IMG/VR virus record: IMGVR_UViG_3300037047_000246 | Length of the DNA stretch: 64,000 bases | Direction: 5' to 3' (one strand) | DNA from: a virus | Taxonomy: Duplodnaviria; Caudoviricetes | Shown here: piece after piece, positions 1-64,000 of the stretch | How the letters are laid out: every line of letters begins with the position of its first letter | How positions within the stretch are numbered: the first letter of the stretch is position 1 | Made by a program: the position numbers and the translations under genes | Notes under the pieces: model-generated | Told to the model about the DNA's origin: nothing | Seen by the model: the letters and a program-made list of their open reading frames with translations, nothing else | Database searches by the model: none

Positions 1-2
1 GG

Positions 3-2057
3 CGCAATCTGTTCGGCTTGGAGCCGGTCGATGCCGTGTGCCGCGGCCACAGGCGAGGCGAATACTGGATCCATACAGCTTACGCCGGCGAGCTCAAGAC
101 TTCGCTGTCGTTGAACTACGCGTACAACAACGCATACGTCTACGGCAAGAACATCTTTTATGCCATCCTAGAAATGCCGTACAAGCAGCTGCGCCGTCAG
201 TTGTACGTCATTCACTCGTCGCACGGCAAATTTGTGACCGAGTGGTGGAAAGAAGACGAGCGGCTGGGTATTCCACCTGAACATCGCTACACCGGTTTGG
301 ACTACCGCAAGGTGAGAGACGGCGAGTTGTCGCCGAAGGACAAAGAGCGCCTCAAGATGGTCGCTCAAGACTTCAAAACAACTTCAAAAGGCAAGTTGTT
401 TGTCTGGCGCCCTTCAGAAGAGGTCGGCATTCTGGAAATCCGGCGCAAGGCCGAGATGTTTCACAACAAATGGGGCTGCGACGGCATCGTTGTGGACCAC
501 CTCGGCCTTGCCAAGCCTCGCTACAGGACTTCGGACTTCGTGACGTCTTCGAACGCCGTGGTCCGCGACGGACGCCTGATGGCGCTAAACTTCGCGCGAG
601 GCCGAGGCGTGCCGGTGCTGGCTCTGTTCCAAATGAACCGCCAGGGCAAACTCCGAGCAGACAAGAACGACGGCCGCTACGACATGGCTGCGATATCCTA
701 CGCTAACGAGTGCTGTGCTGAAGGTACGCTAGTGCAAACGCAGCTCGGACTCTTGCCTATTGAACAAGTGGAGCCTGGAGTGCACCGCGTATGGAGCTCC
801 ACCGGATGGAAGGGAGTGTTGAATCGATTCGACAATGGCGTCAGAGACGTCTACACGGTCGAGACCGCCGACGGAGCCGCGGCAAAATTTACTGGCGAAC
901 ACAAGCTCCGTGCTTTGCGCGGCGGCAAAGTCGTTTGGGTGCAGGTGTCAGATTTGATCCCTGGCGATGTTCTGTTGTCCGATTTTGACAATGGGCAGTT
1001 CCCACTCGATCCGCCTTTGCTGCCTGCTCTGGACACATGCAAGTACGAACGGCCGACCAACCATGATGGGGAGACGTTGACCGTGCCGTCTAGGCTAGGG
1101 GCAGGTCTTGCCTATCGGATGGGAGTCGGATTGGACCGCAAGCCTGGGATTCCTGCTGTAGTGTTGGCCGCCCCGAAGGCGATGGTTGTGGCGTACTTGC
1201 AAGGCCTTTTCGACACTGATGGGTCGATAAACTCGCAAGGCGTAATCAGCATTGATTTGAAACGCGACATGAAGCGCACTTTGTTGCATGCGAAGCTTTT
1301 GCTGGCTAAACTCGGAGTGGCTAGCACTGTGCACGATTCAGTCACGCGGCTCGCTGGCTGCGATTTTGACAGAACGGTTCTTCGCGTCCGCGCTAGACTG
1401 TCGAGAGAGATGTTTGCCCGCATCGTTGGTTTTACAGAACCTGAGAAGCAGGTCAAACTCATGTCTTTTGTGCATGCTGCGGCCGGGTCCCCTAAAGCTG
1501 GGGACTTCGTATCGTGGCCAGTGACGGATATGTTGGAAAGAGTATGCAGCCGGCATATCGCGTGCCTGCCTCGCAAACTTCAGCATGCGATTAAAACGCG
1601 CCGGGTGTCTCATGGTGCGCTTATGCAGTTGGTGAACTTGCTCCGGGATGTGTGCGACAACGATGACTTGGACTGTTTAAGAGTGCTGGCTTCAGCATGC
1701 AGACCCGCTGTGGTCAAATCGGTCGTAGCCGATGGTCAGAGTCAAGTGTTTGACCTGGAAGTCACCGGAGACCATGAGTACTCCACCGACGGTTTTTTGT
1801 CGCATAACTGCGAGAAAAGTGCCGACGTCATCACCTGGACGTACCTGAACGACCAGCTTCGCAAAGAAGGCAAGTTTTACATGGGCAACTTGAAGAACCG
1901 GGACAATCCGCTGTTCGATAGGATGACTGGCAAGATCCTATGGTTGTCCAAGCGAATGCGAGCAATCGAATCTGGGCTTATCGACATCAACAACGACCTT
2001 CTAGTCTCGGCCGGGAGGCACGTCAGTCAACTGTCGGCATCCGATTTGCTCATTTGA
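3..2057 (+). CDS. dnaB: DnaB-like (SF4) replicative helicase, 5'-truncated by window edge, intein-containing
   Basis: Frame is open from base 3 (RNLFGLEPVDAVCRGHRRGEYW resembles DnaB TGFxxLDxxxxG...GEL). Variant Walker A AYAGELKTS, Walker B IVVDHL, LFQMNR motif, ECEKSAD after splicing (aligns to SIEQDAD), KNR arginine finger. Confidence 0.88.
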   Translation, partial: RNLFGLEPVDAVCRGHRRGEYWIHTAYAGELKTSLSLNYAYNNAYVYGKNIFYAILEMPYKQLRRQLYVIHSSHGKFVTEWWKEDERLGIPPEHRYTGLDYRKVRDGELSPKDKERLKMVAQDFKTTSKGKLFVWRPSEEVGILEIRRKAEMFHNKWGCDGIVVDHLGLAKPRYRTSDFVTSSNAVVRDGRLMALNFARGRGVPVLALFQMNRQGKLRADKNDGRYDMAAISYANECCAEGTLVQTQLGLLPIEQVEPGVHRVWSSTGWKGVLNRFDNGVRDVYTVETADGAAAKFTGEHKLRALRGGKVVWVQVSDLIPGDVLLSDFDNGQFPLDPPLLPALDTCKYERPTNHDGETLTVPSRLGAGLAYRMGVGLDRKPGIPAVVLAAPKAMVVAYLQGLFDTDGSINSQGVISIDLKRDMKRTLLHAKLLLAKLGVASTVHDSVTRLAGCDFDRTVLRVRARLSREMFARIVGFTEPEKQVKLMSFVHAAAGSPKAGDFVSWPVTDMLERVCSRHIACLPRKLQHAIKTRRVSHGALMQLVNLLRDVCDNDDLDCLRVLASACRPAVVKSVVADGQSQVFDLEVTGDHEYSTDGFLSHNCEKSADVITWTYLNDQLRKEGKFYMGNLKNRDNPLFDRMTGKILWLSKRMRAIESGLIDINNDLLVSAGRHVSQLSASDLLI
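711..1808 (+). mobile_element. Intein (366 aa) with degenerate LAGLIDADG endonuclease domain
   Basis: N-terminus CCAEGTLV, block B FTGEHKL, LAGLIDADG-like YLQGLFDTDGSI, block F VFDLEV, C-terminal HN followed by Cys+1. Confidence 0.95.
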
Positions 2058-2066
2058 GGTGCGCAC

Positions 2067-2270
2067 ATGACTCCAAAGCTGTTCGGAGAGTGGGTCAGAT
2101 GGCGAGAAGCGCAGTGGCACGATTTGCCTACAGGCGGCGTTTATGAATTTTTGGACTCCAGTTCAGGAAAAATGCTGGAACTGGAAATGTTGGTGCGCGG
2201 TCAACAAGTGAGATGGTTCTGGCAGCAGGAGGGTAAGCCGTTCGCTTGGGTGAGGCCAGCATCGGCTTAG
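2067..2270 (+). CDS. hypothetical protein
   Basis: 67-aa ORF packed between helicase and primase ZBD; GAGGTG SD-like sequence upstream. Confidence 0.7.
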   Translation: MTPKLFGEWVRWREAQWHDLPTGGVYEFLDSSSGKMLELEMLVRGQQVRWFWQQEGKPFAWVRPASA

Positions 2271-2273
2271 TTT

Positions 2274-2891
2274 ATGGAACAAGACAGCACTTCTGACCAA
2301 CAATGGGTCCAGGATCGGATCAAAGCAGTATCTGAGCGATACGACGCGTTCGACGCCCTAGTCGAGAACGGGGTGGAGCTGGACGACAAAGACTCGACAT
2401 TGCAGATCCAGTGCCCTCTTCCTGGGCATGGTCAAGACAATAGACCGTCGGCCAGGTACTACGCCGCCAACGGGTCTTCGGCTGCGCATTTCTACTGCTT
2501 CAAATGCCGCGTTCAACTGAACGGCATAGGCCTGATGGCAAGGATGCGCGGCATGGAGTTCATGCGAGCGCTGGGCGAGCTGGAGCGCCGTTTCAGCATC
2601 AAAACTCCGCGACGGCCCGAAGCCAGCATAGGTATGCCGCAAGACCGCAGCGGCGCATACGAGTCCAAAGCCTGGTCAGACGTGCCGCGGATGCTGGACC
2701 TTCTCGAGTCCAAGCTTTTGCGTCTGCGAAGTTCAGCTGCTCTCCTGGACTACATCAAGTGGTGCAGGGTGCTGGACGCAGTGCAATGGGACCTGGACCA
2801 CAACGGCGGGCAACCAACGCCGCAGATGGTTCTGATTTTGGCTCAGCTTAGAGATGCTATGAACAAATGCATGCAGAATGCAGACATTTGA
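2274..2891 (+). CDS. CHC2-type zinc-finger protein (primase zinc-binding domain without TOPRIM)
   Basis: CPLPGH-x-DNRPSA...FYCFKC motif typical of the DnaG N-terminal domain; no TOPRIM DxD domain follows. Confidence 0.8.
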   Translation: MEQDSTSDQQWVQDRIKAVSERYDAFDALVENGVELDDKDSTLQIQCPLPGHGQDNRPSARYYAANGSSAAHFYCFKCRVQLNGIGLMARMRGMEFMRALGELERRFSIKTPRRPEASIGMPQDRSGAYESKAWSDVPRMLDLLESKLLRLRSSAALLDYIKWCRVLDAVQWDLDHNGGQPTPQMVLILAQLRDAMNKCMQNADI

Positions 2892-3336
2892 ATATAGCTT
2901 GGAGCTGAGCACTGGCGAGCGGCTTGCTGTGACAGAGATCGCCATGGGAGCTTTGGACTCTTGGATGACCAAAGCCTTTTCCGACGCCGCTGCGCGTCAG
3001 CTGCTGGCTGGCGTGTTGGACCTTTGCACCCGCGCGCCAAGATGTGTGCTGGACGATGCCAAGATAGGGTACACAAAACCCCTGGAGAGGCTGCTGAAAA
3101 CTCCGCCCAGCGGGGCTCTGATGCGGCTCGACAAGCCAGAATGCTTCAGCATGTCCAACTGTGCCGTGGCAGACAAAGCAAAGTGCACAGCGAGATTTGA
3201 TAAGTTTCCCGAATGTTGGGACTACGACATAGGGCACAGCGACGACTTCACCGATGCTATGTCTGCGGCTCAGGAGCTAGCGAAGACGGTGGTGTTTGCT
3301 TGGAAAGACGGACGATACGTCATTATTTCCGAGTAA
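2878..3336 (+). CDS. hypothetical Cys-rich protein
   Basis: 152-aa ORF overlapping the upstream stop; operon-like packing. Confidence 0.7.
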   Translation: MQTFEYSLELSTGERLAVTEIAMGALDSWMTKAFSDAAARQLLAGVLDLCTRAPRCVLDDAKIGYTKPLERLLKTPPSGALMRLDKPECFSMSNCAVADKAKCTARFDKFPECWDYDIGHSDDFTDAMSAAQELAKTVVFAWKDGRYVIISE

Positions 3337-4246
3337 GCTCGTCAGCGAGCTCTTCAACAAGCCGAGCTGCTCTCGGAGACAGCTTCTTCGGCACTTCCAC
3401 CACGGCGACGATGCGAAGGTCGCCGGTTCTTCCTGTTTGCGAGTTCTTGATGCCTCCGCCAGACACGACTACGTGTTCGTTCGGCTGAATGCCGGACTGG
3501 ACGTCGAATTCAACAAGCTTGCCGTCCAGTCCGGCCACCGCAGCGCGAACGCCGCGAATAGCGTCGAACACTCCAATCTTAGACCGCGTGACCAGGTCAT
3601 CTCCGGATCTGTCGAACCGGCTGTGGCGCAGCCCCACTATGCGGACGAAAAGGCGGCCGCGGACTCCGCCAAAATCGCCGTCGAAGCACAGCTCTTGGCC
3701 ATGCTCTGCTCCGGCCGGAATTTGCACCCAGGCTTCAGCTTCGCCCGCCGCGCGACCCTTGCCGCTGCATTCTTTGCAAGGCCGAAGCGGCACGGTGCCT
3801 GCGCCTTTGCATGTGGCACATTGGCGCACCTTGCTGTTGAACCCCCACATGCTGGTTTGTTTGCCGGTTCCCAGACACTGGACACAAGGGCCGACTGGGG
3901 AGTCCGGCGCCCGTCCGGCGCCGCAGCACGTCCGGCAGGGCACTCCGTCCACCTTCACCACTACGCGCTTCGTGCAGCCGAACGCCTGCTCCTCCAGCGT
4001 CAGCTCTGCCGTACAGCTAGCTTCGTCGCAGACGACAGGCTCGACAGTCTCGGCAATGTCCTTGAGGCGGTCGTAGGCCCAAGTGATGCGCCTAAATTCT
4101 TCAGCGTCCCCTCCCGCGTCGGGGTGCGCTTGACTGGCCATTTTTCTGTACGCCCGCTTGACGTCGTCTTGGTTTGCTCCAACAGACAGGCCAAGAATCT
4201 CGTATGGGTCGTTTGAATCCACGGCTAACGCTACTTTGCCAGACAA
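3323..4246 (-). CDS. dnaJ: DnaJ co-chaperone
   Basis: J-domain DPYEILG...HPD, four CxxCxGxG repeats, C-terminal peptide-binding domain. True start may be GTG at about 4222. Confidence 0.92.
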   Translation of the reverse strand: MSGKVALAVDSNDPYEILGLSVGANQDDVKRAYRKMASQAHPDAGGDAEEFRRITWAYDRLKDIAETVEPVVCDEASCTAELTLEEQAFGCTKRVVVKVDGVPCRTCCGAGRAPDSPVGPCVQCLGTGKQTSMWGFNSKVRQCATCKGAGTVPLRPCKECSGKGRAAGEAEAWVQIPAGAEHGQELCFDGDFGGVRGRLFVRIVGLRHSRFDRSGDDLVTRSKIGVFDAIRGVRAAVAGLDGKLVEFDVQSGIQPNEHVVVSGGGIKNSQTGRTGDLRIVAVVEVPKKLSPRAARLVEELADELTRK

Positions 4247-4271
4247 CTCTGAGTCAAAGTCGTTCTCGCGA

Positions 4272-4277
4272 TGTATT
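4272..4277 (+). promoter_or_regulatory. YGTA(A/T)N promoter box, polA
   Basis: TGTATT, 7 nt before ATG 4285. Confidence 0.5.
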
Positions 4278-4284
4278 TTTCTAT

Positions 4285-7158
4285 ATGCAACTTGCCCAAG
4301 CTGACGATCGAGTCACCGTACAACGCCCTTGGTTTAGCGGTTTCGGGTTTCACCTGGTTCAGAACGTCGACCAATTTCGCAAGCTGGTGGATATTTGTAT
4401 ACAGAGGGGATTGTGTTCGCTCGACGTCGAGTCTACAGGGCTCGACAACAGGGTGTACCAGGACGCTTATTTCGAAGACGGCAAAAAGACCCGCCACGGC
4501 ATCAGAACCATCGATCGAATCGTTGGTCTATGCATGTCATTCGACGGGCAGAACGGCTACTACATCCCACTGACGCATGAGCCAGAAGACTCAGGCAACC
4601 TACCTTGGGATCCGGTGTGCGACGAGTTGACGCGGTTGGTGAACAACTGCAAAATCATATTCCACGGCGGCAAATATGACAAAGAGATGCTGCTGCCGTT
4701 GGTGAATCGCGAGTACTGGAAGGCAGACGAGCACGAAGACACGATGCTTCTGGCCAAGGTGATAAACCCGCTCAAAGGTATGCCGGCCGGCTTGAAACCG
4801 CTGACCAAGATTCACTTCGGCATAGAGATGATCGAGCTCGACGACCTGTTCACGCACGAGAAAAAAGAGCAGCTTCGCAAGGAGAAAAAGCGGTACAACT
4901 TCGCGCTGCTGCACCCTAAAGAAGGGCTTGAGTACGGCTGCTCGGACGGCATATTCACTTACAAGTTGTGGTTTGCCCTGAAGGACAAACTCCAAGGGCA
5001 CGACATGATGATGTACAACTTGGAGAAGTCCTTTTGCAACGTCGTGCAGAAGATGGAGCGCAACCGGGTCCACATTGATGTGAGTCGCGTAGAGCAGCTG
5101 TCAGCAGAGTGCGACGCTATGCTCAAGCTAACTGGCGATGCGGTCAGAGACATAATCGAGTCGCGCACTGGAAAGACGGGCAGATGGAGGACCCTGAACG
5201 TGGGTTCGCCGAAGCAGCTGTCCATGGCTCTGCTGACGGACCCGGAGGGTCTGTGTCTGAAACCTACCAAATTCATGTTGGGGGAGGATGATCAGTATGC
5301 GGACGCGCTGTCCGGCGATAGCGAAGAGAACGAAGAGGAGGACGACTCCGGCGTGCAGAAGCAGTACACGCTAAAGGACGAGGCCCTCAAGTCCATGGAC
5401 GCCGCATACGGCAAGGCTTACGGCGTTGTGTTGCACGGTGAAACAGACAAAGCCGGCAAACCGAAGACGCAAAGCCTGTTCTACCTGGTCATTGAATTCA
5501 GACACTATCAGAAAATGAAGGGGTCGTTCACCGACAAGCTGATGCAGTCTCACGACAAGTATGGGGACGTGAGGCCGGTGTTCAATCAGATGGGGACCGA
5601 CACCACGCGCCTTTCGTCGAAAGCCGGCAAAATCGCAGACGGCTTCTCCGGCATCAACTTCCAGGGCATCCCGAGAGACTCTGACGACGACAAGCCTGAA
5701 CTGTTCAAGCAAATCCGCACTTGCATCATCCCGAGGCCCGGCAAATTCTTGGTGAAACTGGACTTCGCTGGAGAGGAACTGAGGGTTGTGTGCAACCTGT
5801 CAGGCGACCCTATTTGGACCAGGTCTTTCTTGCACGAAGACGGGGACGTGCACAGCATCACCTCTCGCACCCTGTTCGGCAAAAGCGAAGTGTCTAAAGA
5901 CGAGCGCAACCGGGGCAAACGCTGCAACTTTGCTTTCATCTACGGAGGAGGAGCTGGCGCAATCTCCAGGAACGTCGGCTGCTCAGTTGAAGATGGCTCC
6001 AGGCACATGTCCAATCTCCGGGCCGCAGTCCCGGTGCTGATGGGGTATGTGGATCACCAGAAAGAGTTTGCGCGCAAGCACAAATGCGTATACACGGCTT
6101 TTGGGCGGCGCATCCCGATACCCACCATAGACTCCCCGATTCGCGCCATACGGGCGAAGGCGGAGCGATGCGCCATCAACTACACAATCCAGGCCACGTC
6201 GGCCGACATACTGAAGTTCGCGATGTGTCTTGTCGACAAGAAGATCCGAGAAATGGGTTGGGACGACAAGATCAAATACGTGATGACGGTGCATGATGAA
6301 GTTGTGTACGAAATCGAGCCGGAGCTTTTGCAAGAAGCGGTGCGAAAGCTCGACGAGTGGATGACGTACCCGTGGAAGCTTCCGAAGGCCCACGGCAGGG
6401 ACTGGGAAGTGCCGCTTCTGACTGAGCCCGGAATCGATGTCAACTGGAAGGCGCGCTTCGACTATTTCAAGATGGTGGACGGCATTCCGGCCGATCCCAA
6501 GGACGTGGTAGACGGGGTCTTCAAAGGCAAGTTGAAGAAAGACGAATACTACGACAACGGGCGAATGTTCCAGAAGATCCCAGAGTTTCTTGCTGAGTGG
6601 ATCAAGAGAGAGGATGGGGGAGAGGCGCAGCACCAAAGCAACCCGGCGACGCCAAAGCTCGTGGCGCCACAAGCTTTGGCGTCGCCTGCGGAGCAGATTG
6701 CCAAAGAGTCCGCGGAAGCCCGCTCCGACAAGGCTAACGACCCGGGAAAAAGCCGCGCCAGCGCGGCCGACCTCAGCCTCGACATAGGAGCGCCTTCGCT
6801 CAACATCAACGTGTCTCTGGACGAGCCTGACTCAAAACCTGAACCTGCAAAGCTGCACGAGCCAGCCGCCGAGACTCGCGACCAAACGGCCGCCGACTTG
6901 GCCCCGTCTCCGCAGCCGGACTACCATGTCGAGCCGGAGCCAAAAACCAGGGGCAACGGCGAAGTGTTCAGGTGGGTCATAGGATCTGTGCCGTCGGAAT
7001 CGGCTATGCGCAGACTGCACGCAGCGTGCATTCTGGCTGAAGGCGAGATTCCCATCCGCATAGTCAACCGCAGAGGCGACATTCTTGTTGGGGAATCTGA
7101 AAACATCCTAGTCGATCCTAGCAAATTCAAAATTGTGGTTGAGCTTTTCGGAATCTGA
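4285..7158 (+). CDS. polA: Family A DNA polymerase with 3'-5' exonuclease and about 200-aa C-terminal extension
   Basis: ExoI LDVESTG; motif A LDFAGEELRV; motif B RNRGKRCNFAFIYG (Phe at the E. coli 762-equivalent position); motif C TVHDEVV. Confidence 0.95.
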   Translation: MQLAQADDRVTVQRPWFSGFGFHLVQNVDQFRKLVDICIQRGLCSLDVESTGLDNRVYQDAYFEDGKKTRHGIRTIDRIVGLCMSFDGQNGYYIPLTHEPEDSGNLPWDPVCDELTRLVNNCKIIFHGGKYDKEMLLPLVNREYWKADEHEDTMLLAKVINPLKGMPAGLKPLTKIHFGIEMIELDDLFTHEKKEQLRKEKKRYNFALLHPKEGLEYGCSDGIFTYKLWFALKDKLQGHDMMMYNLEKSFCNVVQKMERNRVHIDVSRVEQLSAECDAMLKLTGDAVRDIIESRTGKTGRWRTLNVGSPKQLSMALLTDPEGLCLKPTKFMLGEDDQYADALSGDSEENEEEDDSGVQKQYTLKDEALKSMDAAYGKAYGVVLHGETDKAGKPKTQSLFYLVIEFRHYQKMKGSFTDKLMQSHDKYGDVRPVFNQMGTDTTRLSSKAGKIADGFSGINFQGIPRDSDDDKPELFKQIRTCIIPRPGKFLVKLDFAGEELRVVCNLSGDPIWTRSFLHEDGDVHSITSRTLFGKSEVSKDERNRGKRCNFAFIYGGGAGAISRNVGCSVEDGSRHMSNLRAAVPVLMGYVDHQKEFARKHKCVYTAFGRRIPIPTIDSPIRAIRAKAERCAINYTIQATSADILKFAMCLVDKKIREMGWDDKIKYVMTVHDEVVYEIEPELLQEAVRKLDEWMTYPWKLPKAHGRDWEVPLLTEPGIDVNWKARFDYFKMVDGIPADPKDVVDGVFKGKLKKDEYYDNGRMFQKIPEFLAEWIKREDGGEAQHQSNPATPKLVAPQALASPAEQIAKESAEARSDKANDPGKSRASAADLSLDIGAPSLNINVSLDEPDSKPEPAKLHEPAAETRDQTAADLAPSPQPDYHVEPEPKTRGNGEVFRWVIGSVPSESAMRRLHAACILAEGEIPIRIVNRRGDILVGESENILVDPSKFKIVVELFGI

Positions 7159-7159
7159 A

Positions 7160-7810
7160 ATGGCAAAACTGCTAGAATTTGGGTCCGTGGAATGCGTTTG
7201 TTCTGACAGCGAGACCCGTCAGATGGCCGTGCGCGTGAGCTGTCCGTGGTGCATAGTTCAGGCGGTCATGCCGCTGTTGCTCGGCCACGGCTTCATAGAT
7301 CAGTTCACGGTGTGCACTCCACTAGTGGCATGGGTGCCGGCGCTGAGCACAGAACATTTCACCGAAGTCGCAGTGTCCAGGGTCCCCAACATCGCTGAAA
7401 AGGCAAACGCAATGATGAGGGAACGCGCCATCGACATCATGCAGATGTTTGCCGACGTGGCTCAAGTGCTCAGGAATCCGGACTCAGGCATGTGTATGCT
7501 GCCTATGGGCGTGTATGTGGAGTTCCAATACAGGAGCACTTTCGAAGGCTTCGCTGCTGTGCTCGCTGCTTTCGAGCCACTAGGCACCCCGGGGGCCGCA
7601 GAGCTGCGACACGCCATGGCTCAGGTTTTGGCTCAGACGTTAGTCTCGGCTGGCTGCAGCATTTGCGAACCTGGCGGTGCAGACGTACCAGCGCTGCTTG
7701 GATCCGTGGCAAGCTCGTATTCCGTCAATGCAGCATCTGCCGCCAGAGCCGAGCAGAGCGATCTTTCTGGCCAGTGTTGCGGCGAAGAGCTCGACGCGGT
7801 GAAAAGATAG
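7160..7810 (+). CDS. ThyX-fold-like protein lacking the RHR motif (tentative)
   Basis: VRVSCPWCIVQAVMP resembles ThyX FxIxxPxxVxxQxxRHR; LPMGVYVEFQYRST...AELRHAMAQVL resembles the ThyX C-terminus. Confidence 0.4.
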   Translation: MAKLLEFGSVECVCSDSETRQMAVRVSCPWCIVQAVMPLLLGHGFIDQFTVCTPLVAWVPALSTEHFTEVAVSRVPNIAEKANAMMRERAIDIMQMFADVAQVLRNPDSGMCMLPMGVYVEFQYRSTFEGFAAVLAAFEPLGTPGAAELRHAMAQVLAQTLVSAGCSICEPGGADVPALLGSVASSYSVNAASAARAEQSDLSGQCCGEELDAVKR

Positions 7811-8479
7811 GTTGGCTGACTGCTCAAGTCCTGAGATATGCTCCCTGCCGAACTCTATTTCTTGTGCTGTCTCTCCAGGCAAGTCCGCAAACTCCACTTT
7901 GTCGGCCAGCTTTTGTTTGACCCTGGACAGTATCTGCTCTGGGGCAGATAGGTGCGCATAAGCCGCGGCAGTTTCGGGCGTGGCGCGAGCCAATAGGGAC
8001 TGGTGCTTGGCCGACTCGTGCGAAGCCAGCGCCAGCGTGGACGACAACCCTGGATGCACCACTGGTCTGGACTTGTGCACGCCGCCATCCAGGCCGACGT
8101 AGTCTGGAGGGATGTAAACGTCTTTGGCGCTTATCGGTACAACAGCGCGGCCCGTCTGGCAGCTCACGAGATATAGACTAGGTTTAGCTGCTCGCTGCTG
8201 CTCAAGTTCGTCCAGCAGTATCTGAGCTGCACGTTCCAGTAGGTGCTCCGTGCCTGGTTTGGCTGGGCCGTATGACGCAGCCAATTCGCTCTTCACGCTT
8301 TGCGCTGGACGGCTTTCCGCAACCATCCGGCGCACTTCGGCGTTGTTTTCAATCTTTTTGCGCAGCTCCAGTAGGTATCCGGACACCACGTCTTCTTCTA
8401 TAGCAGCGGCCAGCGGAGTTCCAGCCGACTTTTCAATAGCAACTCCGGGGTCGTCGCCCCATTTATATTCGTCAGTCAT
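7640..8479 (-). CDS. hypothetical protein
   Basis: Long ORF coupled to the upstream gene; overlaps the convergent ThyX-like ORF tail by about 170 bp. Confidence 0.7.
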   Translation of the reverse strand: MTDEYKWGDDPGVAIEKSAGTPLAAAIEEDVVSGYLLELRKKIENNAEVRRMVAESRPAQSVKSELAASYGPAKPGTEHLLERAAQILLDELEQQRAAKPSLYLVSCQTGRAVVPISAKDVYIPPDYVGLDGGVHKSRPVVHPGLSSTLALASHESAKHQSLLARATPETAAAYAHLSAPEQILSRVKQKLADKVEFADLPGETAQEIEFGREHISGLEQSANLSFHRVELFAATLARKIALLGSGGRCCIDGIRACHGSKQRWYVCTARFANAAASRD

Positions 8480-9002
8480 CATCGAACACGAAGACGTTGC
8501 CTTGAGCAGGCGTCTCCTCCTCCATCTTGGTCTGGTCACCCAGCATCACCGGCTGCTTGAACGGCGTATTGAACAACATTTGGCCAGGGGGCGCGGCCGG
8601 AGCGGCGGGCGGCGGGCAAACGTCCGGACCAGGCCGCGGCTCCAGCTGAGCTTCTGCAGCTGGCGGGCTACTGACTGGAGATCCGGGCTCTGTGTCCGGG
8701 ACGTCGTCGAACGACAGCGGACTTGCGGACGTCTCGAACGTTTGCGTTTGTACTTCCGGCACGCGCGTCGTCTCCATGGGCGCGAAATTCGGATTGGCCA
8801 GGTCCGGGGCGACTATCCTCGGCACCTTTTCAAACAAGACAGTGCGCCAGTTTTTGACTCTCGTGTCGAATCCAGAGGCATTGCCCCAGCTTCTGGAGCA
8901 ACCTCTGTTGGAGCACACCGCGCAAAACTCCCGATTGAACGCGTCTATCGGCGCTCCTTTGAATTCTGACATGCATTCGCGCAGGAAGTCTTGCTTTGCC
9001 AT
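8472..9002 (-). CDS. hypothetical protein (Cys-rich N-terminus, Pro-rich linker)
   Basis: 176-aa ORF, CAVCSNRGC motif. Confidence 0.75.
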   Translation of the reverse strand: MAKQDFLRECMSEFKGAPIDAFNREFCAVCSNRGCSRSWGNASGFDTRVKNWRTVLFEKVPRIVAPDLANPNFAPMETTRVPEVQTQTFETSASPLSFDDVPDTEPGSPVSSPPAAEAQLEPRPGPDVCPPPAAPAAPPGQMLFNTPFKQPVMLGDQTKMEEETPAQGNVFVFDDD

Positions 9003-9188
9003 CGAAGAACTCTACTGCTCCCTATGCGCCAATGTGCTGCATGTTTAGAGACTCGATAACGTATGCGCGGGGGAGTGTCTTGACTCTTTAGCTGATTCCA
9101 GTCGCAACGCAAACGTGGGCGTCTCGCAGCAAGGCTATATAGAATGCGCGCCTGCACAGTGGACGTGCGGACGGTGTATTGTGCATGA

Positions 9189-9932
9189 GTGGGACGGACG
9201 AGGGACTTGCCCGGTCTAATAGACCTGTGGTACACTGGAATAAGTTTCCCTGGTTGGAGGTGGTGGATGGGTTTGTGTGTGGGCAAAAAAGTCAGGGTGG
9301 TGACGACTTTGTCTAAGCCAGCCAGGGTGCCTCCTGCGAAGCTGCCCTGGCCAAGGATCGCAGAGGACGACCCTTCCGTCGACCTGGGGGTTGACGTCAA
9401 AGCGAAGATTCAGGACATAACCAAAATTGTGCACAAGTACTTCAGGGTCGCAGACGTTCCCATGGAAGAACTTCTGCAAGAAGTGTTTGTCGCCATAGTG
9501 CACAAGAATCACACCAGATCCGCGCACGACCCTCGCAAGAGTTCGTTCGGGCACTACGTTTACATGATCGCCAACAATGTGTGCATCAACCTGGTGCATC
9601 GCAAAAAGCGTTACGACAAAGAGAGGGACTCCATCGATTCGCCCAACGGAGCGGACGATTCAAGAACCCTTCTCGACACCATAGACGTGCCCGCCGCAAA
9701 TTTGACCGACGAACTCACAGAGTACATGAAAGATATGGAAGAGCTCATGCGCAAGCGAGGCCAGCGCGACCTGGCTCGCTACGTCAGAGCAGTCCGGAGC
9801 GGCGCCAGCCCCGATGTCATTCGAGAAGCGTTGTCGTGGGGCGGGCACGAAGTGTCAAGCAAGGTCATCAGGGGATTTCGCTTGCAAGTCAAAGCTGTTG
9901 TGCAAGACGTTTACGGCATCGCCTGCGCCTAG
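9189..9932 (+). CDS. Sigma70/ECF-like RNA polymerase sigma factor (start uncertain)
   Basis: Region-2-like EELLQEVFVAIV...DPRKSSFGHYVYMIANNVCINLVHR followed by a helical C-terminal part. Confidence 0.75.
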   Translation: MGRTRDLPGLIDLWYTGISFPGWRWWMGLCVGKKVRVVTTLSKPARVPPAKLPWPRIAEDDPSVDLGVDVKAKIQDITKIVHKYFRVADVPMEELLQEVFVAIVHKNHTRSAHDPRKSSFGHYVYMIANNVCINLVHRKKRYDKERDSIDSPNGADDSRTLLDTIDVPAANLTDELTEYMKDMEELMRKRGQRDLARYVRAVRSGASPDVIREALSWGGHEVSSKVIRGFRLQVKAVVQDVYGIACA

Positions 9933-10168
9933 TTGCGCGGCTTCCATTTAGATATCAGATCCATATACTCGTTGATGCGCTTCTGCAGCACCGACGGAGC
10001 CGTCTTGCCGCGGAGAGCCAGCGTGAGGTGTCCCCTGATCAGCGGCAGCGCAGTTTTAGGATCTTGTAGTAGTTTCCAACACCCTTTGCACACGTACGTG
10101 TCTTCAGAGACGCCGTCTTGCTTTGTGGCCCTCAGCACACCATCGGAGTCGCAGTATATGCATTTCAT
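9929..10168 (-). CDS. small zinc-finger hypothetical protein
   Basis: CIYC...CKGC; ATGA coupling. Confidence 0.7.
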   Translation of the reverse strand: MKCIYCDSDGVLRATKQDGVSEDTYVCKGCWKLLQDPKTALPLIRGHLTLALRGKTAPSVLQKRINEYMDLISKWKPRN

Positions 10169-10764
10169 CTGGTGTTGAATTCTGCCGTAGACGAGACCAG
10201 CTCGTCCAGGTCTTTGAACTTCTTTGACAGCATTGCGTCCGCAAACAGCAGCGCCAGCGGAAGCGGCGCAGACACCCTAAGCACAGACCCGGGCTTGATT
10301 GCCGAGTCGAGGGCAGCAATGAACTGCGCATAAATTTTAGGCATGCGGTACGGCTCGTACGATTTGGCTGCAGCGCTGCTGCCGTCGCAAGCTTCGGGGT
10401 CGGACAAAACGTGGTGCAGCGAACAAGCCACTGGTCGCACGTCGTATGCGGCGCACATGCCGTTCACAAGCAGCGGGCACGGTATGCCTATCTTATACCA
10501 AGCCTGCGGACTGGCAGCTGCAGCGACGTCTCGAACAGCCTCCACGCTCTTGCGCATATGAGGCCAGCTACCGGACCTTTGCATCGCTCTGACCATCACG
10601 GCCGCTTCGGCGATGGTCAGAGCGATGAATCTGTTGCAGCAAGCGTGGCATCCGGCTCTGCATCGAATTGCCGAAACGGATACGCGCTCCATAGACGACC
10701 TTTGCGCAGCTTCCACAATGGCTATGTGCGCCATTGACAACACGGCATGGACGTCGGACTCCAT
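10165..10764 (-). CDS. YkgJ/FliB-like Cys-cluster (Fe-S/Zn) protein
   Basis: CxxxCxxCC (CRAGCHACC), CPLL-x4-CxxYxxRPxxC. Confidence 0.85.
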   Translation of the reverse strand: MESDVHAVLSMAHIAIVEAAQRSSMERVSVSAIRCRAGCHACCNRFIALTIAEAAVMVRAMQRSGSWPHMRKSVEAVRDVAAAASPQAWYKIGIPCPLLVNGMCAAYDVRPVACSLHHVLSDPEACDGSSAAAKSYEPYRMPKIYAQFIAALDSAIKPGSVLRVSAPLPLALLFADAMLSKKFKDLDELVSSTAEFNTR

Positions 10765-11102
10765 CAGTTCACGCTCGGAAAAGCACTATCCAGCGACTCA
10801 TGCCTCACGATAGCGAGCACGAGTTTGCATATAGATGGATCTTCTACAAGCGACATCACTTTTTCGCTTGCCAGCCGCCTAATGCTGCTCTCCACCGCTG
10901 ACCTGTCTTGAGGCTTTGCGAGCAAAAACCCGTGCAGGCAGCTCCTGGCTTGATCCAGAAGCTGCCTCTCCACCATCAGCACCGGGTGATCTGGTGCGCA
11001 AAGGTGTTCAAGCAAGCATTTGCGAGCGAACCGACTTGCGTACAACAACACGGGGTTTGACGCAATGTCATTGCGAGATTGCACCATAACCCCGTTGTTC
11101 AT
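10764..11102 (-). CDS. hypothetical protein
   Basis: 112-aa ORF coupled on both sides. Confidence 0.7.
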   Translation of the reverse strand: MNNGVMVQSRNDIASNPVLLYASRFARKCLLEHLCAPDHPVLMVERQLLDQARSCLHGFLLAKPQDRSAVESSIRRLASEKVMSLVEDPSICKLVLAIVRHESLDSAFPSVN

Positions 11103-11764
11103 TGAACGTTGCTCACTGCCTGGTTGGTTTCGATCTGCTTGACGAAGTTCTCGGCTTCAGCGTCGTCGACCGAGTCGGTGGCGAGTGAGAATTTGTCGTC
11201 TTGGCGACAGAAGGACTTGTCGTCCTTGAGGGCGTTGTACAGAGACTGCCTGGACCAGTAGCCCCACTTCGCCGTTGCCAGCTTCCAAATCTCCGCGGCT
11301 TGAAGCGGACCGCTTCCAGCTGCGATGATCTGCTTTACGGCTTCCTTGAGCGGAGGCCTGCCGGTCACCGGAGACTTCTTGACCTTCGCGTCTTTTGCAG
11401 CAGTTTTGGCCTCAGACTTCTTGGCCGGCGCGGGCTTCGCGGGCTTCGCGGGCTTCGCGGGCTTCGCGGGCTTGGCGGGCTTCTTGGCCGGCGCAAGCTT
11501 GGCGGGCTTGGTGGGCTTGTCTGCCTTCTTCTCAAGCTTCTTTGCAGGCTTGACAGGAGGCTTTACCTCAGGCTTTTTGACAACAGTCACTACGGCGTTG
11601 CCGATGCCACCCATCAGGGTCTTGACTTCCTTCAGGGCAGACCCCACCTGAGTCTTGTGCTTTTCGATCTGGAGGACCGAGTTGTCGATGCCCTTGAGCA
11701 GGGAATTGATCTTCACCAGAGCCTGCTTGGGTGTCTTCGGAGTCTTCTTGGTCTTCGTTTCCAT
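11099..11764 (-). CDS. Histone H1-like Lys/Pro/Ala-rich protein with C-terminal winged-HTH-like domain
   Basis: PAKPAK repeats, N-terminal coiled coil, C-terminal LKEAVKQII...AAEIWKL...RQSLYNAL. Confidence 0.7.
   Translation of the reverse strand: METKTKKTPKTPKQALVKINSLLKGIDNSVLQIEKHKTQVGSALKEVKTLMGGIGNAVVTVVKKPEVKPPVKPAKKLEKKADKPTKPAKLAPAKKPAKPAKPAKPAKPAKPAPAKKSEAKTAAKDAKVKKSPVTGRPPLKEAVKQIIAAGSGPLQAAEIWKLATAKWGYWSRQSLYNALKDDKSFCRQDDKFSLATDSVDDAEAENFVKQIETNQAVSNVQ
11430..11483. repeat. 9-bp tandem repeat (GCGGGCTTC) x6 encoding K-P-A on the minus strand
   Basis: Read directly; one copy has a C-to-G variant. Confidence 0.95.
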
Positions 11765-11765
11765 A

Positions 11766-12008
11766 TTACATTCCTTTCTGCTTCATGTGCTCAATCTGGC
11801 GCTGCATGCGAGCCAGATCTGCTTCGGATACTACATTGAATACCCGACAAATTTCCTCTTTTTGATCCTTGAAATTATCCAGCATTGACTTATGTCTGTC
11901 CATACCGGCAACTTCGTACATCATGCGCATCCCCGACCATAGCTTAGACCAATCGGCCGTGCTCTTGCTGCCTGGAGATGGGGATATGATTTTTGACTTG
12001 CGATTCAT
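11766..12008 (-). CDS. hypothetical protein
   Basis: Start MNRKSK at 12008 with TGTAAA box 9 nt upstream; TAATG-type coupling to the next gene. Confidence 0.7.
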   Translation of the reverse strand: MNRKSKIISPSPGSKSTADWSKLWSGMRMMYEVAGMDRHKSMLDNFKDQKEEICRVFNVVSEADLARMQRQIEHMKQKGM

Positions 12009-12051
12009 ACTGTCAACTTTACAATTTAAGCCACACTGCTGTACGGTGTCA

Positions 12052-12222
12052 ATGATGACGTACGATGACTTTATCGAAAAGCTCAGGGAAATCAAAGCAG
12101 AGTTCAAACGCGCAAAGCGCACAGATTTGATAACCATCGAGCAGCTGGAGCACTACCTGACTGAGCGCAAAAGCCGGCGTTCGTCACGCGGACTGAAGTC
12201 GCTTAAGGGGTTGGACCTGTGA
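12052..12222 (+). CDS. hypothetical protein
   Basis: MMTYDDFIEK...; GTGA coupling to the J-domain gene. Confidence 0.65.
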   Translation: MMTYDDFIEKLREIKAEFKRAKRTDLITIEQLEHYLTERKSRRSSRGLKSLKGLDL

Positions 12223-12554
12223 ACATTGCCGACGCATGGTCTGTCCTCGGGAAGAACTGGGCCGACCTGGTCAGGGATTTGGCTGCCATGCCAACGGACT
12301 CAGGTAGGGTACAACATGCGGAGCAGCTTTTGGCGGAAGCCAGAAAAATCGCCAGGAAGCTGATGGCGAAGCATCACCCAGACATGAACCAAGACGACCC
12401 TGACTCAGCCATCAGGTTTCAAGCAGTCAGCGCTGCTTTGTCCGCGATTGAGGCTAGCACAAACGAAATGCTGGACAAATACCAAGAGTCAAAGCTGCGA
12501 GCAGAGCAGCTCGCCAGCAAACGCGCCAAAGACGGCTTCATAGTAATAAAGTAG
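12219..12554 (+). CDS. J-domain-like protein
   Basis: ARKLMAKHHPDMNQDDPDSAIRFQAVSAA contains the HPD motif and J-domain helix III pattern. Confidence 0.75.
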   Translation: MNIADAWSVLGKNWADLVRDLAAMPTDSGRVQHAEQLLAEARKIARKLMAKHHPDMNQDDPDSAIRFQAVSAALSAIEASTNEMLDKYQESKLRAEQLASKRAKDGFIVIK

Positions 12555-12576
12555 ACCTCTTGTTCCGCGTACCAAC

Positions 12577-13332
12577 GTGCCCATCATCACCGCCATTCAA
12601 TATAAGCCGCGTTTGGCCACAAGCCCTGCGGACGTGTCTGACAACTTCAGGCGATGCGCACCTCTGGTGAACCAGGCGGCAGCCCTGGGATCCCAGGTGG
12701 TCGTGTTTCCTGAACTGGCGTTCACTGGGTACAGCTTCTTGTCAATCGACGACGCAGCGCCAGTGGCAGAGCGCCGAGACGGCACGACGGCCAATCGCAT
12801 GTCGCAAATGGCCAAGTTGCTGAAAGCCTACGTCGTGTGGGGGTTCGTGGAAGGCGACGGAAACCTGCTGTATAACTCGGCGTCAATGGCCGACCCCAGC
12901 GGCGAAGTAATTTTGACGGTCAGAAAGCTAAACCTGTGGGGCAACGATTTCCTGTGGGCATCGCCTGGAGACGAGCTTCCAGGTGTGGTGAACACAGATG
13001 TTGGGTGGATGTCTGTGTCGATATGTCGAGACATCATAGACAAAGACCCAGTGTCAGGACGCAGACTATTCGCCGACCGGAAGGTGGACCTCCTGGCTGC
13101 ACCGATGAACTGGAGCTCTGGCGGGTTTCCGGCCACGGACTGGATGAACTTCGTGAAGAACAATTCGTGCGCGCTGGTTGTTGCAAATCGATGGGGGACG
13201 GAGAGCAACAGGTCATTCAAACACGACTTCGGCCAAGGCGGTTCCGTAGTGATCGGCAAAGACTCAAGGCCGCACATAGGCGGACTCGTGTTCGGTGCAG
13301 ACAGCACTGTGACAGCAATGATAGACTTGTGA
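12577..13332 (+). CDS. Carbon-nitrogen hydrolase (nitrilase superfamily)
   Basis: Catalytic triad motifs VFPELA (E), VRKLNL (K), SICRD (C). Confidence 0.9.
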   Translation: MPIITAIQYKPRLATSPADVSDNFRRCAPLVNQAAALGSQVVVFPELAFTGYSFLSIDDAAPVAERRDGTTANRMSQMAKLLKAYVVWGFVEGDGNLLYNSASMADPSGEVILTVRKLNLWGNDFLWASPGDELPGVVNTDVGWMSVSICRDIIDKDPVSGRRLFADRKVDLLAAPMNWSSGGFPATDWMNFVKNNSCALVVANRWGTESNRSFKHDFGQGGSVVIGKDSRPHIGGLVFGADSTVTAMIDL

Positions 13333-13340
13333 GGCACACC

Positions 13341-13733
13341 ATGGCAGATCCGGAAGATTGCGACGTCACCAGGCAGCACGGTCCAGACGACCCGGTCAAT
13401 CCGAATCCTGGTCAGTGCACGCTTTGCACTGGAGACACGAGGGACAACATATTTTTCACGCCCCGTGCGCCAGGTTTTGCCGGCAGGTGCATCTTGGACG
13501 AGATGACGTACGAGCAGGTAGAGCTGGTGCTGCTTCGCAGTCCAAGAGCTAAAGGAGACTTGCTGCGCATCACGTCAAACCCGACCTTGGTCACGATGGC
13601 CAGAAACTCAAGGCTTGTCGAAAATCCGGCTGACGACAACGAAAATATGCGCAAACGGCTCCATGCCAACAGCTTGCCGTTCTACACCCTGTTTAAGGGA
13701 AATCAGGACGGGACGCCCACAGGGAGGCGTTAA
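13341..13733 (+). CDS. hypothetical protein
   Basis: ATG at 13341 with GAGG SD; 130 aa. Confidence 0.7.
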   Translation: MADPEDCDVTRQHGPDDPVNPNPGQCTLCTGDTRDNIFFTPRAPGFAGRCILDEMTYEQVELVLLRSPRAKGDLLRITSNPTLVTMARNSRLVENPADDNENMRKRLHANSLPFYTLFKGNQDGTPTGRR

Positions 13734-15304
13734 CCTGCTCCGGGACGGCACCAGACCCACCGCTTCTTGCCGAGGTCCCAAATTTTGGCGTATCCCTGGC
13801 TTTGCCGCAGCAGGCTCTCGGTTTGGGGATACCCATTTGGCTTTCTAAGACCCGATTTGTGGTGTCTGCGTCTGCCTTTGACCCAGTAGTAATCTGGCTT
13901 GACATCCCCGTCGAACACAAAGCCGAGCTTGCCGTACACCCCACCGTTGAACAACCTGTTGTCGGAGAACGAAACAATGGACTGAGGGCAGTGTTGGCGC
14001 ACAAACACTCGCAGCAGCTTTGACCAGATCCCGTGCGCTCGGTATGCCGGGTCGGAAGTCATGCGCACGAGCTCCCAGTCGTGCTTCGACTGGCGGCTTG
14101 GACGCTTGAAGGACACACATGCGATCAGCTTGCCGCCGTACGATGCGCCAACATTGACGCTGGCGCGAGCCCCGCCCAAATAATGGAAGCTGTCGTGAAG
14201 AGCGTCTGCCGACCGGCAGTCTACGAAGCCGACATCGCACGCTGACGGTCTAAGCGACTCTGGCTTGTGCGTGCCAAGCCTGTTCGCTATGATGTCGCAC
14301 ATTTTGGCTTTACTGAAAGCCCACTCGTCCTCGTATATTGCCAATAGCTCGAATCCGTGGTCTATCGAATTCAGGTACTTGGCCGAGTCCCGGCGCCGTG
14401 ACTCAGGGCTTGAATGCCAGCGAAGACCGTGGTGCTCTATGAGCAATCGGCAGTCCGGCACGCCAACATCATAAGCGAGTTTGCCTACTTTGTACTCCAT
14501 GATAGGGTGCGCTCCCAGCGTCCGCACAGCATCCAGTATTTGCTGTTGCGCGTCGCTGACGTGACCGGCTGCGCATCCGCATGTTAACGAACGGCCAATT
14601 CTTATGTCGTCCCATCTAGGATGGTATTCTGCTCCGCAGGCTGCACACGTGGCTCGCACTGGTTCGCCAGTGTTGACGATGCTTTTCGCGATAGCAACCC
14701 CGCCAGGCGGCATTTGCGTCATGCAAATCGGAGTGCGCAACGCACGCAAGTCGTCCTTGTGCGCCTCATACCAAGCAGCAACTGAGGTGCGGCACCTCCC
14801 GCAGCTTTTCGTATTGAGCCTTGTGACACGTATGATCGGCAAGTCAACTTCGCGGCCGCACGTGCAGACCCAGGTTACGAGCTTCGCTGAGGATGGGTGC
14901 GCATCTACCGGCCGCTTCATCCGCAATCTGCCGAACTTCTTGCCCGCCCACTCCTCGGCAGGCAAAACGTTGCATTTGCCACAAGTTGTCGTAAGGCCCT
15001 TGCTCACCGTGACAATTGCGGCCTGTGTTGTTTTGCCGCAATCGCAAAGCCAAATCGCCCGCTTGTTGGAGCCAGTGCTGGTCGGCTGCGGATGCAACAT
15101 TCGCAGCCGACCATACTTGGTGCTTGCCCAGTGCTCGGCTGGCAGAACATTGCACTTGCCGCACGATTTCCTGTGGCCGCGGGCAAAATCAATCCACTTG
15201 ACCGGTATGCCTGTGTTGCCGCATACGCAGTCAAACAGGACAATCTTTCCTGAGCCCGCTGATGGCAGGATCTGGCCTGGTGTTGGTGTCAGTCGCGTCT
15301 GCAT
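13730..15304 (-). mobile_element. Free-standing Hef-like homing endonuclease gene (Cys-repeat N-terminus + PD-(D/E)xK-like nuclease + GNAT/Mom-like C-terminus), copy 1
   Basis: Three CxCG...SCGxC repeats, YDVGVP...LIEHHGLRWHS nuclease motif, SFSDNRLFNG..Y.KLGF...KPDYYW and KIWDLGKKRW; paralogous to 22632-24410. Confidence 0.75.
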
Positions 15305-15998
15305 TATTTCTGACCAGTGGGCCGCCGTAATATCCAGCCACTGCCCGATCCACCACGATATGTGCTTTTTCCGTGACCAATTTGGTGAGGTCCATATCCA
15401 GCACGTATGCAAGAATAAAAGAATAAATAACGACATCGGGCAACTCAGACACTACGGCTCCCAATAACTGCTGATCCGCGTTGCCTCCGTTGCGGAGCGC
15501 TTTAACCATTTTATTCAAACATTCTCCAGCTTCAGCTGACACAGCTGCCGCATAATAGAATGCCGGGTTCTGACCATAGGCTTCCTTCTCACCCATCTGC
15601 TTGATGCGGCACAGCACCTTGTGCGATTCGACAATGGCCGAGAAGATGTCGTCCATAGCCGCTTCACGCTCCCCAACCAGTTCCTTGATTCGTTGGTCGA
15701 TGGTGCTGAATACGCCGTTGACTTCGAAAGTGGCGCTTCTGGCTTCGTCTCGCAGCCGTCGCAGTTCGTCGATTCTGGCGTCAATCTCGGACCGGGTTCG
15801 CTTGGGGATGAAGTCAGTGTGGGTTACCGGGCTGGCTTCTTGCAACACCAAAGACTTGCCAAATACGCCGACGCATTCCCCCGGTTCTTGCGGCTCTGGC
15901 TGCAGCCATACAATTCCAGCGTCGTCGGAGCAGTCGTGAACCGAATGCAGACGGCCGCGAAACATCAAAGTTTGGCCAACCCTAATTGTGTCAAGCAT
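15231..15998 (-). CDS. MazG-like NTP pyrophosphohydrolase domain protein
   Basis: AEAGECLNKMVK...SELPDVVIY (ExxE...ExxD) after an N-terminal coiled coil. Confidence 0.75.
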   Translation of the reverse strand: MLDTIRVGQTLMFRGRLHSVHDCSDDAGIVWLQPEPQEPGECVGVFGKSLVLQEASPVTHTDFIPKRTRSEIDARIDELRRLRDEARSATFEVNGVFSTIDQRIKELVGEREAAMDDIFSAIVESHKVLCRIKQMGEKEAYGQNPAFYYAAAVSAEAGECLNKMVKALRNGGNADQQLLGAVVSELPDVVIYSFILAYVLDMDLTKLVTEKAHIVVDRAVAGYYGGPLVRNNADATDTNTRPDPAISGLRKDCPV

Positions 15999-16633
15999 CA
16001 GATAACCTTGCCTCTTAGAAACATGGCACAGATCGCCGCTGCGTTCTGTGCCAACTGCGAGTAATACTGGCCGAGCTCAAAGCTTTTGCCACCTGTCGCG
16101 AAGATCACATTCTCGTTTTCCGAAGCCATGGCTCGCAGGTCGGCCACCATTCGTTCAAAGAACGGATGGATTTCAGTGTTGCCGCGAGAGACCTCCCGAA
16201 CCATAAAATTGTGCAAGCTCATGAAATCGGCTGCTTTCACGACGGCTCGCACATAGCTCGGATTTTTGGCGGCACCGACCAAGGAATCGGCGGCGGCCAC
16301 CACAGCCCGCATCGATGGACCGAACTCCGTCAAGATTTCCCGTTCAGCTTTGTCTATCGCTTGCTTTAGAGCTTTCGAGCGATACTTGAACGTACGCACG
16401 AAGTCACCCGCTTTCATTTCTGGGATGTCATGCACCAAGGCGCAAGCAAGGCACGCCGCCAATGTGTCTGTATCCTGGGGATCCAGGGCTTGGTGGATCA
16501 TGGCAGCATATATCGTCACCCAGTACGAGTGCGAGGTCACATTCTCCGGCACACTGATTGGAATGGTGCTGTATCGCCAGACATAGTCCAGCCGCTGACA
16601 TTCACGCGTCGTTTCAATAAACTCTGCCCACAT
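15998..16633 (-). CDS. HD-domain nucleotidase (YfbR/DatZ-like)
   Basis: RLDYVWRY...ENVTSHSY, ALVHDIPEMKAGD, VKAAD. Confidence 0.88.
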   Translation of the reverse strand: MWAEFIETTRECQRLDYVWRYSTIPISVPENVTSHSYWVTIYAAMIHQALDPQDTDTLAACLACALVHDIPEMKAGDFVRTFKYRSKALKQAIDKAEREILTEFGPSMRAVVAAADSLVGAAKNPSYVRAVVKAADFMSLHNFMVREVSRGNTEIHPFFERMVADLRAMASENENVIFATGGKSFELGQYYSQLAQNAAAICAMFLRGKVI

Positions 16634-16732
16634 TTGCTGACTCCTGGCTGGAACTTACATGCAAAAACACGCTGCGGAGTTCAGAAACGTCGCGAGACGC
16701 TATGCCGCCTCGATGCTGGACGCGCACCTAGG

Positions 16733-16921
16733 TTATTCGAGGCATTGAATCGCCAATAAGGGCATTCCGCCTTCAGGCGACAGGTCAGTGACGGAGCCGG
16801 ACGTGCCGCTCCGCGCCATCTCTTCGACAAGCATGGCCGCCTCTTCGGGCTCCAGCAGCGCATGCTTGACTACCTGGTCGCCTTCGTCGTCCACATACTC
16901 TATGACGTAAAACCTGGGCAT
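16733..16921 (-). CDS. hypothetical protein
   Basis: 62-aa acidic ORF. Confidence 0.55.
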   Translation of the reverse strand: MPRFYVIEYVDDEGDQVVKHALLEPEEAAMLVEEMARSGTSGSVTDLSPEGGMPLLAIQCLE

Positions 16922-16946
16922 GATTGGCCTTCATGTAAATTCGGCA

Positions 16947-17348
16947 ATGAAAGACGTACCGCCTGCCATGAAGGTAATCGACATTTCGGACAGGCTGCCT
17001 AAGCACGCTGCGCAGTCTACGCCAGACGAAGCCGGAGCTGTCATCGAGCTAGGTCGGTGCGCGGCCTGCCAACTTGTGCAACGCCTTGAGGATTTCTGCT
17101 GCAGCGACTGCCGCGACAAGTTCGGAGATAAAAGCGGGTTGCTGTTCAGGCGGATACGCGACGATTCGACCTTCGCCGCGGCGTTTTACTCGGCTCTGAT
17201 GCCTAACAAGCGCCAGTCTTTCATCCGCCTGTTTGGCCTCCCGGACGGGTGCCTCGAACCCGGAAAAACACCGAGCCGAGATTCTCGTCCTCGGTTGTGC
17301 GTTGTGTCTGAAGAGCCGCCACAAAACTGCTCAGATCCAAACTCCTGA
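16947..17348 (+). CDS. hypothetical Cys-containing protein
   Basis: ATG at 16947 lies 7 nt after TGTAAA; CAAC...CCSDC. Confidence 0.65.
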   Translation: MKDVPPAMKVIDISDRLPKHAAQSTPDEAGAVIELGRCAACQLVQRLEDFCCSDCRDKFGDKSGLLFRRIRDDSTFAAAFYSALMPNKRQSFIRLFGLPDGCLEPGKTPSRDSRPRLCVVSEEPPQNCSDPNS

Positions 17349-17724
17349 GCTTGGCTGCACTTTCCAAGATTTTCAGCACGCGGAGCGGGTTCCCCTTCAG
17401 TAGCATGGCTTCCTGAACAAGGTCTGTTGCAGTTTTGTCCCGCCATCGGCCAACTTCGTCTCTGTCGACGACGCGCGGGCCGTTGTTTGACACAATCCAC
17501 TGGTGTTTTTTGAGTTCGATGTCAAGCGCTGCATGCGGCGCTGTAGGCAGATCGTGTTCAGACAGGTCTTGCTTCAGCATCAAAACCCGTCCTGACTTTT
17601 CAATCAAAACAGCTTCAGGAATTGATGCGAACTCGGTGGGGAACCATCCGACTACATGAAAGCCTTCAGAATCACAATTGCAAAGAGCGCCAGCGTCAGG
17701 CATACCACCAAAATCCCCGTCCAC
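17221..17724 (-). CDS. hypothetical protein (start uncertain)
   Basis: Open frame within a minus-strand run; both ends overlap neighbours. Confidence 0.5.
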   Translation of the reverse strand: MDGDFGGMPDAGALCNCDSEGFHVVGWFPTEFASIPEAVLIEKSGRVLMLKQDLSEHDLPTAPHAALDIELKKHQWIVSNNGPRVVDRDEVGRWRDKTATDLVQEAMLLKGNPLRVLKILESAAKLRSLDLSSFVAALQTQRTTEDENLGSVFFRVRGTRPGGQTGG

Positions 17725-17984
17725 TTTACTGCTTTCATGGACACCGCGAAAGCAGTGGCAGACGGAGAGCGCTTCACTGCCAAGATTTGTGCGTCGTTTT
17801 GGCCTGCTTGCTGACTGTCAAGCGCCGTAGCCAGTCCAGACAACTGATCGAATGTCAAGTATCCGGGGACAGGAACGTGCATGGGAACGCAACGGCCGAC
17901 ACACTCCGTGGGCTTCTTGCCGCACTCGGGGCAGTGCTCGCTGGAGATCTGGTGCTGCGCGCCGCAAATCCTGCATCTCATCAT
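17652..17984 (-). CDS. zinc-ribbon protein with C-terminal transmembrane helix
   Basis: CRICG...CPECG; hydrophobic WTGILVVCLTLALFAIVIL. Confidence 0.75.
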   Translation of the reverse strand: MMRCRICGAQHQISSEHCPECGKKPTECVGRCVPMHVPVPGYLTFDQLSGLATALDSQQAGQNDAQILAVKRSPSATAFAVSMKAVKWTGILVVCLTLALFAIVILKAFM

Positions 17985-18745
17985 GACAAGCCTCGATTCA
18001 GTTGGCTGATGCCTTCCAACAGCAGGTCCTGGAGCGGCGCATCCCTGTCTTGCACAGATTCAACAAACTTTTGGACGTCTCTTTTGTTGAATCCCAAGTT
18101 GGCAAGGCCTGACTGCAGCTGACTGGCCAGTTGGTCGTTCCGCTGGGAATCCTCGGCCAGCCGGCAGCTCTCTGCCGGCTGCATCTCTGCCAGCTGCAGC
18201 TCCAGCTCCTGCACGGCAAATTGCCGCCGCAGCATGACTTCGTCCATCTTCCTATCCACGTACGCTTTTTGCACTTCGGACAGAGAGTCCTGGAACAAGC
18301 TGACCAGGAATGGGGACGCCATCCACCTGTCTGCGTCCACAATCTCGAGCACGAAATCCCAAAAGGCCACTTGGTCAAGCGCTGTCGACCTGGTTAATGG
18401 TTCTTGCTGACTCATGGAAATGAGTGCACAAGTGTCGCTGACCGACCCGTCTTGCTGCACCAGAGACTCAATCATGTGCACCGCGTGCTCGTTGTGAGCT
18501 TTCACCAGCAAAACACGCTTCACGGACTGGTCGGCCGAAAACATGCCAAAGACGTACCAAGCCTGGCTGAGGCCGAAAGCCGGGTGCGCCGGACCAACCA
18601 CCTTGGTATCTTTGATCTGAACCTTGCTCATATTTGGGGCTACGTCAGGCATCGGCCGATTTCCGGCCTTAATCCGGAGAAGCCACAGGAGGCCCCTGAT
18701 GAAAACCTTCCCTATTTCCGTCTTGATCGCAATTCTGACGTTCAC
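17981..18745 (-). CDS. protein with C-terminal RuvA domain-III-like module (start likely internal)
   Basis: LQSGLANLGFNKRDVQKFVESV...LQDLLLEGISQL matches the RuvA C-terminal pattern ALxxLGy..ea...v....e.lir.AL..l. Confidence 0.55.
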   Translation of the reverse strand: MNVRIAIKTEIGKVFIRGLLWLLRIKAGNRPMPDVAPNMSKVQIKDTKVVGPAHPAFGLSQAWYVFGMFSADQSVKRVLLVKAHNEHAVHMIESLVQQDGSVSDTCALISMSQQEPLTRSTALDQVAFWDFVLEIVDADRWMASPFLVSLFQDSLSEVQKAYVDRKMDEVMLRRQFAVQELELQLAEMQPAESCRLAEDSQRNDQLASQLQSGLANLGFNKRDVQKFVESVQDRDAPLQDLLLEGISQLNRGLS

Positions 18746-19220
18746 CGTCGCAGCTGGCGCCCAAGACCAGTGCGAGGGACCGCAAGAGCTGTGCGCTCAA
18801 GTGCTCCAGCTCAAATCTGAGCTGGAATCGCATAAGCAAAACGCCGAGTCTGGCGCCAAAGACAGCGCGGCGGCTCTGCGAGCTCAGCAACAGTACCAAG
18901 AAACTAAGGCAATCCAGTTCGTGGGTGCCATGAGCACCCTGGCTGTCGTACTGAAGATACTGCTGAGCCTGCTGGCGAACTGGAAGGATACCCTGTTCAA
19001 GAGCGACCGCGGCAAAGCAGCCATACGCATCGCCATCCTTGTTGTTACGCTGTGCATCTTTTTGGCCACGAACATGGGCTTCGGCATACCATGGTGGCAG
19101 GCCATGATTCTTGCAGCTGGCGGTCCGTTGTCGATGGTGCTGCACGAAATGATGAAACTAGTGCCGGTGGTGCGCGGCAAGTCTAAGATGCCGGACGAAG
19201 AAGCCGCGCCTCAGGCGTGA
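18699..19220 (+). CDS. membrane protein with signal peptide, coiled coil and 2-3 TM helices (holin-like candidate)
   Basis: AGGAGG SD; MKTFPISVLIAILTFTVAAGA signal; hydrophobic C-terminal segments. Confidence 0.7.
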   Translation: MKTFPISVLIAILTFTVAAGAQDQCEGPQELCAQVLQLKSELESHKQNAESGAKDSAAALRAQQQYQETKAIQFVGAMSTLAVVLKILLSLLANWKDTLFKSDRGKAAIRIAILVVTLCIFLATNMGFGIPWWQAMILAAGGPLSMVLHEMMKLVPVVRGKSKMPDEEAAPQA

Positions 19221-20527
19221 TCGTGAGGCTTGCAGGCAACAGGCCTGCTGCATGTAGGACAACTCGGGATTGAAGACAGATCTGCCAAAACCGAGTCCAA
19301 ATCTTTGTCTGTTTGCTTTTGTTGCACTTTAAGTTCAGCCACTTCCCGCTGCAGCTGCAGCATCTCCGCCATTGCAGCCTTTGCTTTTGACACCCCGGAC
19401 AGCTGCGAGGAAAGGTTTGGATCTGGCGGCACAGACGCTTCCGCGTCCAGCGTATTCACAGAGTGGCGCAAACCGGACAGGCTCTTGTGCAGCACTTTTG
19501 CAGCGGCCACTCTCGCTATGTCACAACTGTCGGGGGGCTGAGGCAGATCGATTTCGCCGATTGCTTCGAGCGTCTGCACAGTCTGCTTCAGCTGCCTCAG
19601 CCCGGAGTACTTCTTGATTCGCAGCCACGCTTCGTGCTCCTTCGCAGGCACGTCCGGCAAAAACAGCATTTTTGTGCCCCTCAAAGCGATGATGGCGCGG
19701 GCTGCCTCCTCCAGTCGCCTGAGTCTGGACTTCATTTCAAGTGTATTGGCTACCTGGTCTGCCATCCCGTTGTGGGGGATGGATACCGCGCCCACAGGCC
19801 CGAGCACGTCCACCAAAACAGAGAGTTTGGAAATCGACTCTAGAAGCTCCTTGGCTCTAGTTACCTTGTCTCCGTACTCGTTGATTGAGTCGTGCTGGTG
19901 CTCCAGCTCTTTGACTATCGTTTCCAGCTCAGGCAAGTTGCCGACCTTGGCCAAATTGGACTCGCATTGCTCAACTTCGGCTTCGGCCGATTTCAGGTCT
20001 TCCAGCGATTTGCGCTTGCCCTTCAAACCAAGCGATATTGCATCCTGCAGAACGTTCAGCCCTGATATTTCAGATATGAACTGCGTTATGGTCGGCCCGC
20101 CTTCGTCGAGCAAAAACAATGGGCTCCACTGAGACGCATACCACGGATGCATTTCTCTGTCGCCAATGCGCACTGCGCCGAATCCGAACTTGCCAATCGG
20201 CTCTGGCGGCTTTTGGCCCACATTTTCCAGTTTCTCCGGGCGCCCATCTATGCAATACCGATTCAGCCCTTTCTCCGCTTTCTCCCACAGAAACCCCCAC
20301 GGTTTCCCGTCGGCCTCGGAAGAGATGCGCACAGAGCATGATTTGGATCCGGTGCGCACCAGGTTGGTGACTGGTTTGTTGAGCAAAGCGCCGGAAATCG
20401 CCCGCAGGATGCTAGATTTGCCTATGTTGGTAGGGCCTGTAATGCATGTGAACCCGGCTATCTCGATGTCGAGATCTGCTATCGACTGATAGTTCTTGAT
20501 TGTCACGCGGACTGGATGCAGTTTCAT
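19211..20527 (-). CDS. SbcC/Rad50-like ATPase N-terminal half ending in a zinc hook
   Basis: IKNYQSI...GPTNIGKSS Walker A, Q-loop SQW, coiled coil, terminal CPTC; no signature or Walker B half. Confidence 0.82.
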   Translation of the reverse strand: MKLHPVRVTIKNYQSIADLDIEIAGFTCITGPTNIGKSSILRAISGALLNKPVTNLVRTGSKSCSVRISSEADGKPWGFLWEKAEKGLNRYCIDGRPEKLENVGQKPPEPIGKFGFGAVRIGDREMHPWYASQWSPLFLLDEGGPTITQFISEISGLNVLQDAISLGLKGKRKSLEDLKSAEAEVEQCESNLAKVGNLPELETIVKELEHQHDSINEYGDKVTRAKELLESISKLSVLVDVLGPVGAVSIPHNGMADQVANTLEMKSRLRRLEEAARAIIALRGTKMLFLPDVPAKEHEAWLRIKKYSGLRQLKQTVQTLEAIGEIDLPQPPDSCDIARVAAAKVLHKSLSGLRHSVNTLDAEASVPPDPNLSSQLSGVSKAKAAMAEMLQLQREVAELKVQQKQTDKDLDSVLADLSSIPSCPTCSRPVACKPHDHA

Positions 20528-20538
20528 GTCCGCCTCCG

Positions 20539-21876
20539 TCAAACCATGTCAGCCGTGATTTCAGATACTCCTGCGGCCACGCCGTCTTCTTCAACCTCAC
20601 CATCTTCGTTTACGGACACGCCGTCTGCATTCACAACTTCGCCGCCATCGTCCGACTCGTAGTCTTCGTCGTCCCCTTCGCGCTTAGTGACTGCGTCCTC
20701 GGCCAGCTGCGCTAGCTGTTCGTCGTCCAGCACCTTAAAGCCTTGCAAGATGTTCTCGACGCATCCGTTGACCAACTCGTCGGTCAACTTGAGCTTGGTC
20801 ATTTCCATCCGGAAACGCTCAATTCCGACCACCTCGACCTTTTGGCCGCCGGCAGACGAGTACGAGTAGGTCTCTTGCCTCTTGGCGTTCTTGCCGATCT
20901 TGATGAGCTTATATGCCTGCGCAACGTTCAACATGGTGCGCAGCTCGTCGATGCCGACGCCGTACCGGATTGTGATGAGCCCAGCATGACCCTGGGTCGC
21001 ATCGATCTTGTTTTTGATCATCTTGACTTCGATGTCGGTCGAAATCTGCACATCTTCCATGCTGCGCGTCAGCGGGTTCCACAACTTGGCTTTAGCTGAC
21101 ATGCGCGGCTTCAGCATCATGCGCACGCTTGCCCAGAATTTCAGGGCGTTGCCGCCGGTCGTGGACTTGAGGGCTTCCTCGCTCTTGGCAAATTTGGACA
21201 CGCCAATCTTGTCTCTGGTCTGATTCAGAAACATGCAGTGCGTGCCCGTCCTGGCAATGATGCTCTGGAGTTTGGGCATCCACTGAGACATCAGGCGAGG
21301 AATTTCCGCCACGCCCATCTTCTCGTCTTCATTGGACGTGTCTCGCTTGATTTCGCGACTGGACACCAGACCAGCCACGGAGTCTATGACGATGAAGTCC
21401 ACGCCCTGCAAACAAGCGTTCATCACCAGGGCCTCAGTCTCCTCGAACGTGTGCGGCTGGACCCGGATGGCGCGGCCCTCACCGCCAACTTCTGGCGGTC
21501 GGAAATCTACGCCTAACTTCATGGCATAGTGGTCCTGCACTGCGCATTCGAGATCGACGTACAAGCCGCAGCCGTCTTCTCCTCCCCGACGGAGAGCATG
21601 TGCCATGGCTGTCATGGCGATGGTGGACTTGCCTGAGCTCTCGCGACCAAATACCTCAGAAATCTTGCCTCGGGGCCATCCAGGGCACACAAAGGTGCCG
21701 TCCGGCAATCTGGTTCCGCCAATCAGCAAGTTCAGGATGGTGCTGCCGGTCGGCGTGTAGTCCTGCTGAAACTTCGGCGTGACGAACACCCCCCTGATAT
21801 TTGTCCGCTTTTCGATGGACTCGGTGAATTTCTTGAGCTTGGGATGAAGTTTGACTGCGGCTGCCGATTTCGCCAT
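20539..21876 (-). CDS. recA: RecA-family recombinase with acidic tail
   Basis: GWPRGKISEVFGRESSGKST, FIVIDSVAGL, FLNQTRDKIG, TTGGNALKFWASVR, KNK. Confidence 0.95.
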   Translation of the reverse strand: MAKSAAAVKLHPKLKKFTESIEKRTNIRGVFVTPKFQQDYTPTGSTILNLLIGGTRLPDGTFVCPGWPRGKISEVFGRESSGKSTIAMTAMAHALRRGGEDGCGLYVDLECAVQDHYAMKLGVDFRPPEVGGEGRAIRVQPHTFEETEALVMNACLQGVDFIVIDSVAGLVSSREIKRDTSNEDEKMGVAEIPRLMSQWMPKLQSIIARTGTHCMFLNQTRDKIGVSKFAKSEEALKSTTGGNALKFWASVRMMLKPRMSAKAKLWNPLTRSMEDVQISTDIEVKMIKNKIDATQGHAGLITIRYGVGIDELRTMLNVAQAYKLIKIGKNAKRQETYSYSSAGGQKVEVVGIERFRMEMTKLKLTDELVNGCVENILQGFKVLDDEQLAQLAEDAVTKREGDDEDYESDDGGEVVNADGVSVNEDGEVEEDGVAAGVSEITADMV

Positions 21877-21905
21877 AATGCCTCCAGGTGTTATAATACA
21901 CTCGT

Positions 21906-22628
21906 TCAGCCTTCAAGCGTCTTGGCCTGGTCGGCCTCCAGCCACCTGACGAGCATCGAGTTGATGTCGGATTTGGTCGGCAAATCCACCGACCCCTCGG
22001 GAACCCGCGAAAACTCGAAGAACCTGGAGTTTTCGCGGAACACGTGAGCCGTCTTGCGCAGCGACAGAGACCCGTCCGAGCGCTTGCGCTTCTTGGTTCG
22101 AGTCAGAAATGCTGATCGCTCATTGTCGGACAGGTCTTCGGGAGCCAGCATGCCTGCTCGGACTTCCATGAATCGGGCGGCGAACCGGGCGATGCAGTAC
22201 GCGTCCGCCTCGTTATTGTCTATGGTGCCGGACGACATGGTGTCGAGCTGCACGAATCGCTGCATATCCGACTTGGCGAATGTAGACTTGCCCACCATGT
22301 ATTTGACTGTGGTCGGATCGAACAGCACGCAGTCGCGGCGCCGAGCGAATATGGCCTCCAGCGAAAACATCATCAGCCCGAAGTGATTCTCGCTGAAGGG
22401 GCCACCCCCGAACGCCGGCGATTCTATCCCGACCGCCCGGACCTCGTAGCGGCGCAGCAGATCTGCCACCAGCGACCGGAAATGCATGAATCGGGCGACC
22501 GGCACGGTGAGCGGCAAAGTGCCCTCATGGCCTGACGCGACCCGGCGCAAGCGCGGGTCTTTCGCCTGGCTGTCGTATACGCACCATCCGTAGGCTTTTA
22601 GTGATGGGTCAAGACCGAGTGTTAGCAT
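21906..22628 (-). CDS. ruvC: RuvC-like Holliday junction resolvase
   Basis: LGLDPSLKAYG (D7), VGIESP (E), NNEADAYCIA (DA); located next to recA. Confidence 0.88.
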   Translation of the reverse strand: MLTLGLDPSLKAYGWCVYDSQAKDPRLRRVASGHEGTLPLTVPVARFMHFRSLVADLLRRYEVRAVGIESPAFGGGPFSENHFGLMMFSLEAIFARRRDCVLFDPTTVKYMVGKSTFAKSDMQRFVQLDTMSSGTIDNNEADAYCIARFAARFMEVRAGMLAPEDLSDNERSAFLTRTKKRKRSDGSLSLRKTAHVFRENSRFFEFSRVPEGSVDLPTKSDINSMLVRWLEADQAKTLEG

Positions 22629-22631
22629 GTA

Positions 22632-24410
22632 ATGTCTGAGGTGACCATGATGATGACACTAGTCCGCGGGGTTCGATATGGCAGTCTAGAATACATCGGT
22701 GACACAGTCACCATCGGCGAGCGTAGCGCCAAAAAACTAACATTCGCGTGCGACTGCGGGCAACGCACGGAGGTAATGCTGCGCAATGTCGTGCTTGGCA
22801 AAAGCAAATCGTGCGGAAGATGCACAGCGCGGCTCATCAAAACGGGAGACGTGTTTGGTGATCTTACATGGGTGGGTTCCGATGCCTACGTCCAACCGGA
22901 AAGCCAAAAGCAACATCCTTTCCAGTGCAAGTGCGGTCGAGTTAAAAGCATGCGCTTGTTCACGGTCCTGAGGGGGCGGGCCAAAACCTGCGGATTATGC
23001 AACTCGATGGTATTGGCCACAGGCGACAGAGTCCACAGCTTCGAGTATGTCGGGCCTACGGTTGAAATACATGCCGGGTCCAACAAGAGACTCTCGTTCC
23101 AATGCAGCTGCGGGCACACGACGTTCCGTCGCTTTAAGAGCATACGAGCCGAGTCCACATGTGGGCACTGTCGAGACGTGTCGTTGAGTCCAGGCGATCC
23201 ATACAAAAACTTCGTGTATGCAGGCACGCACCCCGTGATCGTCGGGATGTGTAGCAAGAAGAAACTCTTGTTTCAATGCAAATGTGGCAATACCAAGGCA
23301 ATCAGTGTCAATCTAATCACCAGTGGTGATGTTGTGTCGTGCACTGAATGCTATGCGAGGGTCCGCACTGCGTACGCACAGCATCTGGACATGCTTCGCT
23401 CGATAAAATGCCCGATTGACCAGGATGGATTCCCCGAGGGCCTCCCAAGACCTTTGGAAGCCATCAGGAACGTCACAGACTCGTTCGCAATGCCCTGCCC
23501 CGCGTGCGGTCGGATTTACCGACCAAGGCTCAACGACCTGAAACGTCTGAAGTGTTTGACATGCGGATGCACAAATAACGTAGTATCAGGTCAGAATCTA
23601 CAACTGGCGGAGTTCATCCGCGGTCTCGGCTTCACACCCATACAAGAACATCCGATTGGCGGGAAGGTTTTTGACCTATATGTGCCAGAGGCTAGCCTTC
23701 TGGTGGAACTTCAAGGCATCCGGTGGCACTCGAAGCCAGGCAGCGCCGAACGCGAAGGTGCCAAGTATGAGATTGCCAAAGCGTCCGGGAGCACATCGCT
23801 CTGGATATATGAAGACGAATGGAAGCACAGGCGCCGAGCCATCGAGTCGATTGTTGCGCATAAACTTGGCATAAAACCTGATTTCAGGTTGAGACCAAAG
23901 AGCTGCGACATAAGACTGGTGACCAGTAGTGAAGCCAATGCCCTGTACGACGAGTTCCATTACATAGGCCGGTGTGCGTCTCCGTTTAACATCGCTGCTT
24001 TCTATGATGGTCAGATGGTGGCCGCCATGTCATTCAGGAAGCCGTCCAGACAGAGCAAGCATAGCTATGAGATGTCTCGAATGGTCATGAGGCCCAGGTT
24101 CAGAATACACGGGATATGGTCCAAGTTTATGGCCGAATTCCGTGCAACCCACCCGCACTCAAGCATCGTGGCCTACTCGGACAACCGGCTATTTGACGGC
24201 CACACGTACCGAGCAATAGGGTTTACTTATGATGGTGACGTGAAACGCGATTATTATTGGGCGCGCGGCGGTCATCGCTATCACAAGTCAGCGTTGCGCA
24301 AATCCGCTGGCTGTGTCGTGACTGAGAACGCCCTGAGGACCTCGCAGGGGTTTGCGAAGATATGGGACCTAGGCAAAAAGAGGTGGATTCTCGCGTCAAC
24401 CCCAGCGTAA
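22632..24410 (+). mobile_element. Free-standing Hef-like homing endonuclease gene, copy 2, inserted antisense into the ruvC 5' end
   Basis: Four CxCG...CGxC repeats, FDLYVP...LVELQGIRWHS, AYSDNRLFDG..Y..IGF...KRDYYW, KIWDLGKKRW. Start may be 22632 or 22647. Confidence 0.78.
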
Positions 24411-24515
24411 GCATTTTGCCAAACTTACGGCGATGAGCCAGCTAAATAAATGCACACAGGCCACGATAGCCACGATGGCCAGAAAGCGCCACCCGCGGCC
24501 CTCGAGACTCGCCAT
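24396..24515 (-). CDS. possible 39-aa membrane peptide
   Basis: MASLEGRGWRFLAIVAIVACVHLFSWLIAVSLAKCLRWG; below the ORF-track length cutoff. Confidence 0.3.
   Translation of the reverse strand: MASLEGRGWRFLAIVAIVACVHLFSWLIAVSLAKCLRWG
24397..24414 (-). pseudogene. Orphan ruvC 5' remnant (MLTLGL)
   Basis: ATG CTT ACG CTG GGG TTG encodes the same six residues as the ruvC start; CGTAAG box lies 9 nt upstream. Confidence 0.8.
24424..24429 (-). promoter_or_regulatory. YGTA(A/T)N promoter box, original ruvC start
   Basis: CGTAAG, 9 nt before ATG 24414. Confidence 0.55.
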
Positions 24516-24762
24516 CAACCCCAGGGCTGTCGCACGCCAGCAGCAGCGCAATAAGAATGGATGCCAACTCCCTCCTCGAGAGGGGATGACCGCTAGGCGT
24601 TCATGTCTCGTGACGCTGGCTCACCCGCTTGGCAAACTCCACCATCGTGAGCTTTGTTAGCTCAGTATAGCGGCGTCCAGATGCAGTGTGAGTTTGGCAG
24701 TAGGTGGTCCAAGCGGGAGGCTTGGTAGATACGAATCGAACTACCAAGTGAACCGATATTCG

Positions 24763-25656
24763 CTAGGTGAGAAGATCTGAATACGACGACACCAGCTTAG
24801 GCGCTTCAGCCTGGGCGCCAGACGAAATCTGAGCAGAACCGCCGCCACCGCCGCCCAACTGCTGCAGCTTCTCCATCAGCTTGTCTCGCGTCATTTCGAA
24901 GCCGAGGTTCTGCTGCACGTACTTGTAAGCGCGCAGCCCCTGATCCAGCACCCAAGCGCGGGTTTCAGGGTCGCAGTCTTCTCGAGCCCAGAACGCGGTG
25001 GAGGCCGCTTCGATTTGCTGCTTCTGGAACTTGGGATCGCCGTCCAGCGTCACGCGCAGGTCGATGACCTCCCGCTTGTCGTTGCGCGCGTCGGTGTACG
25101 CTGCCTCGAGCTTCTTGAACTTCTTGGCCGACATGGCCCACACGTAGAAATTCGTGTATTTGCGCATCTTGAGCAAATCGGCGTCGACCTGGCCCTTGTC
25201 GTCAATCGGATAGGTCATGATGATGCAGCCGACCTTCTGATCCGCATCGCCAAACTTGTTGCAGCACATTTCCGGCTGTACCATCGTCTGGCCCTCGTAC
25301 TTGCTCAGGCAACGGATGGTGCCGACCCCTTCAGAATAGTGGGTATACGCCATCGAGAACTTGGGCCTGGCGATGTCCAGGCGCTCGCCTTCGGTCAGCT
25401 TGTCCACGGCCTTGCCGAGCTTCTCTGCCAGCTTGGCGTCGATCTTTGCATTGTACTGAGACTTCTCTTCGTCAGTCAGCGGCCGCCCGGCTTCAAGCGC
25501 CTTCTTGGCGAGAATGCCGTCGTGGTGGCGCTTAAAAGACACGATGGTGACGCGGTGCTTCTCGCCGGGGCGGGTCTGCTTGAAAGTTTCGACCCCAACC
25601 ACCTTGATGACCTTGGCATCGTCGAATCCGAATTCCATCACACTTGAGTCACTCAT
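24763..25656 (-). CDS. probable single-stranded DNA-binding protein (gp32-like)
   Basis: Position next to ruvC/recA, Cys cluster (IRCL...MCC...GCI), aromatic YVW, Gly-rich linker and short acidic tail; AGAGGT SD. Confidence 0.55.
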   Translation of the reverse strand: MSDSSVMEFGFDDAKVIKVVGVETFKQTRPGEKHRVTIVSFKRHHDGILAKKALEAGRPLTDEEKSQYNAKIDAKLAEKLGKAVDKLTEGERLDIARPKFSMAYTHYSEGVGTIRCLSKYEGQTMVQPEMCCNKFGDADQKVGCIIMTYPIDDKGQVDADLLKMRKYTNFYVWAMSAKKFKKLEAAYTDARNDKREVIDLRVTLDGDPKFQKQQIEAASTAFWAREDCDPETRAWVLDQGLRAYKYVQQNLGFEMTRDKLMEKLQQLGGGGGGSAQISSGAQAEAPKLVSSYSDLLT

Positions 25657-25740
25657 TGTCTCTACCTCTTTGTTGAACGCTTTGGACTTTTGGCCATTTG
25701 GCCGTTGATGCAGACACTTTACAATTGAAAGGCGCCGCTG

Positions 25741-26598
25741 CTAAACATCGTCAAACAGCATAGGCGCCACTGGCTCGACCACGTCGTCGTCGTAAGCCGG
25801 TTTGCGCACTGGCTCCTGCTGGGCGGAGTCACGTGGCCCAATAACAGCCCGATCTTTAATCTGGTCCTGAGGCGGCTTTGAGCTGAAGAAGTCAGCGATC
25901 TGCTGCGCGTGCATCTCGTCCATTGGCTCCGGCATGTCCGCCGGCCTTTTTTCCGGGTCGAGCAAGTCCTTCGGGTCTATTGCGCCCGGGGACACCGGCG
26001 GCGGCATGCCGTCAGGCACCGATCTGTCCTGTCTGGCCTGCGGCTTGCTATATCCATGCTGACCGGCCATTTGCGCATCAGCGTCGTCTCTGACTAGCTG
26101 GCGCTGAGACTTTACGTCCGCGTTAGTTCTGATCAGGTCTTGGTGCTTCAGTTTGACAATCTTGTACGTTTCTGCGGCGTCGAGCAGTTCCAAACGCAAG
26201 GCGGACAGGTTGTCATGCTCCGGTCTGAGCAGCATGGTGGCCAGCGCCTTGCGGTCTTCTATCGATGGCTGCTTGCGCACTTCCGGGTCGTCGGCCAACT
26301 TCTGAGCAAGCTTCAGTTCAAGGTCCAGCTCCATCTGGCGGGTTTCCACCGTGAGCTCCTTGACCTGCTTGCCTATGGTCTGCATGTAGTATATGACCCT
26401 ATTGAGGTATTTGCGACACAGAGCGACGCGACTGTTCAAATACCTGACCCCCAGGTCCGGCAAAGTCGGATCTTCAGCCAATTCGACTTCGAATGCCGCA
26501 ATCTCTTCAAGAATAACCGAGAACTGGTCCGCCGTATACTTCATGGGTATGCGCATCAGTGGTGGCAGAGGTTGAAACGGCCGCAGGGCTGCAGTCAC
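25741..26598 (-). CDS. coiled-coil protein, possible UvsY-like recombination mediator
   Basis: Helical coiled-coil N-terminal two thirds next to ssb; family call is inference only. Confidence 0.4.
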   Translation of the reverse strand: MTAALRPFQPLPPLMRIPMKYTADQFSVILEEIAAFEVELAEDPTLPDLGVRYLNSRVALCRKYLNRVIYYMQTIGKQVKELTVETRQMELDLELKLAQKLADDPEVRKQPSIEDRKALATMLLRPEHDNLSALRLELLDAAETYKIVKLKHQDLIRTNADVKSQRQLVRDDADAQMAGQHGYSKPQARQDRSVPDGMPPPVSPGAIDPKDLLDPEKRPADMPEPMDEMHAQQIADFFSSKPPQDQIKDRAVIGPRDSAQQEPVRKPAYDDDVVEPVAPMLFDDV

Positions 26599-26807
26599 TT
26601 TGAACTTACAGCAGCAAGGGACTCTGGCGACAACCTATATCCGCCAACTGTTCGATTTGTGGAGTCCACGTCCATCCCAGTGCGCTTGTCGTATCTTGAG
26701 AACTCGGTCACGACTAGCGTTTTGGTGACCCTAACTATTTGTTCGCGGCGCCGAGGATGGGTCTTGTACAACCCATGTCCGACAGTTTCCACCCATTGGA
26801 CGCTCAT
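26595..26807 (-). CDS. hypothetical protein
   Basis: ATGA-coupled 70-aa ORF MSVQWVETV. Confidence 0.6.
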   Translation of the reverse strand: MSVQWVETVGHGLYKTHPRRREQIVRVTKTLVVTEFSRYDKRTGMDVDSTNRTVGGYRLSPESLAAVSSK

Positions 26808-27370
26808 CCAGACGTCTCCCCGCCGGCCATAAGACTGAGCACTGCGTCGACCAGTCTTATGCGCTCTTGCATGGACGGCGTGTTGATTTGGAAATACCTC
26901 AGTCCCCACATTTCCAGCATGAATTTGACCATGGCGTCTATCCGTATGAGCTCTTCCCACTCGACTTTCTCTCGGACGCCGTCGTTGTTCATTACACTCA
27001 TGGCTGGCCTGATGAAGAAAACCGCCACATCCTTTGATCGCAGCTTTGCCACATACTCGTCCAGACAAGGGTCCTTCAGCATCTGGCGCAGCACCGTCGC
27101 ATGGCTGCACGCATAGGCAAGGTTGTCAAAACTCCTGTCGGACACGAAGTGTTCTTTGCCTCGCTCCTCCAGGAACTGTTTTTCGAGTATCTCTCTCTGA
27201 TAGGCATTGGCAACTTGCATGTCAGAGCGAAGCGCCTCTAGCGTCAGCTCTTTCTCGGCCAAAAGCAAACGAGCCACTTCTGTCAACAGAGGCAAGCCGT
27301 ACTGATGCGCAGCATACCTGGCCATTGTTGTCTTGCCGGTGCTGTGCGCCCCCACAAAATATATGCGCAT
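26804..27370 (-). CDS. AAA_28/NadR-type P-loop nucleotide kinase-like protein
   Basis: IYFVGAHSTGKTT Walker A; VSDRSFDNLAY. Confidence 0.8.
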   Translation of the reverse strand: MRIYFVGAHSTGKTTMARYAAHQYGLPLLTEVARLLLAEKELTLEALRSDMQVANAYQREILEKQFLEERGKEHFVSDRSFDNLAYACSHATVLRQMLKDPCLDEYVAKLRSKDVAVFFIRPAMSVMNNDGVREKVEWEELIRIDAMVKFMLEMWGLRYFQINTPSMQERIRLVDAVLSLMAGGETSG

Positions 27371-27457
27371 GAACTTTCCAGTGCAACAAAATGGTCGCAC
27401 CGAGCGACACTAGATCAAAACAATACGCTTGCCATGTCTGGAACGAACCATGGGTGC

Positions 27458-28285
27458 TTACGCATTCATAATATCTTCGACTGTCGTGTTTTCCGGATGA
27501 CGCAGAACATGCAGCGGACCGTCATAATCCACTAGCCAGCACAGATCTGGGTGGCAAGCGACGTCTGCGAACAGCATCGGTTGACCGTCTACCACCATTT
27601 CTGCGCTCATCAGGCGCACTATTTGCGAATAGTCCACATGCTTTGTGTTGTGGGCTGTGCCGACGGTCTGCCACATGTAGCCGCCGCCAGGACTCCTGAA
27701 AGGACCGTTCTTCGGCGCAGCCGGGTTCGGCCTGGCTTTTGTGTGCCATCCGTAGTTGGCCGCCAGTCCAGGCTTGCCGGCCAACCTGTTCGTCAGCACC
27801 CAGTCTTTGCCTACGCCAGAGACCAAGCCGAGCTGCTGTCGACCCACCATCTCCAGTGTGCCAGGCTCGGGCCAGTGTTTGGTCGCCGCCAGCACGGCGT
27901 CAGTCACAGCCTGGCTGTGCCTGACCATGCGGCTGGTGTATCCCATTTTGGAGTCAGGCGTCTGGGTGCGAGGCTCAATCTGAACGCGGGACTGGGCGCG
28001 TATCAAGTCAGCTATCTTCGGCGTGATGAGCGACATTCGCAACAAATCTGCGATGCTCTGCTCGCCTCGCATCGTGGCATTGACGCGCAAGAAATCGTCC
28101 GGCTCGCCAAGCATCAAGGCGTCGGCCATGACAAACACCTTGGCCACGTGCCCTTTCCACGAGGACTCGATCTCCACCATCTTGGGCTCAATGTAGTGAC
28201 CAAGCCCGATGAAATTGATGATTTTAGCTTCCCGCTTCGAAGTAGGCTCTTCAGGAAGCTCTGCGACGATTTCGGATGCCTTCAT
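27458..28285 (-). CDS. hypothetical protein (carries C-terminal tag VEDIMNA)
   Basis: 275-aa ORF; HVDYSQIVRLM motif. Confidence 0.75.
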   Translation of the reverse strand: MKASEIVAELPEEPTSKREAKIINFIGLGHYIEPKMVEIESSWKGHVAKVFVMADALMLGEPDDFLRVNATMRGEQSIADLLRMSLITPKIADLIRAQSRVQIEPRTQTPDSKMGYTSRMVRHSQAVTDAVLAATKHWPEPGTLEMVGRQQLGLVSGVGKDWVLTNRLAGKPGLAANYGWHTKARPNPAAPKNGPFRSPGGGYMWQTVGTAHNTKHVDYSQIVRLMSAEMVVDGQPMLFADVACHPDLCWLVDYDGPLHVLRHPENTTVEDIMNA

Positions 28286-28309
28286 GCTGGAAGCGGCGCC
28301 ATCACAGCT

Positions 28310-29050
28310 TCAATCTGCCACGGCCAGTTCGAAGTGCATTCCATCCGGACGCGCACCCCACGCACCTCCCCAGAAAAATCCCAGCTCCTCGGCTGCGGGC
28401 ACCAGGAGCCGCACCGAGCCTTGGGCGCCTTCTGCGGCAGGGGAGGCGCCCAGAGGATTCCATTTGGCGTTGATGTCGAAAGCAGTCGCGAACGCATGCG
28501 AGCTGAGAATGGACCGGCTGCCGCGAATATACCTGGGCGCCCAACTGCCGTCCCACGTCAGCACAAGCGGAAGCAGACCTTCAGACTCCCAGCGAGCCCA
28601 GAGTTTGGCCAGTCTGTCGGCGCCTTTGGCATGGAACGGCACAGAGCAGCTGGAAGGCGCTCCCCGGCGACCCGCAAGCTGAGGGATTTTCACATATTTC
28701 AAATTGGACTGCCACCCGTTGGTGATGCGTATGGCCTCCGGGTTGCCCGGCTGCGGGCTTGGCACATGCGTCAATGGACCAAACAGCCTCTGCTTTTCTA
28801 CATAGCTTATCGCAGACAGCTTTGTGGTGATTTCAGGCGGGTCAGGATCAAATCCTGACAACCTGGCGGCGCCGACGGTATCTCTTCCAACTACGCCGTC
28901 GTCGTTCAGTCCGGCATTTTGTTGGAACAGCTGCGTAGCTTTTTTAGTATCCGGGCAAAAGTTGCCGTCGGCTTTGTCCAGCAGACGCTGCCCAATAAGG
29001 AACAGTTGCCATCTTGTGACCTCAGGTCCGCGGCTTCCTTGCTTGATCAT
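28310..29050 (-). CDS. Endolysin: peptidoglycan-binding domain + M15-family peptidase
   Basis: GSRGPEV..WQ..L...DG.F..DT.KA...FQ...GL.DDGVVG (PG_binding_1); SSHAFATAFDIN and DGMHFEL zinc ligands. Confidence 0.88.
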   Translation of the reverse strand: MIKQGSRGPEVTRWQLFLIGQRLLDKADGNFCPDTKKATQLFQQNAGLNDDGVVGRDTVGAARLSGFDPDPPEITTKLSAISYVEKQRLFGPLTHVPSPQPGNPEAIRITNGWQSNLKYVKIPQLAGRRGAPSSCSVPFHAKGADRLAKLWARWESEGLLPLVLTWDGSWAPRYIRGSRSILSSHAFATAFDINAKWNPLGASPAAEGAQGSVRLLVPAAEELGFFWGGAWGARPDGMHFELAVAD

Positions 29051-29095
29051 ACGAAGACAGTACTGCGCAGAGCATGTCCCCGAGCGCCGCGCCTT

Positions 29096-29938
29096 TCACC
29101 GAGCTCGCCTGCGCCACACAGTCATGGTGTCATTGATGCCAGGCCACTTCGGTATTTCGACCAAACCAGACATGTCGAACTTCTCACGCAAAACCTCGAA
29201 AAACTCTGGATCGGCCATAGTGTCGCTGGCAAGTTCGCCCACATACACCAAGTTTTCGCCGGTCCAATGTTGCAAACATTGGCTGGCCATCGAGCCTCTG
29301 GGCGGCCAGCACAATAGCAAGGTCCTGTCTCCGTACACTCTCAAATCGCTGGGTTGACCAGTTTGCACTTTGCTGTGCTGACGGGCATTGACGTGCCATG
29401 GGTTGCAGGCCGCCACCAAAGACTTGAGTGAACCCGGCGGAGACCTATCAAGCGCAACGACGTCCGCCCCCATTCGGCGCAGCAGCGCCGTCCAGTATCC
29501 GGTGCCGGCCCCCATTTCCACAATCGGTGACATGGACAAGACTTCGCTCAATGCGGTTTCTGTGGGAATAGCCCATGAGTACCTTGCAACCAACTTGTCT
29601 CTGTGCTCCACAACTCGGCGCACTAGCCCGGGGTTGTCTTCGAACTCCTTGTGCTGCGGACAACATTCCAGATATGCGCGCAGCAGCGGATTGAACTGCT
29701 GCGCGAGCTGCTCCTTGGCTTGCTTTGGCAGCTTCTTTATCCTTGCTTCTTCGCGCAGCGCGGCAGACTTGTCAATAACCTTTGCGCACCAGGCCACGGT
29801 CAGCGGCCCTCGCCCTCTGGTGTACTTCGCTCCACGCTTGCCAGACCTGTGCTCCTGAAGTCTCCGCGGCATGTTGTTTGTCACGCCAGTGTACATAGTT
29901 CCGCCGCCGCATCGAATCATGTAAACAACCCAGGACAT
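29096..29938 (-). CDS. GIY-YIG (UPF0213-like) nuclease fused to a class I SAM-dependent methyltransferase-like domain
   Basis: VYMIRC...YTGVTNN..RRL.EH.SG.GAKYTR; YSWAIP...IVEMGAGTGYW.ALL...DVVALD. Confidence 0.8.
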   Translation of the reverse strand: MSWVVYMIRCGGGTMYTGVTNNMPRRLQEHRSGKRGAKYTRGRGPLTVAWCAKVIDKSAALREEARIKKLPKQAKEQLAQQFNPLLRAYLECCPQHKEFEDNPGLVRRVVEHRDKLVARYSWAIPTETALSEVLSMSPIVEMGAGTGYWTALLRRMGADVVALDRSPPGSLKSLVAACNPWHVNARQHSKVQTGQPSDLRVYGDRTLLLCWPPRGSMASQCLQHWTGENLVYVGELASDTMADPEFFEVLREKFDMSGLVEIPKWPGINDTMTVWRRRAR

Positions 29939-29984
29939 TTCCGGCCTCCAGGGTGACATACTGCACGAACGATTAGACTTACAT

Positions 29985-32210
29985 CTATGGGCTCTTGGGC
30001 GTCGGCGGCACCTGGTCATCCGAGTCGAAGTCTCCGCGCTCCAGGTTGCTGATGTACTGGTCTTCCTCGGTCCACGATCCGTCCTCGTTGACGCTGCGGA
30101 CCATGAAGTGGGGGCCACTGCCTGAAATGATGCGCCACAGACTGCCTTTGGGGTGCACCTTGCCGCTCTTCGTCGAAACGGATCGGCGCAGGCGCACCGC
30201 CTTGTTCATTAGCGCCTTGCGCTCCTTGCGCTGCCGGTAGCGCAAGCGGCCCTCGTACGTCGGCCGGGGCGGCGGAGGCGCGTCCTCCACTGGCTTGACC
30301 GGGCGGTTGCCCGCGTGGTACTCCTCGGCCTCGAGCAGCATCGGAGCCCACTGCAGATAGTCGGCGCGAGTGCGCGGATCGTCGAAGAAGATTTTGAAGT
30401 CGCCTGGCTTGTACACGTCGACATTGAGCAAGCAATCGGCCGAGCACGTCAGCGTGCACCGGATGCCGCCCTCGTCGCGCCGGCTCCAATCTTGCCTCTC
30501 GCGGTTCCAGGCGTAGGTGCAGGTCCTGGCCTTCGGCTGCCACTTGACCACTCGAGCGAGCGTCCCTGGCCCGGGGTCCCCATGCGGCCGAAACCGGACC
30601 GGCCTGTAGTCGGTCCGAGCTGTGCGCCAGTCCCGATCCAGCCGGTCGCACTCCTTCTTGGCCTCGCGCAGCTCCCAGGCCACTTCCTGGCCGACGGTCA
30701 CCGACCCGTCCCGCAACGACTCGTTGCATCGACGCCGATAGGCCTCGAAGTCTGGCGCCTCGCCCGGAGTCAAAGCTCGCGAGTCGTCGTACACCAGCTC
30801 CAGCGCCGCCTCGAATCCGCGCGGATCCCACAAAGACCACTGCGGGTGCGGATGCAGCACGGGAGACCGGTCGAGCAGCCCTTGCAGCACGAGCACTAGC
30901 CGGTTGTGCTGGGCCATCTCGTCGCGTATATGCTTCAAGATATCGTCATAATAGACGTTGTCGTGCGAGAACGGCTTGTAATTCTTGGAATCGTGCGAAT
31001 GCCGAAAACGCCACTGATCTTTCTTCGGGGCTTTTTTCGCCTGGCGCTCTTCTTCGGCCTCCTGCTCAACCAGCTGCAGATACTGGCCCTCCGAAATGCA
31101 CGATCCCACGCGGCCCGACATCGAGACGCTCGCGTAGACTTTGTCACCCATCGGGTCTTCGGTCATGTCCGGAAACAGATGCTCGCCGAACTCTATGGCG
31201 GTGTTCAAGCGAAACAGCCGGTCGCCGTTGCGGATATACAGGAACGTCAGCTTGTCGAGCTGCAGCTTGTCCTGAATGCTGAAATACTCGGACAAATTGC
31301 GCCATTCGCGCTCTTTGTCGTTGCGGCGCACGCGGAATGCCACGATGCAGCGCGGGAACGGCAGAATGCGCTCAAGATTCTCCCGCTTGCCCAGCCATTT
31401 GTCGAAGGCGCGCAAGCTCTTGAACTCCATGCCGCCCGCCTTATAGTTGGCCAGGCACTCCTCGTCCATGTAGCAGCGGCGCTGCATCAGGTGCAGCTTT
31501 GCGCCCGATTCGGCGGGCTCACCGTCGCGCACTTGCTCGACTTGCTCGACCAGGCCTGCGTACAGCTCTACCGAGAAGATGCGCTGCTTGACCGCATCCA
31601 CGACAAGCCCCAAGAGATTGGCCTGCGCCTCAAGCGGAATCAGCTTGGCCTGCATCCATTCGCCCATTGCGCGGTTCGCCTGCTTGATCCGACTGAACAG
31701 CTGCGGCAGCTCTTCATCTTTGGCGCGCACCAGGGCAGCCTTGTACTCTTCGGCCGGCTGGTCCGAAGAGCGCAGCGCCAAGGCCTGCGCTTCGGAATGG
31801 CTGGACAGAGCCGGTGCCTCCACGATGGCGAGTCGAGACGTCACATCTCGCACCTGGCGCATCAGCCGCAGCACTTCGGCGCGGCGCTGCTCGATTTGCG
31901 CCTCGATGTGCGCGTCTGGCTGGGGCTCGAAGCGACACATCTCCCAAAACGTGTCCAAATGCACCCGCTGGCGCCGCGACGAAGGGCCGGCCTCGTGCAG
32001 CTCGGCGTAGTTGGAGCCGACTTGCACGACGCATCCGAGCCATTCCTGCGGTGGCTCTTGCTCCTCGTCTTCGTCTTCGTCTTCGTCCGATTCGCTGCGC
32101 ACCCAGTACCAGCGGCCCACAGCTGGCTCGGCCGAGCTGTCGCCTGGCATTTCGTCGGCTTGCGCCGCAGCCACATGAACGATTTCGGACTTGTCTTTGG
32201 GGTCAGTCAT
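29985..32210 (-). CDS. large hypothetical protein (741 aa), visibly GC-richer than flanks
   Basis: Long clean ORF with coiled-coil segment; no recognised family. Confidence 0.85.
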   Translation of the reverse strand: MTDPKDKSEIVHVAAAQADEMPGDSSAEPAVGRWYWVRSESDEDEDEDEEQEPPQEWLGCVVQVGSNYAELHEAGPSSRRQRVHLDTFWEMCRFEPQPDAHIEAQIEQRRAEVLRLMRQVRDVTSRLAIVEAPALSSHSEAQALALRSSDQPAEEYKAALVRAKDEELPQLFSRIKQANRAMGEWMQAKLIPLEAQANLLGLVVDAVKQRIFSVELYAGLVEQVEQVRDGEPAESGAKLHLMQRRCYMDEECLANYKAGGMEFKSLRAFDKWLGKRENLERILPFPRCIVAFRVRRNDKEREWRNLSEYFSIQDKLQLDKLTFLYIRNGDRLFRLNTAIEFGEHLFPDMTEDPMGDKVYASVSMSGRVGSCISEGQYLQLVEQEAEEERQAKKAPKKDQWRFRHSHDSKNYKPFSHDNVYYDDILKHIRDEMAQHNRLVLVLQGLLDRSPVLHPHPQWSLWDPRGFEAALELVYDDSRALTPGEAPDFEAYRRRCNESLRDGSVTVGQEVAWELREAKKECDRLDRDWRTARTDYRPVRFRPHGDPGPGTLARVVKWQPKARTCTYAWNRERQDWSRRDEGGIRCTLTCSADCLLNVDVYKPGDFKIFFDDPRTRADYLQWAPMLLEAEEYHAGNRPVKPVEDAPPPPRPTYEGRLRYRQRKERKALMNKAVRLRRSVSTKSGKVHPKGSLWRIISGSGPHFMVRSVNEDGSWTEEDQYISNLERGDFDSDDQVPPTPKSP

Positions 32211-32260
32211 CAGGGGGAGCCTACAGCGCGAGCTCCATGATTTCCGTCATTCTTCCGCGA

Positions 32261-32794
32261 TCATTCTTCCATGATTGACCAGACCGCTACCGTGGCGTCA
32301 GACAAACCCTCGATCGAAGAGAACTGAGGATTCTCGTCCGGGGTCCAATATACCATGCCCTGCGGCGAAAGCCGCAGCTTGCCCGACCACTCGACTTGCA
32401 TCTCTTGTCTGGCCGGGAACGGCAGGCGCGCTCTTGCGTCAGCCACGGCCCGGCGGAACGCGCCGAACCATTCGGAAGCGGCCTGGTCCAAAGTCGGGTT
32501 GTCGACTGCCAGCCGCACGCCTGCACCGGTCTCGAGGTAGGTGTTGCCAGAGTCACATATGAGGCTTACGCCAATGACCATGTCTCCATCTAGCGGCAGA
32601 TCGAACTCTTCGAGGTGCCGCAGCGAGTCGGCGGCGTTGGCCACTTCCATGCATCTGTTAACATAAATCTCGGTTCTGGCTGGGGCCAGCTTGCGCCCCA
32701 TGGCGACGGCTTTGCCCTCGGCGTTGCGCCTGGAGGCCGGCCGGGCTTGCAACTTGAACGCCTCGCTTATCCAACGCGCCGTCGCAGACTTCAT
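32261..32794 (-). CDS. hypothetical protein (weak RusA-like resemblance; C-terminal tag VWSIMEE)
   Basis: ATGA-coupled to dam. Confidence 0.6.
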   Translation of the reverse strand: MKSATARWISEAFKLQARPASRRNAEGKAVAMGRKLAPARTEIYVNRCMEVANAADSLRHLEEFDLPLDGDMVIGVSLICDSGNTYLETGAGVRLAVDNPTLDQAASEWFGAFRRAVADARARLPFPARQEMQVEWSGKLRLSPQGMVYWTPDENPQFSSIEGLSDATVAVWSIMEE

Positions 32795-33627
32795 TGGCAC
32801 TCCGCGCAGTTGCTCACAAGGATCTCTGGCACAGATGTGCGTTTGTCTGGCCTACCCACACTGCGTGTGCCGGTGACCACCTCTACTTCAAAATCGCAAA
32901 ACCACGCCGCATTGCCTGCCGCCGAGGAGTTAGACAAAACCTGTGCGACTCCGGCGCCGTCCAAACGTTTAAATGTCTCGACGAGCCTCAGGTGGTCTGA
33001 TGCAGCAAAGCCGCCAGACGTGTACTGGGTGAAGTTGGCTGTATTGGAAATAGGCAAGTATGGGGGGTCGTAGTAGACGGCGTCGCCAGGTCCTGCGTCA
33101 GTGCAAATGTTCTCGAAATCCGACTCGGCCAGCTCGGCCATCTGCAAAGCTTCCGAGCAGGCCCTCAAGTTGGCTTCGTCGCATGTCACCGGGTTTTCGT
33201 ACCGGCCGAAGGGCGTGTTGAACTGGCCTTTGCTGTTGACTCTGTGCAGGCCATTAAAACACGTTTTGTTCAAATAGATGGTGCGGGCAGCGCGCACCAC
33301 CGGAGTCATCTTGTCCGGGTCCGCCCGCCTGATGTCCAAGAAGGATTCGCGGTCATATTTATACTGCGACTGGCGCAACTCGCGCACCAGGTCATCGACT
33401 TGGTCTCGCACCGCCTGGAAAGCATTCATCAGCTCTGGACATTTATCGCCGATGACCGCGCGCTCAAATCGGCGCGTCCTCGCGAGTTCAAAAAAGACTG
33501 CGCCTCCGCCCAGAAACGGCTCGTAGTAAGTGCCGATGCGGGCCGGAAGCTTGGCCAGGATGCGTGACGCCAGGCGGCCCTTGCCTCCACACCATTTCAA
33601 GAACGGCCTTGTATGGGTATTCGACAT
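32791..33627 (-). CDS. dam: Dam-family DNA adenine methyltransferase
   Basis: PFLKWCGGK, YYEPFLGGGAVFF, YLNKTCFNGL.RVN..G.FN.PFG, YYDPPY. Confidence 0.93.
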   Translation of the reverse strand: MSNTHTRPFLKWCGGKGRLASRILAKLPARIGTYYEPFLGGGAVFFELARTRRFERAVIGDKCPELMNAFQAVRDQVDDLVRELRQSQYKYDRESFLDIRRADPDKMTPVVRAARTIYLNKTCFNGLHRVNSKGQFNTPFGRYENPVTCDEANLRACSEALQMAELAESDFENICTDAGPGDAVYYDPPYLPISNTANFTQYTSGGFAASDHLRLVETFKRLDGAGVAQVLSNSSAAGNAAWFCDFEVEVVTGTRSVGRPDKRTSVPEILVSNCAECQ

Positions 33628-33691
33628 TGTTTTACGATACACCCCTTCGCAATCATTCGTCATACGGCAGACGAGCTGACCGACCTTAGAG

Positions 33692-34192
33692 TTATGTCTT
33701 CGCTATATCATCAGTTGATGAGTCTAAGAATTCCATCAGCGCGTCTCTGGTCATGGCGCCGTCTACGCGGTCCAACTGCACTTGTTGATACTCCATTCCG
33801 CACGCAGTGATGAGATGTGCGTCCAGCTCTCGTCGATATGCCTCGTCGAACACTACGCGGCGAATGCCGGAATTCACCAGCATTTTGAAGCAGTTGTAGC
33901 ATGGTGACAGCGTCACGTACGCGGTGGCGCCGTCGATGCAGGTACCATGTTTGGCAGCTTGCGCCACAGCGTTGATTTCTGCGTGGATCGTCCGCTGACA
34001 TCCGCCGTCAGGCCCGATCTCGCAACCTACATCTAAACAGTGCGGTTGACCGCGAATCGAGCCCGCATAGCCAGTCGACAGGATGGCCCTATCCCGGACT
34101 ATGACGCACCCGACTTGTTTGCGATTGCAGGTCGATCGCTCAGCGACGTTGCGGGCGATCGACAGGAAATATTCGTCCCAGCTCTTGCGCAT
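33692..34192 (-). CDS. dCMP/deoxycytidylate deaminase
   Basis: RSTC.R.QVG, HAEINA, SPCYNC zinc motif. Confidence 0.92.
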   Translation of the reverse strand: MRKSWDEYFLSIARNVAERSTCNRKQVGCVIVRDRAILSTGYAGSIRGQPHCLDVGCEIGPDGGCQRTIHAEINAVAQAAKHGTCIDGATAYVTLSPCYNCFKMLVNSGIRRVVFDEAYRRELDAHLITACGMEYQQVQLDRVDGAMTRDALMEFLDSSTDDIAKT

Positions 34193-34277
34193 GGGACTAA
34201 GTTACATCTGCAGTGCCAGTGTTCAGGCTAAAGTGAGGTATCGGGCCTCTATCGGATTGCAGTCTGAACCTTCTGCA

Positions 34278-36239
34278 CTAAGCGGCCGTGTCTTTGCGGC
34301 GACGGCCACCAAGGTTGTTGGCCATGCGATCCGTCAGTATTGAGTCTTCGCTGAAGAGGCCGAGCATCGACATGGTGAGCGCAGCGGGAGAACGCAACTG
34401 CTCTTCGACGTCGTTGCGGCCCCAATTGGGGTCCCCCATGAAATGTTCAGAATGTGCAACCCGGGCCACCATGACCTCGCCGTACACTTCTTCAACAATG
34501 GCGTCTACCTTTTCGCCAGGCTTTGCTGGGTACATGTCTCGCCAGTATTTCTTGACCTCGGCCATGACTGTGTGATCGCGCGCCAGCTGAATTACGCCAG
34601 TCGGATGGTCTTTATTAGGTTTTACCCAAGAAGCGGCGTACGCCCGCTTGTTTTCCCCGTTGATATCAGCACACGTCACCCATTCGTATTCCGGCAGCCC
34701 GCACAGACTGGGCATTTTGACCGCTTCGACTCCGGTCTTGGTCGTCGGCTCACGCGCTGCGATGATGGGACGGTCCGCTCTGGGTTCGAACACCTCAGTG
34801 GTTTTCTTCGGGCAGGCGAGCGACGGCTGTGCTGCTTTGCCTGCGCTGCCTCTGCCCACCTGCGGCCCCTCTGCCAGAACTACCTGACCGCGCAGCGTTG
34901 TATTGATGTTGAAAGGGCCACCTTTTCTATGCACGTAGCGCACAACTGTCCAGCGCTTCGAAAACTCGCTTGCCAGCCTTTTGCGCCATTTGCCATCATC
35001 TAGAGTACCAGTATGCTCCGGCGTGGCAACGTTCATTGCGTCGCTGATAGCTTGCGGCATGTTTTCCGCAAACTCTTGCCCCCATTCGGCCCACGGCAGC
35101 GGTTCACCTGCCCGTTTTGTGCCTTGAACCTTCAGCGTGCTGCGGGCGCTGTCAGGGTATACGCCGTACGTGTCTGGCCCGCTCAGAGGCGGTTTGGCAA
35201 CAAGTGTCAGATTATCCCTCACCATCTTGTGGGTGACGCCAAAGCTGCGAAACTGTGCTGGATGCTGCTGCGTGTCGTACAACTCCGACTGATACAAAGC
35301 AGTGATGTACCCCTTTTCGTATCCATACGAGTGGACGCCGGGCCTCTCGCCCTTCCACAAATACCACTCGATTATGGTGCCGTCGCGCAGCGTTACGGAT
35401 CCCACTTCGATTTTCTTGACATTGGTTGACGTGTCGCCTCTCGCGCGCACTTGCCACACCAGATACTGAGCCCCGCGCACTTGCCGGCGATTCCATCGGC
35501 GGTCGCTTGTGCCTGACGCATCGGCCAGACTCCGCGGCCATCTGGCTCTTTTGTCCTTGCCGCACCTGAGCTCCTGCACCCAAATCTCAGTGTTGCCAGG
35601 CAAGTCCCAAAATCTCTTATTCAAATAAACGGTGATCGCCTTTTCGCCGTCTTCGCCGTCTCTGCCCAAAAACGTGTCTTCTGTTCCGTTGTTGCCAAGA
35701 CACACGACCACAGTGCCGTGGTCCTGAATCCACTTCGGCTTGACGTCTGACCACTCGGCGAATGGCTTAACTACGCTGTCATAAGTCGAGTCGCCGTTGC
35801 CATTGATCGTCTCGAACTTTTTCGCTCCGTACTCCTTGGAGACGGGGTCATACATGAGCCACACCATGGCGCCGTCCGGGCAAGCAGGGGTCCAAGATAT
35901 GACAACGACGCCGGCGCGATTCCACGGCAGCAGCGACGTCTTGGCACCGATGCCGAAGTTTTCATGCGCATCTCCGATAGGCTTACCTCCGCCGCCGAAA
36001 GTGTTCAAAAATTTCAGCAGGTCGTCCGGATCCATGCCTTTGCCGTTGTCAGCAACCATGAGCCTATACACGTCTCGGCGCGAGACGGCCTGCCACTCAG
36101 GGCCGAATTCCACCCGGGTAGCTCCGGCCTCCAAAGAGTTGCGCAGCAGTTCGCGCAGATACTGGCGCGGACTGCTTTCTTTGTAGGCACGCTCCACTAG
36201 GTGATGAACGCTAGTTACGACCATCGGCGTCAATGACAT
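34278..36239 (-). CDS. GHKL (Hsp90/MORC-like) ATPase domain protein
   Basis: LRELLRNSLEAGA (N box), DNGKGM (G1), NFGIGAK (G2), HGTVVV. Confidence 0.8.
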   Translation of the reverse strand: MSLTPMVVTSVHHLVERAYKESSPRQYLRELLRNSLEAGATRVEFGPEWQAVSRRDVYRLMVADNGKGMDPDDLLKFLNTFGGGGKPIGDAHENFGIGAKTSLLPWNRAGVVVISWTPACPDGAMVWLMYDPVSKEYGAKKFETINGNGDSTYDSVVKPFAEWSDVKPKWIQDHGTVVVCLGNNGTEDTFLGRDGEDGEKAITVYLNKRFWDLPGNTEIWVQELRCGKDKRARWPRSLADASGTSDRRWNRRQVRGAQYLVWQVRARGDTSTNVKKIEVGSVTLRDGTIIEWYLWKGERPGVHSYGYEKGYITALYQSELYDTQQHPAQFRSFGVTHKMVRDNLTLVAKPPLSGPDTYGVYPDSARSTLKVQGTKRAGEPLPWAEWGQEFAENMPQAISDAMNVATPEHTGTLDDGKWRKRLASEFSKRWTVVRYVHRKGGPFNINTTLRGQVVLAEGPQVGRGSAGKAAQPSLACPKKTTEVFEPRADRPIIAAREPTTKTGVEAVKMPSLCGLPEYEWVTCADINGENKRAYAASWVKPNKDHPTGVIQLARDHTVMAEVKKYWRDMYPAKPGEKVDAIVEEVYGEVMVARVAHSEHFMGDPNWGRNDVEEQLRSPAALTMSMLGLFSEDSILTDRMANNLGGRRRKDTAA

Positions 36240-36360
36240 GCTGACCCTCCAACCTCAGTGTTTTACACTGCACAAGACCGGTACACTCTGGCCTGCCGCA
36301 TTTACGTCGTCCCTCTCCGTCTGACTGAAGTCAGCAGTACTATGCGCAGAGAAGGTCCTG

Positions 36361-36585
36361 TCACGACTCCTGCACGTCCATGACGTCCATTATGCTGCGC
36401 GCATTGTCCCTGAAATACTCCAAATCGTCGATCCTCTGTTTAAGATCTTCAATTTCGCCAAGCTTTTTTCTGAGATCTCCGATTTGGCCGATGAGACTGG
36501 CAATCTTAGCTTGCATTGACCGTACGGCGCGTCCAGAAGCACGCCGTACGACTGCTGATTTTTTGCGCGTCGTCCGTTTCTTCAC
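36361..36585 (-). CDS. small coiled-coil protein (tag VMDVQES)
   Basis: 74-aa ORF. Confidence 0.7.
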   Translation of the reverse strand: MKKRTTRKKSAVVRRASGRAVRSMQAKIASLIGQIGDLRKKLGEIEDLKQRIDDLEYFRDNARSIMDVMDVQES

Positions 36586-36703
36586 ACGACCACCATGCCA
36601 GTTTGGGTGAGTGCCTAAACTCCTGCACGTAAAACGACTACCTTATTCATGCATCTGCATACTTATGACTTAGTGTGGTTTACGCATTGCACACTGGACA
36701 TAG

Positions 36704-37147
36704 TTAACTTCCCATCACTTCCTCGGCGACCTTGCTGGTCAGCCGCTCGAAGTCCACAGACCTCTCCAGCAAGTTCCACAGCGGCTCGGCGGCGCATTCC
36801 ATCAGGAAAGACTCATATCTCCATCGCTGGTCTGTCCGGTTATGCTCGTCATATCTTGGCTCCAAGCGGCCGAGCTCTTTCTTGGTCTGACGCAGTGACA
36901 CCGTCATCATCACTATATTGCCGTACAGCTCCGGCAGCACAGTGCAGTGTGCTTGCGCCAAAATTCCGCTACTGCCTTGCCACGGCACGTGTTTCTCCGC
37001 TGAGAAGGTGACGGTAAACACGTCAGAATTGGATCCTGCGCCGTGCACGAACACGTTGAACGGGCAGTTGTCTACTGTGCTGGCGAGGCGCTTGAAGTCT
37101 TCGTCCATGCACGACACGACACTGCTTTTGAGGCGCCGGAAGTTCAC
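36704..37147 (-). CDS. hypothetical protein (tag AEEVMGS)
   Basis: GTGA-coupled start at 37147. Confidence 0.7.
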   Translation of the reverse strand: MNFRRLKSSVVSCMDEDFKRLASTVDNCPFNVFVHGAGSNSDVFTVTFSAEKHVPWQGSSGILAQAHCTVLPELYGNIVMMTVSLRQTKKELGRLEPRYDEHNRTDQRWRYESFLMECAAEPLWNLLERSVDFERLTSKVAEEVMGS

Positions 37148-37755
37148 GTCGCGCACCCATTCAAAGCCCCGACTGCTATCTGGTGTCGCCAGTCCATCGT
37201 GGCTGGGACACTGAGCGCGCAGCGCGAACACACAACGCAGTTGCCATTGTCTGCCCACTCGTGTCGGGTCTGCTTCTTGTTCAAAACCTTGGCTGGGCTC
37301 GCCACCCGCCAGCAGCTCTTGCCGACTGTGTGGTGTGCGGCGTACTGTGCGACGACTTCAGATGTCACCCTCCACATTTTCCCTATCTTCTTGCCTGGCA
37401 GGCGCCCTTCCCGCAACATCTTGACCATGGTCTGCGCGCATAGCCCGAGACGCTTTGCAGCCTCGGCTGCGCTCAGTCCGGCCTCAGTCTGCCGCGGCGC
37501 TACACGCAGCCCTGCGAAATTGCCTTCTGGCTGCAATCCAGCCATGGCCGCAAGCATTGCCTTAGCAGCCCAAGCCGTGCGGGCTGCTGCCGGCATGAGT
37601 CGCTTCACAGTGGGCAGAACCTCTTGTTCCCAGCCTGGCTTGGCCGCGACTGCGCGGCGCTGCATGCCCAGCAGGTTTCCGTGAAGCAGGTTTGCGTCTT
37701 TGACCGCTGCAGCCACCTGCTTGCGCAGCTTTGCGGCTCCGCGGCTCGTCTTCAT
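37144..37755 (-). CDS. Excisionase/MerR-type HTH_17 DNA-binding domain protein
   Basis: LSAAEAAKRLGLCAQTMVKMLREGRLPGKKIGKMWRV. Confidence 0.8.
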   Translation of the reverse strand: MKTSRGAAKLRKQVAAAVKDANLLHGNLLGMQRRAVAAKPGWEQEVLPTVKRLMPAAARTAWAAKAMLAAMAGLQPEGNFAGLRVAPRQTEAGLSAAEAAKRLGLCAQTMVKMLREGRLPGKKIGKMWRVTSEVVAQYAAHHTVGKSCWRVASPAKVLNKKQTRHEWADNGNCVVCSRCALSVPATMDWRHQIAVGALNGCAT

Positions 37756-38159
37756 GAGTCCTGCACCTGCCTGGTCACCAGATCCTGCAAAAACTGCTGG
37801 AGCAGTTTTTTGGATGGGTTCTTCATGTACTTGATTGAACTCCCACCCTGCTGGATTGCTTCAAGCTGCACTTGTTCGGACGGCTGCTTGATGAACCGCA
37901 CAGCGGTCCAGTTTTGCTTGACTGCTGCAAGCTGTACTTGTTCGGACGGCTTATTGATGAACTGGATTGAGAAGCCGTTCTGTCGGACTGCCGCGAGCTG
38001 GACCTTTTCGGACGGGTTCTCGATGAACTGAGTCGCCTCACTGTTCTGCCGGACTGCTGTAAGCTGAAATATCTCTGAACACAGACCGAGCGCGCAGCGC
38101 AGACCTGACTCGAATGCTTCTTCAGGAGTCAGCCCGTGCTCTTGCAGCAGCTCTTTCAT
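37752..38159 (-). CDS. DUF4116-like 22-aa repeat protein (tag TRQVQDS)
   Basis: Four repeats QLxAVxQNxxxIxFIxxPSExV (66-bp degenerate DNA repeats). Confidence 0.8.
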   Translation of the reverse strand: MKELLQEHGLTPEEAFESGLRCALGLCSEIFQLTAVRQNSEATQFIENPSEKVQLAAVRQNGFSIQFINKPSEQVQLAAVKQNWTAVRFIKQPSEQVQLEAIQQGGSSIKYMKNPSKKLLQQFLQDLVTRQVQDS

Positions 38160-38278
38160 GAGTCATGAACCTTCCGCAGGATGCACCGGGATTCGGGACA
38201 CTCCGGATCGTGGCAGAATTCGATCACTCCGCCCGCTCCGATCGAATACGAATGGCCGACAGGCACGTTCTCAGTCAT
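38156..38278 (-). CDS. small Cys-rich ORF (tag LRKVHDS); natural start probably TTG 38369 across a one-base frameshift
   Basis: Own translation MTENVPVGHSYSIGAGGVIEFCHDPECPESRCILRKVHDS; ATGA coupling downstream. Confidence 0.6.
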   Translation of the reverse strand: MTENVPVGHSYSIGAGGVIEFCHDPECPESRCILRKVHDS

Positions 38279-38365
38279 GATGATGTGCAGCGTCAAAGCA
38301 GACCCCGCGGAGCACGGATTGTGATGCGTATCGGGTGGGCAATCTTGATCATGTGACCGGGGGTT

Positions 38366-38602
38366 TCAAGACTGCATGATTCGGCGCACGAGCTGCCGAT
38401 TGCAATCAGAGTACACTTGGTCTCGCTTCAAATCTGCTGGCTGCGGCTTCCACCCGACGCAATCGCGCGGGTCTGTGTCGTCCGGCGCCGCCACTCGGCA
38501 CTCGGCGCCGCACTGGGTGCATCGCCAAATGAGCACGCACTTGCGCCGCTTTTTGCGCCACCCGATGCGATGGCGCGCCATCTGCCAGTCGTGGTTGAGC
38601 AT
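38366..38602 (-). CDS. small zinc-finger protein (tag VRRIMQS)
   Basis: HDW...WRCTQCG. Confidence 0.7.
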   Translation of the reverse strand: MLNHDWQMARHRIGWRKKRRKCVLIWRCTQCGAECRVAAPDDTDPRDCVGWKPQPADLKRDQVYSDCNRQLVRRIMQS

Positions 38603-38638
38603 GATTGGCGCTACTTCGTGCTGGCGGCGATTTCCGGC

Positions 38639-38902
38639 TCATATTGAGTGGATGTACATCACGAGAGCTTCCTCGTACGTAATTGGTACGATTGAATCTA
38701 AACTGTGCATTGCTCGCCACTGCGTAGCGCAGTCCTTGCACAGCGCATTAGGGCGCATAACCAGACTACCAAACCTCCCATCAATCGGTAGAAGTGTGCG
38801 CCACCATTCGACGGCAGGCTTACCGCATCGTTCTCCTTCCAGTTCAGGCCCCTCTACCAGAAGAATGACGCAACATCTGTCTGTGGGTAATCTTGCAATC
38901 AT
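38639..38902 (-). CDS. small Cys-containing protein (tag VMYIHSI)
   Basis: 87-aa ORF. Confidence 0.65.
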   Translation of the reverse strand: MIARLPTDRCCVILLVEGPELEGERCGKPAVEWWRTLLPIDGRFGSLVMRPNALCKDCATQWRAMHSLDSIVPITYEEALVMYIHSI

Positions 38903-38946
38903 TCAGTGATGCTCGTGTGGTCGCTAGTCGGTCTTGCGCTTGGACT

Positions 38947-39172
38947 TCATATGTCTTTTCCCATGCCCCATCCGGACTTGAACTCTTCGAACTCCTGCTC
39001 AGTGCCGCCGCCGGAGACTTCGAAAGCTTCGCGGATTTCGGCGTCCTCAGGGTCGTCTGAAAGAACAGAATCGCGGCGAATGCGGCAGAATGCGCAAGAG
39101 CAAAGCTCAGACCGAACTTCCATCAGTATCTTGCCAAGCTCGTTGCGGCCTTCGCCACCGACCTGCCCCCAA
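38947..39172 (-). pseudogene. NADAR (YbiA-like) C-terminal fragment
   Basis: WGQVGGEGRNELGKILMEVRSEL is the conserved NADAR C-terminal motif (FWG...G.N.LGK.LM.VR). Confidence 0.88.
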
Positions 39173-39232
39173 AGGTGGTGAGTCGTGAGGCAGCTTGTAA
39201 AACTCTGACTTGAAATTGGTACTGTTGGCAGA

Positions 39233-39541
39233 ATGAACAGAGATTGCACCAAAGGAATTGCTGGCTGTAAGTGCGCAGCTGGCTTCAAGCCAGAAGAGCA
39301 GTGCCCGGAGTGCCGGGAGGACGGAAGAAGGTATTCATACTGCATGTGTCCGCCAGATTTCGAACACGAGCGTCCTGTTAACACGGCCTCGGCCTCTGTC
39401 GAGGACAAATTGGCCGCTGCCAAAAGTTCGCTGCTTGAATTGTCTGAATACTCTGGTCCGCTGGCCGTTGAGCTTAGGGCCCGCAAAGTCATGCTGATAA
39501 AATCCCTCGAAATACTGATGAAACATCCTGAGAGCAAGTGA
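39233..39541 (+). CDS. Cys-rich hypothetical protein within inverted segment
   Basis: 102-aa ORF; TGTAAA at 39196-39201. Confidence 0.65.
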   Translation: MNRDCTKGIAGCKCAAGFKPEEQCPECREDGRRYSYCMCPPDFEHERPVNTASASVEDKLAAAKSSLLELSEYSGPLAVELRARKVMLIKSLEILMKHPESK

Positions 39542-39583
39542 GCGTGCCCCAAACTGAGCGCATGCCGGAAAGTAGAGTCCGGC

Positions 39584-39808
39584 ATGCGCTCATTTGTCGC
39601 CATTTTTATGCTCTTGGCAGGGTGCGGATCGCAAGACTCCCGACCTGCTTACACTTGCATGAAGGCACTCGACGCGTCTCGATGCGGCAGACACACCGCG
39701 TGGGAATGCACTCACGGCGTGGTGCCGGACGGCTGCACAGAAGCTGACTTGGGGCATCTTGAAGGATACGATTGGGTGGTGTGCTGCCCGCCAGGGCAGA
39801 CGCCGTGA
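39584..39808 (+). CDS. small Cys-rich lipoprotein within inverted segment
   Basis: Signal peptide with lipobox LAGC. Confidence 0.7.
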   Translation: MRSFVAIFMLLAGCGSQDSRPAYTCMKALDASRCGRHTAWECTHGVVPDGCTEADLGHLEGYDWVVCCPPGQTP

Positions 39809-39837
39809 CAAATCGCGTCTCAGCTGCTTTCTCTGAT

Positions 39838-39843
39838 TGTAAA
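39838..39843 (+). promoter_or_regulatory. YGTA(A/T)N promoter box, structured RNA/NADAR
   Basis: TGTAAA, 7 nt before the predicted RNA 5' end. Confidence 0.5.
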
Positions 39844-39850
39844 CTTGCTG

Positions 39851-39965
39851 ACACCTGAACGGTCTAACATGGGCGCGACTCTGCCTGCGGCGGAAATCTG
39901 TGCAGGTCCCGAGTACGAGGCACAAGCGAAGTTTTAACCCGGTGCCGGTTGCGGCCGGTCAGGTG
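39851..39965 (+). ncRNA. candidate structured RNA / 5' leader of the NADAR gene
   Basis: Closing stem 39852-39862 with 39955-39965 (10/11 pairs), nested stems GGCGC/GTGCC, ACTC/GAGT, CCTGC/GCAGG; begins 7 nt after TGTAAA. Confidence 0.5.
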
Positions 39966-39969
39966 ACTC

Positions 39970-40316
39970 ATGACCACGATCGATTCTTTCAGCGGAGAGT
40001 TTGAATTTCTGTCGAATTTTTACCCGTGCCAGGTCATGTTTGACGGCGTGGTGTGGAAAAGCGTGGAGCATGCGTACCAAGCAGCCAAGACAGACAGCTG
40101 CAAAGAGCGCACCGCAATCTACGGAGCGACGTCGCCAGCCAGAGCCAAACGGCTTGGCGCAAAAGTGCGCCTGCGCAAGGGGTGGGATCAGCTCAGGTTA
40201 GGCGTGATGAAAGAACTTGTCCGAGACAAGTTTGTGCGCAGTGCCGAGCTGCGGCAAAAACTTATCTACACCCAGCACGCGCAGCTTGTGGAAGGTAACA
40301 CATGGGGCGACAGGTT
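39970..40316 (+). pseudogene. NADAR (YbiA-like) N-terminal 115 codons, broken by inversion
   Basis: FLSNFY, SVEHAYQAAK, AKRLG, WD.....VM...V..KF, LVEGNTWGDR, then similarity is lost. Confidence 0.92.
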
Positions 40317-40501
40317 ACTAGCACGGCGGGGCGGACTTCGTACTGGCTCTCCTGCAGTCCGTTCACGTCGCACAACTCTGCGATGAACTCGTTGGCGGCT
40401 TGCTCGGTATTGAACATCGTAGTTTCCTCACCAGTCCCGCATGTGCATGCCGAGTGCTCGTCGTCGCCCTTGAACCACACAATGAATCCAGGAATCTCCA
40501 T
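40317..40501 (-). CDS. hypothetical protein whose 3' end was replaced by the inversion
   Basis: MEIPGFIVWF...; flipping the segment gives a short end ...RPAVLVGGES-stop. Confidence 0.6.
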
Positions 40502-40531
40502 GTCACCCCTCCCCTCGGACCTGGAAGCACA

Positions 40532-40723
40532 TCATATGGTCATCACATGCTTGACACATTGCTCGTCGCAAAACAAGACTCCATTGAGCTGCCATAGACG
40601 GCTGTCCGTGTTCGGGTCAGAGCAATTGGTGATCACTGCAGCTGCACAATTCCGGCACTGCCACAGTCGCCAGTTTCCATACTTGGTGTCACCACTCATT
40701 CTGACGATCCAGTTGTGCAACAT
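40532..40723 (-). CDS. small zinc-finger protein (tag VKHVMTI)
   Basis: HNW...WQCRNC. Confidence 0.7.
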   Translation of the reverse strand: MLHNWIVRMSGDTKYGNWRLWQCRNCAAAVITNCSDPNTDSRLWQLNGVLFCDEQCVKHVMTI

Positions 40724-40788
40724 TTATTTGCACATCTCAGCTTGCTCCGGGGCCGTGCGATCCGATATGCAGCATAACACAGATGTGA

Positions 40789-41040
40789 TCAGCATTCGGT
40801 TTTGTTCTGTTTCCAGCGGCGCAAGAAGCGTCTGTCAGGGCGGCTTCCCTCGTGCACTCCGCCGTGCCCAGCGAGCCGCCGGCAGACGTAGCCTAGATGC
40901 TCCGCCCCGCATTGGTCGTCGCCCGCATAAGGCGGCTTGCCCAGCCGGACGCGGTCCTTGACCTCTTTGGCCGATCGCTTGGCCGAAGCCCGGCAGCGGG
41001 TCGCGTGCTTGATCTGATTTGTCTTCTTGCGCGTTTTCAT
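40789..41040 (-). CDS. basic hypothetical protein
   Basis: ATGA-coupled; C...C...H..H. Confidence 0.55.
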   Translation of the reverse strand: MKTRKKTNQIKHATRCRASAKRSAKEVKDRVRLGKPPYAGDDQCGAEHLGYVCRRLAGHGGVHEGSRPDRRFLRRWKQNKTEC

Positions 41041-41372
41041 CCGTCCATTACCTGGCTGACAATGACGTAGTTATTCATCTCTCGCGCAAGCATACAATGC
41101 TCAAAGGCAGCCGCATGGCTGCCATGCAACTTGGGGTCCATACCGACCATTTGCACAAATTTCCGCCGCGTGTTTTCGTCCATACCCTTGCAGGTATTGA
41201 CGAACGACAGCAGGCCGGCCATCTGGAACTCGAACCATGTTGGGTCCTCTAGCGCAGGCGAGCCGTCATGATCGAATTTGGTTGGGCCGTGCTTGGCGCT
41301 CCACTTAAAGCTGTGGCCGCACGCGGCGCAGACCCATTTGCACCCTTCGCACTTCCAGTTGTGCGACGACAT
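41037..41372 (-). CDS. small zinc-finger protein (tag VSQVMDG)
   Basis: HNWKC..C.WVCAACG. Confidence 0.7.
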   Translation of the reverse strand: MSSHNWKCEGCKWVCAACGHSFKWSAKHGPTKFDHDGSPALEDPTWFEFQMAGLLSFVNTCKGMDENTRRKFVQMVGMDPKLHGSHAAAFEHCMLAREMNNYVIVSQVMDG

Positions 41373-42473
41373 TCAACGCACCTCGTGCATCTCGGGCATC
41401 GGGCGTGCCATATATTCGATGCAGCGCAGCAACTTCAGGTCGGAAACCCCTACCAGAGAGCCATGTCCGCGCAAGTTAATAGCAAATCCAGGAGCCATTT
41501 GCGGCGTGAGTTCGAGCACAGCGTCGGCTTCTCTCACGTCGCCACAGGCCAGCACATCGCGCGTCATAGGAGCCCCTAAGACGTAGGTGTGCGAGTGCAG
41601 CATAAATCGCACGAACGGCAGGCGATTGAAAAGTCGGATACTGATTGGCGAATCGACCGACGGCTTGGCATCGCCCCAGTACCCTGTGCGCTGCTCGTCC
41701 AGCAAGCTCACCGGAACGAATCCGCCCGCGCCGATGTCGCGCTTGTCTATGTTGCGCCGAGACATGTAGGCAATGCCACCCAGGCGGAAGGCGGGGAACC
41801 CGCTCTCGCATCGGAAGGACGCATTGCCCATCAGGCGCTCCGGATTAACCGCAGCATGTATCAATTCGTGAAACGTCTTGGCATGACTGCGGACGATATT
41901 GAAGAACTCTTCCACCTCGTCCGGCACGCCTACCTGATGACAGGCGGCGCGCCACAAGTCGGACTGCTCGCTGCCCAAGCACGTTGAGCTGACGCGCGTA
42001 CCGTGCTGCAGCTCTGTCATCCTGGCAGCGAGCGCCCCGGCGACGCGCTCGACATCTAGCTCGTTCGACAGGAACACATTGCCAAGCGGATCCATCAGCG
42101 TGGTGGACACCTTGCTTTCGGCCTTGCGCAGCTCTAGCATCAGGCCACTGTGGGATTTGAGCGCGCGGGCGATCAAATCGCCAAAAGAGTAGCGCCCTTC
42201 GTCGTTGCGCTTGGTTGTGATCAGCAGCGTGTGCGGCGCGAGCCGCTTGATGTCGTTGATCAGCTTGGGCCGGCTGTTGTCGACGTCCGGCATCCACAGC
42301 ACAGTGTCGTGGTCCGGCAGGGCCTTACATATGCGCTCCAGCGTCGCCCAGTCGCCGCCATTGTGCACGGTAGCGATATGTGCGAGGTGTTGCGCGAGCA
42401 GGTTGACGTATCCGGATGGCTTGCCTGTTTCGAAGTTGCCGCCGATGATCAGCATGAGATGATTTACACTCAA
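41373..42473 (-). CDS. class II aldolase/adducin-like domain protein with extra N-terminal domain
   Basis: GNASFR, KPSVDS, MLHSH, LRGHGSL motifs in the C-terminal half. Confidence 0.7.
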   Translation of the reverse strand: MSVNHLMLIIGGNFETGKPSGYVNLLAQHLAHIATVHNGGDWATLERICKALPDHDTVLWMPDVDNSRPKLINDIKRLAPHTLLITTKRNDEGRYSFGDLIARALKSHSGLMLELRKAESKVSTTLMDPLGNVFLSNELDVERVAGALAARMTELQHGTRVSSTCLGSEQSDLWRAACHQVGVPDEVEEFFNIVRSHAKTFHELIHAAVNPERLMGNASFRCESGFPAFRLGGIAYMSRRNIDKRDIGAGGFVPVSLLDEQRTGYWGDAKPSVDSPISIRLFNRLPFVRFMLHSHTYVLGAPMTRDVLACGDVREADAVLELTPQMAPGFAINLRGHGSLVGVSDLKLLRCIEYMARPMPEMHEVR

Positions 42474-42937
42474 TCAGTCATCACCGACACTACTATTTTG
42501 TTGTCTATCATGTCGATCATCTCGCTGCGGCTCACCCCGGCGCGAATGGCGTCGTGTAGGGCCTTTTGCAGGGCCACGCGCGGCTCGACCGCCTTCTTGA
42601 GCCACGTGGCGTCGACATAGGTGTCGACACCGAACGACATGGCGTTGAGCGCCATGTCGGCGCGAATTCTGGCGTCGCTGAGCGGCTCAAGCTTCCACCA
42701 AGTGCCATGCAGCTTCACCGCCTCGCCGTCGGGGCGCATGCCGGTCGAGTGCGAGGCCATCGATCTGGCGGCCCATAGCACCGGCGGTGCTTCATCGCTG
42801 AGCATTCGGTTCCAGTCCATCCATTGAACCGGCGGCAGATCGCCCAGAGGCTCAACCTTGAAAGCGCTGGTCTGCCTGCCTTGCGAATATGTTGCCAAAG
42901 CTCCAGTCGACACCGCCGGCCCGACCAAGTTGACCAT
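42470..42937 (-). CDS. hypothetical protein (tag VVSVMTD)
   Basis: ORF in a coupled minus-strand run. Confidence 0.65.
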   Translation of the reverse strand: MVNLVGPAVSTGALATYSQGRQTSAFKVEPLGDLPPVQWMDWNRMLSDEAPPVLWAARSMASHSTGMRPDGEAVKLHGTWWKLEPLSDARIRADMALNAMSFGVDTYVDATWLKKAVEPRVALQKALHDAIRAGVSRSEMIDMIDNKIVVSVMTD

Positions 42938-42938
42938 C

Positions 42939-43196
42939 TTAGCTCTCCTGCACTTCCTTGACTTGGAACAAATCAGCCACGTGTTGCACGTCTTCAAGAG
43001 TTACCTTGCGCGAACCGGACTTGCAAGTGTTGGCATAGGTTATGATGTCGTGCGCGTCCCTGCCAGAGATAAGCTGCAAAATGCCGAAGATCTCTTCTGG
43101 CGTAAATTTAGCAAACGTGCGAGCACGCGGGACGTGCTCCCTGCCCACATTGTTGAAGAAGCGAAACATCCCATCGGCTGCTTTGCTCTTAGGCAT
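42939..43196 (-). CDS. hypothetical protein (tag VKEVQES)
   Basis: ATG 43196 with TGTACG box 7 nt upstream. Confidence 0.65.
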   Translation of the reverse strand: MPKSKAADGMFRFFNNVGREHVPRARTFAKFTPEEIFGILQLISGRDAHDIITYANTCKSGSRKVTLEDVQHVADLFQVKEVQES

Positions 43197-43408
43197 GCCG
43201 AGATCGTACAATCGAACCAGCACCTATTTTCGAGATACCCGCGTTAGCAGTGCGGCATCAGGACCTTCCCGACCAACGCTTCCACGTCTTATACGAGCTG
43301 GCACCACATTTGTTTGCGGCATGATATACCGTGTCTGTCACGCCGCAAACTAGACCGGGTTTTGCCGGGTTTCCGGCCCTTCTTAAGATTTCGATGGGAC
43401 GCTAGGGC

Positions 43409-43819
43409 ATGACCCCCAAAGAGTACTCAGCGCTCCTGTGCAATATTGCCGACAAGATCGATGCTTCCCGGAAGCCTTCCCGCACTTTGGTGGCTGCAGC
43501 CATTCGAGAAGCCATCGCCGCTGTAAAGCGCACCAAAGACGAAGGCAAAAAGGACAAGATCAATAAGAAGGACGTGGACGCGTCCACCGCGGCTTCCATG
43601 CACATGGGTCTGCTAGAGCGGTACAAGGAGTTCCACGATACTGGAGCCAACCTGCTTGGATTCAGAAATGTGGTTGTGGACGGCATTCCGGAAGACTCAC
43701 CGAACGATGTGCTCACCGCGCGCAAAGAGTGCGCCGCAGCGTTTGATGCCTTGGACCAGGCTATGAAGAGCGCGAGGGCAAGTTACTCACGTCTCATGGC
43801 GTCGCTGGCAGGCATCTAG
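43409..43819 (+). CDS. hypothetical helical protein
   Basis: 136 aa; followed by hairpin GAACCC...GGGTTC. Confidence 0.75.
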   Translation: MTPKEYSALLCNIADKIDASRKPSRTLVAAAIREAIAAVKRTKDEGKKDKINKKDVDASTAASMHMGLLERYKEFHDTGANLLGFRNVVVDGIPEDSPNDVLTARKECAAAFDALDQAMKSARASYSRLMASLAGI

Positions 43820-44012
43820 AACCCTTCGTGGATTGAGCTCCTTCGTGGGGTTCAAGTTCACGATCTACTGCCACGCCCACATCGAATCTGGTCGGCGCCC
43901 CATCGGCATCACCAAGCACACGATGATGCATCATCTCTCCGGACGCCCTGGCTTGGAAGCCATTTAACTACCTCAGATAGCACCTTCCAAACGTTTATTC
44001 TTTGCCCAATGC

Positions 44013-44285
44013 ATGGGCAAACTGCGCACAGATTCAAGCTCCCAAATTGAAGCCCAGAACGCGTGGCCGTCAACCGAGCGCGACACATTGACGACTTGCC
44101 CCGCTTGCGGAGGCACCGGCAAAAAAGAAGTGACTGGACAACAGCCGGGCCAATACAGGTACCTAACCTGTCGCTGGTGCTTCGGATATGGCAGCACGAC
44201 CAAACAGATCCACTTAGCATTCGTGCGGTGGCTGAGGATTTTGAACCGGAACCGGCACCTCGGTCGATGCGGGGCAAAACCATAG
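44013..44285 (+). CDS. DnaJ-type zinc-finger protein
   Basis: CPACGGTG...CRWCFGYG. Confidence 0.65.
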   Translation: MGKLRTDSSSQIEAQNAWPSTERDTLTTCPACGGTGKKEVTGQQPGQYRYLTCRWCFGYGSTTKQIHLAFVRWLRILNRNRHLGRCGAKP

Positions 44286-44321
44286 GCCATCGCTTTCGGC
44301 TGTTTGTCCTGCAACAGTTGC

Positions 44322-44846
44322 ATGGATTTGGTCAGAATCGCATCAAAGGTTGCCCAAGGTTGGCAAGACGAACTGCAAGGCGGTCTTGCAGACGACAAAA
44401 TGCCGCAGCAGTTCGACCCCCAATCGCTCATCAAGGGCACCGTCGTGGAGTTCGAACACACGTGCGCAGAAGCGCACGAGCTGCTGAAGCAGAATCCTGA
44501 TGCCGTGCACAAGGCAATAGAGATTGCCATGGATCATCTGACCGAAGATCCTGCGTACTACGACAAATTGGCTGAAATGGAAAGCTCGGGCAGACAGCAG
44601 ACTGCTTCCAGGGCCACTGAGCATCTCATGTACTGGAAGCAAGCCTTGTCCGGCGACGCTCCGCGCGACCCCGGCAGCAAAGCCACGGCTAGGAAGTATG
44701 CGGACCTGGCAGATATGCTGGCAAATAAGAAAGAACGAAAGGTCAGTCAGGGGCTTCCGCATCCTAGGTTCGAAAGCTTCTACGTCAAGTGGTCTCCAGA
44801 CGAGCTGCGGGAACTTGCTCGCGGTTTGCGCATGCTATCTGCTTGA
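44322..44846 (+). CDS. DUF5661-like protein with N-terminal RIASKVA motif
   Basis: KGTVVEFEHT...AIEIAMDHLTEDPAYYDKLAEME. Confidence 0.7.
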   Translation: MDLVRIASKVAQGWQDELQGGLADDKMPQQFDPQSLIKGTVVEFEHTCAEAHELLKQNPDAVHKAIEIAMDHLTEDPAYYDKLAEMESSGRQQTASRATEHLMYWKQALSGDAPRDPGSKATARKYADLADMLANKKERKVSQGLPHPRFESFYVKWSPDELRELARGLRMLSA

Positions 44847-44917
44847 CCATGTCGCATAGGCCTCAAGGCCGCCATAGTCGGGCTCGTCCATATGCGCTGC
44901 AGCGCATACTGAAGGCT

Positions 44918-45127
44918 TCATGACTCGTGGGTGTTGAAGATGTCGGTCATCTCGCACCCATTGTCCGGATGTGCGTCAGGGAAGCTCACTCCGCAATCAG
45001 GACATTTCCGCAGGATTCCGGCTCTAGGGTCCGCTGGGTTCTTAACGAAACTTACTAATATGAACTCGGTTCCATGTACAGCTGCTTGACATCCTGCTCG
45101 GTCAGGTTCATTTCTAGCACGTCCCAT
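44918..45127 (-). CDS. small Zn-motif protein (tag IFNTHES); N-terminus probably frameshifted
   Basis: CPDCG...HPDNGCE. Confidence 0.55.
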   Translation of the reverse strand: MGRARNEPDRAGCQAAVHGTEFILVSFVKNPADPRAGILRKCPDCGVSFPDAHPDNGCEMTDIFNTHES

Positions 45128-45316
45128 ATCGCACGCATCTCGCAGCAGTTCGGCGAATCCACTTCGCCATTTCGCTTTGCAGCACGAACATCGAAGCGTC
45201 TCCAGTTAGTCTCTGGTTGTTCGCAGCGGTCGCGCCATGGCTGCGGCCAAAGCGGCTATGCGCTAGGCCCTTCCGACCGATTCGATGAACTTTCTGATGA
45301 CGGGATCGGTGTTCAT
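45100..45316 (-). pseudogene. decayed paralogue of neighbouring Zn-motif/tag ORFs
   Basis: ATGA-coupled start 45316; in-frame TAG (45263-45265) and TAA (45206-45208); frameshift before PNCCEMRAIWDVLE. Confidence 0.65.
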
Positions 45317-45508
45317 GGCATCATCACATCCCAGATTTCGCGCAATTCACAATCGTTGAGCGGATGCGGTCCATGCAGCCACTTGGCGCCGCAGCTAGGG
45401 CATTCTTTCTGCGGTCCGCCGCCTTGCATGGTTTGAGCGAGAAGCCGACGGCCGGCCGGAGTCATGATGGCTCTGGCAATAATTGCCTCTTTTTTCGGCC
45501 GGCGTCAT
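45313..45508 (-). CDS. small Zn-motif protein (tag IWDVMMP); coupled start 45508 is out of frame by one base in an A6 run
   Basis: In-frame part 45465-45313: MTPAGRRLLAQTMQGGGPQKECPSCGAKWLHGPHPLNDCELREIWDVMMP. Confidence 0.6.
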
Positions 45509-45720
45509 GTTTCGCTCACATCATACACGTCGCGCAGCTCGCAGTCGTTGCGCGGATGGCCGAAGCAGCATTCGACGCTGCATGATGGGCATTTGGGCGG
45601 GCGCCGGAGAGTCATGTTGAGCGCCGATGCCCAATGAAGGTATCGGCCGCCCGCCTCGACGTCGAGCACGCGGATGGCCGGCGCGTCCAGAAACCGGAAG
45701 AACCGTAAGTCACGACTCAT
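45505..45720 (-). CDS. small Zn-motif protein (tag VYDVSET)
   Basis: CPSCS...HPRNDCE; AGGAGG SD. Confidence 0.7.
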   Translation of the reverse strand: MSRDLRFFRFLDAPAIRVLDVEAGGRYLHWASALNMTLRRPPKCPSCSVECCFGHPRNDCELRDVYDVSET

Positions 45721-45746
45721 GGCGCCTCCTGACCATAAGGAAACTC

Positions 45747-45911
45747 CTAAGACTCATGGACATCCTCCATCAAGCCAGTCTCACAGTTCAGCTCGTGGCC
45801 GTCAATACGCTTGCATTTGTCGCATTTCCGGAACGGCTGGTCGTAGAAGGCTTGAACGACCGAGTTCAGCAGAGGTTGTATTGGAAACGCCAGTGCGCGG
45901 CTTCCAGTCAG
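45747..45911 (-). CDS. small Zn-motif protein (tag MEDVHES), start uncertain
   Basis: Own translation ...FRKCDKCKRIDGHELNCETGLMEDVHES. Confidence 0.55.
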   Translation of the reverse strand: MTGSRALAFPIQPLLNSVVQAFYDQPFRKCDKCKRIDGHELNCETGLMEDVHES

Positions 45912-46162
45912 CGGTTGTCATCTCTCATCTGTCCTATTGTGCGGACTCCCAAGACCCACAGGACTCCCTGGACGAATCCGAGCCATCTGTTGAACCTGTC
46001 AGGATTCCCAGCGGCGTCAGGCATCTGCAGAAGCATCCACGCCACATGCTTCTTGGCGAAATGCGCATCCAGCGGCGGCGTCTCCATGGATGCTCGCTCA
46101 GGCTCGACACCGAGGTCCTTTACATAGCCCTCCATAGCTGCTGTTACCTTGTCGATGTTCAT
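45908..46162 (-). CDS. conserved-looking phage hypothetical protein
   Basis: DRFNRWLGFVQGVLW motif. Confidence 0.7.
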   Translation of the reverse strand: MNIDKVTAAMEGYVKDLGVEPERASMETPPLDAHFAKKHVAWMLLQMPDAAGNPDRFNRWLGFVQGVLWVLGVRTIGQMRDDNR

Positions 46163-46246
46163 TGTTGGCCTCTTGATTTGATCATACAATTTGGCGGGCG
46201 CCAGCGCCGAGAGGTCCAAATGACACAAGCTGTCAAAGGATTACCA

Positions 46247-46741
46247 ATGCCGAACCAAGCTCGGAACTCCACCCCCGATGTCATCGAGATAGCTGTTCGG
46301 GTTGCTGGTTCAGGGCTCGCAGCCTCCAAGGCAGACGTCGCTCGGTGGCAGCTGCTGCTGCAAGAGCACGCTGGCGTCAGCAAATCCGTAGCGGCTGACA
46401 TTGCCAAAAATTTGGTGTCGTCTGGCAGAGATCTGCCTGCGCTGGCCAGACAAAAGCGCTGGGCCGACGAAAGTGTCTTCAAGCCAGCTCTTGATGGCAC
46501 AACCCTAGCTATTGGCTGCTGGAAGATATGGAGTGAAAAAAGACCCCTCGCCTTCGGCGAAGAGCCGCCGTCGCTGGACGAATTTGCCAGGATGCTGAGC
46601 GAGGGAGACCCTCAGCTTGCCAAGCTCATGGAGCTCGCTGACTCCGTGGGCGTGGACCCAGGCCTGTTCGACGAGGCACTATCATTCATGCAAGCCGAAG
46701 AAGCAGAGCAAGAGTGGGCGAAGTATGCTGCGATATTGTAA
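46247..46741 (+). CDS. hypothetical protein with N-terminal IEIAVRVA motif
   Basis: Divergent single-gene unit. Confidence 0.65.
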   Translation: MPNQARNSTPDVIEIAVRVAGSGLAASKADVARWQLLLQEHAGVSKSVAADIAKNLVSSGRDLPALARQKRWADESVFKPALDGTTLAIGCWKIWSEKRPLAFGEEPPSLDEFARMLSEGDPQLAKLMELADSVGVDPGLFDEALSFMQAEEAEQEWAKYAAIL

Positions 46742-46763
46742 TCAATCTGCAACTTCACATTTG

Positions 46764-46838
46764 TAGGCCCGGCGGGGTTCGAACCCGCAACTCTTCGCTT
46801 ATGAGGCGAAAACGCTATCCAGTTGCGTTCACAGGCCC
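46764..46838 (-). tRNA. tRNA with CAT anticodon, probably tRNA-Ile2 (lysidine) rather than Met
   Basis: Acceptor GGGCCTG/CGGGCCT, anticodon arm TTCGC-CTCATAA-GCGAA, T arm GCGGG-TTCGAAC-CCCGC; C4:G69 and C5:G68 match known TilS determinants; no CCA. Confidence 0.88.
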
Positions 46839-46845
46839 AGTATAC

Positions 46846-46851
46846 GTTACA
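46846..46851 (-). promoter_or_regulatory. YGTA(A/T)N promoter box, tRNA-CAT
   Basis: TGTAAC, 7 nt before tRNA G1. Confidence 0.6.
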
Positions 46852-46866
46852 TTCGTGAGACTGCCT

Positions 46867-47052
46867 TTATGCGATTTGCCATCCGCCTGGCCGCACCTCA
46901 ATCCTGAACGATGCGCCAGGCTGCTGCATCTCTGCCGGGATTTTGGCGGTTTCAATCCACGCCGTGGCCTCTTCGCCCTCTGAGGACCAGGTGCGAACAC
47001 GCGCAAGATCGCCTTCTATTGCTTCCACAAAACAGTCGAACCACTCAATCAT
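46867..47052 (-). CDS. hypothetical protein
   Basis: MIEWFDCFVEAIEG... Confidence 0.55.
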   Translation of the reverse strand: MIEWFDCFVEAIEGDLARVRTWSSEGEEATAWIETAKIPAEMQQPGASFRIEVRPGGWQIA

Positions 47053-47081
47053 GGGAGGGATTACAACGAGGTGACCACAGG

Positions 47082-47375
47082 TCAACCCGCACAATATTCG
47101 CGCACGACGCGGAACTTGTCGATGACCTGCTGGCGAGCCTCGGCCGCGACGTCATCGGGCAGGGGGACCGAATCGACCTCCACGGTCGAATCGCGCGAGC
47201 TGAGCCGCGCGTAATACATCGCGCGACTGTCAAGCTTGAACTTATGGCGCAGGGTCGCGCGGGACACGACCCAATAGGCGTCGAGTACGATCTGGAAGTC
47301 CAATACACAGAAGCTCCAGACCTCCTGGCGCAAGGGACCGGAGCTGCGGATGACGATCGGGTGATAGTGCATCAA
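47082..47375 (-). CDS. hypothetical protein
   Basis: 97-aa ORF. Confidence 0.65.
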   Translation of the reverse strand: MMHYHPIVIRSSGPLRQEVWSFCVLDFQIVLDAYWVVSRATLRHKFKLDSRAMYYARLSSRDSTVEVDSVPLPDDVAAEARQQVIDKFRVVREYCAG

Positions 47376-47455
47376 TCCTCGTTCACGGCTAACTGACTGG
47401 TCTGCGTGATTGTCACGCCAAACGCGTAGACTCCTCCTTCAGCGGCCTACCTTAC

Positions 47456-47788
47456 TCACGCTTCCATCGTTTCCCGCACGTGCTCCAATCGCAGTGTGCT
47501 GATCAAGCGCTGCAAATACATGCACTGCATTTGCCCGGCTCCGCCCTCCAGCAAGATGTCCTTCCACGAGCTTCTGCCAAACAGCCACGGCTTGGACATC
47601 GGATTTATGCGGACAGCCAAAATTTGGCCGCAGCGAGAACACTGAGCTGCCATGGACTCGTGCGTTATGGCTGTGAACATGCAGTCATGGCCATACTCGG
47701 CCATGACGCTTCTGATAGTATGCTCCAGGCGCATTTGATTGGAAATGTTGCGCATTATCTTCTGTGCAAATTTGATGGTGGGTATCAT
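47456..47788 (-). CDS. hypothetical protein (tag VRETMEA)
   Basis: 110 aa; H-x-C...CSRCG. Confidence 0.7.
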   Translation of the reverse strand: MIPTIKFAQKIMRNISNQMRLEHTIRSVMAEYGHDCMFTAITHESMAAQCSRCGQILAVRINPMSKPWLFGRSSWKDILLEGGAGQMQCMYLQRLISTLRLEHVRETMEA

Positions 47789-47947
47789 CTAATCACCGCG
47801 CATGTGTTTCTCGAACAAGGCCCTCAGCAAGTCAAACCATGTCCAGTCCCCAGTCACCATGGCTTCTCGCATAGCCAACTCAAGCTTCTCCACGAAAGAC
47901 CTTCCAACGTCGCAACACGTCATGCCTCTATTGCAACCGCACCCCAT
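47789..47947 (-). CDS. 52-aa hypothetical protein (MGCGCNRG...)
   Basis: TGTATA box 8 nt upstream; TAG abuts the next ATG. Confidence 0.55.
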   Translation of the reverse strand: MGCGCNRGMTCCDVGRSFVEKLELAMREAMVTGDWTWFDLLRALFEKHMRGD

Positions 47948-47978
47948 GACTACACTATACAATAGGCCGGCAGTTCAG

Positions 47979-48049
47979 CTGGGGCGGAGGGAATCGAACC
48001 CCCGTCTTGAGAGCCAAAATCTCAGGTCCTTCCGCTGAACGACACCCCA
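47979..48049 (-). tRNA. tRNA-Gln (TTG)
   Basis: U1:A72 and G73 Gln identity, anticodon arm TGAGA-TTTTGGC-TCTCA, T loop TTCGATT; no CCA. Confidence 0.92.
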
Positions 48050-48311
48050 AACTTGCTCGACAAACTATACGCCTCTGGCCAGTTCCTTTCCGCTCATGAA
48101 GGTTGGACTGCGTTCGAACATCAAGTTCTAACATTGAACGGGTGAATCATCCAAACTTTCATTGCAGTTTACCAGTTCACTGAACGCACTGTCATCCCAG
48201 TGCCGGTGTAAAATTGCATATGGATTTCACCGCAATCCAAACTGTCTTAAATGTTGCCAAATCTTGCGGCAGAGACGCAACGGCCCCTAACCGTCCGGCA
48301 TCAGACTGACT

Positions 48312-48713
48312 ATGGTGGTCGCCATGGATACCCATACCGAGACAAAAACTCAATCGAAAACGAAATTTGCACATCAGGTCATCAAGCTTGACGAAGCCGT
48401 CAAGCTTGATGACCGTCTTCTTCTGGGCTACGCCTCCAGCTCTATGAGGCTGCTCATTTTCATGGAACACTGCGGCCCAAGCCATCCGTGCACGATGAAT
48501 GAGTCCAAATTGTTTCGCCGATACAGTGCCGCAGTGGCGATGCGACATGATGCACTGAATGTGCGACAAAACCGTTCAGTGGTGGCTGTATGTATCGCCA
48601 ATAGGCTTGTGCACATTGCCGCAGATGTGGTCCACACTTTCGACCTTGAACCTGAATTTGAGGCAGAGATACTGACAAAATTCGCCTCCCAGGTTCGAGC
48701 TCGCTTCTACTGA
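48312..48713 (+). CDS. hypothetical protein
   Basis: 133-aa ORF. Confidence 0.6.
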   Translation: MVVAMDTHTETKTQSKTKFAHQVIKLDEAVKLDDRLLLGYASSSMRLLIFMEHCGPSHPCTMNESKLFRRYSAAVAMRHDALNVRQNRSVVAVCIANRLVHIAADVVHTFDLEPEFEAEILTKFASQVRARFY

Positions 48714-48767
48714 CCCGGCAGACCTGACCTCGGCACTATCGAATTTTTGTCGATCGATTGTGCTGCC

Positions 48768-49052
48768 ATGGATTCAACATCGCCCGCCTGCACATGCGAT
48801 TTTCACAGTGCTGTCATGAAGCGCATGAAAGCACTGGAAGATTCAGCCAGACTCACCACCGACCTGAAAGAAACGCTGCGACACTTGTCCGACAACGTAG
48901 CTGCGCTGCATCAAGCAGTGGTCGAAGTTTCGACAAGACGCAACGAAGCGATGCCGTGGTCTGTCAGGTGGGCTATATGGACGCCGTCAGTTTTGGTCAC
49001 GATCGCTTCGTGTGTGTGGCTGGCAGGGCATCTGGCGCAAATGGCAAAGTAG
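48768..49052 (+). CDS. coiled-coil protein with C-terminal TM helix
   Basis: WAIWTPSVLVTIASCVWLAG. Confidence 0.65.
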   Translation: MDSTSPACTCDFHSAVMKRMKALEDSARLTTDLKETLRHLSDNVAALHQAVVEVSTRRNEAMPWSVRWAIWTPSVLVTIASCVWLAGHLAQMAK

Positions 49053-49075
49053 CGAACGAGCTGCAACGGTCGCGA

Positions 49076-49393
49076 TCAAGCTTGCCCTGCGCCCTTGCGA
49101 CCGAACGTGCGCTCCCACCCGCTCCTGTACTCTCGGGTAGAGACTTTGCTCGGGCCTTTGGCTGCACTGCCGTCGTACAGAGTTTCCACCTTATACCTGG
49201 AGCCGTCCAATGGCGTCAGTGCAACAACTTCGCAACCGTTGCACGCTTGGCCGTCTTTTGCTGATCGCATGAAGCCGCCCAGCAACCTATGGTCGGCCGT
49301 GTGCCGCACAAACGGTCTCGTCCCGTCGCCCATTTCGGGTCCTACCACCAGTTCGTCCGCACAGGCGCACTTCGGATCTTTGTCTTCGCTCAT
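49076..49393 (-). CDS. hypothetical protein
   Basis: ATGA-coupled start. Confidence 0.7.
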   Translation of the reverse strand: MSEDKDPKCACADELVVGPEMGDGTRPFVRHTADHRLLGGFMRSAKDGQACNGCEVVALTPLDGSRYKVETLYDGSAAKGPSKVSTREYRSGWERTFGRKGAGQA

Positions 49394-49764
49394 TTGTCCA
49401 CCCGAATGAAGCCCATCAGTTTGCCGGTTTTGTCGTCGAACTGAGCGGCTACATGCCCCCACCCTGGCTTCGCAGAGCCATCAGGCTGCGTGCCAAACAT
49501 TCCGTTCACGATCCCTAGCAGCCCGACCGTCGGATGGCCGTCGTCGTTTTCTCTGACCTGAACGGTTGGGTGGCTTAGCATTGCCTGGTTGCACCGCACC
49601 CGAGTTTCAACAAGCAGCTCCACAGCTTGCCTGTCAAGGCAAACAAGCTCGTTGAGAAATGAAACCACCTGGTCCAAATTGGCTGTGTCGAGGCATCCAA
49701 CCGGCATCCTAGATCTCCTACTCCTGAGTTTATTCAGAAGTTCGTCCCTTGTCCCGCGATTCAT
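49390..49764 (-). CDS. hypothetical protein
   Basis: 124-aa ORF. Confidence 0.7.
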   Translation of the reverse strand: MNRGTRDELLNKLRSRRSRMPVGCLDTANLDQVVSFLNELVCLDRQAVELLVETRVRCNQAMLSHPTVQVRENDDGHPTVGLLGIVNGMFGTQPDGSAKPGWGHVAAQFDDKTGKLMGFIRVDK

Positions 49765-49811
49765 GCAAACTGCGGCTTATCAAGATTACACCATCAGGCA
49801 TCGGATTTACG

Positions 49812-50234
49812 TCATGCGCTCATGACTTCCTGCACAGCCAGCAGCTGCTCAGCTTCGTCCAGCTGCTTATCCCACTCGCATTGCTGACTTCGCCATAGAT
49901 GCCAGATTGTCCTGAACTCGTATGTATTGGCGAGCTTCCTGTTGGACAGCGCGCTGCGGTCCATGCGCAGAAGCGTCCTGCAAAAGTATTCGGCAGCGTC
50001 CCTGATGACAGCTTTGCGCTGATATTCGTTCAACCCGGCAGCAGTGGAGAAGACCGCAGATTCAAAGCCTTTCCAGACGAACTTGAAGCCGACTCGCCTG
50101 AAGTCGGACAGAATCGGCACGAGCGCCATCTCGCTCAGATTGGGCACAACCTGCTGCCTGCCTGCCGCGTCGACGACGCGCGTCGGGGTGGGCATCCGCT
50201 GCCTGCGGCCGTCTCTAGTCACCGCCCTTGGCAT
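49812..50234 (-). CDS. hypothetical protein (tag VQEVMSA)
   Basis: TGTAAA box 7 nt upstream of ATG. Confidence 0.7.
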   Translation of the reverse strand: MPRAVTRDGRRQRMPTPTRVVDAAGRQQVVPNLSEMALVPILSDFRRVGFKFVWKGFESAVFSTAAGLNEYQRKAVIRDAAEYFCRTLLRMDRSALSNRKLANTYEFRTIWHLWRSQQCEWDKQLDEAEQLLAVQEVMSA

Positions 50235-50241
50235 GATCGTG

Positions 50242-50247
50242 TTTACA
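50242..50247 (-). promoter_or_regulatory. YGTA(A/T)N promoter box
   Basis: TGTAAA, 7 nt before ATG 50234. Confidence 0.55.
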
Positions 50248-50399
50248 CGAAAATGCGCTTAATCTTCGCGCGTCGTCTGCTCCGGTGTCTGATGCCTGGC
50301 GTCGCAATGCTGCATGGGCGGCATTGCTTCTTCACAGCTTTGTCTGACACGTTGAGTGATACAGCTCTCCTCGGCATAGCCCTGTAAGCATTGTTGGAG

Positions 50400-50918
50400 A
50401 TGCACCGGTTTCGTATTGTACTGTGTCGCATGATTTCGATCATGGTCGACAGGCTGTCGCCCGGGGGCCTTCCTCACTATTGGTTACCGGACCCGTGGCC
50501 ACACCGGGTGTTGTTCGTGGATTCTACGGGCCAGAACATACTTCAACTCAAGGGCGATTCCAAGAAGGTGTGCCTGCCCGAGTTTGAGCTGTGCTCCGCG
50601 GTCGTTGCCAGGTCGCAGGAAGCCATGAGGCTGGTGCGGATTAAGGTGCTGAGGTTCATGGCCGAGTTCTGTTTAGCCGCCGAGATCCAGGATGGCCTCG
50701 TGCTCATGCCTATGCGCAACGAGATGGTGCTCGGAGTCGACGGCGGATATCTGGGATCGATCACTCTCAGCCTAATGGTCACCAGCCCGTTCGAGGCCGA
50801 GGCCGAGGCCGAGGCCGGCCACGAGTATGACTGGATCCCGCGGGAGATCGCCGACATGCCGGCATTCGCCAGCGATATGGAAAACTACCTGACGGTCATG
50901 GGAGTGATGTTGGAATGA
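50400..50918 (+). CDS. hypothetical protein (tag VMGVMLE)
   Basis: TGTAAG box and GGAG SD upstream. Confidence 0.7.
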   Translation: MHRFRIVLCRMISIMVDRLSPGGLPHYWLPDPWPHRVLFVDSTGQNILQLKGDSKKVCLPEFELCSAVVARSQEAMRLVRIKVLRFMAEFCLAAEIQDGLVLMPMRNEMVLGVDGGYLGSITLSLMVTSPFEAEAEAEAGHEYDWIPREIADMPAFASDMENYLTVMGVMLE

Positions 50919-51103
50919 AGAGAGCTGCGAGGAAAAACAAAGTCGAGCTGTGGTGTCGTGTGGGTCCGGTCTGGGACGGCGACGTCAACAAGCTGGCCAA
51001 GAGCAATGTGGTCCCGGACGGCTACGAGTTGGCCGAAGTCAAACGCGCTGGATGTAAATTCACATTCGTGTACCTCAAGAGCATCCCGCGAAATCCGAAG
51101 TAG
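50915..51103 (+). CDS. small basic hypothetical protein
   Basis: ATGA coupling. Confidence 0.6.
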   Translation: MKRAARKNKVELWCRVGPVWDGDVNKLAKSNVVPDGYELAEVKRAGCKFTFVYLKSIPRNPK

Positions 51104-51127
51104 CAGTTGGTCGTCCGCGAATCGAAG

Positions 51128-51213
51128 TGCCACCGGAGGGGGTTGAACCCTAGTACTCGCTAAGGAGCCGGCGGTTCTGAGCCGCCGACATATGACAATT
51201 CCATCACGGTGGC
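51128..51213 (-). tRNA. tRNA-Leu (CAG), long variable arm, possibly degenerate
   Basis: Acceptor GCCACCG/CGGTGGC + A73, anticodon arm GGCGG-CTCAGAA-CCGCC, TTCAACC loop; D-loop GG reads GT and the D stem is weak. Confidence 0.8.
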
Positions 51214-51234
51214 GTTTTTGTATTTTTGCAAATC

Positions 51235-51786
51235 ATGAAGCAAAAACTGCTGCTTGACATTGACGGCGTCCTGACTGACTTCCACTCCGCTGTGGCTAAA
51301 ATAGCTACAATGGGCGGGTTCCCAGTTACGTCTGCTGAAATGTGCGAGTGGGAGATAGGAACTTCGTTGCGCCGAATCGGTGCACCGGAGAATATTGTAG
51401 ATCTGTGTCTCAACGCCATGGCGTTTTCCGGGTTTAACGCTTCGCTCGAGCCATGCGTATCGGCGCTCAAATGGCTGCCTGATGTCCGGCGCGCAGCCGA
51501 TGTGATGTTCGTCACTTCACCAAACTCCAAATGCTCAACTTGGATCTCGGAGCGCGTGGCCTGGATGCGCAAATACTTTGACGTGGAGCCTCAAGACATC
51601 CGGTTCGCCAGCGACAAGTCAACTATAAACGGAGACTTGTTCGTCGACGATTGTCCTGAGAACGTCGCCGCTTGGCAGTTGGCGCATCCTAGCAGGTCAG
51701 CACTGTTGTGGGGCAGACCGTACAATAAGTCGCCAGGTCTTCCGAAAGTCTGCTCGTGGGAGGATTTACTGTCGAAGTTGACCTAA
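51235..51786 (+). CDS. 5'(3')-deoxyribonucleotidase (NT5C-like HAD phosphatase)
   Basis: LLLDIDGVLTDF motif I, FVTSP, K, LFVDD. Confidence 0.88.
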   Translation: MKQKLLLDIDGVLTDFHSAVAKIATMGGFPVTSAEMCEWEIGTSLRRIGAPENIVDLCLNAMAFSGFNASLEPCVSALKWLPDVRRAADVMFVTSPNSKCSTWISERVAWMRKYFDVEPQDIRFASDKSTINGDLFVDDCPENVAAWQLAHPSRSALLWGRPYNKSPGLPKVCSWEDLLSKLT

Positions 51787-51841
51787 GATCAGACTAGTGA
51801 CTTAGGTAGTGTGGCTCCAACTGCATCGAACGCGGCTCTTT

Positions 51842-52267
51842 TCAGTCCAAAAATTCAGGATCCCACTCGAGCATAGACCGAAGTCTTTCAACAGATACTT
51901 CGCTGCCGCTCCACCATTCAACATCCCAGTCAGGCCCAGGATCTGTGACCAACGACACAGTGATATTTTGAATTTGGTCAAGCACTTCCTGCTCGGACAA
52001 CTGAGGATACTGCGGCCAGTCGCTTCGCATTCTCTCGACGGCAGCGACGCTGAACGGGATCAGCACGTATTTCCCGTTCGTCATCCGAATCAAGTATCGA
52101 TCTGGGCGCGTGACCTTAAGACTACCCCTACCTCTGCAACGCGGACAATCGTACAAGCCTGGGCCGAATCCAGTCCCTCGGCACGATTTGCACTGATCTG
52201 GATCTGATGATGGAACAGCTGCCACCCTGGCAGCAATGCGTATAATTTTGTCCATGATTTTGTCCAT
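51842..52267 (-). CDS. protein with N-terminal RIAARVA motif and DnaJ-type zinc finger
   Basis: CKSCRGTG...CPRCRGRG; start region has a 12-bp tandem duplication (MDKIMDKI). Confidence 0.7.
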   Translation of the reverse strand: MDKIMDKIIRIAARVAAVPSSDPDQCKSCRGTGFGPGLYDCPRCRGRGSLKVTRPDRYLIRMTNGKYVLIPFSVAAVERMRSDWPQYPQLSEQEVLDQIQNITVSLVTDPGPDWDVEWWSGSEVSVERLRSMLEWDPEFLD

Positions 52268-52275
52268 GTTGCTAA

Positions 52276-52767
52276 GTGACAAAAAAAAAAATCCATACCG
52301 CCGCCGACTGGGTCGTAAATGCGATGCCTGCGCAAGTAGCCAAACCCATGGGTCCGAGACCTTCCACTCGCTTTGGGCGTTCAAGCAAACAACGCGGCAA
52401 GTCTTGCACGCCAGAGTGGTCCAAAGAAGGGTGCAAGATATTCGCCACTGTAGAAGGGATGCTGCGAGCCATAATCGGATACATACATGGCACCGGACGC
52501 ACGCTGGTGCCGCACGAGTTCGACGTGAAATGTGTCGCGTATTCTGGATTTCGAGACCCGGTCAACAACCGCAGGTGGGCCGTCAGCTCCTGGAGTGTTA
52601 AACCAGTGTTCAGCCGTCCGGAATGCGACGAGCTGCCGGACGAGTCGGACCTTGGCTTCATTCATTTTGCGATGTGCACCATGGCGGGCAAGAGACGCTT
52701 GATCCAGCTTGCTGCGGGCAAGGAACTCGACGGCCTGCTAGCCATGCGCAAAGTGATGGCCGAATGA
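52276..52767 (+). CDS. hypothetical protein (tag MRKVMAE), A11 tract in codons 2-6
   Basis: GTG ACA AAA AAA AAA ATC. Confidence 0.7.
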   Translation: MTKKKIHTAADWVVNAMPAQVAKPMGPRPSTRFGRSSKQRGKSCTPEWSKEGCKIFATVEGMLRAIIGYIHGTGRTLVPHEFDVKCVAYSGFRDPVNNRRWAVSSWSVKPVFSRPECDELPDESDLGFIHFAMCTMAGKRRLIQLAAGKELDGLLAMRKVMAE

Positions 52768-53003
52768 GCATGACCTGGATGCTGCGGCACGATCCGCCAC
52801 CTCACATCAAACACGAGGTCGGCATGGAGGCGCTTGCCCGCATAAGCGAATTCTGCCAGGCTTCAGATAAACGCGCAATGCGGGCAAAGGAGCAGGCGTT
52901 TCTGCGCGCGCTCAGCGACTGGGCGTTCTACGCTTTGGCGCGCAACAAATCTCAAGCCGCTCAGCATTCCAAAGAAATGCTGAGACTCTCTTCCGGGAAA
53001 TGA
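52764..53003 (+). CDS. hypothetical protein
   Basis: ATGA coupling. Confidence 0.65.
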   Translation: MSMTWMLRHDPPPHIKHEVGMEALARISEFCQASDKRAMRAKEQAFLRALSDWAFYALARNKSQAAQHSKEMLRLSSGK

Positions 53004-53019
53004 CGCCTGAGACCTTTAT

Positions 53020-53364
53020 TCAACGCGCATCGAACCACACATACTCGTAATCGAACGTGATTTCGTCGCCGGCCCGAATAGGCCGCAAAGCTTCAAGAAA
53101 CACGGTGTGCGTGCTGTAGTCGCGCATCAGATCGCAGTTTGGGCTGTCCGAATGATTGGCAAACGAAATGGGGCCGAATGCGACCGCCGCGTGCTCGTCG
53201 TCCCACCAAAACATGTAGTCGCCGATTGGCGTTTGCTCCACTATTTTTTCTTGGTCATTGGTGACCACCAAGACGTGCGCCCGCTCAACCACTTCGCCAG
53301 CTGCGAAGTCCTTGTGCGCGAATAGTCCGCGCCTATCTATGGACGAATAACCGACCTGGTTCAT
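53020..53364 (-). CDS. SET-domain protein-lysine methyltransferase
   Basis: RGLFA...AGEVV, FANHSDSPNC, RPIRAGDEITFDY. Confidence 0.92.
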   Translation of the reverse strand: MNQVGYSSIDRRGLFAHKDFAAGEVVERAHVLVVTNDQEKIVEQTPIGDYMFWWDDEHAAVAFGPISFANHSDSPNCDLMRDYSTHTVFLEALRPIRAGDEITFDYEYVWFDAR

Positions 53365-53546
53365 TTGCAGCAGTTCCTGGAGCTCCAGTAGATCAGCTGG
53401 CGACTAACGCATTTGCAAGGCTTGCGCAGCTGCTGTTCGACGGCAGCTGCCGTCGCATGCCCCGCAGAAGCCGGAGCAAGTCCCTGGTCAGAAACTGGAA
53501 AAGGCAGCTCGAGCTGCACTGACTCTGGCGTCAATTTGTCGTCCAT
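53361..53546 (-). CDS. hypothetical protein
   Basis: CGTAAA box 7 nt upstream; ATGA coupling to the SET gene. Confidence 0.55.
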   Translation of the reverse strand: MDDKLTPESVQLELPFPVSDQGLAPASAGHATAAAVEQQLRKPCKCVSRQLIYWSSRNCCK

Positions 53547-53590
53547 GGCCCACTTTACGCGCCAAGCGCGTTCGTTTGCACGGATTGAAG

Positions 53591-53596
53591 TGTAAC
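53591..53596 (+). promoter_or_regulatory. YGTA(A/T)N promoter box (divergent partner CGTAAA at 53554-53559, minus)
   Basis: Both boxes lie 7 nt before their ATG. Confidence 0.55.
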
Positions 53597-53603
53597 TGAC
53601 AGC

Positions 53604-54038
53604 ATGAAGGCTGAAGAGATCATTGAAGAGGCGTTAACTGCTGCGCAGAACAGAGGCATCAAAATCGTCCGCGGCGCCATATTCGACTGGCGCGACAACG
53701 CAGACCCGAGTCGGAGAGGCAAAATGCCGTGTGCTTGCAACGCCGTCGGAGCCGTTCTGCTTCACTTTGGCATGCAAGACTTGGCGCGCGGAGGATTTAG
53801 CGAAGGATGGATAGAAAAACTTTGCGGATCTCTGGGGACAACTTGGCCCTGGCTTTGGAGGTTCATTCACGGCTGGGACTACGGAAGCTGTCTTACAGTT
53901 ACCTACATGGAAAAGGGCAAGGAGCGCACGGCACACGACGAGACTTCCAGGGATGCTAACCGCCTTGCGCTTGAGTGGGCGAGAAGGGCGAACGCGGCGC
54001 CGCTGCATGCAGCGGCGCCGGAAGACCAGGGAAGGTAG
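53604..54038 (+). CDS. hypothetical protein
   Basis: TGTAAC box 7 nt upstream. Confidence 0.7.
   Translation: MKAEEIIEEALTAAQNRGIKIVRGAIFDWRDNADPSRRGKMPCACNAVGAVLLHFGMQDLARGGFSEGWIEKLCGSLGTTWPWLWRFIHGWDYGSCLTVTYMEKGKERTAHDETSRDANRLALEWARRANAAPLHAAAPEDQGR
53995..54020. repeat. perfect 26-bp palindrome
   Basis: CGGCGCCGCTGCATGCAGCGGCGCCG, checked base by base. Confidence 0.95.
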
Positions 54039-54185
54039 TTTCCTGGCCTCCGCAATCAGACAGGGCGCACCAGGCCGCACCCTGTCGCCAAGCCTTAGGA
54101 AGACCCCTCCCTGTGTCAGGACGACCCCGGCTGCACCGCTACACAGGAGTGCACCAGTACGCAAGCTTTTGTTCCATGCATTTGC

Positions 54186-54611
54186 ATGAATCACCTAGCG
54201 GCGCGTCAGCGCGAATCTAACAAGCGTTGGGACTACACTTGCAAAAGAGACGGGATGGTGTGGCCGATCGGGTATTGCGCCGGATGGCGAGAGCCGCAGC
54301 CGGGGCTGCTGACTCCGGAGCAGGCCAGCCAGTGGTTGGCCCAATCACTGCCCCACAAAGACAAGTTCCATACGGACGGTCACGACACTGAAGCCGAAGC
54401 TTGCGAATGCTACAAAAGGTATTTGCTTGATTTCGACTTGAGACTCTGCGGGGAAGCCATCAACATGCAGCGAAAATGTGCCGTGTGCTCGACTTGGACG
54501 TCAAAATATGCTCAGCTAGGATACCAGACGTGGTTCTTGTGCGAGGAGCACAGAACCAGAGACCAGGTGGAGAAGCTTTGCACGTCGCCAGGACAGTGTT
54601 GGGAAGGATGA
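54186..54611 (+). CDS. Cys/His-rich hypothetical phage protein
   Basis: RWDYTC...WPIGYC...GHDTEAEACECY. Confidence 0.75.
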   Translation: MNHLAARQRESNKRWDYTCKRDGMVWPIGYCAGWREPQPGLLTPEQASQWLAQSLPHKDKFHTDGHDTEAEACECYKRYLLDFDLRLCGEAINMQRKCAVCSTWTSKYAQLGYQTWFLCEEHRTRDQVEKLCTSPGQCWEG

Positions 54612-54647
54612 CTTGTGAGGCCAGGTTTTTAATGATCGGCGGCTTGC

Positions 54648-55220
54648 ATGAGCACCCTGGAGCCTGCGAATGCTGCGTCGCTAGCGAAATTTGTCAGAAT
54701 AGCAGCGCGCATCGCCGGAGTGCGTGTAGCAACTGCTCCCCGCGGAGAGTCATTTGACCTGACCAGGCATGTGACGCAGTTCCAGGTTTCCCATTCTAAG
54801 CTTCCGGACGATCTCAAAACCGAGTTCGTCAACACCCTGGCCAAAAAAGAGCGCGTGCAGGAGCTGTTCGTGAAGTATGCTCGGTCGCTGCGGGACTCCG
54901 ATCTCAAACAGTTGGAGTACGCACAAAAAGGCTTGGTGCACTCGCTTCAGTCACTGATGCGCATAGCCGAAAACAACATGATCCGGTGGGTGCTGCGGTT
55001 CGACGCCGCACTGACTCGCATAGAGCGATTCGATCCTGCTCTGGTTTATGAATCCGACCTGTGGCACGTGGACATTTGGGTGCAGCATGTGCACGAGCTC
55101 GTCACAGCGCTGTTTCTGGCATGTGGCGGCAGAACCGGAGACGAAGTGCCGACTGAGCTGTGGCAGCCGGAGTGGGGCGACCAAGGCCCTGCCGAAGTGA
55201 CAGAGGCAGATTTCAGCTGA
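54648..55220 (+). CDS. hypothetical protein with N-terminal RIAARIA motif
   Basis: 190-aa ORF. Confidence 0.7.
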   Translation: MSTLEPANAASLAKFVRIAARIAGVRVATAPRGESFDLTRHVTQFQVSHSKLPDDLKTEFVNTLAKKERVQELFVKYARSLRDSDLKQLEYAQKGLVHSLQSLMRIAENNMIRWVLRFDAALTRIERFDPALVYESDLWHVDIWVQHVHELVTALFLACGGRTGDEVPTELWQPEWGDQGPAEVTEADFS

Positions 55221-56271
55221 CGTCGTGCACGCCGTTTTCCCTGATGCCTGCAGCAGTGACTCTAACGAATCGAGCTCGCCGCTGCAGCTCTTTGATGTTG
55301 GCAGCCCCAACATACCCCATGCCGGACCGCAGGCCTCCAACCAGCTGATGCAGAACCGCTGACAACGGGCCTACGTACGGCACTTTGGCCTCCACGCCTT
55401 CAGGCACAAGCTTGTCTGCCGACACGCCAGATTGCCCATAACGATCTTTGGACCCTCGCTCCATGGCGCCGACAGATCCCATGCCTCGGTACACCTTCCA
55501 GCGCCGGTCCATAAGCTCGCCAGGCGCCTCGTCAGTGCCAGCCAGAAGAGAGCCGATCATGACTGCATCGGCGCCGGCGGCAAGAGCTTTGACGATGTCT
55601 CCAGAATTCCTGATTCCGCCGTCTGCCACGATGGAGACGTCGTGTTTGTCAGCTTCCTCGGCGCAGTCTGCCACAGCGGTGAACTGAGGCATGCCGCAGC
55701 CAGACACTAGACGGGTGGTGCAAATCGTGCCTGGCCCCTGGCCAATTTTGACGATGTCTGCGCCAGACTCCACCAAGGCTCTCACAGCAACGGCGGTCGA
55801 CACATTTCCAGCCATGATCTTCATCTTCGGGTACTTTGCCTTGATGTCGCTCACTGCTCGAAGAACGTTGACGGAGTGACCGTGCGCCGAATCTACAACT
55901 GCAAGGTTGACGAACCGTTCGCATTCGCCCAGGCGCTGTTCCCAGTCCCGAACCCCAACCGCCACAGCGGCTGTGGGGAAATGCGTTGAACCTTTGGCCG
56001 CATGCGCCCCAAGCGCCTTCCTTGCTTTCCTGATTTCGGCCGCTTGCTCGGCGGGGCTCAGGTTCTTGTGCACCACGCCGCACCCGCCCGCTCTGGCCAT
56101 GGCCGCCGCCATGGCTGCCTCGGTCACAGTGTCCATTGCGGCGCTTAGAATGGGAATTGCAAGTTTGAGTCCGGACAAGCTGGTGCCGCAGTCAACATCT
56201 GCTGGCACAACGCTGCTCAGCTGCGGGATCAAGAGCACATCGTCAAAGGTGAGGCATTCGCGAAGTTCCAT
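55213..56271 (-). CDS. guaB: IMP dehydrogenase lacking the CBS subdomain
   Basis: [35 protein letters not shown] (catalytic Cys), ADGGI, YRGMGS, PEGVE. Confidence 0.93.
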
Positions 56272-56340
56272 GGCACACCTTACCGTTGGCGTTTCTGGCG
56301 CGCCACCTCGCGCAAACAAATCTTACATAGAATTCTAGGC

Positions 56341-56384
56341 TTGCCGTCTATGTCGTTTGGAGGTACCAAACCATGGACACGGCA
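56341..56384. terminator. long intergenic hairpin upstream of guaB
   Basis: TTGCCGT/ACGGCAA and GTTTGG/CCAAAC arms. Confidence 0.4.
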
Positions 56385-56431
56385 AAGTTTACTAACCCCA
56401 GCGTCTGTCGAGAGCTGGTCTCATAGGAAAA

Positions 56432-56662
56432 CTATTCCTCCATCGTCCATTCCACAGCGGCGTGCGGGCAGATGTCATCGCGCGTCACTGGCGACGCCAT
56501 GTCAAACCTTCGGCCACACTTCTTGCACACGAACTCGTCACTTGAAAAGTCGCAGTCGCACTCGTGTCCGACGCCAGCCAAATCGAGCACGCGCCACACA
56601 CGCTCATCCTCTTTGGCCTGAATTGCCACGAATCCCGCCAATTTCTTGCACTCAACAGCCAT
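56432..56662 (-). CDS. small zinc-finger protein (tag VEWTMEE)
   Basis: HECDC...CKKCG...C. Confidence 0.65.
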   Translation of the reverse strand: MAVECKKLAGFVAIQAKEDERVWRVLDLAGVGHECDCDFSSDEFVCKKCGRRFDMASPVTRDDICPHAAVEWTMEE

Positions 56663-56689
56663 AACGCCTCCGAGTACCAGCGCCCATCG

Positions 56690-56905
56690 TCAACGCCGCT
56701 TGAAGGTCTCCGAAACTTCTTCAGCTTCTTGAATGCTGTCCGCAAATGCTTGCCATCCGTCCTCGCAGGGGCAGCGCCGATGCATGCCTCTAGTTTGGGC
56801 CAACCAAGCCTCGCAAGAGCTTAGATTGGAAGGGTGGGCGTGGAAAGCTTCGGAGGCTTTGCCCCTCGCCTCCAGCTCAATACTGAGTTCGGTTTTTGCT
56901 CCCAT
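56690..56905 (-). CDS. hypothetical protein
   Basis: 71-aa ORF. Confidence 0.55.
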   Translation of the reverse strand: MGAKTELSIELEARGKASEAFHAHPSNLSSCEAWLAQTRGMHRRCPCEDGWQAFADSIQEAEEVSETFKRR

Positions 56906-56914
56906 GATGGAAGC

Positions 56915-57499
56915 TTACAGCAGCTCCGGATGCGCCGCAATGAGTCTGAACAGCGCCGAATGCGTGAACGGATGCGAGATTCGACCGTCCAAGCACATTT
57001 GCACAGCTTCGGAGAGGGGCACCAGTACAACCTCTATCTCTTCGCCAACATCCGGGTTTGCGGCTCCACCGGACTTCGCTGCTGAAGCGCAGAGCGCAGC
57101 CATCATACGAACCGAGTTGGTGTTGATCGCCGGATTGGCAAAAGCAGAACCTAAGGACTCCCATTTTGCAGATGCATATCCGGTTTCCTCAGACAGCTCC
57201 CTGGGGCCTGCCTGCTCTGGCGTCTCCCCATCGTCGATTGTTCCTCCAGGAAGCTCCAACACAAACCGTTGCACGCCGTGGCGCCACTGGCGCACTAGCA
57301 CAAGCTGCCTTTGCTCTGTCACGGCAGCAACATGCACCCAGTCAGGATACTGCAGCACAGTGAACTCTTTTTGGTATCCTGTGGCTTGTGATCTGGCCAA
57401 TCGACCAATCACTGACACAACGCTGTTGGCGAACCTAACGCAGTCACCAAGGCTGTCCCAGGGAGGCAGCGCTGCAGTCAGAGCTTCTTTGACATTCAT
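56915..57499 (-). CDS. Nudix hydrolase (ADP-ribose pyrophosphatase-like)
   Basis: Nudix box G-TIDDG-E-TPEQAGP-RELSEETG. Confidence 0.9.
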   Translation of the reverse strand: MNVKEALTAALPPWDSLGDCVRFANSVVSVIGRLARSQATGYQKEFTVLQYPDWVHVAAVTEQRQLVLVRQWRHGVQRFVLELPGGTIDDGETPEQAGPRELSEETGYASAKWESLGSAFANPAINTNSVRMMAALCASAAKSGGAANPDVGEEIEVVLVPLSEAVQMCLDGRISHPFTHSALFRLIAAHPELL

Positions 57500-57548
57500 T
57501 CCAAACTAGAAGAACAAAGGCCCATGGCCGAGCAGGTCGACAGCTTCT

Positions 57549-60500
57549 CTACGCTTTCAGCAGCGCAATTTCTGCCTGGAGCTGCCGGACCAAGTCGGAC
57601 AGCTCCTGCACGGCCCGCACCGTGACGGCCAGCACGTGCTCCGGCTTGTACGTCCAGTCTTCTTCCCGCTCCGAGTCCACATACCCGATGTCGAGCCCGC
57701 ACGACTCGACCGCCGTCTTGACCTCGTCGGCGATGAACCCGGCCTGCGTCCTCTTGTTGTGCGTCTGCATCATCTCTTCGCGGTCGCGCCACTGGTAGAA
57801 CACCGGCCGGAGCGCGCGCACGACCTGCAGCGACAGCGCGCCCGGGATAGGTGCGATGTCGGTCTTGAGCACGCGGGACGACCACGCGGTGATGGTCTGG
57901 GCGCGCAGATGGTAGGCGGTGCCGCCGTTGTCGCCGCCGATCCAAAACTCGCCCGACGGGGGAGCGGCGGTCGGCTGGCTGGGCGATATCTGCCCCGAGT
58001 TGGCGTTCGTCGTCACGACGCTCCGACCGATCGCGATCTGGTTGTCCGCAGTGGCCGCCGCGTCCGCACCCAGGCCGATGCACACGTTGCAGACGCCGCT
58101 CGTCACGCTGTCGCCCGCCTGGTATCCCACGGCCACGTTGCCGCCAGCCGTAACGGAGGTCAGCGCCATGTAGCCGACCGCCACGTTGCCGTAGACGCTG
58201 GCCGCGCTGGCCGCGCCGGTCTCGGCGCCGATGTAGACGTTCTCGCGGCAGAAGGTGGACTGGCCGTACCCAGCACGATGGCCGACCGCCACGTTGTTGT
58301 CGCAGTTGGTGTCGTTCGCGGTGACGCGAAGGTTGTACAGCGCGCTGGGCCCCACCGCCACATTGCGTCTGGCGGTGGCGGCCGTAAGCCCGGAAGCGGC
58401 CATGGAGTACAGCGCGCCGTTGCCTATCGCGATGCAGTCCTGCGTGTTGTCGTTTGCGTTGTACAGCGTCTCGGTCCCGATGGCAATCATGCCGGAGACG
58501 ACGACCGCGCTAGACAGCGCCGACATGCCCACGACCACGTTGTTCACGCCGCCCTCGATAGCCACGCCGGCATGGCTGCCGATCGCGATGTTGTAGCCGT
58601 CGCAATCGTACGACAGCGCCTGCAGGCCGATCGCGATGGACGAAGGCGCCCCGGCTGTGGCGAACATAGCCCGGTAGCCGATGGCGATGGAGTAGCTCGC
58701 CTCCTCTACCACCTGCATGGCGCCCGTGCCGATCGCAATGTTGCTGGTTAGCGCGCCGGTTCTCTCCGCCCCGTAGCCGCACTCCTTGCCGATGAATATG
58801 TTGCTGGAGCCCGTATTGCCAATGCGGTACCCAGCCTGGTACCCGATCGCGATGTCGTACACACTGCTCACGGTGGAACCATCGACCGAGCCGCTTGCCG
58901 CCCCAAACCCGATCGCCACCACATAACTGGGTGTCTTCGTAGCCGCCTCATACCCCACGGCCACCACACCCTCAGCGGCGACTGGCGCGTATCGCATCGC
59001 GCAAAATCCGATGCTCACGTTGCCAGAACCTGATGTGACTGTTCCGGCTGAGAAGCCCCCAACGAACGCATTTCCAGTGCCTACCGTTAGCGATCCTGCT
59101 GCGGCGTTCCCAACGACGACGTTGTGGTTGCCGCTCGTGAGCTCTGCCGCCGACTGGTACCCGATCGCGATGTTCCCAGAGGCCGCGCCAGGCGTGGCGT
59201 TGCCGTACCCGGCTTGTCTGCCCAGGAAGATGTTGTCCGACCCCGCCCCGATCCGGTACCCGGCCTGGTAGCCGATCATCGTCCCGTAGGCCTGCGCGGT
59301 GCTCTTGCCGGCCTCGTGACCTACCGCCACGTTGCCGCTGTACGCGGTCAGCGAGTACAGCGACTGGATCCCGATGGCGATGTTTTGTGCGCCGCTCGTT
59401 ATCGTGTAGGCCGATTCCCGGCCGATGGCGATGTTGTCTACCCCGGTTGAGGCCGCGGTGCTGTACAGGGCCGAGTTGCCGATGGCTACACTGCCGCCCT
59501 CGGCCATATTGAATCCCGCCTGGTAGCCCACGCACACCGATCCGTACCCGGTCGAAATCTTTCCAGCACCGTAGCCGATGAAAACATTGTTGTTGGATCC
59601 GGCGATCGTTCTGCCGGCGTCCTGACCTATCGCGATGTTGCGTCCGCCGGTCGTCAGTGCCCGCAGGGCGGCGTTGCCAATGGAGACGTTGTTGTGGCCG
59701 CTCGTCAGGTTGTAGCCAGAATCGTAGCCGATGAAGACATTCTCGTAACCGCTGGTCACGCTGTACGCCGCCCGGTAGCCCAGTGCAACGTTGCTGTATG
59801 CAGTCTTGGTGACACTGTCCCCTCTCAACGCCTGATACCCGGCGGCGACGTTATAGCTGCCGCCGGGATAGTAACCGGCCTGATACCCGACCCCCACTCC
59901 GCCGCTAGTGGCGGCGTTTCGCCCAGCATCGTGCCCCACGTACGTGTTGTAGCTTTGAGCCACCAGCGAGTAACCGGTCGCCGTGCCGACTAGAACGTTT
60001 CCGGACCCGGACTGAAGCAAGTAGCCGGACTGGTAACCGATGGATACCGCGTAGCTTCCGGTGCACCCGCCGCCGCCCGTGCCTATCATGGTCTCGTGCC
60101 CAATAGCTACGTTGAAACTACCGGCGAAGTAAAAACCAGAACTCTTGCCGAAATATAGACTGTTCGCGGAAGTCGTGTAGTACCCCGCCCGATAACCCAT
60201 CAGAAACGTTTCTGTCGGAGTTGCGCCGCCGCCGCCGCCGGCCTCTTGGCCGATCACCACGTTGCCGCTCTGCGTGGTCAAGCTATAGCCTGACGAATTG
60301 CCGAGCAGAACGTTGTGGGCTCCTGAGGACAAAGAGAACCCAGACCTGTAGCCAATGGCAGTGTTGTTGTTCGACGTGGTAGTGACGTTGTTGCCGTACA
60401 GAGCTTGATACCCGATCGCAACGTTATAATCGCCATCGGGGTAGTAGCTGGCTTGATGCCCGAGACCAATGCCATAACTGGAAGATGATTCGTTTCCCGC

Positions 60501-62000
60501 TCTGTACCCTATGAAGATTGAATTAGCCGACGTTGCGCCATATCCAGTCTCAAGGCCAATGAAGATGTTGCCTGTTTGTGTGCTGACGGAGTATCCTGCC
60601 GAGTTCCCTATGCATACGTTGGAACCGCCGCTGCTGATGCTGTAACCAGCGTAGTATCCTACGCTGATATTGTTGGCCCCATTACCGTTTCCTACGGAGT
60701 GCGCATAACTTCCGATGGCAATATCGTGTGTGGCAGTTGAAGTGTTTTTGCCGGCATCATATCCGATCGCTATGCAGTAAGAGCCGCCATAAGCCGCTGC
60801 GCTTTGTCCAATGCCGACTGTGTAGGCACCGACACAGTTGCTGCAGGCACTGGGCCCGACACCCACCACATAGCTGGCCGCAGCAGTGACTGTGGAGCTG
60901 GTCACTCCAGCATTGTGTCCGACAAACACGCAACTGTTCACGCTGCCGCCAGCGTTGGCCCCATTATTGCCCGCCCCGTTGCCCACACAAACGTTGTTGC
61001 TGCCAGCCAACCCGTAGCTGCAGTTCAGCGCGTAGTATCCGATGGCTACGTTTGTGTTCCCTGTTTTTATGCCGGCTAGAGCATACGAACCGACCGCAAC
61101 GTTTTGGCTACCAGCCCCGCCGGTCGCGTGTCCTTGCAGAGCATACGAACCGACGCTCGTATTCAAGGACCCTGTGTTGATCTGCCCGGCTTGGTGTCCG
61201 ACATATGTGCCGCCACTAGGGTCCGCCACAGTGCTGCCAGCTTGATATCCTATGATCACAGATGACCCAGCAGCCGTGCAGCCCAAACCTGCCTCAAAAC
61301 CAATGATTACTCCAATGCCGCTGGTGACTGCCGTTCCAGCCTTGGAACCAACGAACACATTGTTTGATGCTGTTTGTAGCGCTAACCCTGCACTGTAGCC
61401 AAAGAAAGTGTTGTGAACACCACTGGTGACAGCTGTGCCAGCGCCCACGCCCAATGCCGTGTTGTAGGTACTTGCGCCGAGAGTGTAACCGGTGAGAGAT
61501 GCGCCGCCAGACGCCGCCGTCGTCACCCGCCCGTACGCGTCTACCGTGACGCTCGAGTTGGTGTAGCTGCCGGCCGGGCTCGGGTTGAGCGCCGGCAGCT
61601 GCTGGTCGAGCTGCATGCGGCTCGCACCGATCGTAAAGTACAGGTGGCTCGAGTGGTACTCGAACGCGCCGTCTTCGGCTGCCGTCATGGCCGTGCCGCT
61701 CGTCAGCTTGATTGGTGCCGACCCGGCCGCAGTCGTGTGAGCCGGCAAGTGCAGCCTGGCGGTCGGTTGGGCGTCGTCTCCGACGCGCAGCCTAGCATTT
61801 GCCGTGTCGAACTGCGCCACGACCACACCAGTTGAATTGCGGATGGTGACGCCGTTGATGTCTATGCCATCCACGCTGGGCCGCAAAGACAAGCCGGCCG
61901 CGCTGGACTGCGCGCCAGCGCCGATCAGAAGCACCGTGCTGTTGCCTACCCGGGTGGCGTACTTGGTCGTGGGATCGAATACGAGAGCTTTTTCGGCCAT
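57549..62000 (-). CDS. Tail fibre / adhesin with Gly-rich N(V/T)A(I/V)GxxA repeats and C-terminal peptidase S74 chaperone
   Basis: Dozens of roughly 14-16-aa repeats; WSSRVLKTDI...LRPVFYQW...GFIADEV plus terminal coiled coil. Confidence 0.9.
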   Translation of the reverse strand: MAEKALVFDPTTKYATRVGNSTVLLIGAGAQSSAAGLSLRPSVDGIDINGVTIRNSTGVVVAQFDTANARLRVGDDAQPTARLHLPAHTTAAGSAPIKLTSGTAMTAAEDGAFEYHSSHLYFTIGASRMQLDQQLPALNPSPAGSYTNSSVTVDAYGRVTTAASGGASLTGYTLGASTYNTALGVGAGTAVTSGVHNTFFGYSAGLALQTASNNVFVGSKAGTAVTSGIGVIIGFEAGLGCTAAGSSVIIGYQAGSTVADPSGGTYVGHQAGQINTGSLNTSVGSYALQGHATGGAGSQNVAVGSYALAGIKTGNTNVAIGYYALNCSYGLAGSNNVCVGNGAGNNGANAGGSVNSCVFVGHNAGVTSSTVTAAASYVVGVGPSACSNCVGAYTVGIGQSAAAYGGSYCIAIGYDAGKNTSTATHDIAIGSYAHSVGNGNGANNISVGYYAGYSISSGGSNVCIGNSAGYSVSTQTGNIFIGLETGYGATSANSIFIGYRAGNESSSSYGIGLGHQASYYPDGDYNVAIGYQALYGNNVTTTSNNNTAIGYRSGFSLSSGAHNVLLGNSSGYSLTTQSGNVVIGQEAGGGGGATPTETFLMGYRAGYYTTSANSLYFGKSSGFYFAGSFNVAIGHETMIGTGGGGCTGSYAVSIGYQSGYLLQSGSGNVLVGTATGYSLVAQSYNTYVGHDAGRNAATSGGVGVGYQAGYYPGGSYNVAAGYQALRGDSVTKTAYSNVALGYRAAYSVTSGYENVFIGYDSGYNLTSGHNNVSIGNAALRALTTGGRNIAIGQDAGRTIAGSNNNVFIGYGAGKISTGYGSVCVGYQAGFNMAEGGSVAIGNSALYSTAASTGVDNIAIGRESAYTITSGAQNIAIGIQSLYSLTAYSGNVAVGHEAGKSTAQAYGTMIGYQAGYRIGAGSDNIFLGRQAGYGNATPGAASGNIAIGYQSAAELTSGNHNVVVGNAAAGSLTVGTGNAFVGGFSAGTVTSGSGNVSIGFCAMRYAPVAAEGVVAVGYEAATKTPSYVVAIGFGAASGSVDGSTVSSVYDIAIGYQAGYRIGNTGSSNIFIGKECGYGAERTGALTSNIAIGTGAMQVVEEASYSIAIGYRAMFATAGAPSSIAIGLQALSYDCDGYNIAIGSHAGVAIEGGVNNVVVGMSALSSAVVVSGMIAIGTETLYNANDNTQDCIAIGNGALYSMAASGLTAATARRNVAVGPSALYNLRVTANDTNCDNNVAVGHRAGYGQSTFCRENVYIGAETGAASAASVYGNVAVGYMALTSVTAGGNVAVGYQAGDSVTSGVCNVCIGLGADAAATADNQIAIGRSVVTTNANSGQISPSQPTAAPPSGEFWIGGDNGGTAYHLRAQTITAWSSRVLKTDIAPIPGALSLQVVRALRPVFYQWRDREEMMQTHNKRTQAGFIADEVKTAVESCGLDIGYVDSEREEDWTYKPEHVLAVTVRAVQELSDLVRQLQAEIALLKA

Positions 62001-62037
62001 GCTGCCCTACCTTTACGTCAGCCCGTTCCAGCGAAGG

Positions 62038-63999
62038 CTACGGCAAAATCACTCCAGCCGCTGCTGCCTTGATCTTCAGATAATCGGCCATCTGGGTGCG
62101 TTCGCCAGCCTGCAGTTCTCTGTTGTACTGGTAGACGGCAAACACATCAGCACGCGCTGGGTTAAACCCGTGCCCGCCCGTGCAGAGCGTGAGGCCGCCT
62201 GGATTGAGAGCACCCGCGTCGCCCGTGGCGAACGCTCCGGCGTCTTGCGCCAGCTTGGACGACACGCCGTCGAGCACGTAGTCGATGATGTGCCACGCAC
62301 CGTCCACCAGCGATTTGGTGACTCCCGCCCCTCCAGCCGTCAGCGTCACGTTAGGTCCGCCTCCCGCGCTGGTGAGAAGCGAACCAAAGTTGGCGTCTTT
62401 GCCGTCTATCAGCCGGGCGTAGGTGCCGGTCGAAGTCCATTTGGCGACGATGAAGCCGTGCACCGGCTGGTTCAGCGTAAAGTTGGCGGTCTTCAAGGAG
62501 TCGCTGACGCCGTCGAACCGAAGCACGCCGCCCGTACCCTGCGCGACCCATCCAGGTCGATTGATGTCGGTAGCCTGCTCGATGTGTCTGCCCAGTCCGG
62601 TGTTGTCGGTCGCTCGCGAAGCCGAGATGCACTCGACCGTCACGTCGTCCACCCACACCGACCGGCCAGCCGCCATGTTGAGACAGCGGAACTGGAGCTG
62701 GGTGTCGCCCGCCTGCGTGACCACGTCGAAGTATTGCCAGTCGGTGGATGCCGTGCCGATCCACTTCTGCGCGCCCATGTAAATGTCCATATAGGCGTTG
62801 CCATCGCCCCTGCACCAGCCCCGCACGCGGTACCACAGGCCTGTCGTAAGAACGTTCTGGTAGATCCCCCCATTGCCCGACACCCAGTCCTGTCGAATCG
62901 ACTGGGTGCCGCTGTGCTTGATGGACGTGTCTTTGACCGGAGTCGTGGTGGCGTACGAGGTCCAGGCTCCGACACCAGCCGTCTCCATGTTGCCGTCCAC
63001 CAGCGCGGGCACCGGGCCGGGTAGAACGACGTTGTTGACGCTGCTGCCCTCCCAGCCTATGACGAGACCGGGCAGCATGCTGGGCGTCCACAGATCGGAC
63101 CGCACATCCACTGGCCGCGCCGGCTGCAGGTAAACCAGCGGGGTGGCGGAAGCCGTTTTGGCCGTGCCGACGAACGTGACGAACCCGTATGGAGGGGCCG
63201 CGTGGCTGACCTTGCCGGCCGTATCGGCCAGGTACAGCGCGGACCCTTGGGTGGCGGTACCGGTTTCCATGTTGCACGTCGCCACGCCGGTCATCGCAAC
63301 CGCGTTGGTCGCCACCTTGACCCCCACCACCACGGCCTCTTCGGCCGTCCCGTCGGCTTGAGACTTCGCCATGTTGTCGCTGCTGTCGATGTACACGACG
63401 TCGCCCACCGCGACAGTGCCGGTCTCGCCTGACGTGGGGACGGGAACGGCCGAGTGCGTGTGCAGCTGGGCGGCGTCGGAAGTCACGCCAGCCGTCAGCG
63501 TGCCAAGGTTGGCTGCCGTCACGTTCGCGCTGACGGCAGCGCTTTGGATCTGGAATCTGGCAGAGGCGTTGTTCGGCAGATTGATGTTGGCCGCCCCAGA
63601 AGCGCCGAGCAACCCTCCCGGCACCGACAGCGACCAGGTGTTGGTCGCGCCCAGCGCTATGCTGGAAGTGCCTGAGTTGCCAATCAAGATCAACCCACTT
63701 GTACCGCCCCCGCCTGCCGCCCCAGCCGCCAAGGTCAGGTTGCCGCCGTTGCCAGTCGAAGCCGTGCCGGCCGCGATGGCCACGTTGCCGCCCGCGGTCG
63801 CGCCGGAGCCGCCGGTGATCTGCACCGCGCCGCCGGTCGACCCGCCTCCGCCCAGCAAACTGACCGCTCCGCCAGCCGCGTTTTCGGATTCGGCCGTCTG
63901 GCCGGCCAGCGTTATGCTCCACTGGCTGTCGCCGTCGGCAAAGCCGAACGTGGTATGCGCCCCATGCAGAGCGCTCGGATTGGTGGCGTACCAAACGCT
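62038..63999 (-). CDS. Virion/tail protein with carbohydrate-binding (CBM-like) and ConA/LamG-like modules, 5'-truncated
   Basis: Frame open to the window end; Gly/Ala/Thr repeats, LVDGNMET...VDDVTV, FDGVSDSL...HIIDY. Confidence 0.75.
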   Translation of the reverse strand, partial: SVWYATNPSALHGAHTTFGFADGDSQWSITLAGQTAESENAAGGAVSLLGGGGSTGGAVQITGGSGATAGGNVAIAAGTASTGNGGNLTLAAGAAGGGGTSGLILIGNSGTSSIALGATNTWSLSVPGGLLGASGAANINLPNNASARFQIQSAAVSANVTAANLGTLTAGVTSDAAQLHTHSAVPVPTSGETGTVAVGDVVYIDSSDNMAKSQADGTAEEAVVVGVKVATNAVAMTGVATCNMETGTATQGSALYLADTAGKVSHAAPPYGFVTFVGTAKTASATPLVYLQPARPVDVRSDLWTPSMLPGLVIGWEGSSVNNVVLPGPVPALVDGNMETAGVGAWTSYATTTPVKDTSIKHSGTQSIRQDWVSGNGGIYQNVLTTGLWYRVRGWCRGDGNAYMDIYMGAQKWIGTASTDWQYFDVVTQAGDTQLQFRCLNMAAGRSVWVDDVTVECISASRATDNTGLGRHIEQATDINRPGWVAQGTGGVLRFDGVSDSLKTANFTLNQPVHGFIVAKWTSTGTYARLIDGKDANFGSLLTSAGGGPNVTLTAGGAGVTKSLVDGAWHIIDYVLDGVSSKLAQDAGAFATGDAGALNPGGLTLCTGGHGFNPARADVFAVYQYNRELQAGERTQMADYLKIKAAAAGVILP

Positions 64000-64000
64000 G

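Follow-up and report, generated by a model that had tools for sequence, protein, structure and literature searches.

Homing endonucleases are often housed in introns and inteins. In fungal mitochondria, they also occur in mORF gene hybrids, described for atp6 of Allomyces macrogynus (Paquin et al. 1994), for atp6, atp9, cox2, and nad3 of Glomus sp., and for atp9 of Rhizopus and cox2 of Mortierella (PMC3630166), in which the endonuclease gene moves together with a foreign end of the host gene, which becomes fused in frame, and the native segment is left orphaned. The WHO elements of Torulaspora and Lachancea yeasts, whose homing target is FBA1 (Coughlan et al. 2020, PMC7282813; 2026 preprint 10.64898/2026.08.13.744650), likewise replace one end of an essential gene at each integration and do so without splicing. 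In phages, the T4-type free-standing homing endonuclease genes (HEGs) of "intronless homing" (SegF, SegG, MobE, and phage U5 Hef) adjoin conserved target genes that encode functionally critical residues, and flanking markers are co-converted during their transfer (PMC2988022). One-sided, illegitimate break repair in homing is on record for T4 (PMC2988022, citing Parker et al. 1999), and in ICP1 and other phages, small ORFs next to endonuclease genes are described as fragments of neighboring essential genes (Barth et al. 2023, PMC10055350).

We analyzed a 64,000-nt stretch (here, the window) of a 362,524-bp groundwater jumbo phage genome, in which what appears to be a homing cassette lies at the start of the phage ruvC resolvase gene. 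We propose, with a probability of about 75%, that this cassette, comprising an HEG and a foreign ruvC 5′ end, entered by break repair at the codon for the catalytic Asp and left the resident ruvC start behind as an orphan. The parts of the locus are as follows.

21906 to 22628, minus strand: ruvC-like Holliday junction resolvase gene; intact ORF of 240 aa with a catalytic-type Asp at codon 7 (MLTLGLDPS).
22590 to 22628, minus strand: putative foreign 5′ segment of ruvC linked to the endonuclease, roughly codons 1 to 13; the inner boundary is approximate, drawn from codon comparison and GC3.
22629 to 22652, no strand: divergent spacer from the ruvC ATG to the probable endonuclease start, with a Shine-Dalgarno-like GAGGTGA at 22638 to 22644 (plus strand).
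22632 to 24410, plus strand: predicted Hef-like free-standing HEG of 1.78 kb; 592 codons as listed, probably 585 to 587.
24393 to 24410, plus strand: HEG tail (ASTPA and TAA), largely antisense orphan sequence; the conserved core stops at KKRWIL (24392).
24397 to 24414, minus strand: orphan MLTLGL (ATG CTT ACG CTG GGG TTG), read as the resident ruvC start, cut off after codon 6.
24396 to 24551, minus strand: 51-codon ORF 5′ of the orphan, which it crosses in the +1 frame, ending in SWLIAVSLAKCLRWG and a stop; gene status uncertain.
24721 to 24748: hairpin 3′ of the upstream neighbor, read from the sequence.
24763 to 25656, minus strand: conserved upstream neighbor up297 (297 aa, no family), which together with ruvC marks the slot holding the cassette.

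A ruvC start lies on either side of the HEG. The working gene opens with ATG CTA ACA CTC GGT CTT GAC (MLTLGLD), and the orphan specifies the same first six residues with all five of the non-Met codons synonymously different (12/18 nucleotides identical). In a six-frame translation of the whole genome, MLTLGL occurs at these two places only, against an expected count of 0.023, and among 332 crude genes ruvC is alone in having its N-terminal hexapeptide recur within 3 kb upstream on the same strand. The last five sense codons of the HEG and its TAA overlap the orphan in antisense. The original prediction had proposed both a second, fully respelled ruvC start beyond the endonuclease gene and an HEG whose end codons and TAA are read from its antisense; the coordinates agree with the latter, and the sequence, the chance counts, and a second lineage (see below) all agree with the former. 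Both junctions of the insert are bridged in contigs from three further public runs, so the arrangement is not an assembly artifact, and no joint skipping the insert was present in the contigs of four runs.

Comparison with relatives lacking the HEG points to the provenance of the orphan. In L021 and L063, the closest HEG-free relatives, ruvC begins with ATG CTG ACG CTG GGG CTC GAC and ATG CTG ACG CTA GGC TTG GAC, respectively, each identical to the orphan at 15/18 positions, compared with 13/18 (L021) and 12/18 (L063) for the working start. Contiguous orphan-type starts had been anticipated in element-free relatives, and these are of that type, standing directly after the upstream genes. Aligned locally to the L021 start, the orphan scores above shuffled sequences (P ≈ 0.003), whereas its alignment to the window's own working start does not rise above them (P = 0.31). 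As judged from these alignments, the orphan is the resident ruvC start, displaced. The orphan signal comprises only 18 nt. The DNA upstream of it shows no significant similarity to the DNA upstream of the L021 ruvC (P = 0.44). No match was obtained by scanning viral contigs for the exact pattern of the orphan region or by a blastn search of positions 21000 to 26000 against the phage collection, and a metagenome scan, in which relatives were at most 80% identical, contained no HEG-less allele of the same phage.

The working start has different affinities. In its first 13 codons, ruvC shares 1/11 codons with HEG-free L021, against 83/165 (50%) in the rest of the gene (Fisher P = 0.01); codon identity over this same segment is 9/12 with HEG-bearing L061 and 5/11 with HEG-bearing L058, and the first 18 nt are identical to those of the L061 working start at 17 positions. 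GC3 is 0.2 in the first 10 codons versus 0.79 in the remainder, a value as low being found in only 8 of the 332 genes. The codons at this start do therefore end in A/T as had been claimed, but they are not element-like, since the GC3 of the HEG is 0.62. Lower GC3 at gene starts is a general tendency in this genome, and A/T-ending first codons are also found in the HEG-free, lower-GC relatives L001 and L009. By codon comparison, the working ruvC start is foreign, grouping with the starts of endonuclease-bearing genomes. Where the original prediction had spoken of a recoded duplicate, the synonymous difference stands, but a purpose-made rewrite does not; the respelled codons are more plausibly those of a diverged donor phage, whose ruvC start accompanied the endonuclease gene. 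Two features of gene-end replacement are thus seen at the locus, namely, a foreign terminal copy in frame with the resident body (a continuous 240-codon ORF) and a displaced native segment beside the element that is closer to element-free relatives than is the working copy.

The product of the gene matches PHROG 159 ("RuvC-like Holliday junction resolvase"; E = 2e-14). A Pfam search with the window RuvC protein gave no match, and several of its 265 homologs carry PF02075. The GLDPS motif with Asp7, which from E. coli RuvC we take to be the catalytic residue, is kept in nearly all of about 35 relatives, and the gene order p285-up297-ruvC-recA is conserved.

The HEG encodes four Zn-ribbon repeats, an I-Bth0305I/Vsr-like PD-(D/E)xK nuclease domain (approximately 23590 to 23865), and a Mom/GNAT-like domain (approximately 23907 to 24392). 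Profile searches matched the protein to PHROG 559 (E = 1.4e-61) and PHROG 3339 (E = 5e-43), and tblastn with residues 310 to 592 recovered matches in 373 phage records that include genes annotated as Hef73 or Hef-like, such as Hef73 of Campylobacter phage NCTC12673 (E = 4e-28) and the "Hef-like homing endonuclease" of Tenacibaculum phages; these annotations of the matched genes supply the connection to U5 Hef. Pfam matches to Mom and, in the orthologs, to MTES_1575 fell below the Pfam cutoffs, and a PDB sequence search returned nothing useful. Foldseek searches with an AlphaFold model (pLDDT 85.9) recovered Mu Mom (PDB code 8bv8; E = 3.6e-6) and the catalytic domain of I-Bth0305I (3r3p; TM 0.76, rmsd 2.4). 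Residues D341, E352, H359, and E387-D388-E389 are invariant in 13 homologs. Based on its sequence and modeled fold, the product is a Hef-like homing endonuclease, a predicted nuclease. The alignment of its orthologs is conserved up to KKRW[VIF]L, with variable tails beyond. Matches to the HEG are found at 11 other places in the same genome; around the other 10 paralogs, a search for flank duplications found no common peptide of at least 6 residues, and a translated local-alignment test of paralog flanks did no better than cross-locus controls.

In seven other phage lineages, an HEG ortholog (44 to 61% identity) is antisense to ruvC in a head-to-head arrangement. The gene is borne by L057/L061/L062, L058, L024, L025, L047, L064, L065/L066, and the contigs carrying P0001 and P0005, and is lacking in L021, L063, L001, L009, and others. 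The P0001 contig comes from ENA sample ERZ1426824, which also contains an HEG-free genome of the P0024 type. The window phage and L061 form the closest backbone pair (RuvC 85% and RecA 89% identical) with endonucleases that are 61% identical; between P0001 and L058, RuvC is 68% and the endonuclease 75% identical. The copy in L065/L066 is decayed, with an internal deletion and a stop. This patchy distribution and its mismatch with the backbone argue that the HEG is mobile, and the claim of a mobile nuclease gene is thereby upheld, together with the Hef-like homologies. A search of related loci seeded with the endonuclease alone recovered none, and one seeded with the ortholog alignment recovered only two distant loci at 25% identity.

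ATGs occur in or near the divergent spacer at 22632, 22647, 22650, and 22653. The orthologs begin at the residue aligned with M8, and this, together with the ribosome-binding-site-like GAGGTGA, places the probable HEG start at 22647 to 22653, so that its distance from the ruvC ATG is probably 18 to 24 bp and not the 3 bp at first supposed. A CGTAAG promoter-like box, another element of that earlier description, is not supported, the hexamer being seen 3 times upstream of genes against 2.25 expected, which is no enrichment. A scan of 22300 to 24900 for sigma-70 promoters and terminators was at background level and identified no ruvC promoter. Spacers homologous to that of the window (GTAAT...GGAGA) are present in L057/L061 and L058. 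Expression of ruvC would have to come from signals within the cassette, where a promoter or ribosome-binding site for it would be newly supplied.

A second orphan is found in L061, where ATG CTC ACG CTC GGA CTC G, broken at nucleotide 19, lies in the end of a GIY-YIG gene, 78 nt beyond the HEG stop, whereas the window orphan overlaps that stop. The window and L061 orphans share a break point at ruvC nucleotides 18/19 and differ at 5/18 positions, all synonymous, a pattern consistent with each having been captured separately from a working gene. HEG-bearing L058 and L065/L066, whose far ends are readable, yielded no orphan. A decayed orphan in L058, suggested by hand alignment, failed a shuffle test and was dropped.

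We envisage that the endonuclease of a co-infecting, diverged relative would have cut an unoccupied ruvC at or next to codons 6 to 8 (GLDPS, with the catalytic Asp). On the ruvC side of the break, repair would have proceeded by homologous copying from the donor, through the donor ruvC start and the HEG; the upstream end, having little or no homology, would have been attached at the break, either through microhomology or illegitimately. The product would be a cassette of antisense HEG, short divergent spacer, and the foreign first 10 to 13 or so codons of ruvC in frame with the resident body, while the first six resident codons would persist as the orphan, 1.8 kb upstream. The new start differs at synonymous sites and so would no longer be a target, and splicing would be unnecessary for ruvC. 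The architecture of the locus suggests both the cutting of the ruvC start by the HEG product and the resistance of the new start, and the repair route is likewise inferred. The overall reading put forward in the original prediction, of an endonuclease gene inserted in the ruvC start with its own replacement 5′ end, is supported by the element-free starts, the HEG-linked working start, the mobility of the gene, and the lack of an intron.

An alternative is that the element was inserted once, long ago, and passed by vertical descent to the window phage and L061, with the orphan kept as a left homology arm or by the constraint of overlapping frames. The architecture would then be the same, yet the two orphans would not be independent break points. 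It would accord with the status of these two HEG-bearing phages as the closest pair in RuvC and RecA, with their homologous spacers and working starts, and with the overlap of both orphans with other ORFs; gene fragments in endonuclease islands have moreover been proposed to be recombination substrates (Barth et al., PMC10055350, in its remarks on such fragments). We nevertheless judge it improbable, on the following grounds. The endonucleases of this closest backbone pair are just 61% identical when those of more distant backbones reach 75%. What lies upstream is a small ORF in the window but a GIY-YIG gene in L061, and the distance from orphan to HEG stop is not the same either (overlap versus 78 nt). 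Finally, none of the five substitutions that separate the two orphans changes an amino acid in the ruvC frame, a pattern that overlapping frames would not impose.

Still less credence goes to a coincidence, whereby an ordinary free-standing HEG sits between the small ORF and ruvC, and the 18 nt are C-terminal codons of that ORF that spell MLTLGL by chance. The slot between ruvC and up297, a homolog of which lies 55 to 110 bp upstream of ruvC in most relatives, is indeed a general hot spot, holding a sigma-70 gene in L001, a GIY-YIG gene in L006 and L061, and other cargo in L005, and L058 and L065 are without an orphan. In addition, the 51-codon ORF bears a short resemblance to the C terminus of a small membrane-protein gene preceding ruvC in L021 and L063, its end reading WLIAVSLAKCLRWG and a stop, versus WLIAVFLVHLILRWR and a stop in L021; in the +1 frame, the 18 nt give the CLRWG and stop of this ORF, loosely resembling the ILRWR and stop of the L021 gene, which makes another homology for the orphan bases conceivable. 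However, this resemblance is not significant at the DNA level; the orphan DNA is 83% identical to the ruvC starts of relatives versus about 56% to the end of the L021 small gene (hand count); tblastn with the L063 small protein, which has no relatives in the protein database, finds no match in the window slot; the expectation of 0.023 for MLTLGL per genome becomes far less at this exact spot; and L061 shows the same feature. An intron- or intein-like insert, in which RNA or protein splicing would let ruvC be expressed from the orphan ATG, would suit the frequent housing of homing endonucleases in such elements and the retention of an ATG by the orphan. Its probability is close to nil: no group I or group II intron model (Rfam) matched in 21500 to 25000 at E ≤ 1, the endonuclease gene is on the strand opposite ruvC, and ruvC has its own complete N terminus, making splicing redundant.

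The favored reading, entry of an HEG with a foreign ruvC start by break repair, would mean that neither intron nor intein is needed for a selfish nuclease gene to occupy an important phage gene, if it brings a replacement gene start. The same-nucleotide break in two lineages places the predicted cut site of an enzyme family whose specificity is almost unstudied at the catalytic-Asp codon of ruvC, in a form that can be tested. Somewhat below even odds, we tentatively suggest that splicing-independent homing cassettes form a general class in phages and invade conserved genes at their 5′ ends, each with an endonuclease, start signals, and a resistant, respelled start, and that orphans record their break points. 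If so, the target sites of uncharacterized endonuclease families could be readable from genomes (here, ruvC nucleotides 18/19, at the catalytic-Asp codon), and the orphan may double as a minimal homology arm for further spread. For annotation, the foreign first 10 to 13 codons can mislead phylogenies, and small ORFs beside endonuclease genes may be relics of gene starts.

Among the phage systems, T4-type free-standing HEGs resemble the ruvC cassette in adjoining a conserved target gene; unlike it, they are genes between genes, not within a coding start, and we found no description of a displaced, duplicated gene start for SegF, SegG, MobE, or U5 Hef in PMC2988022. Homing of the T4 td intron (Parker, Belisle, and Belfort 1999, as presented in PMC2988022) offers a parallel for the junctions, with one-sided homology and the other junction at the break or at microhomology, but it is a laboratory intron system, and that presentation describes no natural footprint in an essential gene. 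The fragments mentioned in passing by Barth et al. (PMC10055350) differ in that this mention includes nothing on start replacement, synonymous respelling, or a common break point. In Aeromonas phage Aeh1, nrdA is split by mobE (Friedrich et al. 2007, in PMC2988022), which is again a free-standing HEG inside a conserved gene whose function is kept without splicing; there, however, two expressed halves assemble, whereas ruvC remains undivided thanks to the new start supplied by the cassette. The phage papers searched contain only hints of a gene-start-replacing cassette design.

The nearest likeness is to the eukaryotic elements. As in the mORF hybrids, the endonuclease gene would have moved with a foreign, in-frame host-gene end, the native segment is orphaned and nearer to element-free relatives than is the working copy, the differences are largely synonymous, and splicing is unnecessary. 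The mORF hybrids differ in that the 3′ end is replaced, the element lies downstream in the same orientation, the endonucleases are of the LAGLIDADG or GIY-YIG type, and the genomes are those of organelles; the ruvC cassette concerns a 5′ end in a phage, with an antisense Hef-like endonuclease, and must supply the signals for the start of ruvC expression. The WHO elements share the replacement of one end of an essential gene and cut in an allele-specific manner; their cleavage has been demonstrated experimentally, whereas cleavage by the product of the ruvC cassette is a prediction; they are nuclear and eukaryotic, have intein-derived endonucleases, and replace the 3′ end. The arrangement common to mORF and WHO elements, with 3′-end replacement and the element downstream in the same orientation, is not that of the ruvC locus. 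The design known from fungal mitochondria and yeast FBA1 would in this way reach jumbo phages, 5′ ends, and the Hef-like family: with the 5′ end replaced and the HEG upstream and antisense, the ruvC cassette would work like the mORF and WHO elements, as their mirror-image variant.

The ruvC gene of the phage is preceded by a second, differently spelled copy of its own start, and an endonuclease gene lies between the two copies.

Features of the ruvC cassette in the window
21906-22628, minus strand: ruvC, beginning ATG CTA ACA CTC GGT CTT GAC (the working start)
22632-24410, plus strand: Hef-like homing endonuclease gene (HEG), a 592-codon ORF between the two ruvC starts
24414-24397, minus strand: orphan start, ATG CTT ACG CTG GGG TTG, encoding the same six residues as the ruvC start

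The sequence at 24414-24397 bears out the original observation of a second MLTLGL start in which all five codons after the ATG are synonymously changed: the orphan is identical to the working start at 12 of 18 nt, every non-Met codon differs, and the observation of a duplicated, differently spelled ruvC start is confirmed. Six-frame translation of the whole genome found MLTLGL at no third place (expected count, 0.023), and ruvC is the sole gene among 332 crude genes to have a same-strand repeat of its N-terminal hexapeptide in the 3 kb preceding it. The GC content at third codon positions (GC3) is 0.2 in the first ten ruvC codons versus 0.79 in the remainder, a value equally low in only 8 of the 332 genes. 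The coordinates likewise agree with the claim that the HEG draws its last codons and stop from the antisense of the orphan, which is overlapped by the last five sense codons of the HEG plus its stop.

The window belongs to a virus record of 362,524 bp with direct terminal repeats; the full stretch is present in four groundwater and coal metagenome runs, and small parts of it occur in three more. Here, ruvC is part of a minus-strand recombination gene block with the order p285, up297 (a conserved 297-aa neighbor gene), ruvC, recA, and an SbcC-like gene. This order is kept in >40 related contigs, and the up297-ruvC gap is 55 to 110 bp in most relatives. Because contigs of the public runs X4, X5, and X6 span both HEG/flank junctions, the cassette arrangement is not an assembly artifact. 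No HEG-less allele of the phage itself was found in a metagenome scan or among the contigs of the four runs.

The two closest HEG-free relatives, L021 (RuvC, 80%; RecA, 84%) and L063 (RuvC, 80%; up297, 87%), both carry a small membrane-protein gene followed by ruvC, which begins ATG CTG ACG CTG GGG CTC GAC and ATG CTG ACG CTA GGC TTG GAC, respectively. As predicted for element-free relatives, these are contiguous starts of the orphan type: the orphan is identical to each at 15/18 nt, and the working start at 13/18 (L021) and 12/18 (L063). When tested against shuffled sequences, alignment of the orphan region was significant with the L021 start (P of about 0.003) and not with the working start of the window (P = 0.31). 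Codon identity between the window and L021 at conserved ruvC residues is 50% along the gene and falls to 1/11 within codons 1 to 13 (Fisher P = 0.01), a segment in which the HEG-bearing loci L061 and L058 share 9/12 and 5/11 with the window. Therefore, on the combined basis of these identities, the shuffle test, codon sharing, and GC3, the orphan behaves as the resident ruvC start and the working start as a HEG-linked import, an interpretation supported in both architecture and origin.

The orphan signal rests on 18 nt, and the same bases can also be read in the +1 frame as the end of a 51-codon ORF (...CLRWG*), whose terminus is loosely similar to that of the L021 small gene (...ILRWR*). Identity of the orphan DNA is about 56% (hand count) in the small-gene-end alignment versus 83% in the ruvC-start alignment. 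The DNA upstream of the orphan has no significant similarity to L021, and a tblastn search with the L063 small protein found no match in the window's slot. Between up297 and the orphan lies a 41-codon ORF (24442-24567, minus strand) that has a strong ribosome-binding site (GAGGAGGGAG) and whose N terminus (MASILIALLLAC) resembles a putative lipoprotein signal with a lipobox. A 16-nt unit is repeated in tandem about four times inside the L021 small gene (L021:200-300), causing a frameshift with respect to the L063 homolog.

The HEG matches PHROG 559 and 3339, named "HNH endonuclease" and "homing endonuclease," and genes annotated as Hef73 or Hef-like match it in 373 phage records (25 to 29% identity; E values down to 4e-28). 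A structure model of its protein with 13 homologs as input (pLDDT 85.9) predicts four Zn-ribbon repeats plus two other domains: one that matches the catalytic domain of homing endonuclease I-Bth0305I (3r3p; TM 0.76; rmsd 2.4) and a C-terminal one with matches to the folds of phage Mu Mom and GNAT proteins (8bv8; E = 3.6e-6). The Mom-like GNAT (acyltransferase-type) domain (23907-24392, plus strand) is well modeled and kept in all homologs, and it may function in DNA binding or in self-protecting DNA modification. Since the N termini of orthologs align with M8 and a GAGGTGA sequence occurs shortly before this position, the HEG probably starts at 22647-22653, leaving a divergent spacer of 18 to 24 bp to ruvC rather than the 3 bp first proposed. 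Conservation in the ortholog alignment extends as far as KKRWIL (24392), and the tail beyond lies mostly over the orphan. Matches to the HEG (Zn-ribbon repeats, Vsr-like nuclease, Mom/GNAT domain) occur at 11 other places in the genome, e.g., window 13730-15436 (minus strand); of the 12 match rows, two of which share one ORF, eight show 36 to 42% identity to the copy at ruvC, and the other four are weaker. None of these paralogs has a duplicated flank of at least 6 residues.

Several other lineages carry orthologs of the HEG (44 to 61% identity) in an antisense, head-to-head arrangement with ruvC.

HEG orthologs beside ruvC in related phage loci
L024, L025, L047: ortholog
L057, L061, L062: ortholog P0002
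L058: ortholog P0003
Contigs carrying P0001 and P0005: orthologs of these names
L064: ortholog
L065:3035-3491 and L066:1358-1809: decayed ortholog with an internal deletion and stop

Incongruent RuvC and endonuclease distances (85% and 61% identity between the window phage and L061; 68% and 75% between the P0001 contig and L058) point to horizontal spread of the HEG rather than codivergence. The L065/L066 copy retains residues 1 to 124 and 564 to 589; it has lost the nuclease and the bulk of the GNAT domain by deletion, a TGG in it is now TGA, and it resembles a homing element late in its life cycle. The up297-ruvC slot hosts two unrelated endonuclease families, as GIY-YIG/NUMOD3 homing endonuclease genes occupy it in L006 (2525-3574) and L061 (2-877); an apparent frameshifted C-terminal remnant of such a gene, judged by eye, lies at L058:5760-6030. 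In the close relative L001, the slot (4527-5861, minus strand) is occupied not by an endonuclease gene but by a complete gene of the sigma-70 family (Pfam regions 1.2, 2, and 4) together with a 105-codon ORF.

On the far side of its HEG, L061 carries ATG CTC ACG CTC GGA CTC G (MLTLGL), broken at nt 19, as does L057 (97.6% identical to L061). This orphan lies 78 nt past the endonuclease stop, behind a hairpin, and is overlapped by the end of the GIY-YIG/NUMOD3 gene. The window and L061 working starts are identical at 17/18 nt, and their orphans differ at 5/18, all synonymously. The two cassettes share the target-side break, their upstream contexts and cassette-side junctions differ, and their endonucleases are divergent; from these comparisons, they are read as separate invasions. 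L058 and L065/L066 have no orphan start and may represent a simple intergenic donor state, or decay.

As to enzyme action and ruvC expression, we infer that the enzyme would cut unoccupied ruvC near codons 6 to 8. The conserved GLDPS motif is specified there, and its Asp7 is the counterpart of the catalytic residue Asp7 in E. coli RuvC. Homologous-side repair would copy the donor ruvC start with the endonuclease gene, and the upstream end would be joined at the break by one-sided illegitimate repair, of the kind that PMC2988022 describes for T4. Being spelled differently at synonymous sites, the imported start would shield the occupied allele, and expression of ruvC would then have to rely on signals inside the cassette. 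A sigma-70 promoter and terminator scan of 22300-24900 identified no such signals, and the CGTAAG hexamer, once suggested as a promoter-like box, is not enriched upstream of genes. In the groundwater metatranscriptome run X7, one contig (window 24609-24800) covers the up297 3' end and a hairpin and extends no further into the cassette. Splicing of ruvC across the insert is unlikely because no intron model matches 21500-25000, the insert runs on the opposite strand, and the ruvC gene is itself complete, in line with the splicing-independent seat originally envisaged.

Phage free-standing endonucleases with flank co-conversion are classic (PMC2988022), and Barth et al. (PMC10055350) note essential-gene fragments within endonuclease islands. 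A limited, word-matching literature search turned up no report of a phage gene whose start had been replaced. The ruvC cassette has its closest analogs in the mORF gene hybrids of fungal mitochondria (Allomyces atp6; Glomus atp6, atp9, cox2, and nad3 [PMC3630166]) and in the yeast WHO elements, which replace the FBA1 3' end (PMC7282813). The kind of element is itself known, and this one differs from known gene-end-replacing elements in acting on a 5' end, in being antisense and Hef-like, and in residing in a jumbo phage.

Follow-up and report, generated by a model that had tools for sequence, protein, structure and literature searches.

A 64,000-nt stretch of DNA (hereafter the window) from an uncultured phage encodes small accessory proteins that differ in their bodies and resemble one another in their last seven residues. 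This locus raises the questions of whether the resemblance exceeds chance, whether it belongs to the proteins or to the underlying nucleic acid, and what might read it.

Occurrence and register of the tag

An earlier, sequence-only reading of the window listed 21 tagged proteins. All 21 heptapeptides were found directly 5' of a stop codon, 19 on the minus and 2 on the plus strand (Table 1), and the residue counts were correct: position -7 is V in 14, I in 2, M in 2 and L, A or T in one each; position -4 is V in 14, I in 4 and T in 3; and position -3 is M in 13, H in 4, Q in 3 and S in 1. As proteins, 20 of the 21 stood as open reading frames with an ATG, GTG or TTG start, whereas the frame at 45747 has no canonical start and for this reason is considered either a relic of a zinc-ribbon family member or a copy that initiates at a non-canonical codon.

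Table 1. Tagged frames of the window, with their last seven residues.
Feature	Position	Strand	Tag	Remarks
275-aa tagged protein	27458..28285	-	VEDIMNA	tag at 27461-27481
179-aa tagged protein	32261..32800	-	VWSIMEE	215-aa protein at syntenic position in relative L020 ends VWVVMGA (paired by position alone)
74-aa coiled-coil-like tagged protein	36361..36585	-	VMDVQES	G001 orthologue ends ISDVQDS
184-aa tagged protein	36704..37258	-	AEEVMGS	
135-aa DUF4116-repeat protein	37752..38159	-	TRQVQDS	one of three tagged paralogues
46-aa ORF	38156..38296	-	LRKVHDS	coding score 7.9
78-aa Cys-rich protein	38366..38602	-	VRRIMQS	
87-aa ORF, doubtful gene	38639..38902	-	VMYIHSI	weak coding score, -0.9
63-aa Cys-rich protein	40532..40723	-	VKHVMTI	weak coding score
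111-aa Cys-rich protein	41037..41372	-	VSQVMDG	G001 orthologue ends FEEMMEM
175-aa tagged protein	42470..42997	-	VVSVMTD	G001 orthologue ends VVVTMED
94-aa tagged protein	42939..43223	-	VKEVQES	coding score 40
69-aa zinc-ribbon protein	44918..45127	-	IFNTHES	member of an apparent tandem set of four paralogues
50-aa zinc-ribbon ORF	45313..45465	-	IWDVMMP	weak coding score
71-aa zinc-ribbon protein	45505..45720	-	VYDVSET	Ser at -3 atypical
Open frame without ATG/GTG/TTG start	45747..45917	-	MEDVHES	
110-aa tagged protein	47456..47788	-	VRETMEA	
140-aa tagged protein	49812..50234	-	VQEVMSA	
175-aa tagged protein	50391..50918	+	VMGVMLE	G001 orthologue ends VMEVMTA
163-aa tagged protein	52276..52767	+	MRKVMAE	
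76-aa Cys-rich protein	56432..56662	-	VEWTMEE	

Scoring of C-termini across the 362,524-bp genome confirmed that the enrichment exceeds chance. By motif, a [VI]xx[VI][MQH]xx-stop ending was found in 55 of the 418 called genes, where the frequency of the motif inside proteins predicts 0.45 (P~1e-94). By position weight matrix, with the cut-off set at the 99.9% quantile of internal scores, 72 of 418 genes were tagged against 0.42 expected, and when rescued small ORFs are included, tagged genes number about 94. Tagged proteins make up about 17-19% (about one sixth) of the proteome, with a similar share in relatives. The tag was real in the array of the window, but its scale had been underestimated, as it is a genome-wide and clade-wide feature and not that of a single array. 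Tagged genes cluster at genome positions 6-35 kb and 266-353 kb, and head genes lie at about 183-204 kb.

The register was exact: two residues follow the motif in all 55 cases and other offsets gave 0-2 cases each, in agreement with the proposed constant spacing to the free carboxylate. The consensus of the tail is E(-10)-[VL]-x-V(-7)-[RE]-[EQ]-V(-4)-[M/Q/H](-3)-[E/D](-2)-S(-1)-COOH, a tail of 7-10 residues that is most strongly conserved at -7, -4 and -3. The last position is S in 42, E in 14 and A in 9 of the 94 and the penultimate is E in 34 and D in 16, and an acidic, amphipathic pattern reaches back to about -18.

The tag is a feature of the protein

Nucleotide information in the codons of the tail was found in codon positions 1 and 2 only, with about 0 bits at third positions and about 0 bits in the 30 nt downstream of the stop. 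Since the signal is confined to these two codon positions and none lies 3' of the stop, the tag acts on the protein. Val codons at -7 and -4 are used at roughly their genome-wide frequencies (GTG is somewhat enriched at -4), all three types of stop codon occur after the tag, and overlap with a downstream start is found in 19% of tagged vs 17% of untagged genes, with no excess. These properties bear out the earlier claim of a protein-level feature, and a check for conservation at the DNA level only, such as a ribosome-binding or recombination site, revealed none at silent positions or downstream. A nucleic acid signal translated only by coincidence, be it a site for ribosome binding, coupling, termination or recombination, would accord with the ATGA or GTGA overlaps that end many tagged genes and with the often purine-rich codons at -6 and -5. 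The register, however, is set by the stop codon and not by the next start, the residues M, Q and H have no common codon pattern, and the identical peptide is kept across phages that differ widely in GC content. As the silent third positions and the equal frequency of overlap refute a Shine-Dalgarno, translational coupling or recombination site, we give a nucleic acid signal virtually no credence.

Carriers of the tag

The bodies of the tagged proteins are mostly unrelated, as had been proposed, with 85 of 94 being BLASTP singletons. A few small paralogue groups exist among them, and the four small ORFs at 44918-45917 that encode zinc ribbons look like tandem paralogues. A paralogous C-terminal domain family is ruled out by the 85 unmatched bodies and by the 275-aa family, in which the tag is appended after the end of the domain. 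Pfam matches among 89 tagged proteins were limited to DUF4116 (3 proteins) and GIY-YIG (1); ankyrin repeats were detected in 4 tagged proteins and DUF4116/HEAT-like repeats in 3. The carriers, which also include Zn-ribbons and a protein with homologues fused to cell-wall domains, are small, soluble, fast-evolving accessory proteins, mostly without assigned function, and a TM-like segment was found in 0 of 73 tagged vs 12 of 219 untagged small proteins. By contrast, none of the core replication, recombination and tail proteins in the window has the tag, and homologues of PolA, DnaB, RecA and SbcC are untagged, such that both halves of the earlier claim held. The mixture of DNA-acting and cell-wall-related proteins in the tagged set argues against a single destination.

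In an AlphaFold2 model of the 275-aa protein (27458; pLDDT 95.7), the tag lies in a short helix (residues 269-273) at the terminus. This one model is consistent with the suggestion that the tag forms a helix with i/i+3/i+4 spacing.

Conservation and lineage-specific variants

Orthologues were found to keep the motif at the exact terminus. In the 275-aa family, all 11 orthologues (61-75% identity) end in the tag, with M, H and Q interchanged; in more distant homologues from phages and myxobacteria, the sequence finishes with the RHP.. domain, before the tag. The tag is likewise present in 5 of 5 homologues of a second family (121-123 aa). Between the genome studied and its close relative G001, in which 91 of 488 genes are tagged, about 25 of 28 orthologue pairs retain the tag, with bodies only 30-65% identical.

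A more distant relative, G005, has a variant tag, T-x-E-[VIL]-[VIL]-[ED]-S, on 48 of 250 genes, and the outgroup huge phages G002, G003 and G004 gave 0-3 matches each and were counted as tagless. One orthologous protein ends VADVQIS in the genome studied, VAEVTLS in G001 and TSEVLES in G005. Tags of the M/Q/H type occur in phages of 36% to 57% GC, and tag type follows phage phylogeny, not base composition. The clade-specific variant fits the earlier idea of one common reader, here one that co-evolves with the tag, and we infer that a single reader exists. Because tag type follows phylogeny and the sister lineage uses a matched variant, we further infer this reader to be phage-encoded. A highly conserved host factor could also explain the same tag across differing GC content.

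Taken together, these results establish the motif, its register, its action on the protein, its conservation and its distribution among clades, and identify a genuine clade-wide C-terminal docking tag, for which a reader can be named as a candidate only. The tail is probably a short linear docking motif read by one common partner. In a literature search we could not find a publication on this tag.

A MoxR AAA+/zincin-VWA pair as candidate reader

The tag-bearing contigs sampled carry a module of a MoxR AAA+ protein (Pfam AAA_5/AAA_3), a zincin-VWA protein (DUF2201_N and DUF2201), a BRCT protein and a DUF6011 protein. The DUF2201 protein has an intact HExxH and MIDAS, with HEGYH and DTSGS…T…TDGD invariant, and the MoxR protein is 82% identical to the genome copy in G001 and 53% in G005. 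Both genes are embedded in tagged gene arrays. The pair was present in 9 of 9 tag-bearing contigs sampled, 6 of which had been found via DUF2201 itself and so contain it by construction, and BRCT and/or DUF6011 lie near it in most of the 9. The pair is absent from the tagless G002 and G003; distant homologues without the tag occur in phage N4 and G004. Co-occurrence of tag and module amounts to roughly one phylogenetic event, and about 35 other genes have the same pattern of presence and absence. In GenBank phages, only homologues of <30% identity to this MoxR/vWA copy were found. The MoxR stretch after sensor 1, taken to correspond to the NorQ post-sensor-1 loop, is identical in phages with either tag type and thus does not explain the change of tag. 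The MoxR AAA+ and zincin-VWA pair is the leading candidate for the reader, though unproven; the identity of the reader and the outcome of reading are speculative. The receptors named earlier (RNA polymerase, replisome, protease, chaperone or packaging route) were guesses.

Precedents for such a pair exist. NorD binds the NorQ (MoxR) hexamer through its extreme C-terminus, and without the last two residues the complex no longer forms (PMC13036017). Similarly, the phage encodes a MoxR-type AAA+ protein with a VWA partner of intact MIDAS, and the short hydrophobic tail by which NorD binds the ring matches the exact-terminus dependence of the phage tag. The NorD tail (…LVA), however, resides on a single adaptor, whereas the phage tag (V..V[MQH]ES) is on about 90 putative clients, and the phage VWA protein also has a zincin domain. 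In group 2.2 jumbo phages, a MoxR AAA+/metallopeptidase-vWA pair was described with a proposed role in virion assembly and no mention of a client tag (Iyer et al. 2021, PMC7824862); the two-gene architecture is the one found here, in which an AAA+ ATPase is paired with a vWA protein that has a HExxH peptidase domain at its N-terminus.

Other peptide systems and alternative explanations

Several known C-terminal signals were compared with the tag and rejected. PDZ or tail-specific-protease ligands have a hydrophobic last residue, and the phage tag ends mostly in S, E, A or G; the terminal EEVD of Hsp70/Hsp90 TPR ligands is absent from the consensus; and the sliding-clamp motif (QL[SD]LF; Qxx[LIM]xx[FY][FY]) differs from V..V[MQH][ED]S, which lacks aromatic positions. 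Clamp-binding tails (archaeal PIP boxes, bacterial QL[SD]LF, T4 gp45 ligands) and SSB acidic tails are similar in that a C-terminal peptide common to unrelated proteins docks on a hub, but the phage tag has no Q..L..FF or aromatic end, and most of its carriers are not evidently DNA enzymes, with replication proteins untagged.

Turnover is one outcome that a common reader could have, and a C-terminal degron is a special case of such a reader: a protease or unfoldase, whether an AAA+ protease of the host or the phage MoxR-zincin pair, would remove accessory proteins on schedule or keep toxic ones (nuclease, cell-wall-associated) low. C-terminal degrons typically depend on the exact terminus; the carriers, small and soluble, come from early-type arrays and include the GIY-YIG nuclease and the cell-wall-associated protein; and the conserved module fuses a zincin with intact HExxH to a VWA adaptor. 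Like the ssrA/ClpXP degron, the tag is a terminal, portable peptide with a free carboxylate that may be read by one AAA+ machine. Degrons of the ssrA type, however, end non-polar (…LAA, …AA) at the free C-terminus, and an ssrA-type or ClpX C-motif degron was rejected on the acidic or small polar end of the phage tail (E/D, then S/E/A) and its key residues at -7, -4 and -3, where conservation peaks. Phage N4, moreover, has the MoxR/DUF2201 pair without the tag, and a degron in the broader sense is possible but rather unlikely. The tag might instead load proteins into the capsid, binding scaffold, portal or shell interior for packaging and injection with the DNA. Encapsulin cargo peptides and the T4 capsid-targeting sequence likewise are short terminal peptides that address unrelated small proteins to one HK97-fold compartment; together with the T4 internal proteins, they are the analogues of this idea, and a few tagged genes adjoin head or terminase genes (e.g., genome 204,002-204,444). 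Encapsulin cargo genes, however, lie beside the shell gene and have a G-S-L-type consensus, whereas most tagged genes are held in long accessory arrays far from structural genes, with another consensus. The T4 sequence, unlike the C-terminal phage tag, is an N-terminal leader cleaved by the prohead protease at [LI]-x-E. Large structural proteins (clade-specific ones left out) have no strong tag-like sites and thus provide no link to prohead-protease sites, and about 70-90 distinct cargoes would be unprecedented; we regard capsid loading as very doubtful. Even less probable is a tail without any reader, whether an element routinely used by this lineage that serves structure or solubility on its own (by capping a helix or by protecting the C-terminus from host proteolysis) or an inherited common C-terminal module. 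The short helix of the single model, the far-reaching amphipathic pattern and the small paralogue groups would fit this explanation, but a stability element needs neither exact two-residue spacing nor a restricted M/Q/H at -3, the sister lineage switched in a coordinated manner to T..[VIL][VIL] even on an orthologous protein, the 275-aa domain folds and is widespread without the tag, and the bodies are unrelated.

Proposed mechanism and its meaning

A docking motif read by one partner could operate as follows. The tag would supply the final turns, acidic and amphipathic, of a helix at the C-terminus. Its three hydrophobic positions and, two residues on, the free alpha-carboxylate may be recognised by one common partner, which would treat all tagged proteins as a group. 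By analogy to NorQ-NorD, the tag may bind either the AAA+ ring or the VWA adaptor, and the docked protein, or whatever it holds, might then be remodelled or cleaved.

The 'plug-in effector library' of the sequence-only reading was a guess. A more specific version, which we consider unlikely and offer tentatively, is that the accessory proteome is an interchangeable adaptor library for one phage-encoded AAA+/zincin-VWA machine: each protein would capture its own host or defence target with its variable body (ankyrin, HEAT-like, Zn-ribbon), the common tail would hand this target over to the MoxR ring to be remodelled or proteolysed, and tag and reader would diversify together between lineages. 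Poxvirus ankyrin/PRANC (F-box-like) proteins likewise combine variable binding repeats with one common C-terminal element for a shared machine; PRANC, however, folds as a domain of about 40 aa and binds host Skp1, whereas the phage element is a peptide of 7-10 residues and belongs to a bacterial virus, where there is no ubiquitin system. If the adaptor-library reading is true, the tagged proteins and their reader would give a bacterial virus a programmable means of targeted degradation, a functional parallel to the Ank/F-box adaptors of poxviruses.

A position-locked heptapeptide ends proteins throughout the genome

We analyzed the window together with the complete virus record of which it is part (G000; 362,524 bp, direct terminal repeats, 57% GC), using a dicodon gene caller built on the whole genome that yielded 418 genes at a coding density of 89%. 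The 21 heptapeptides of the sequence-only reading were all found at the given coordinates, immediately 5' of stop codons, and its residue counts at each position of the tag were right. Canonical starts were present in the ORFs of 20 of the 21 claimed proteins, the exception being the frame ending at 45747, one with no ATG, GTG or TTG start that would be either a recent pseudogene or remnant or a non-canonically started gene; coding scores were weak for three short ORFs among the 21.

The strict form of the tag, [VI]xx[VI][MQH]xx-stop, closed 55 of the 418 called genes, where its frequency inside proteins predicts 0.45 (P~1e-94). Exactly two residues followed the motif in these 55 cases, and any other offset was seen in 0 to 2 cases each. 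When ORF C-termini across the whole genome were scored with a PWM, 72 of the 418 called genes exceeded the 99.9% quantile obtained for internal windows, and approximately 94 ORFs were tagged once small ORFs missed by the greedy caller were added. The extended consensus was E(-10)-[VL]-x-V(-7)-[RE]-[EQ]-V(-4)-[MQH](-3)-[ED](-2)-S(-1). Tagged genes clustered at 6-35 kb of the genome (in the window) and at 266-353 kb; a few others were dispersed among structural genes. The residue at -3 varied by region: within 0-40 kb it was mostly Met (12, with 2 His and 3 Gln), and within 280-360 kb His and Gln predominated (22 and 19, with 15 Met), a bias that may reflect sub-classes such as temporal classes or affinity tiers.

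The tag is a protein-level feature of mostly unrelated bodies

An RBS, translational coupling or a DNA site was considered as the source of the signal. In 94 aligned 3' ends, only codon positions 1 and 2 held information, and the silent positions and the 30 nt past the stop were at background. Valine codons at -7 and -4 approximated genome-wide usage apart from a modest excess of GTG at -4, and all three stop codons were used (chi-square P=0.07). Overlap with the next start was found for 19% of tagged vs. 17% of untagged small genes, and no codon pattern was common to M, Q and H. Thus, conservation was not at the DNA level only, and these nucleic-acid explanations were ruled out. A common promoter motif 5' of tagged genes was not found by a crude k-mer count, in which the most repeated upstream k-mers were those of a CRISPR array.

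As the sequence-only reading had proposed, the bodies were mostly unrelated: 85 of 94 were BLASTP singletons after removal of the last 12 residues. Real matches in a Pfam scan of 89 tagged proteins were limited to DUF4116 (3) and GIY-YIG (1), the latter nuclease being the only tagged protein of G000 above 300 aa, and four zinc-ribbon ORFs were apparent tandem paralogues. A shared paralogous domain was ruled out by the singleton bodies and by a 275-aa family in which the tag is appended beyond the domain end. Likewise, a membrane-targeting helix or secretion signal was rejected, as the tail is acidic and TM-like segments were found in 0 of 73 tagged vs. 12 of 219 untagged small proteins (P=0.04). 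Nor could a link to prohead-protease sites be upheld, since internal tag-like sites were few and mostly in accessory proteins; these are probably relics left when a stop codon was lost or neighbouring small tagged genes fused (e.g., EALVREVMEE followed by 28 further residues).

Tagged proteins were Cys-rich and fast-evolving, with a homologue in the closest relative for 38% of them vs. 52% of untagged small proteins. Larger tagged proteins were found in two other huge phages, G001 and G005, and included four ankyrin-repeat proteins and a RecB-family nuclease; a RecD2-like helicase was tagged in G005. Carriers of these types would fit a library of effectors or adaptors.

Coordinates of features in the window, the whole genome (G000) and contigs of relatives (L020, L022, L024)
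Feature	Coordinates	Strand	Remarks
DnaB-like helicase	window 18-2057	+	split by intein with LAGLIDADG endonuclease domain
275-aa tagged protein	window 27458-28285		
Four zinc-ribbon ORFs	window 44918-45917		
Fourth tandem zinc-ribbon member	window 45747-45917	-	open frame, positive coding score, intact tag
W-D-L-G-K-K-R-W protein	window 22632-24410	+	
W-D-L-G-K-K-R-W protein	window 13730-15436	-	
W-D-L-G-K-K-R-W proteins	genome 134,113-136,026; 158,094-159,947; 226,795-228,597; 232,149-234,263		
CRISPR array	genome 213,098-213,970		outside window; ~12 copies of 36-nt repeat starting GTCTCGACGTATCGAGC
797-aa ORF	genome 210,753-213,146		adjoins CRISPR array
PurZ (adenylosuccinate-synthetase-like)	genome 249,167-250,366		specific to tag-bearing clade
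ThyX	genome 253,135-254,529		specific to tag-bearing clade
134-aa protein	genome 296,134-296,538		untagged; ends …FW[VI]FGD
DUF2201 protein	genome 304,233-305,813		
MoxR-type AAA+ ATPase	genome 299,583-300,689		
DUF6011	genome 307,830-308,903		
BRCT	genome 311,160-311,501		
Strong internal tag-like sequences	genome 352,749-353,282; 331,676-331,969; 292,528-293,508; others		in accessory proteins
ThiF/E1-like protein (190 aa) and small tagged protein	L020 953-1777; L022 1590-2419; L024 2388-3208		tagged protein directly after ThiF

Orthologues retain the tag exactly at the terminus

The 275-aa protein allowed the tag to be followed in a conserved family. Each of the 11 orthologues nearest to it, at 61-75% identity and in several cases from contigs up to 430 kb, kept the tag exactly at the terminus, with M, H and Q interchanged (…VMNA, …VHES, …VQNS). 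More distant homologues ended at a conserved RHP.., so that the tag represents an extension added to the protein. Other family members were fused to Amidase_2 or PG_binding_1, or were encoded in Sorangium and Chondromyces chromosomes, the latter hinting at a myxobacterial host; the protein is probably an uncharacterised cell-wall-associated domain. In an AlphaFold2 model of the protein (pLDDT 95.7), the tag formed a short helix at the end of the chain and was placed with lower confidence; Foldseek found no match in the PDB. In a second family (121-123 aa, multi-zinc-ribbon), the tag was kept in 5 of 5 homologues.

Between G000 and G001, the tag was retained in approximately 25 of 28 orthologue pairs with M/Q/H swapped, at a body identity of 30-65%. 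G005 carried a variant, E-x-x-T(-7)-x-E-[VIL](-4)-[VIL](-3)-[ED]-[SG], and one orthologous protein ended in VADVQIS in G000, VAEVTLS in G001 and TSEVLES in G005. From this distribution over genomes of 36-57% GC, the type of tag tracks phage phylogeny and not base composition. The tag is a genuine C-terminal motif, probably for docking, that is conserved across the clade, occurs in a natural variant and has overwhelming statistical evidence behind it; no description of it was found in the literature searched.

Tagged proteins in other huge phage genomes (G001-G005) and further contigs (L140-L145; counts for these rest on public gene calls)
Genome	Size	GC	Mean aa identity to G000	Tagged
G001	377 kb	51%	67%	91/488
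G005	183 kb, partial	39%	47.5%	48/250, variant tag
G002	437 kb	55%	38%	0
G003	363 kb	53%	38%	3 (PWM seeded and iterated on few chance matches of G003 itself)
G004	298 kb	43%	30% (2 shared proteins)	0
L140	436 kb	55%		19/36
L141	398 kb	53%		~6/40, L or M at -3
L142 (NCBI assembly)	303 kb	52%		~17/44
L144	~310 kb	36%		~26/43
L145	197 kb	38%		11/38

Outside these genomes, megablast against GenBank returned no close phages, the best PolA match in GenBank (35% identity) was to an uncultured phage of 485 kb, and none of the cultured phages searched was closely related.

A second C-terminal motif marks putative mobile nucleases

At least six proteins of approximately 560-700 aa ended in W-D-L-G-K-K-R-W plus about six residues, a motif also detected in the relatives L022 and G005. 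Those scanned against Pfam carried REase_MTES_1575 and GNAT domains, and the proteins look like a homing-type mobile nuclease family inserted throughout the genome. Nearby proteins of 500-630 aa, in which Mom, Vsr or DUF4379 domains were found, resembled related mobile nucleases with different C-termini. Also encoded in the window were a DNA polymerase of family A, proteins resembling RecA/UvsX and SbcC, and a tail fibre carrying an S74 chaperone domain.

Candidate readers of the tag

We infer that one binding site reads the tag from three features: its exact spacing from the carboxylate, the narrow choice of residues at -3, and a coordinated variant that is specific to a lineage. Approximately 37 untagged genes were common to the genomes that carry the tag and lacking in G002 and G003. 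These included an unusually conserved MoxR-type AAA+ ATPase (82% and 53% identity in G001 and G005), a DUF2201 (zincin-VWA) protein with HExxH and MIDAS motifs intact, a LigA-type BRCT domain, a sigma-region-4 protein, PurZ, ThyX and many proteins of no known function. MoxR and DUF2201 were located inside tagged arrays in 9 of 9 tag-bearing contigs sampled, of which 6 had been selected via DUF2201 itself, and BRCT and/or DUF6011 were nearby in most. A pair of MoxR and peptidase-vWA proteins is already known from other jumbo phages, with a proposed role in assembly (PMC7824862). In the NorQ-NorD system, the VWA protein docks on the MoxR ring through its very C-terminal end, and the complex no longer forms once the last two residues of that protein are removed (PMC13036017), which provides a mechanistic precedent for the reading of an exact terminus. 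By analogy, the MoxR/DUF2201 module is a candidate reader of the tag.

Several observations weigh against the module in this role. Its co-occurrence with the tag is essentially one evolutionary event. Phage N4 carries a distant pair with no tag in its first 50 kb (including gp24/gp25), and the first 50 kb of KVP40 showed neither the tag nor a PE..L tail, so a general rule that MoxR/VWA implies the tag was rejected. Moreover, the stretch past sensor 1, aligned to NorQ's post-sensor-1 loop, was identical in both tag types and did not covary with them. Co-folding of DUF2201 and BRCT with a 75-aa tagged protein scored 0.00 with a poorly folded partner and carries no weight either way. A conserved host hub is a possible alternative reader. 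Two further candidates were dismissed: a ThiF/E1-like enzyme adjoins a tagged gene in relatives but is absent from G000, and a 653-aa GHKL/HATPase protein adjoining the array had no homologues in any relative.

The DUF2201 protein and 63 homologues shared a near-invariant C-terminus, F-G-R-V-A-P-L-R-x-x-R-x, by which the protein could itself dock on the MoxR ring in the manner of NorD. An untagged 134-aa protein, with orthologues in L140-L145 and G005, accompanied the MoxR module in tag-bearing genomes and in 5 of 6 DUF2201-anchored contigs. It was predicted to fold as a jelly-roll/cupin-like beta-sandwich (pLDDT 85) with weak structural matches only, and no peptide-binding domain was identified from its fold or that of the 275-aa protein. 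The clade-specific PurZ and ThyX genes are consistent with modified-base DNA in this lineage.

Implications for phage accessory proteins

The functions of phage accessory genes are mostly dark. A tag common to a sixth of the proteome provides an experimental handle on approximately 70-90 obscure proteins per genome at once, and a single peptide pull-down could expose the hub on which they converge. It also offers a simple sequence rule to spot this accessory class in metagenomes and, as a compact, portable tag of 7-10 residues with a natural orthogonal variant, would be usable in synthetic biology. For the widespread and unexplained viral MoxR/zincin-VWA pairs, it suggests a possible mechanism of client recognition. 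Whether the route is one of chaperone action, degradation or packaging, it would represent a new organising principle of phage-host takeover.

Follow-up and report, generated by a model that had tools for sequence, protein, structure and literature searches.

Invertible segments of phages, the G, C and Min segments (Mu Gin, P1 Cin), are flanked by inverted repeats, have a dedicated invertase and occur in both orientations. Phage genomes are also rearranged by illegitimate (homology-independent) recombination, for example by topoisomerase or gyrase strand exchange. Invertons, including intragenic ones, are likewise defined by flanking inverted repeats, a dedicated invertase and the coexistence of both orientations (bioRxiv 10.1101/2023.03.11.532203). 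Phage NADAR proteins (AdfN) act against DarTG1 and strip the guanines of DNA of ADP-ribose (PMC11543638, PMC11825919), while members of the YbiA subfamily can act as antitoxins to other ADP-ribosyltransferases (PMC11125620). The NADARs associated with DarT1 use a catalytic Asp instead of the YbiA-type Glu and also have a conserved Lys and an N-terminal extension; phage NADARs are said to be typified by His (PMC11543638).

In the phage DNA examined here, a 1,144-bp segment is reversed and separates the two halves of a NADAR gene. As in the invertons and in the Mu Gin and P1 Cin segments, a short stretch of DNA is turned around with a breakpoint inside a coding sequence, changing the proteins that can be made. 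None of the three features that define invertons was found, however: two of them fail and the third, coexistence of the orientations, is unseen in the contigs, so that the rearrangement resembles an intragenic inverton only in outcome. The closest fit is ordinary illegitimate recombination, which shares with this locus a junction homology of 1 bp or less, a clean reciprocal exchange and a gene hit at an arbitrary position, although this phage differs from the topoisomerase- or gyrase-mediated cases in that neither Ku nor a type II topoisomerase A-subunit was detected in it. We estimate at roughly three in four the probability that the segment reflects a recent, one-off, homology-independent inversion of 1,144 bp that is fixed in the sampled population, disabled NADAR and gave an orphan gene a new tail.

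The divided NADAR gene and the inverted segment

The window, meaning the whole 64,000-nt stretch of DNA that was analysed, corresponds to one end of a virus record of 362,524 bp (IMGVR_UViG_3300037047_000246), read on the reverse strand; the record has direct terminal repeats and is rated complete. The genome was assembled from metagenomes, and the phage is from metagenomes of groundwater and coal. The window crosses the ends of the record: its final 1,148 bases (62853-64000) fall at the opposite end of the contig.

The N-terminal half of NADAR (115 codons plus TT) lies on the plus strand at 39970-40316. It matches Pfam NADAR (PF08719) at positions 9-122 of 163 (E 2.8e-16; 60.6 bits against a cut-off of 35.1), phrog_1017 at positions 6-124 of 170, E. 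coli YbiA (2b3w) at residues 21-127 and the solved NADAR 8bau at residues 21-129. After ...GNTWGDR the ORF continues for 23 unrelated codons to a stop at 40384-40386. The C-terminal half (T plus 74 codons and the stop) is on the minus strand at 39172-38947 and encodes WGQVGGEGRNELGKILMEVR..., running from W117 through the WG...NELGKILMEVR helix to a 50-aa acidic tail. This half matches Pfam NADAR at positions 145-162 of 163 with 19.3 bits, which alone is under the cut-off, and phrog_1017 at positions 126-154 of 170; searched alone against PDB sequences, it gave no match. On phrog_1017 the two halves abut (124 and 126), and on Pfam NADAR they flank a variable stretch. A genome-wide profile scan found these two halves and no second NADAR. 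The whole domain is thus not present in one frame, being split across opposite strands at 40316 and 39172.

Reverse complementing 39173-40316 in silico gave a single 573-nt ORF of 190 aa, without loss or gain of a base where NADAR is rejoined. The same flip closed the ORF that begins at 40501 as ...PAVLVGGES-stop. The first-pass annotation had proposed an inversion with these boundaries that splits a NADAR gene and had claimed the closure of the second ORF; its coordinates and arithmetic proved right, and so did its family assignment, with the N-terminal half scoring above the family cut-off and the conserved residues present.

The rebuilt protein was compared with intact homologues. The nearest of these are whole proteins of 142-156 aa with 65-71% identity, and the rebuilt NADAR aligns with whole homologues without a gap through the junction over 137-140 aa (residues 1-140, 66-71% identity). 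In the multiple alignment, two of the homologues (P0040 and P0072) share all 11 residues that span the junction (EGNTWGDRFWG). The acidic C-terminal extension of ~50 aa (38947-39099, minus strand; …DDPEDAEIREAFEV…EQEFEEF…) is absent from the nearest homologues. We considered whether it could be a duplicate, fused to NADAR, of the small ORF found after NADAR in relatives and rejected this, as the two are without similarity.

A comparison with related genomes, as the first-pass annotation had suggested, used three Logan contigs from related phages (L002-L004). In these, homologues of 41040-41372, 39584-39808, NADAR, 38639-38902 and 36361-36585 all lie on a single strand, and their order is the one that the window takes once flipped. 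Since the five genes are co-directional only in the flipped order, the collinear form is ancestral and the inversion in the window is derived. No close relative above 71% protein identity was found. A DNA search with 5 kb around the site against 50,697 phage records gave no match, and an exact 33-mer from the flank of the C-terminal half retrieved no further contig and no near-identical un-inverted genome from the viral and JGI metagenome contig collections, in which the window's own records may be missing.

The two junctions, left at 39172/39173 and right at 40316/40317, are defined to within 1 bp, the A at 39173 pairing with the T at 40316. No inverted or direct repeats were detected at the junctions, where local alignments score no better than those of random pairs of places in the window; the best inverted alignment across the junctions scores 7-9, and 30%-86% of random window pairs reach such scores. 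The repeat list of the window also holds no pair at the two junctions. The 1-bp ambiguity and the absence of inverted repeats claimed in the first-pass annotation thus both stand, and its observation that no recombinase gene is nearby can be widened: Resolvase (PF00239) and Phage_integrase (PF00589) have zero matches in the whole 362,524-bp genome, while control genomes do match. A further argument, that the segment is a plus-strand island in a minus-strand run, stood in part. As the sequence is now arranged, the 74-aa gene described below and the N-terminal half of NADAR face opposite to the neighbouring genes in the window, and the island is borne out for at least 3 kb on either side by the gene calls of the sources; as the sole argument, however, it is weak, because a crude strand map gives ~80 strand runs genome-wide.

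Occurrence of the inverted form in public assemblies

Seven public sequencing runs contain part of the stretch, three of them (X5-X7) only small shares of it, and the four best (X1-X4) were compared as Logan contigs. In X1-X3, which are groundwater and coal metagenomes from three studies, single contigs of 51-87 kb (depth 23-62) span 38000-41500 with zero differences from the window. In X4 (depth ~6), the left junction is bridged, by 41 nt, in a 450-nt contig and the right junction, by at least as much, in a separate contig of 4 kb; X4 is without contig cover at 39058-39131 and 39582-39941, gaps that are uninformative at this depth. Two JGI contigs, one of 4.5 kb from sample 3300043245 and one of 23 kb from sample 3300043246, match the window with 100% identity, the inversion included, as does the Logan contig SRR13051708_4769. 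The inverted contigs pass both junctions unbroken and unbranched.

The un-inverted allele was not found in the contigs of the four runs and two JGI samples, a comparison in which minority forms are hidden by contigs. Its predicted products, of 190 aa or 66 aa, are absent among 5.8 billion proteins. In contrast, the truncated 138-aa NADAR and the re-tailed 79-aa orphan protein are present, each as a single-member cluster, with the next NADAR 71% identical. As the inverted form is the sole form seen in every sample with the phage, we conclude that it is fixed or nearly fixed in the sampled population; the runs may share one sampling campaign and may in part be the genome's own source, and "fixed" here means fixed in one phage population.

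Consequences for NADAR and the genes touched or carried

The inversion probably abolishes the activity of the enzyme. In an alignment with 8bau, residues E33, K40 and E108 match its E43, K50 and E125, which function in distal-ribose and phosphate binding and in catalysis (PMC11543638). D114 and W117 belong to the GDRFWG motif common to all homologues, and we infer from this motif that they are equivalent to D130 and W133, the pyrophosphate ligands. E33, K40, E108 and D114 are all in the N-terminal half, and the junction falls inside the D-R-F/W-G motif, between the Asp and the Trp. No ATG, GTG or TTG is in frame for ~60 codons upstream of the C-terminal half, in a stretch antisense to the 102-aa gene discussed below, and this half has no ribosome-binding context. 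The N-terminal half would be made with a nonsense tail of 23 residues. With the break between active-site residues, a C-terminal half without a start and no second NADAR in the genome, the enzyme is most likely dead. Both halves nevertheless contain no stop and retain every conserved residue, which indicates that the inversion is young.

The rebuilt 190-aa protein resembles the NADAR/YbiA family in having the full domain, the conserved Glu and Lys and the YbiA-type Glu, and may have been a YbiA-type N-glycosidase or ADP-ribosyl-base hydrolase, possibly serving as a counter-defence factor. It differs from the described members in being cut by the inversion, in carrying the YbiA-type Glu instead of the His of phage NADARs and in its 50-aa acidic tail. 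From the literature, a role against DarT1 is plausible (PMC11543638, PMC11825919), though with the YbiA-type Glu retained, a DarT1-specific role is only a guess. That the form with the disabled gene is the sole one in several samples suggests that NADAR is dispensable, or even costly, for the phage in its current host.

The same observation is compatible with a sweep, and the inversion could be real and fixed but selected, the loss of NADAR or a rewired expression of the two small genes and the re-tailed orphan gene being beneficial; alternatively, the N-terminal half or a two-piece NADAR could still work, and the genome elsewhere tolerates a working-looking two-piece LigA split like PDB 9hu3. 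A working two-piece NADAR is difficult to reconcile with a C-terminal half that has no start of its own, the in-frame ATG, GTG and TTG codons beginning only ~60 codons upstream and antisense to a gene, and with a break that parts active-site residues (PMC11543638). Fixation in one sampled population can also be drift or hitch-hiking. We regard a selected inversion or a NADAR that still works as unlikely, and favour a recent, one-off inversion that disabled the gene.

The second gene hit by the inversion is an orphan whose first 61 codons plus 2 nt lie on the minus strand at 40317-40501. The ORF now continues for 17 codons antisense to the N-terminal half of NADAR, to a stop at 40262-40264, so that the orphan gene would gain a new 17-residue tail. 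The two ORFs overlap convergently by 125 nt, and this overlap is an oddity made by the inversion. The displaced native 3´ end of the gene, which encodes (V)GGES followed by TGA, was located by translation of the flipped sequence and is on the plus strand at 39173-39188. A search of 5.8 billion proteins with the 40501 ORF returned only the ORF itself. Because the orphan gene has no homologues, its native C-terminus, and with it the second junction, cannot be checked. We also tried the ...GGES-stop ending as a fit to a C-terminal pattern of the genome (see below) and dropped it as too weak, since the pattern is not followed at positions -3 and -4; although no other final dipeptide is as frequent in the genome as ES, it ends only 9 of 374 crude gene calls. 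Annotators should note that the ORFs of 79 and 218 aa and the 138-aa "NADAR" called here are products of the rearrangement, not native proteins.

Two small Cys-rich ORFs are carried by the segment on the plus strand. The first, of 102 aa (39233-39541), is annotated as a gene by both JGI and Logan and has no family match in Pfam or PHROG. The second, of 74 aa (39584-39808), begins with a signal-peptide- and lipobox-like sequence (…FMLLAGC…) and may, judging from this start, be a phage lipoprotein. It has a homologue with 61% identity over 74 aa at L002 2240-2470, uncalled as a gene there, and also in L003 and L004; in these relatives the homologue is upstream of and co-directional with NADAR. 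Between the two small genes is a hairpin (39552-39595, plus strand; inverted repeat I2) with 18-bp arms that are 94% complementary, an 8-nt loop and a T-rich tract after it, which may be a terminator that moves with the segment; a simple terminator scan did not call it. In 38300-41200, a sigma-70 promoter scan returned zero sites, and terminator-like sites showed no excess over shuffles.

Two genes downstream of NADAR is a 203-aa protein (37147-37755, minus strand) whose DNA-binding domain is of the excisionase/HTH_17 type (phrog_1840, E 2.8e-06; the gene call of the source lists Pfam HTH_17). As the genome is without an integrase or invertase, this protein probably acts as a regulator rather than as a recombination directionality factor.

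Origin of the inversion and other features of the genome

The first-pass annotation had offered a recent non-homologous inversion, a reversible switch and an assembly chimera as explanations. The first of these is supported by the whole homologues, the collinear relatives, the exact and gapless rejoining of the NADAR halves and the repeat-free junctions. Under this explanation, one break would have fallen inside NADAR codon 116 and the other four codons before the stop of the upstream orphan gene, and the two would have been rejoined in the opposite sense with no homology used. The reaction could have been breakage and reunion, or repair of two breaks, by host or chance functions; candidates are subunit exchange by a host topoisomerase or gyrase, end-joining after two nuclease cuts and a template switch during replication. 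At the NADAR junction, the only one open to a check, the exchange is clean, and this favours conservative breakage-reunion. Searches of the whole phage genome for a type II topoisomerase A-subunit and for Ku gave no match, and a phage without either would have needed host functions or chance repair. We also considered targeting of the breakpoints by the CRISPR array of the phage itself, which lies outside the window (G000:C1 213127-213966) and has 12 repeats of 36 nt and 11 spacers of 35-39 nt. This was rejected, since matches of the spacers to the phage's own genome are no longer than 14-18 nt and none is near 39173 or 40316. The locus is an example, at one-base resolution, of how a huge phage genome can be reshaped by a clean, repeat-free inversion.

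A programmed, reversible switch would require a host recombinase or another enzyme to turn NADAR on and off at sites without repeats. The exactness of the NADAR junction, which rejoins to the base, and the undecayed state of both halves look as if the segment were able to flip back, a set of small accessory genes moves with it, and phage NADARs are counter-defence factors (PMC11825919). The junctions, however, have inverted repeats only at chance level, the phage genome encodes no serine or tyrosine recombinase, and the contigs of four runs and two JGI samples, unbranched at the junctions, hold one orientation only. No product of the ON form is in the protein collection, and the OFF state harms a second gene too. 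The switch proposed earlier is therefore unsupported, and we consider it very improbable. Narrower still is the version in which a host or other enzyme acts at cryptic sites and the sampled populations were all caught in the OFF state, to which we give hardly any credence. A new mechanism would be opened only if reads show flipping.

The remaining proposal, that the true genome is collinear and that an assembler or chimeric reads made the inversion, draws on the metagenomic assembly of the genome and on the chance that several of the runs are its very source, but is effectively refuted, and in our view next to negligible, given that Logan contigs from four runs and JGI assemblies of two samples, the products of different assemblers, agree 100% with both junctions bridged (depths 6-62), and that a k-mer graph cannot invert a segment or invent junctions in the absence of junction-spanning reads where there is no repeat.

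Elsewhere in the genome, the NAD-dependent DNA ligase is split between two genes that lie on opposite strands, at L013 2367-3191 (minus) and 5765-6898 (plus), corresponding to G000:C1 ~230866-231690 and 234264-235397. Between them are an acidic ORF and a 704-aa protein with REase_MTES_1575 and GNAT domains. One half has the adenylation and OB domains and matches LigA residues ~23-388, and the other has the Zn-finger, HhH and BRCT domains and matches LigA from ~residue 403; the division falls at the same point as in PDB 9hu3, a solved ligase of two subunits (chains A and B). We examined the arrangement as a second fresh inversion and rejected this. With its own start and stop for each half and the 9hu3-like split, LigA looks like an established two-piece enzyme and gives no evidence for recurrent inversion.

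Finally, we noted a peptide ending, V-x-x-V-[M/Q/H]-[E/D]-x-stop, that recurs on many small unrelated proteins genome-wide, with examples in the window at the stops 36361, 37752, 38156, 38366, 41037 and 42470. Crude calling gave 374 genes, of which 68 have V at position -4, 66 have V at -7 and 68 have M or Q at -3. Different genes use different codons for it, and the pattern is thus at the level of the peptide and not a common DNA signal.
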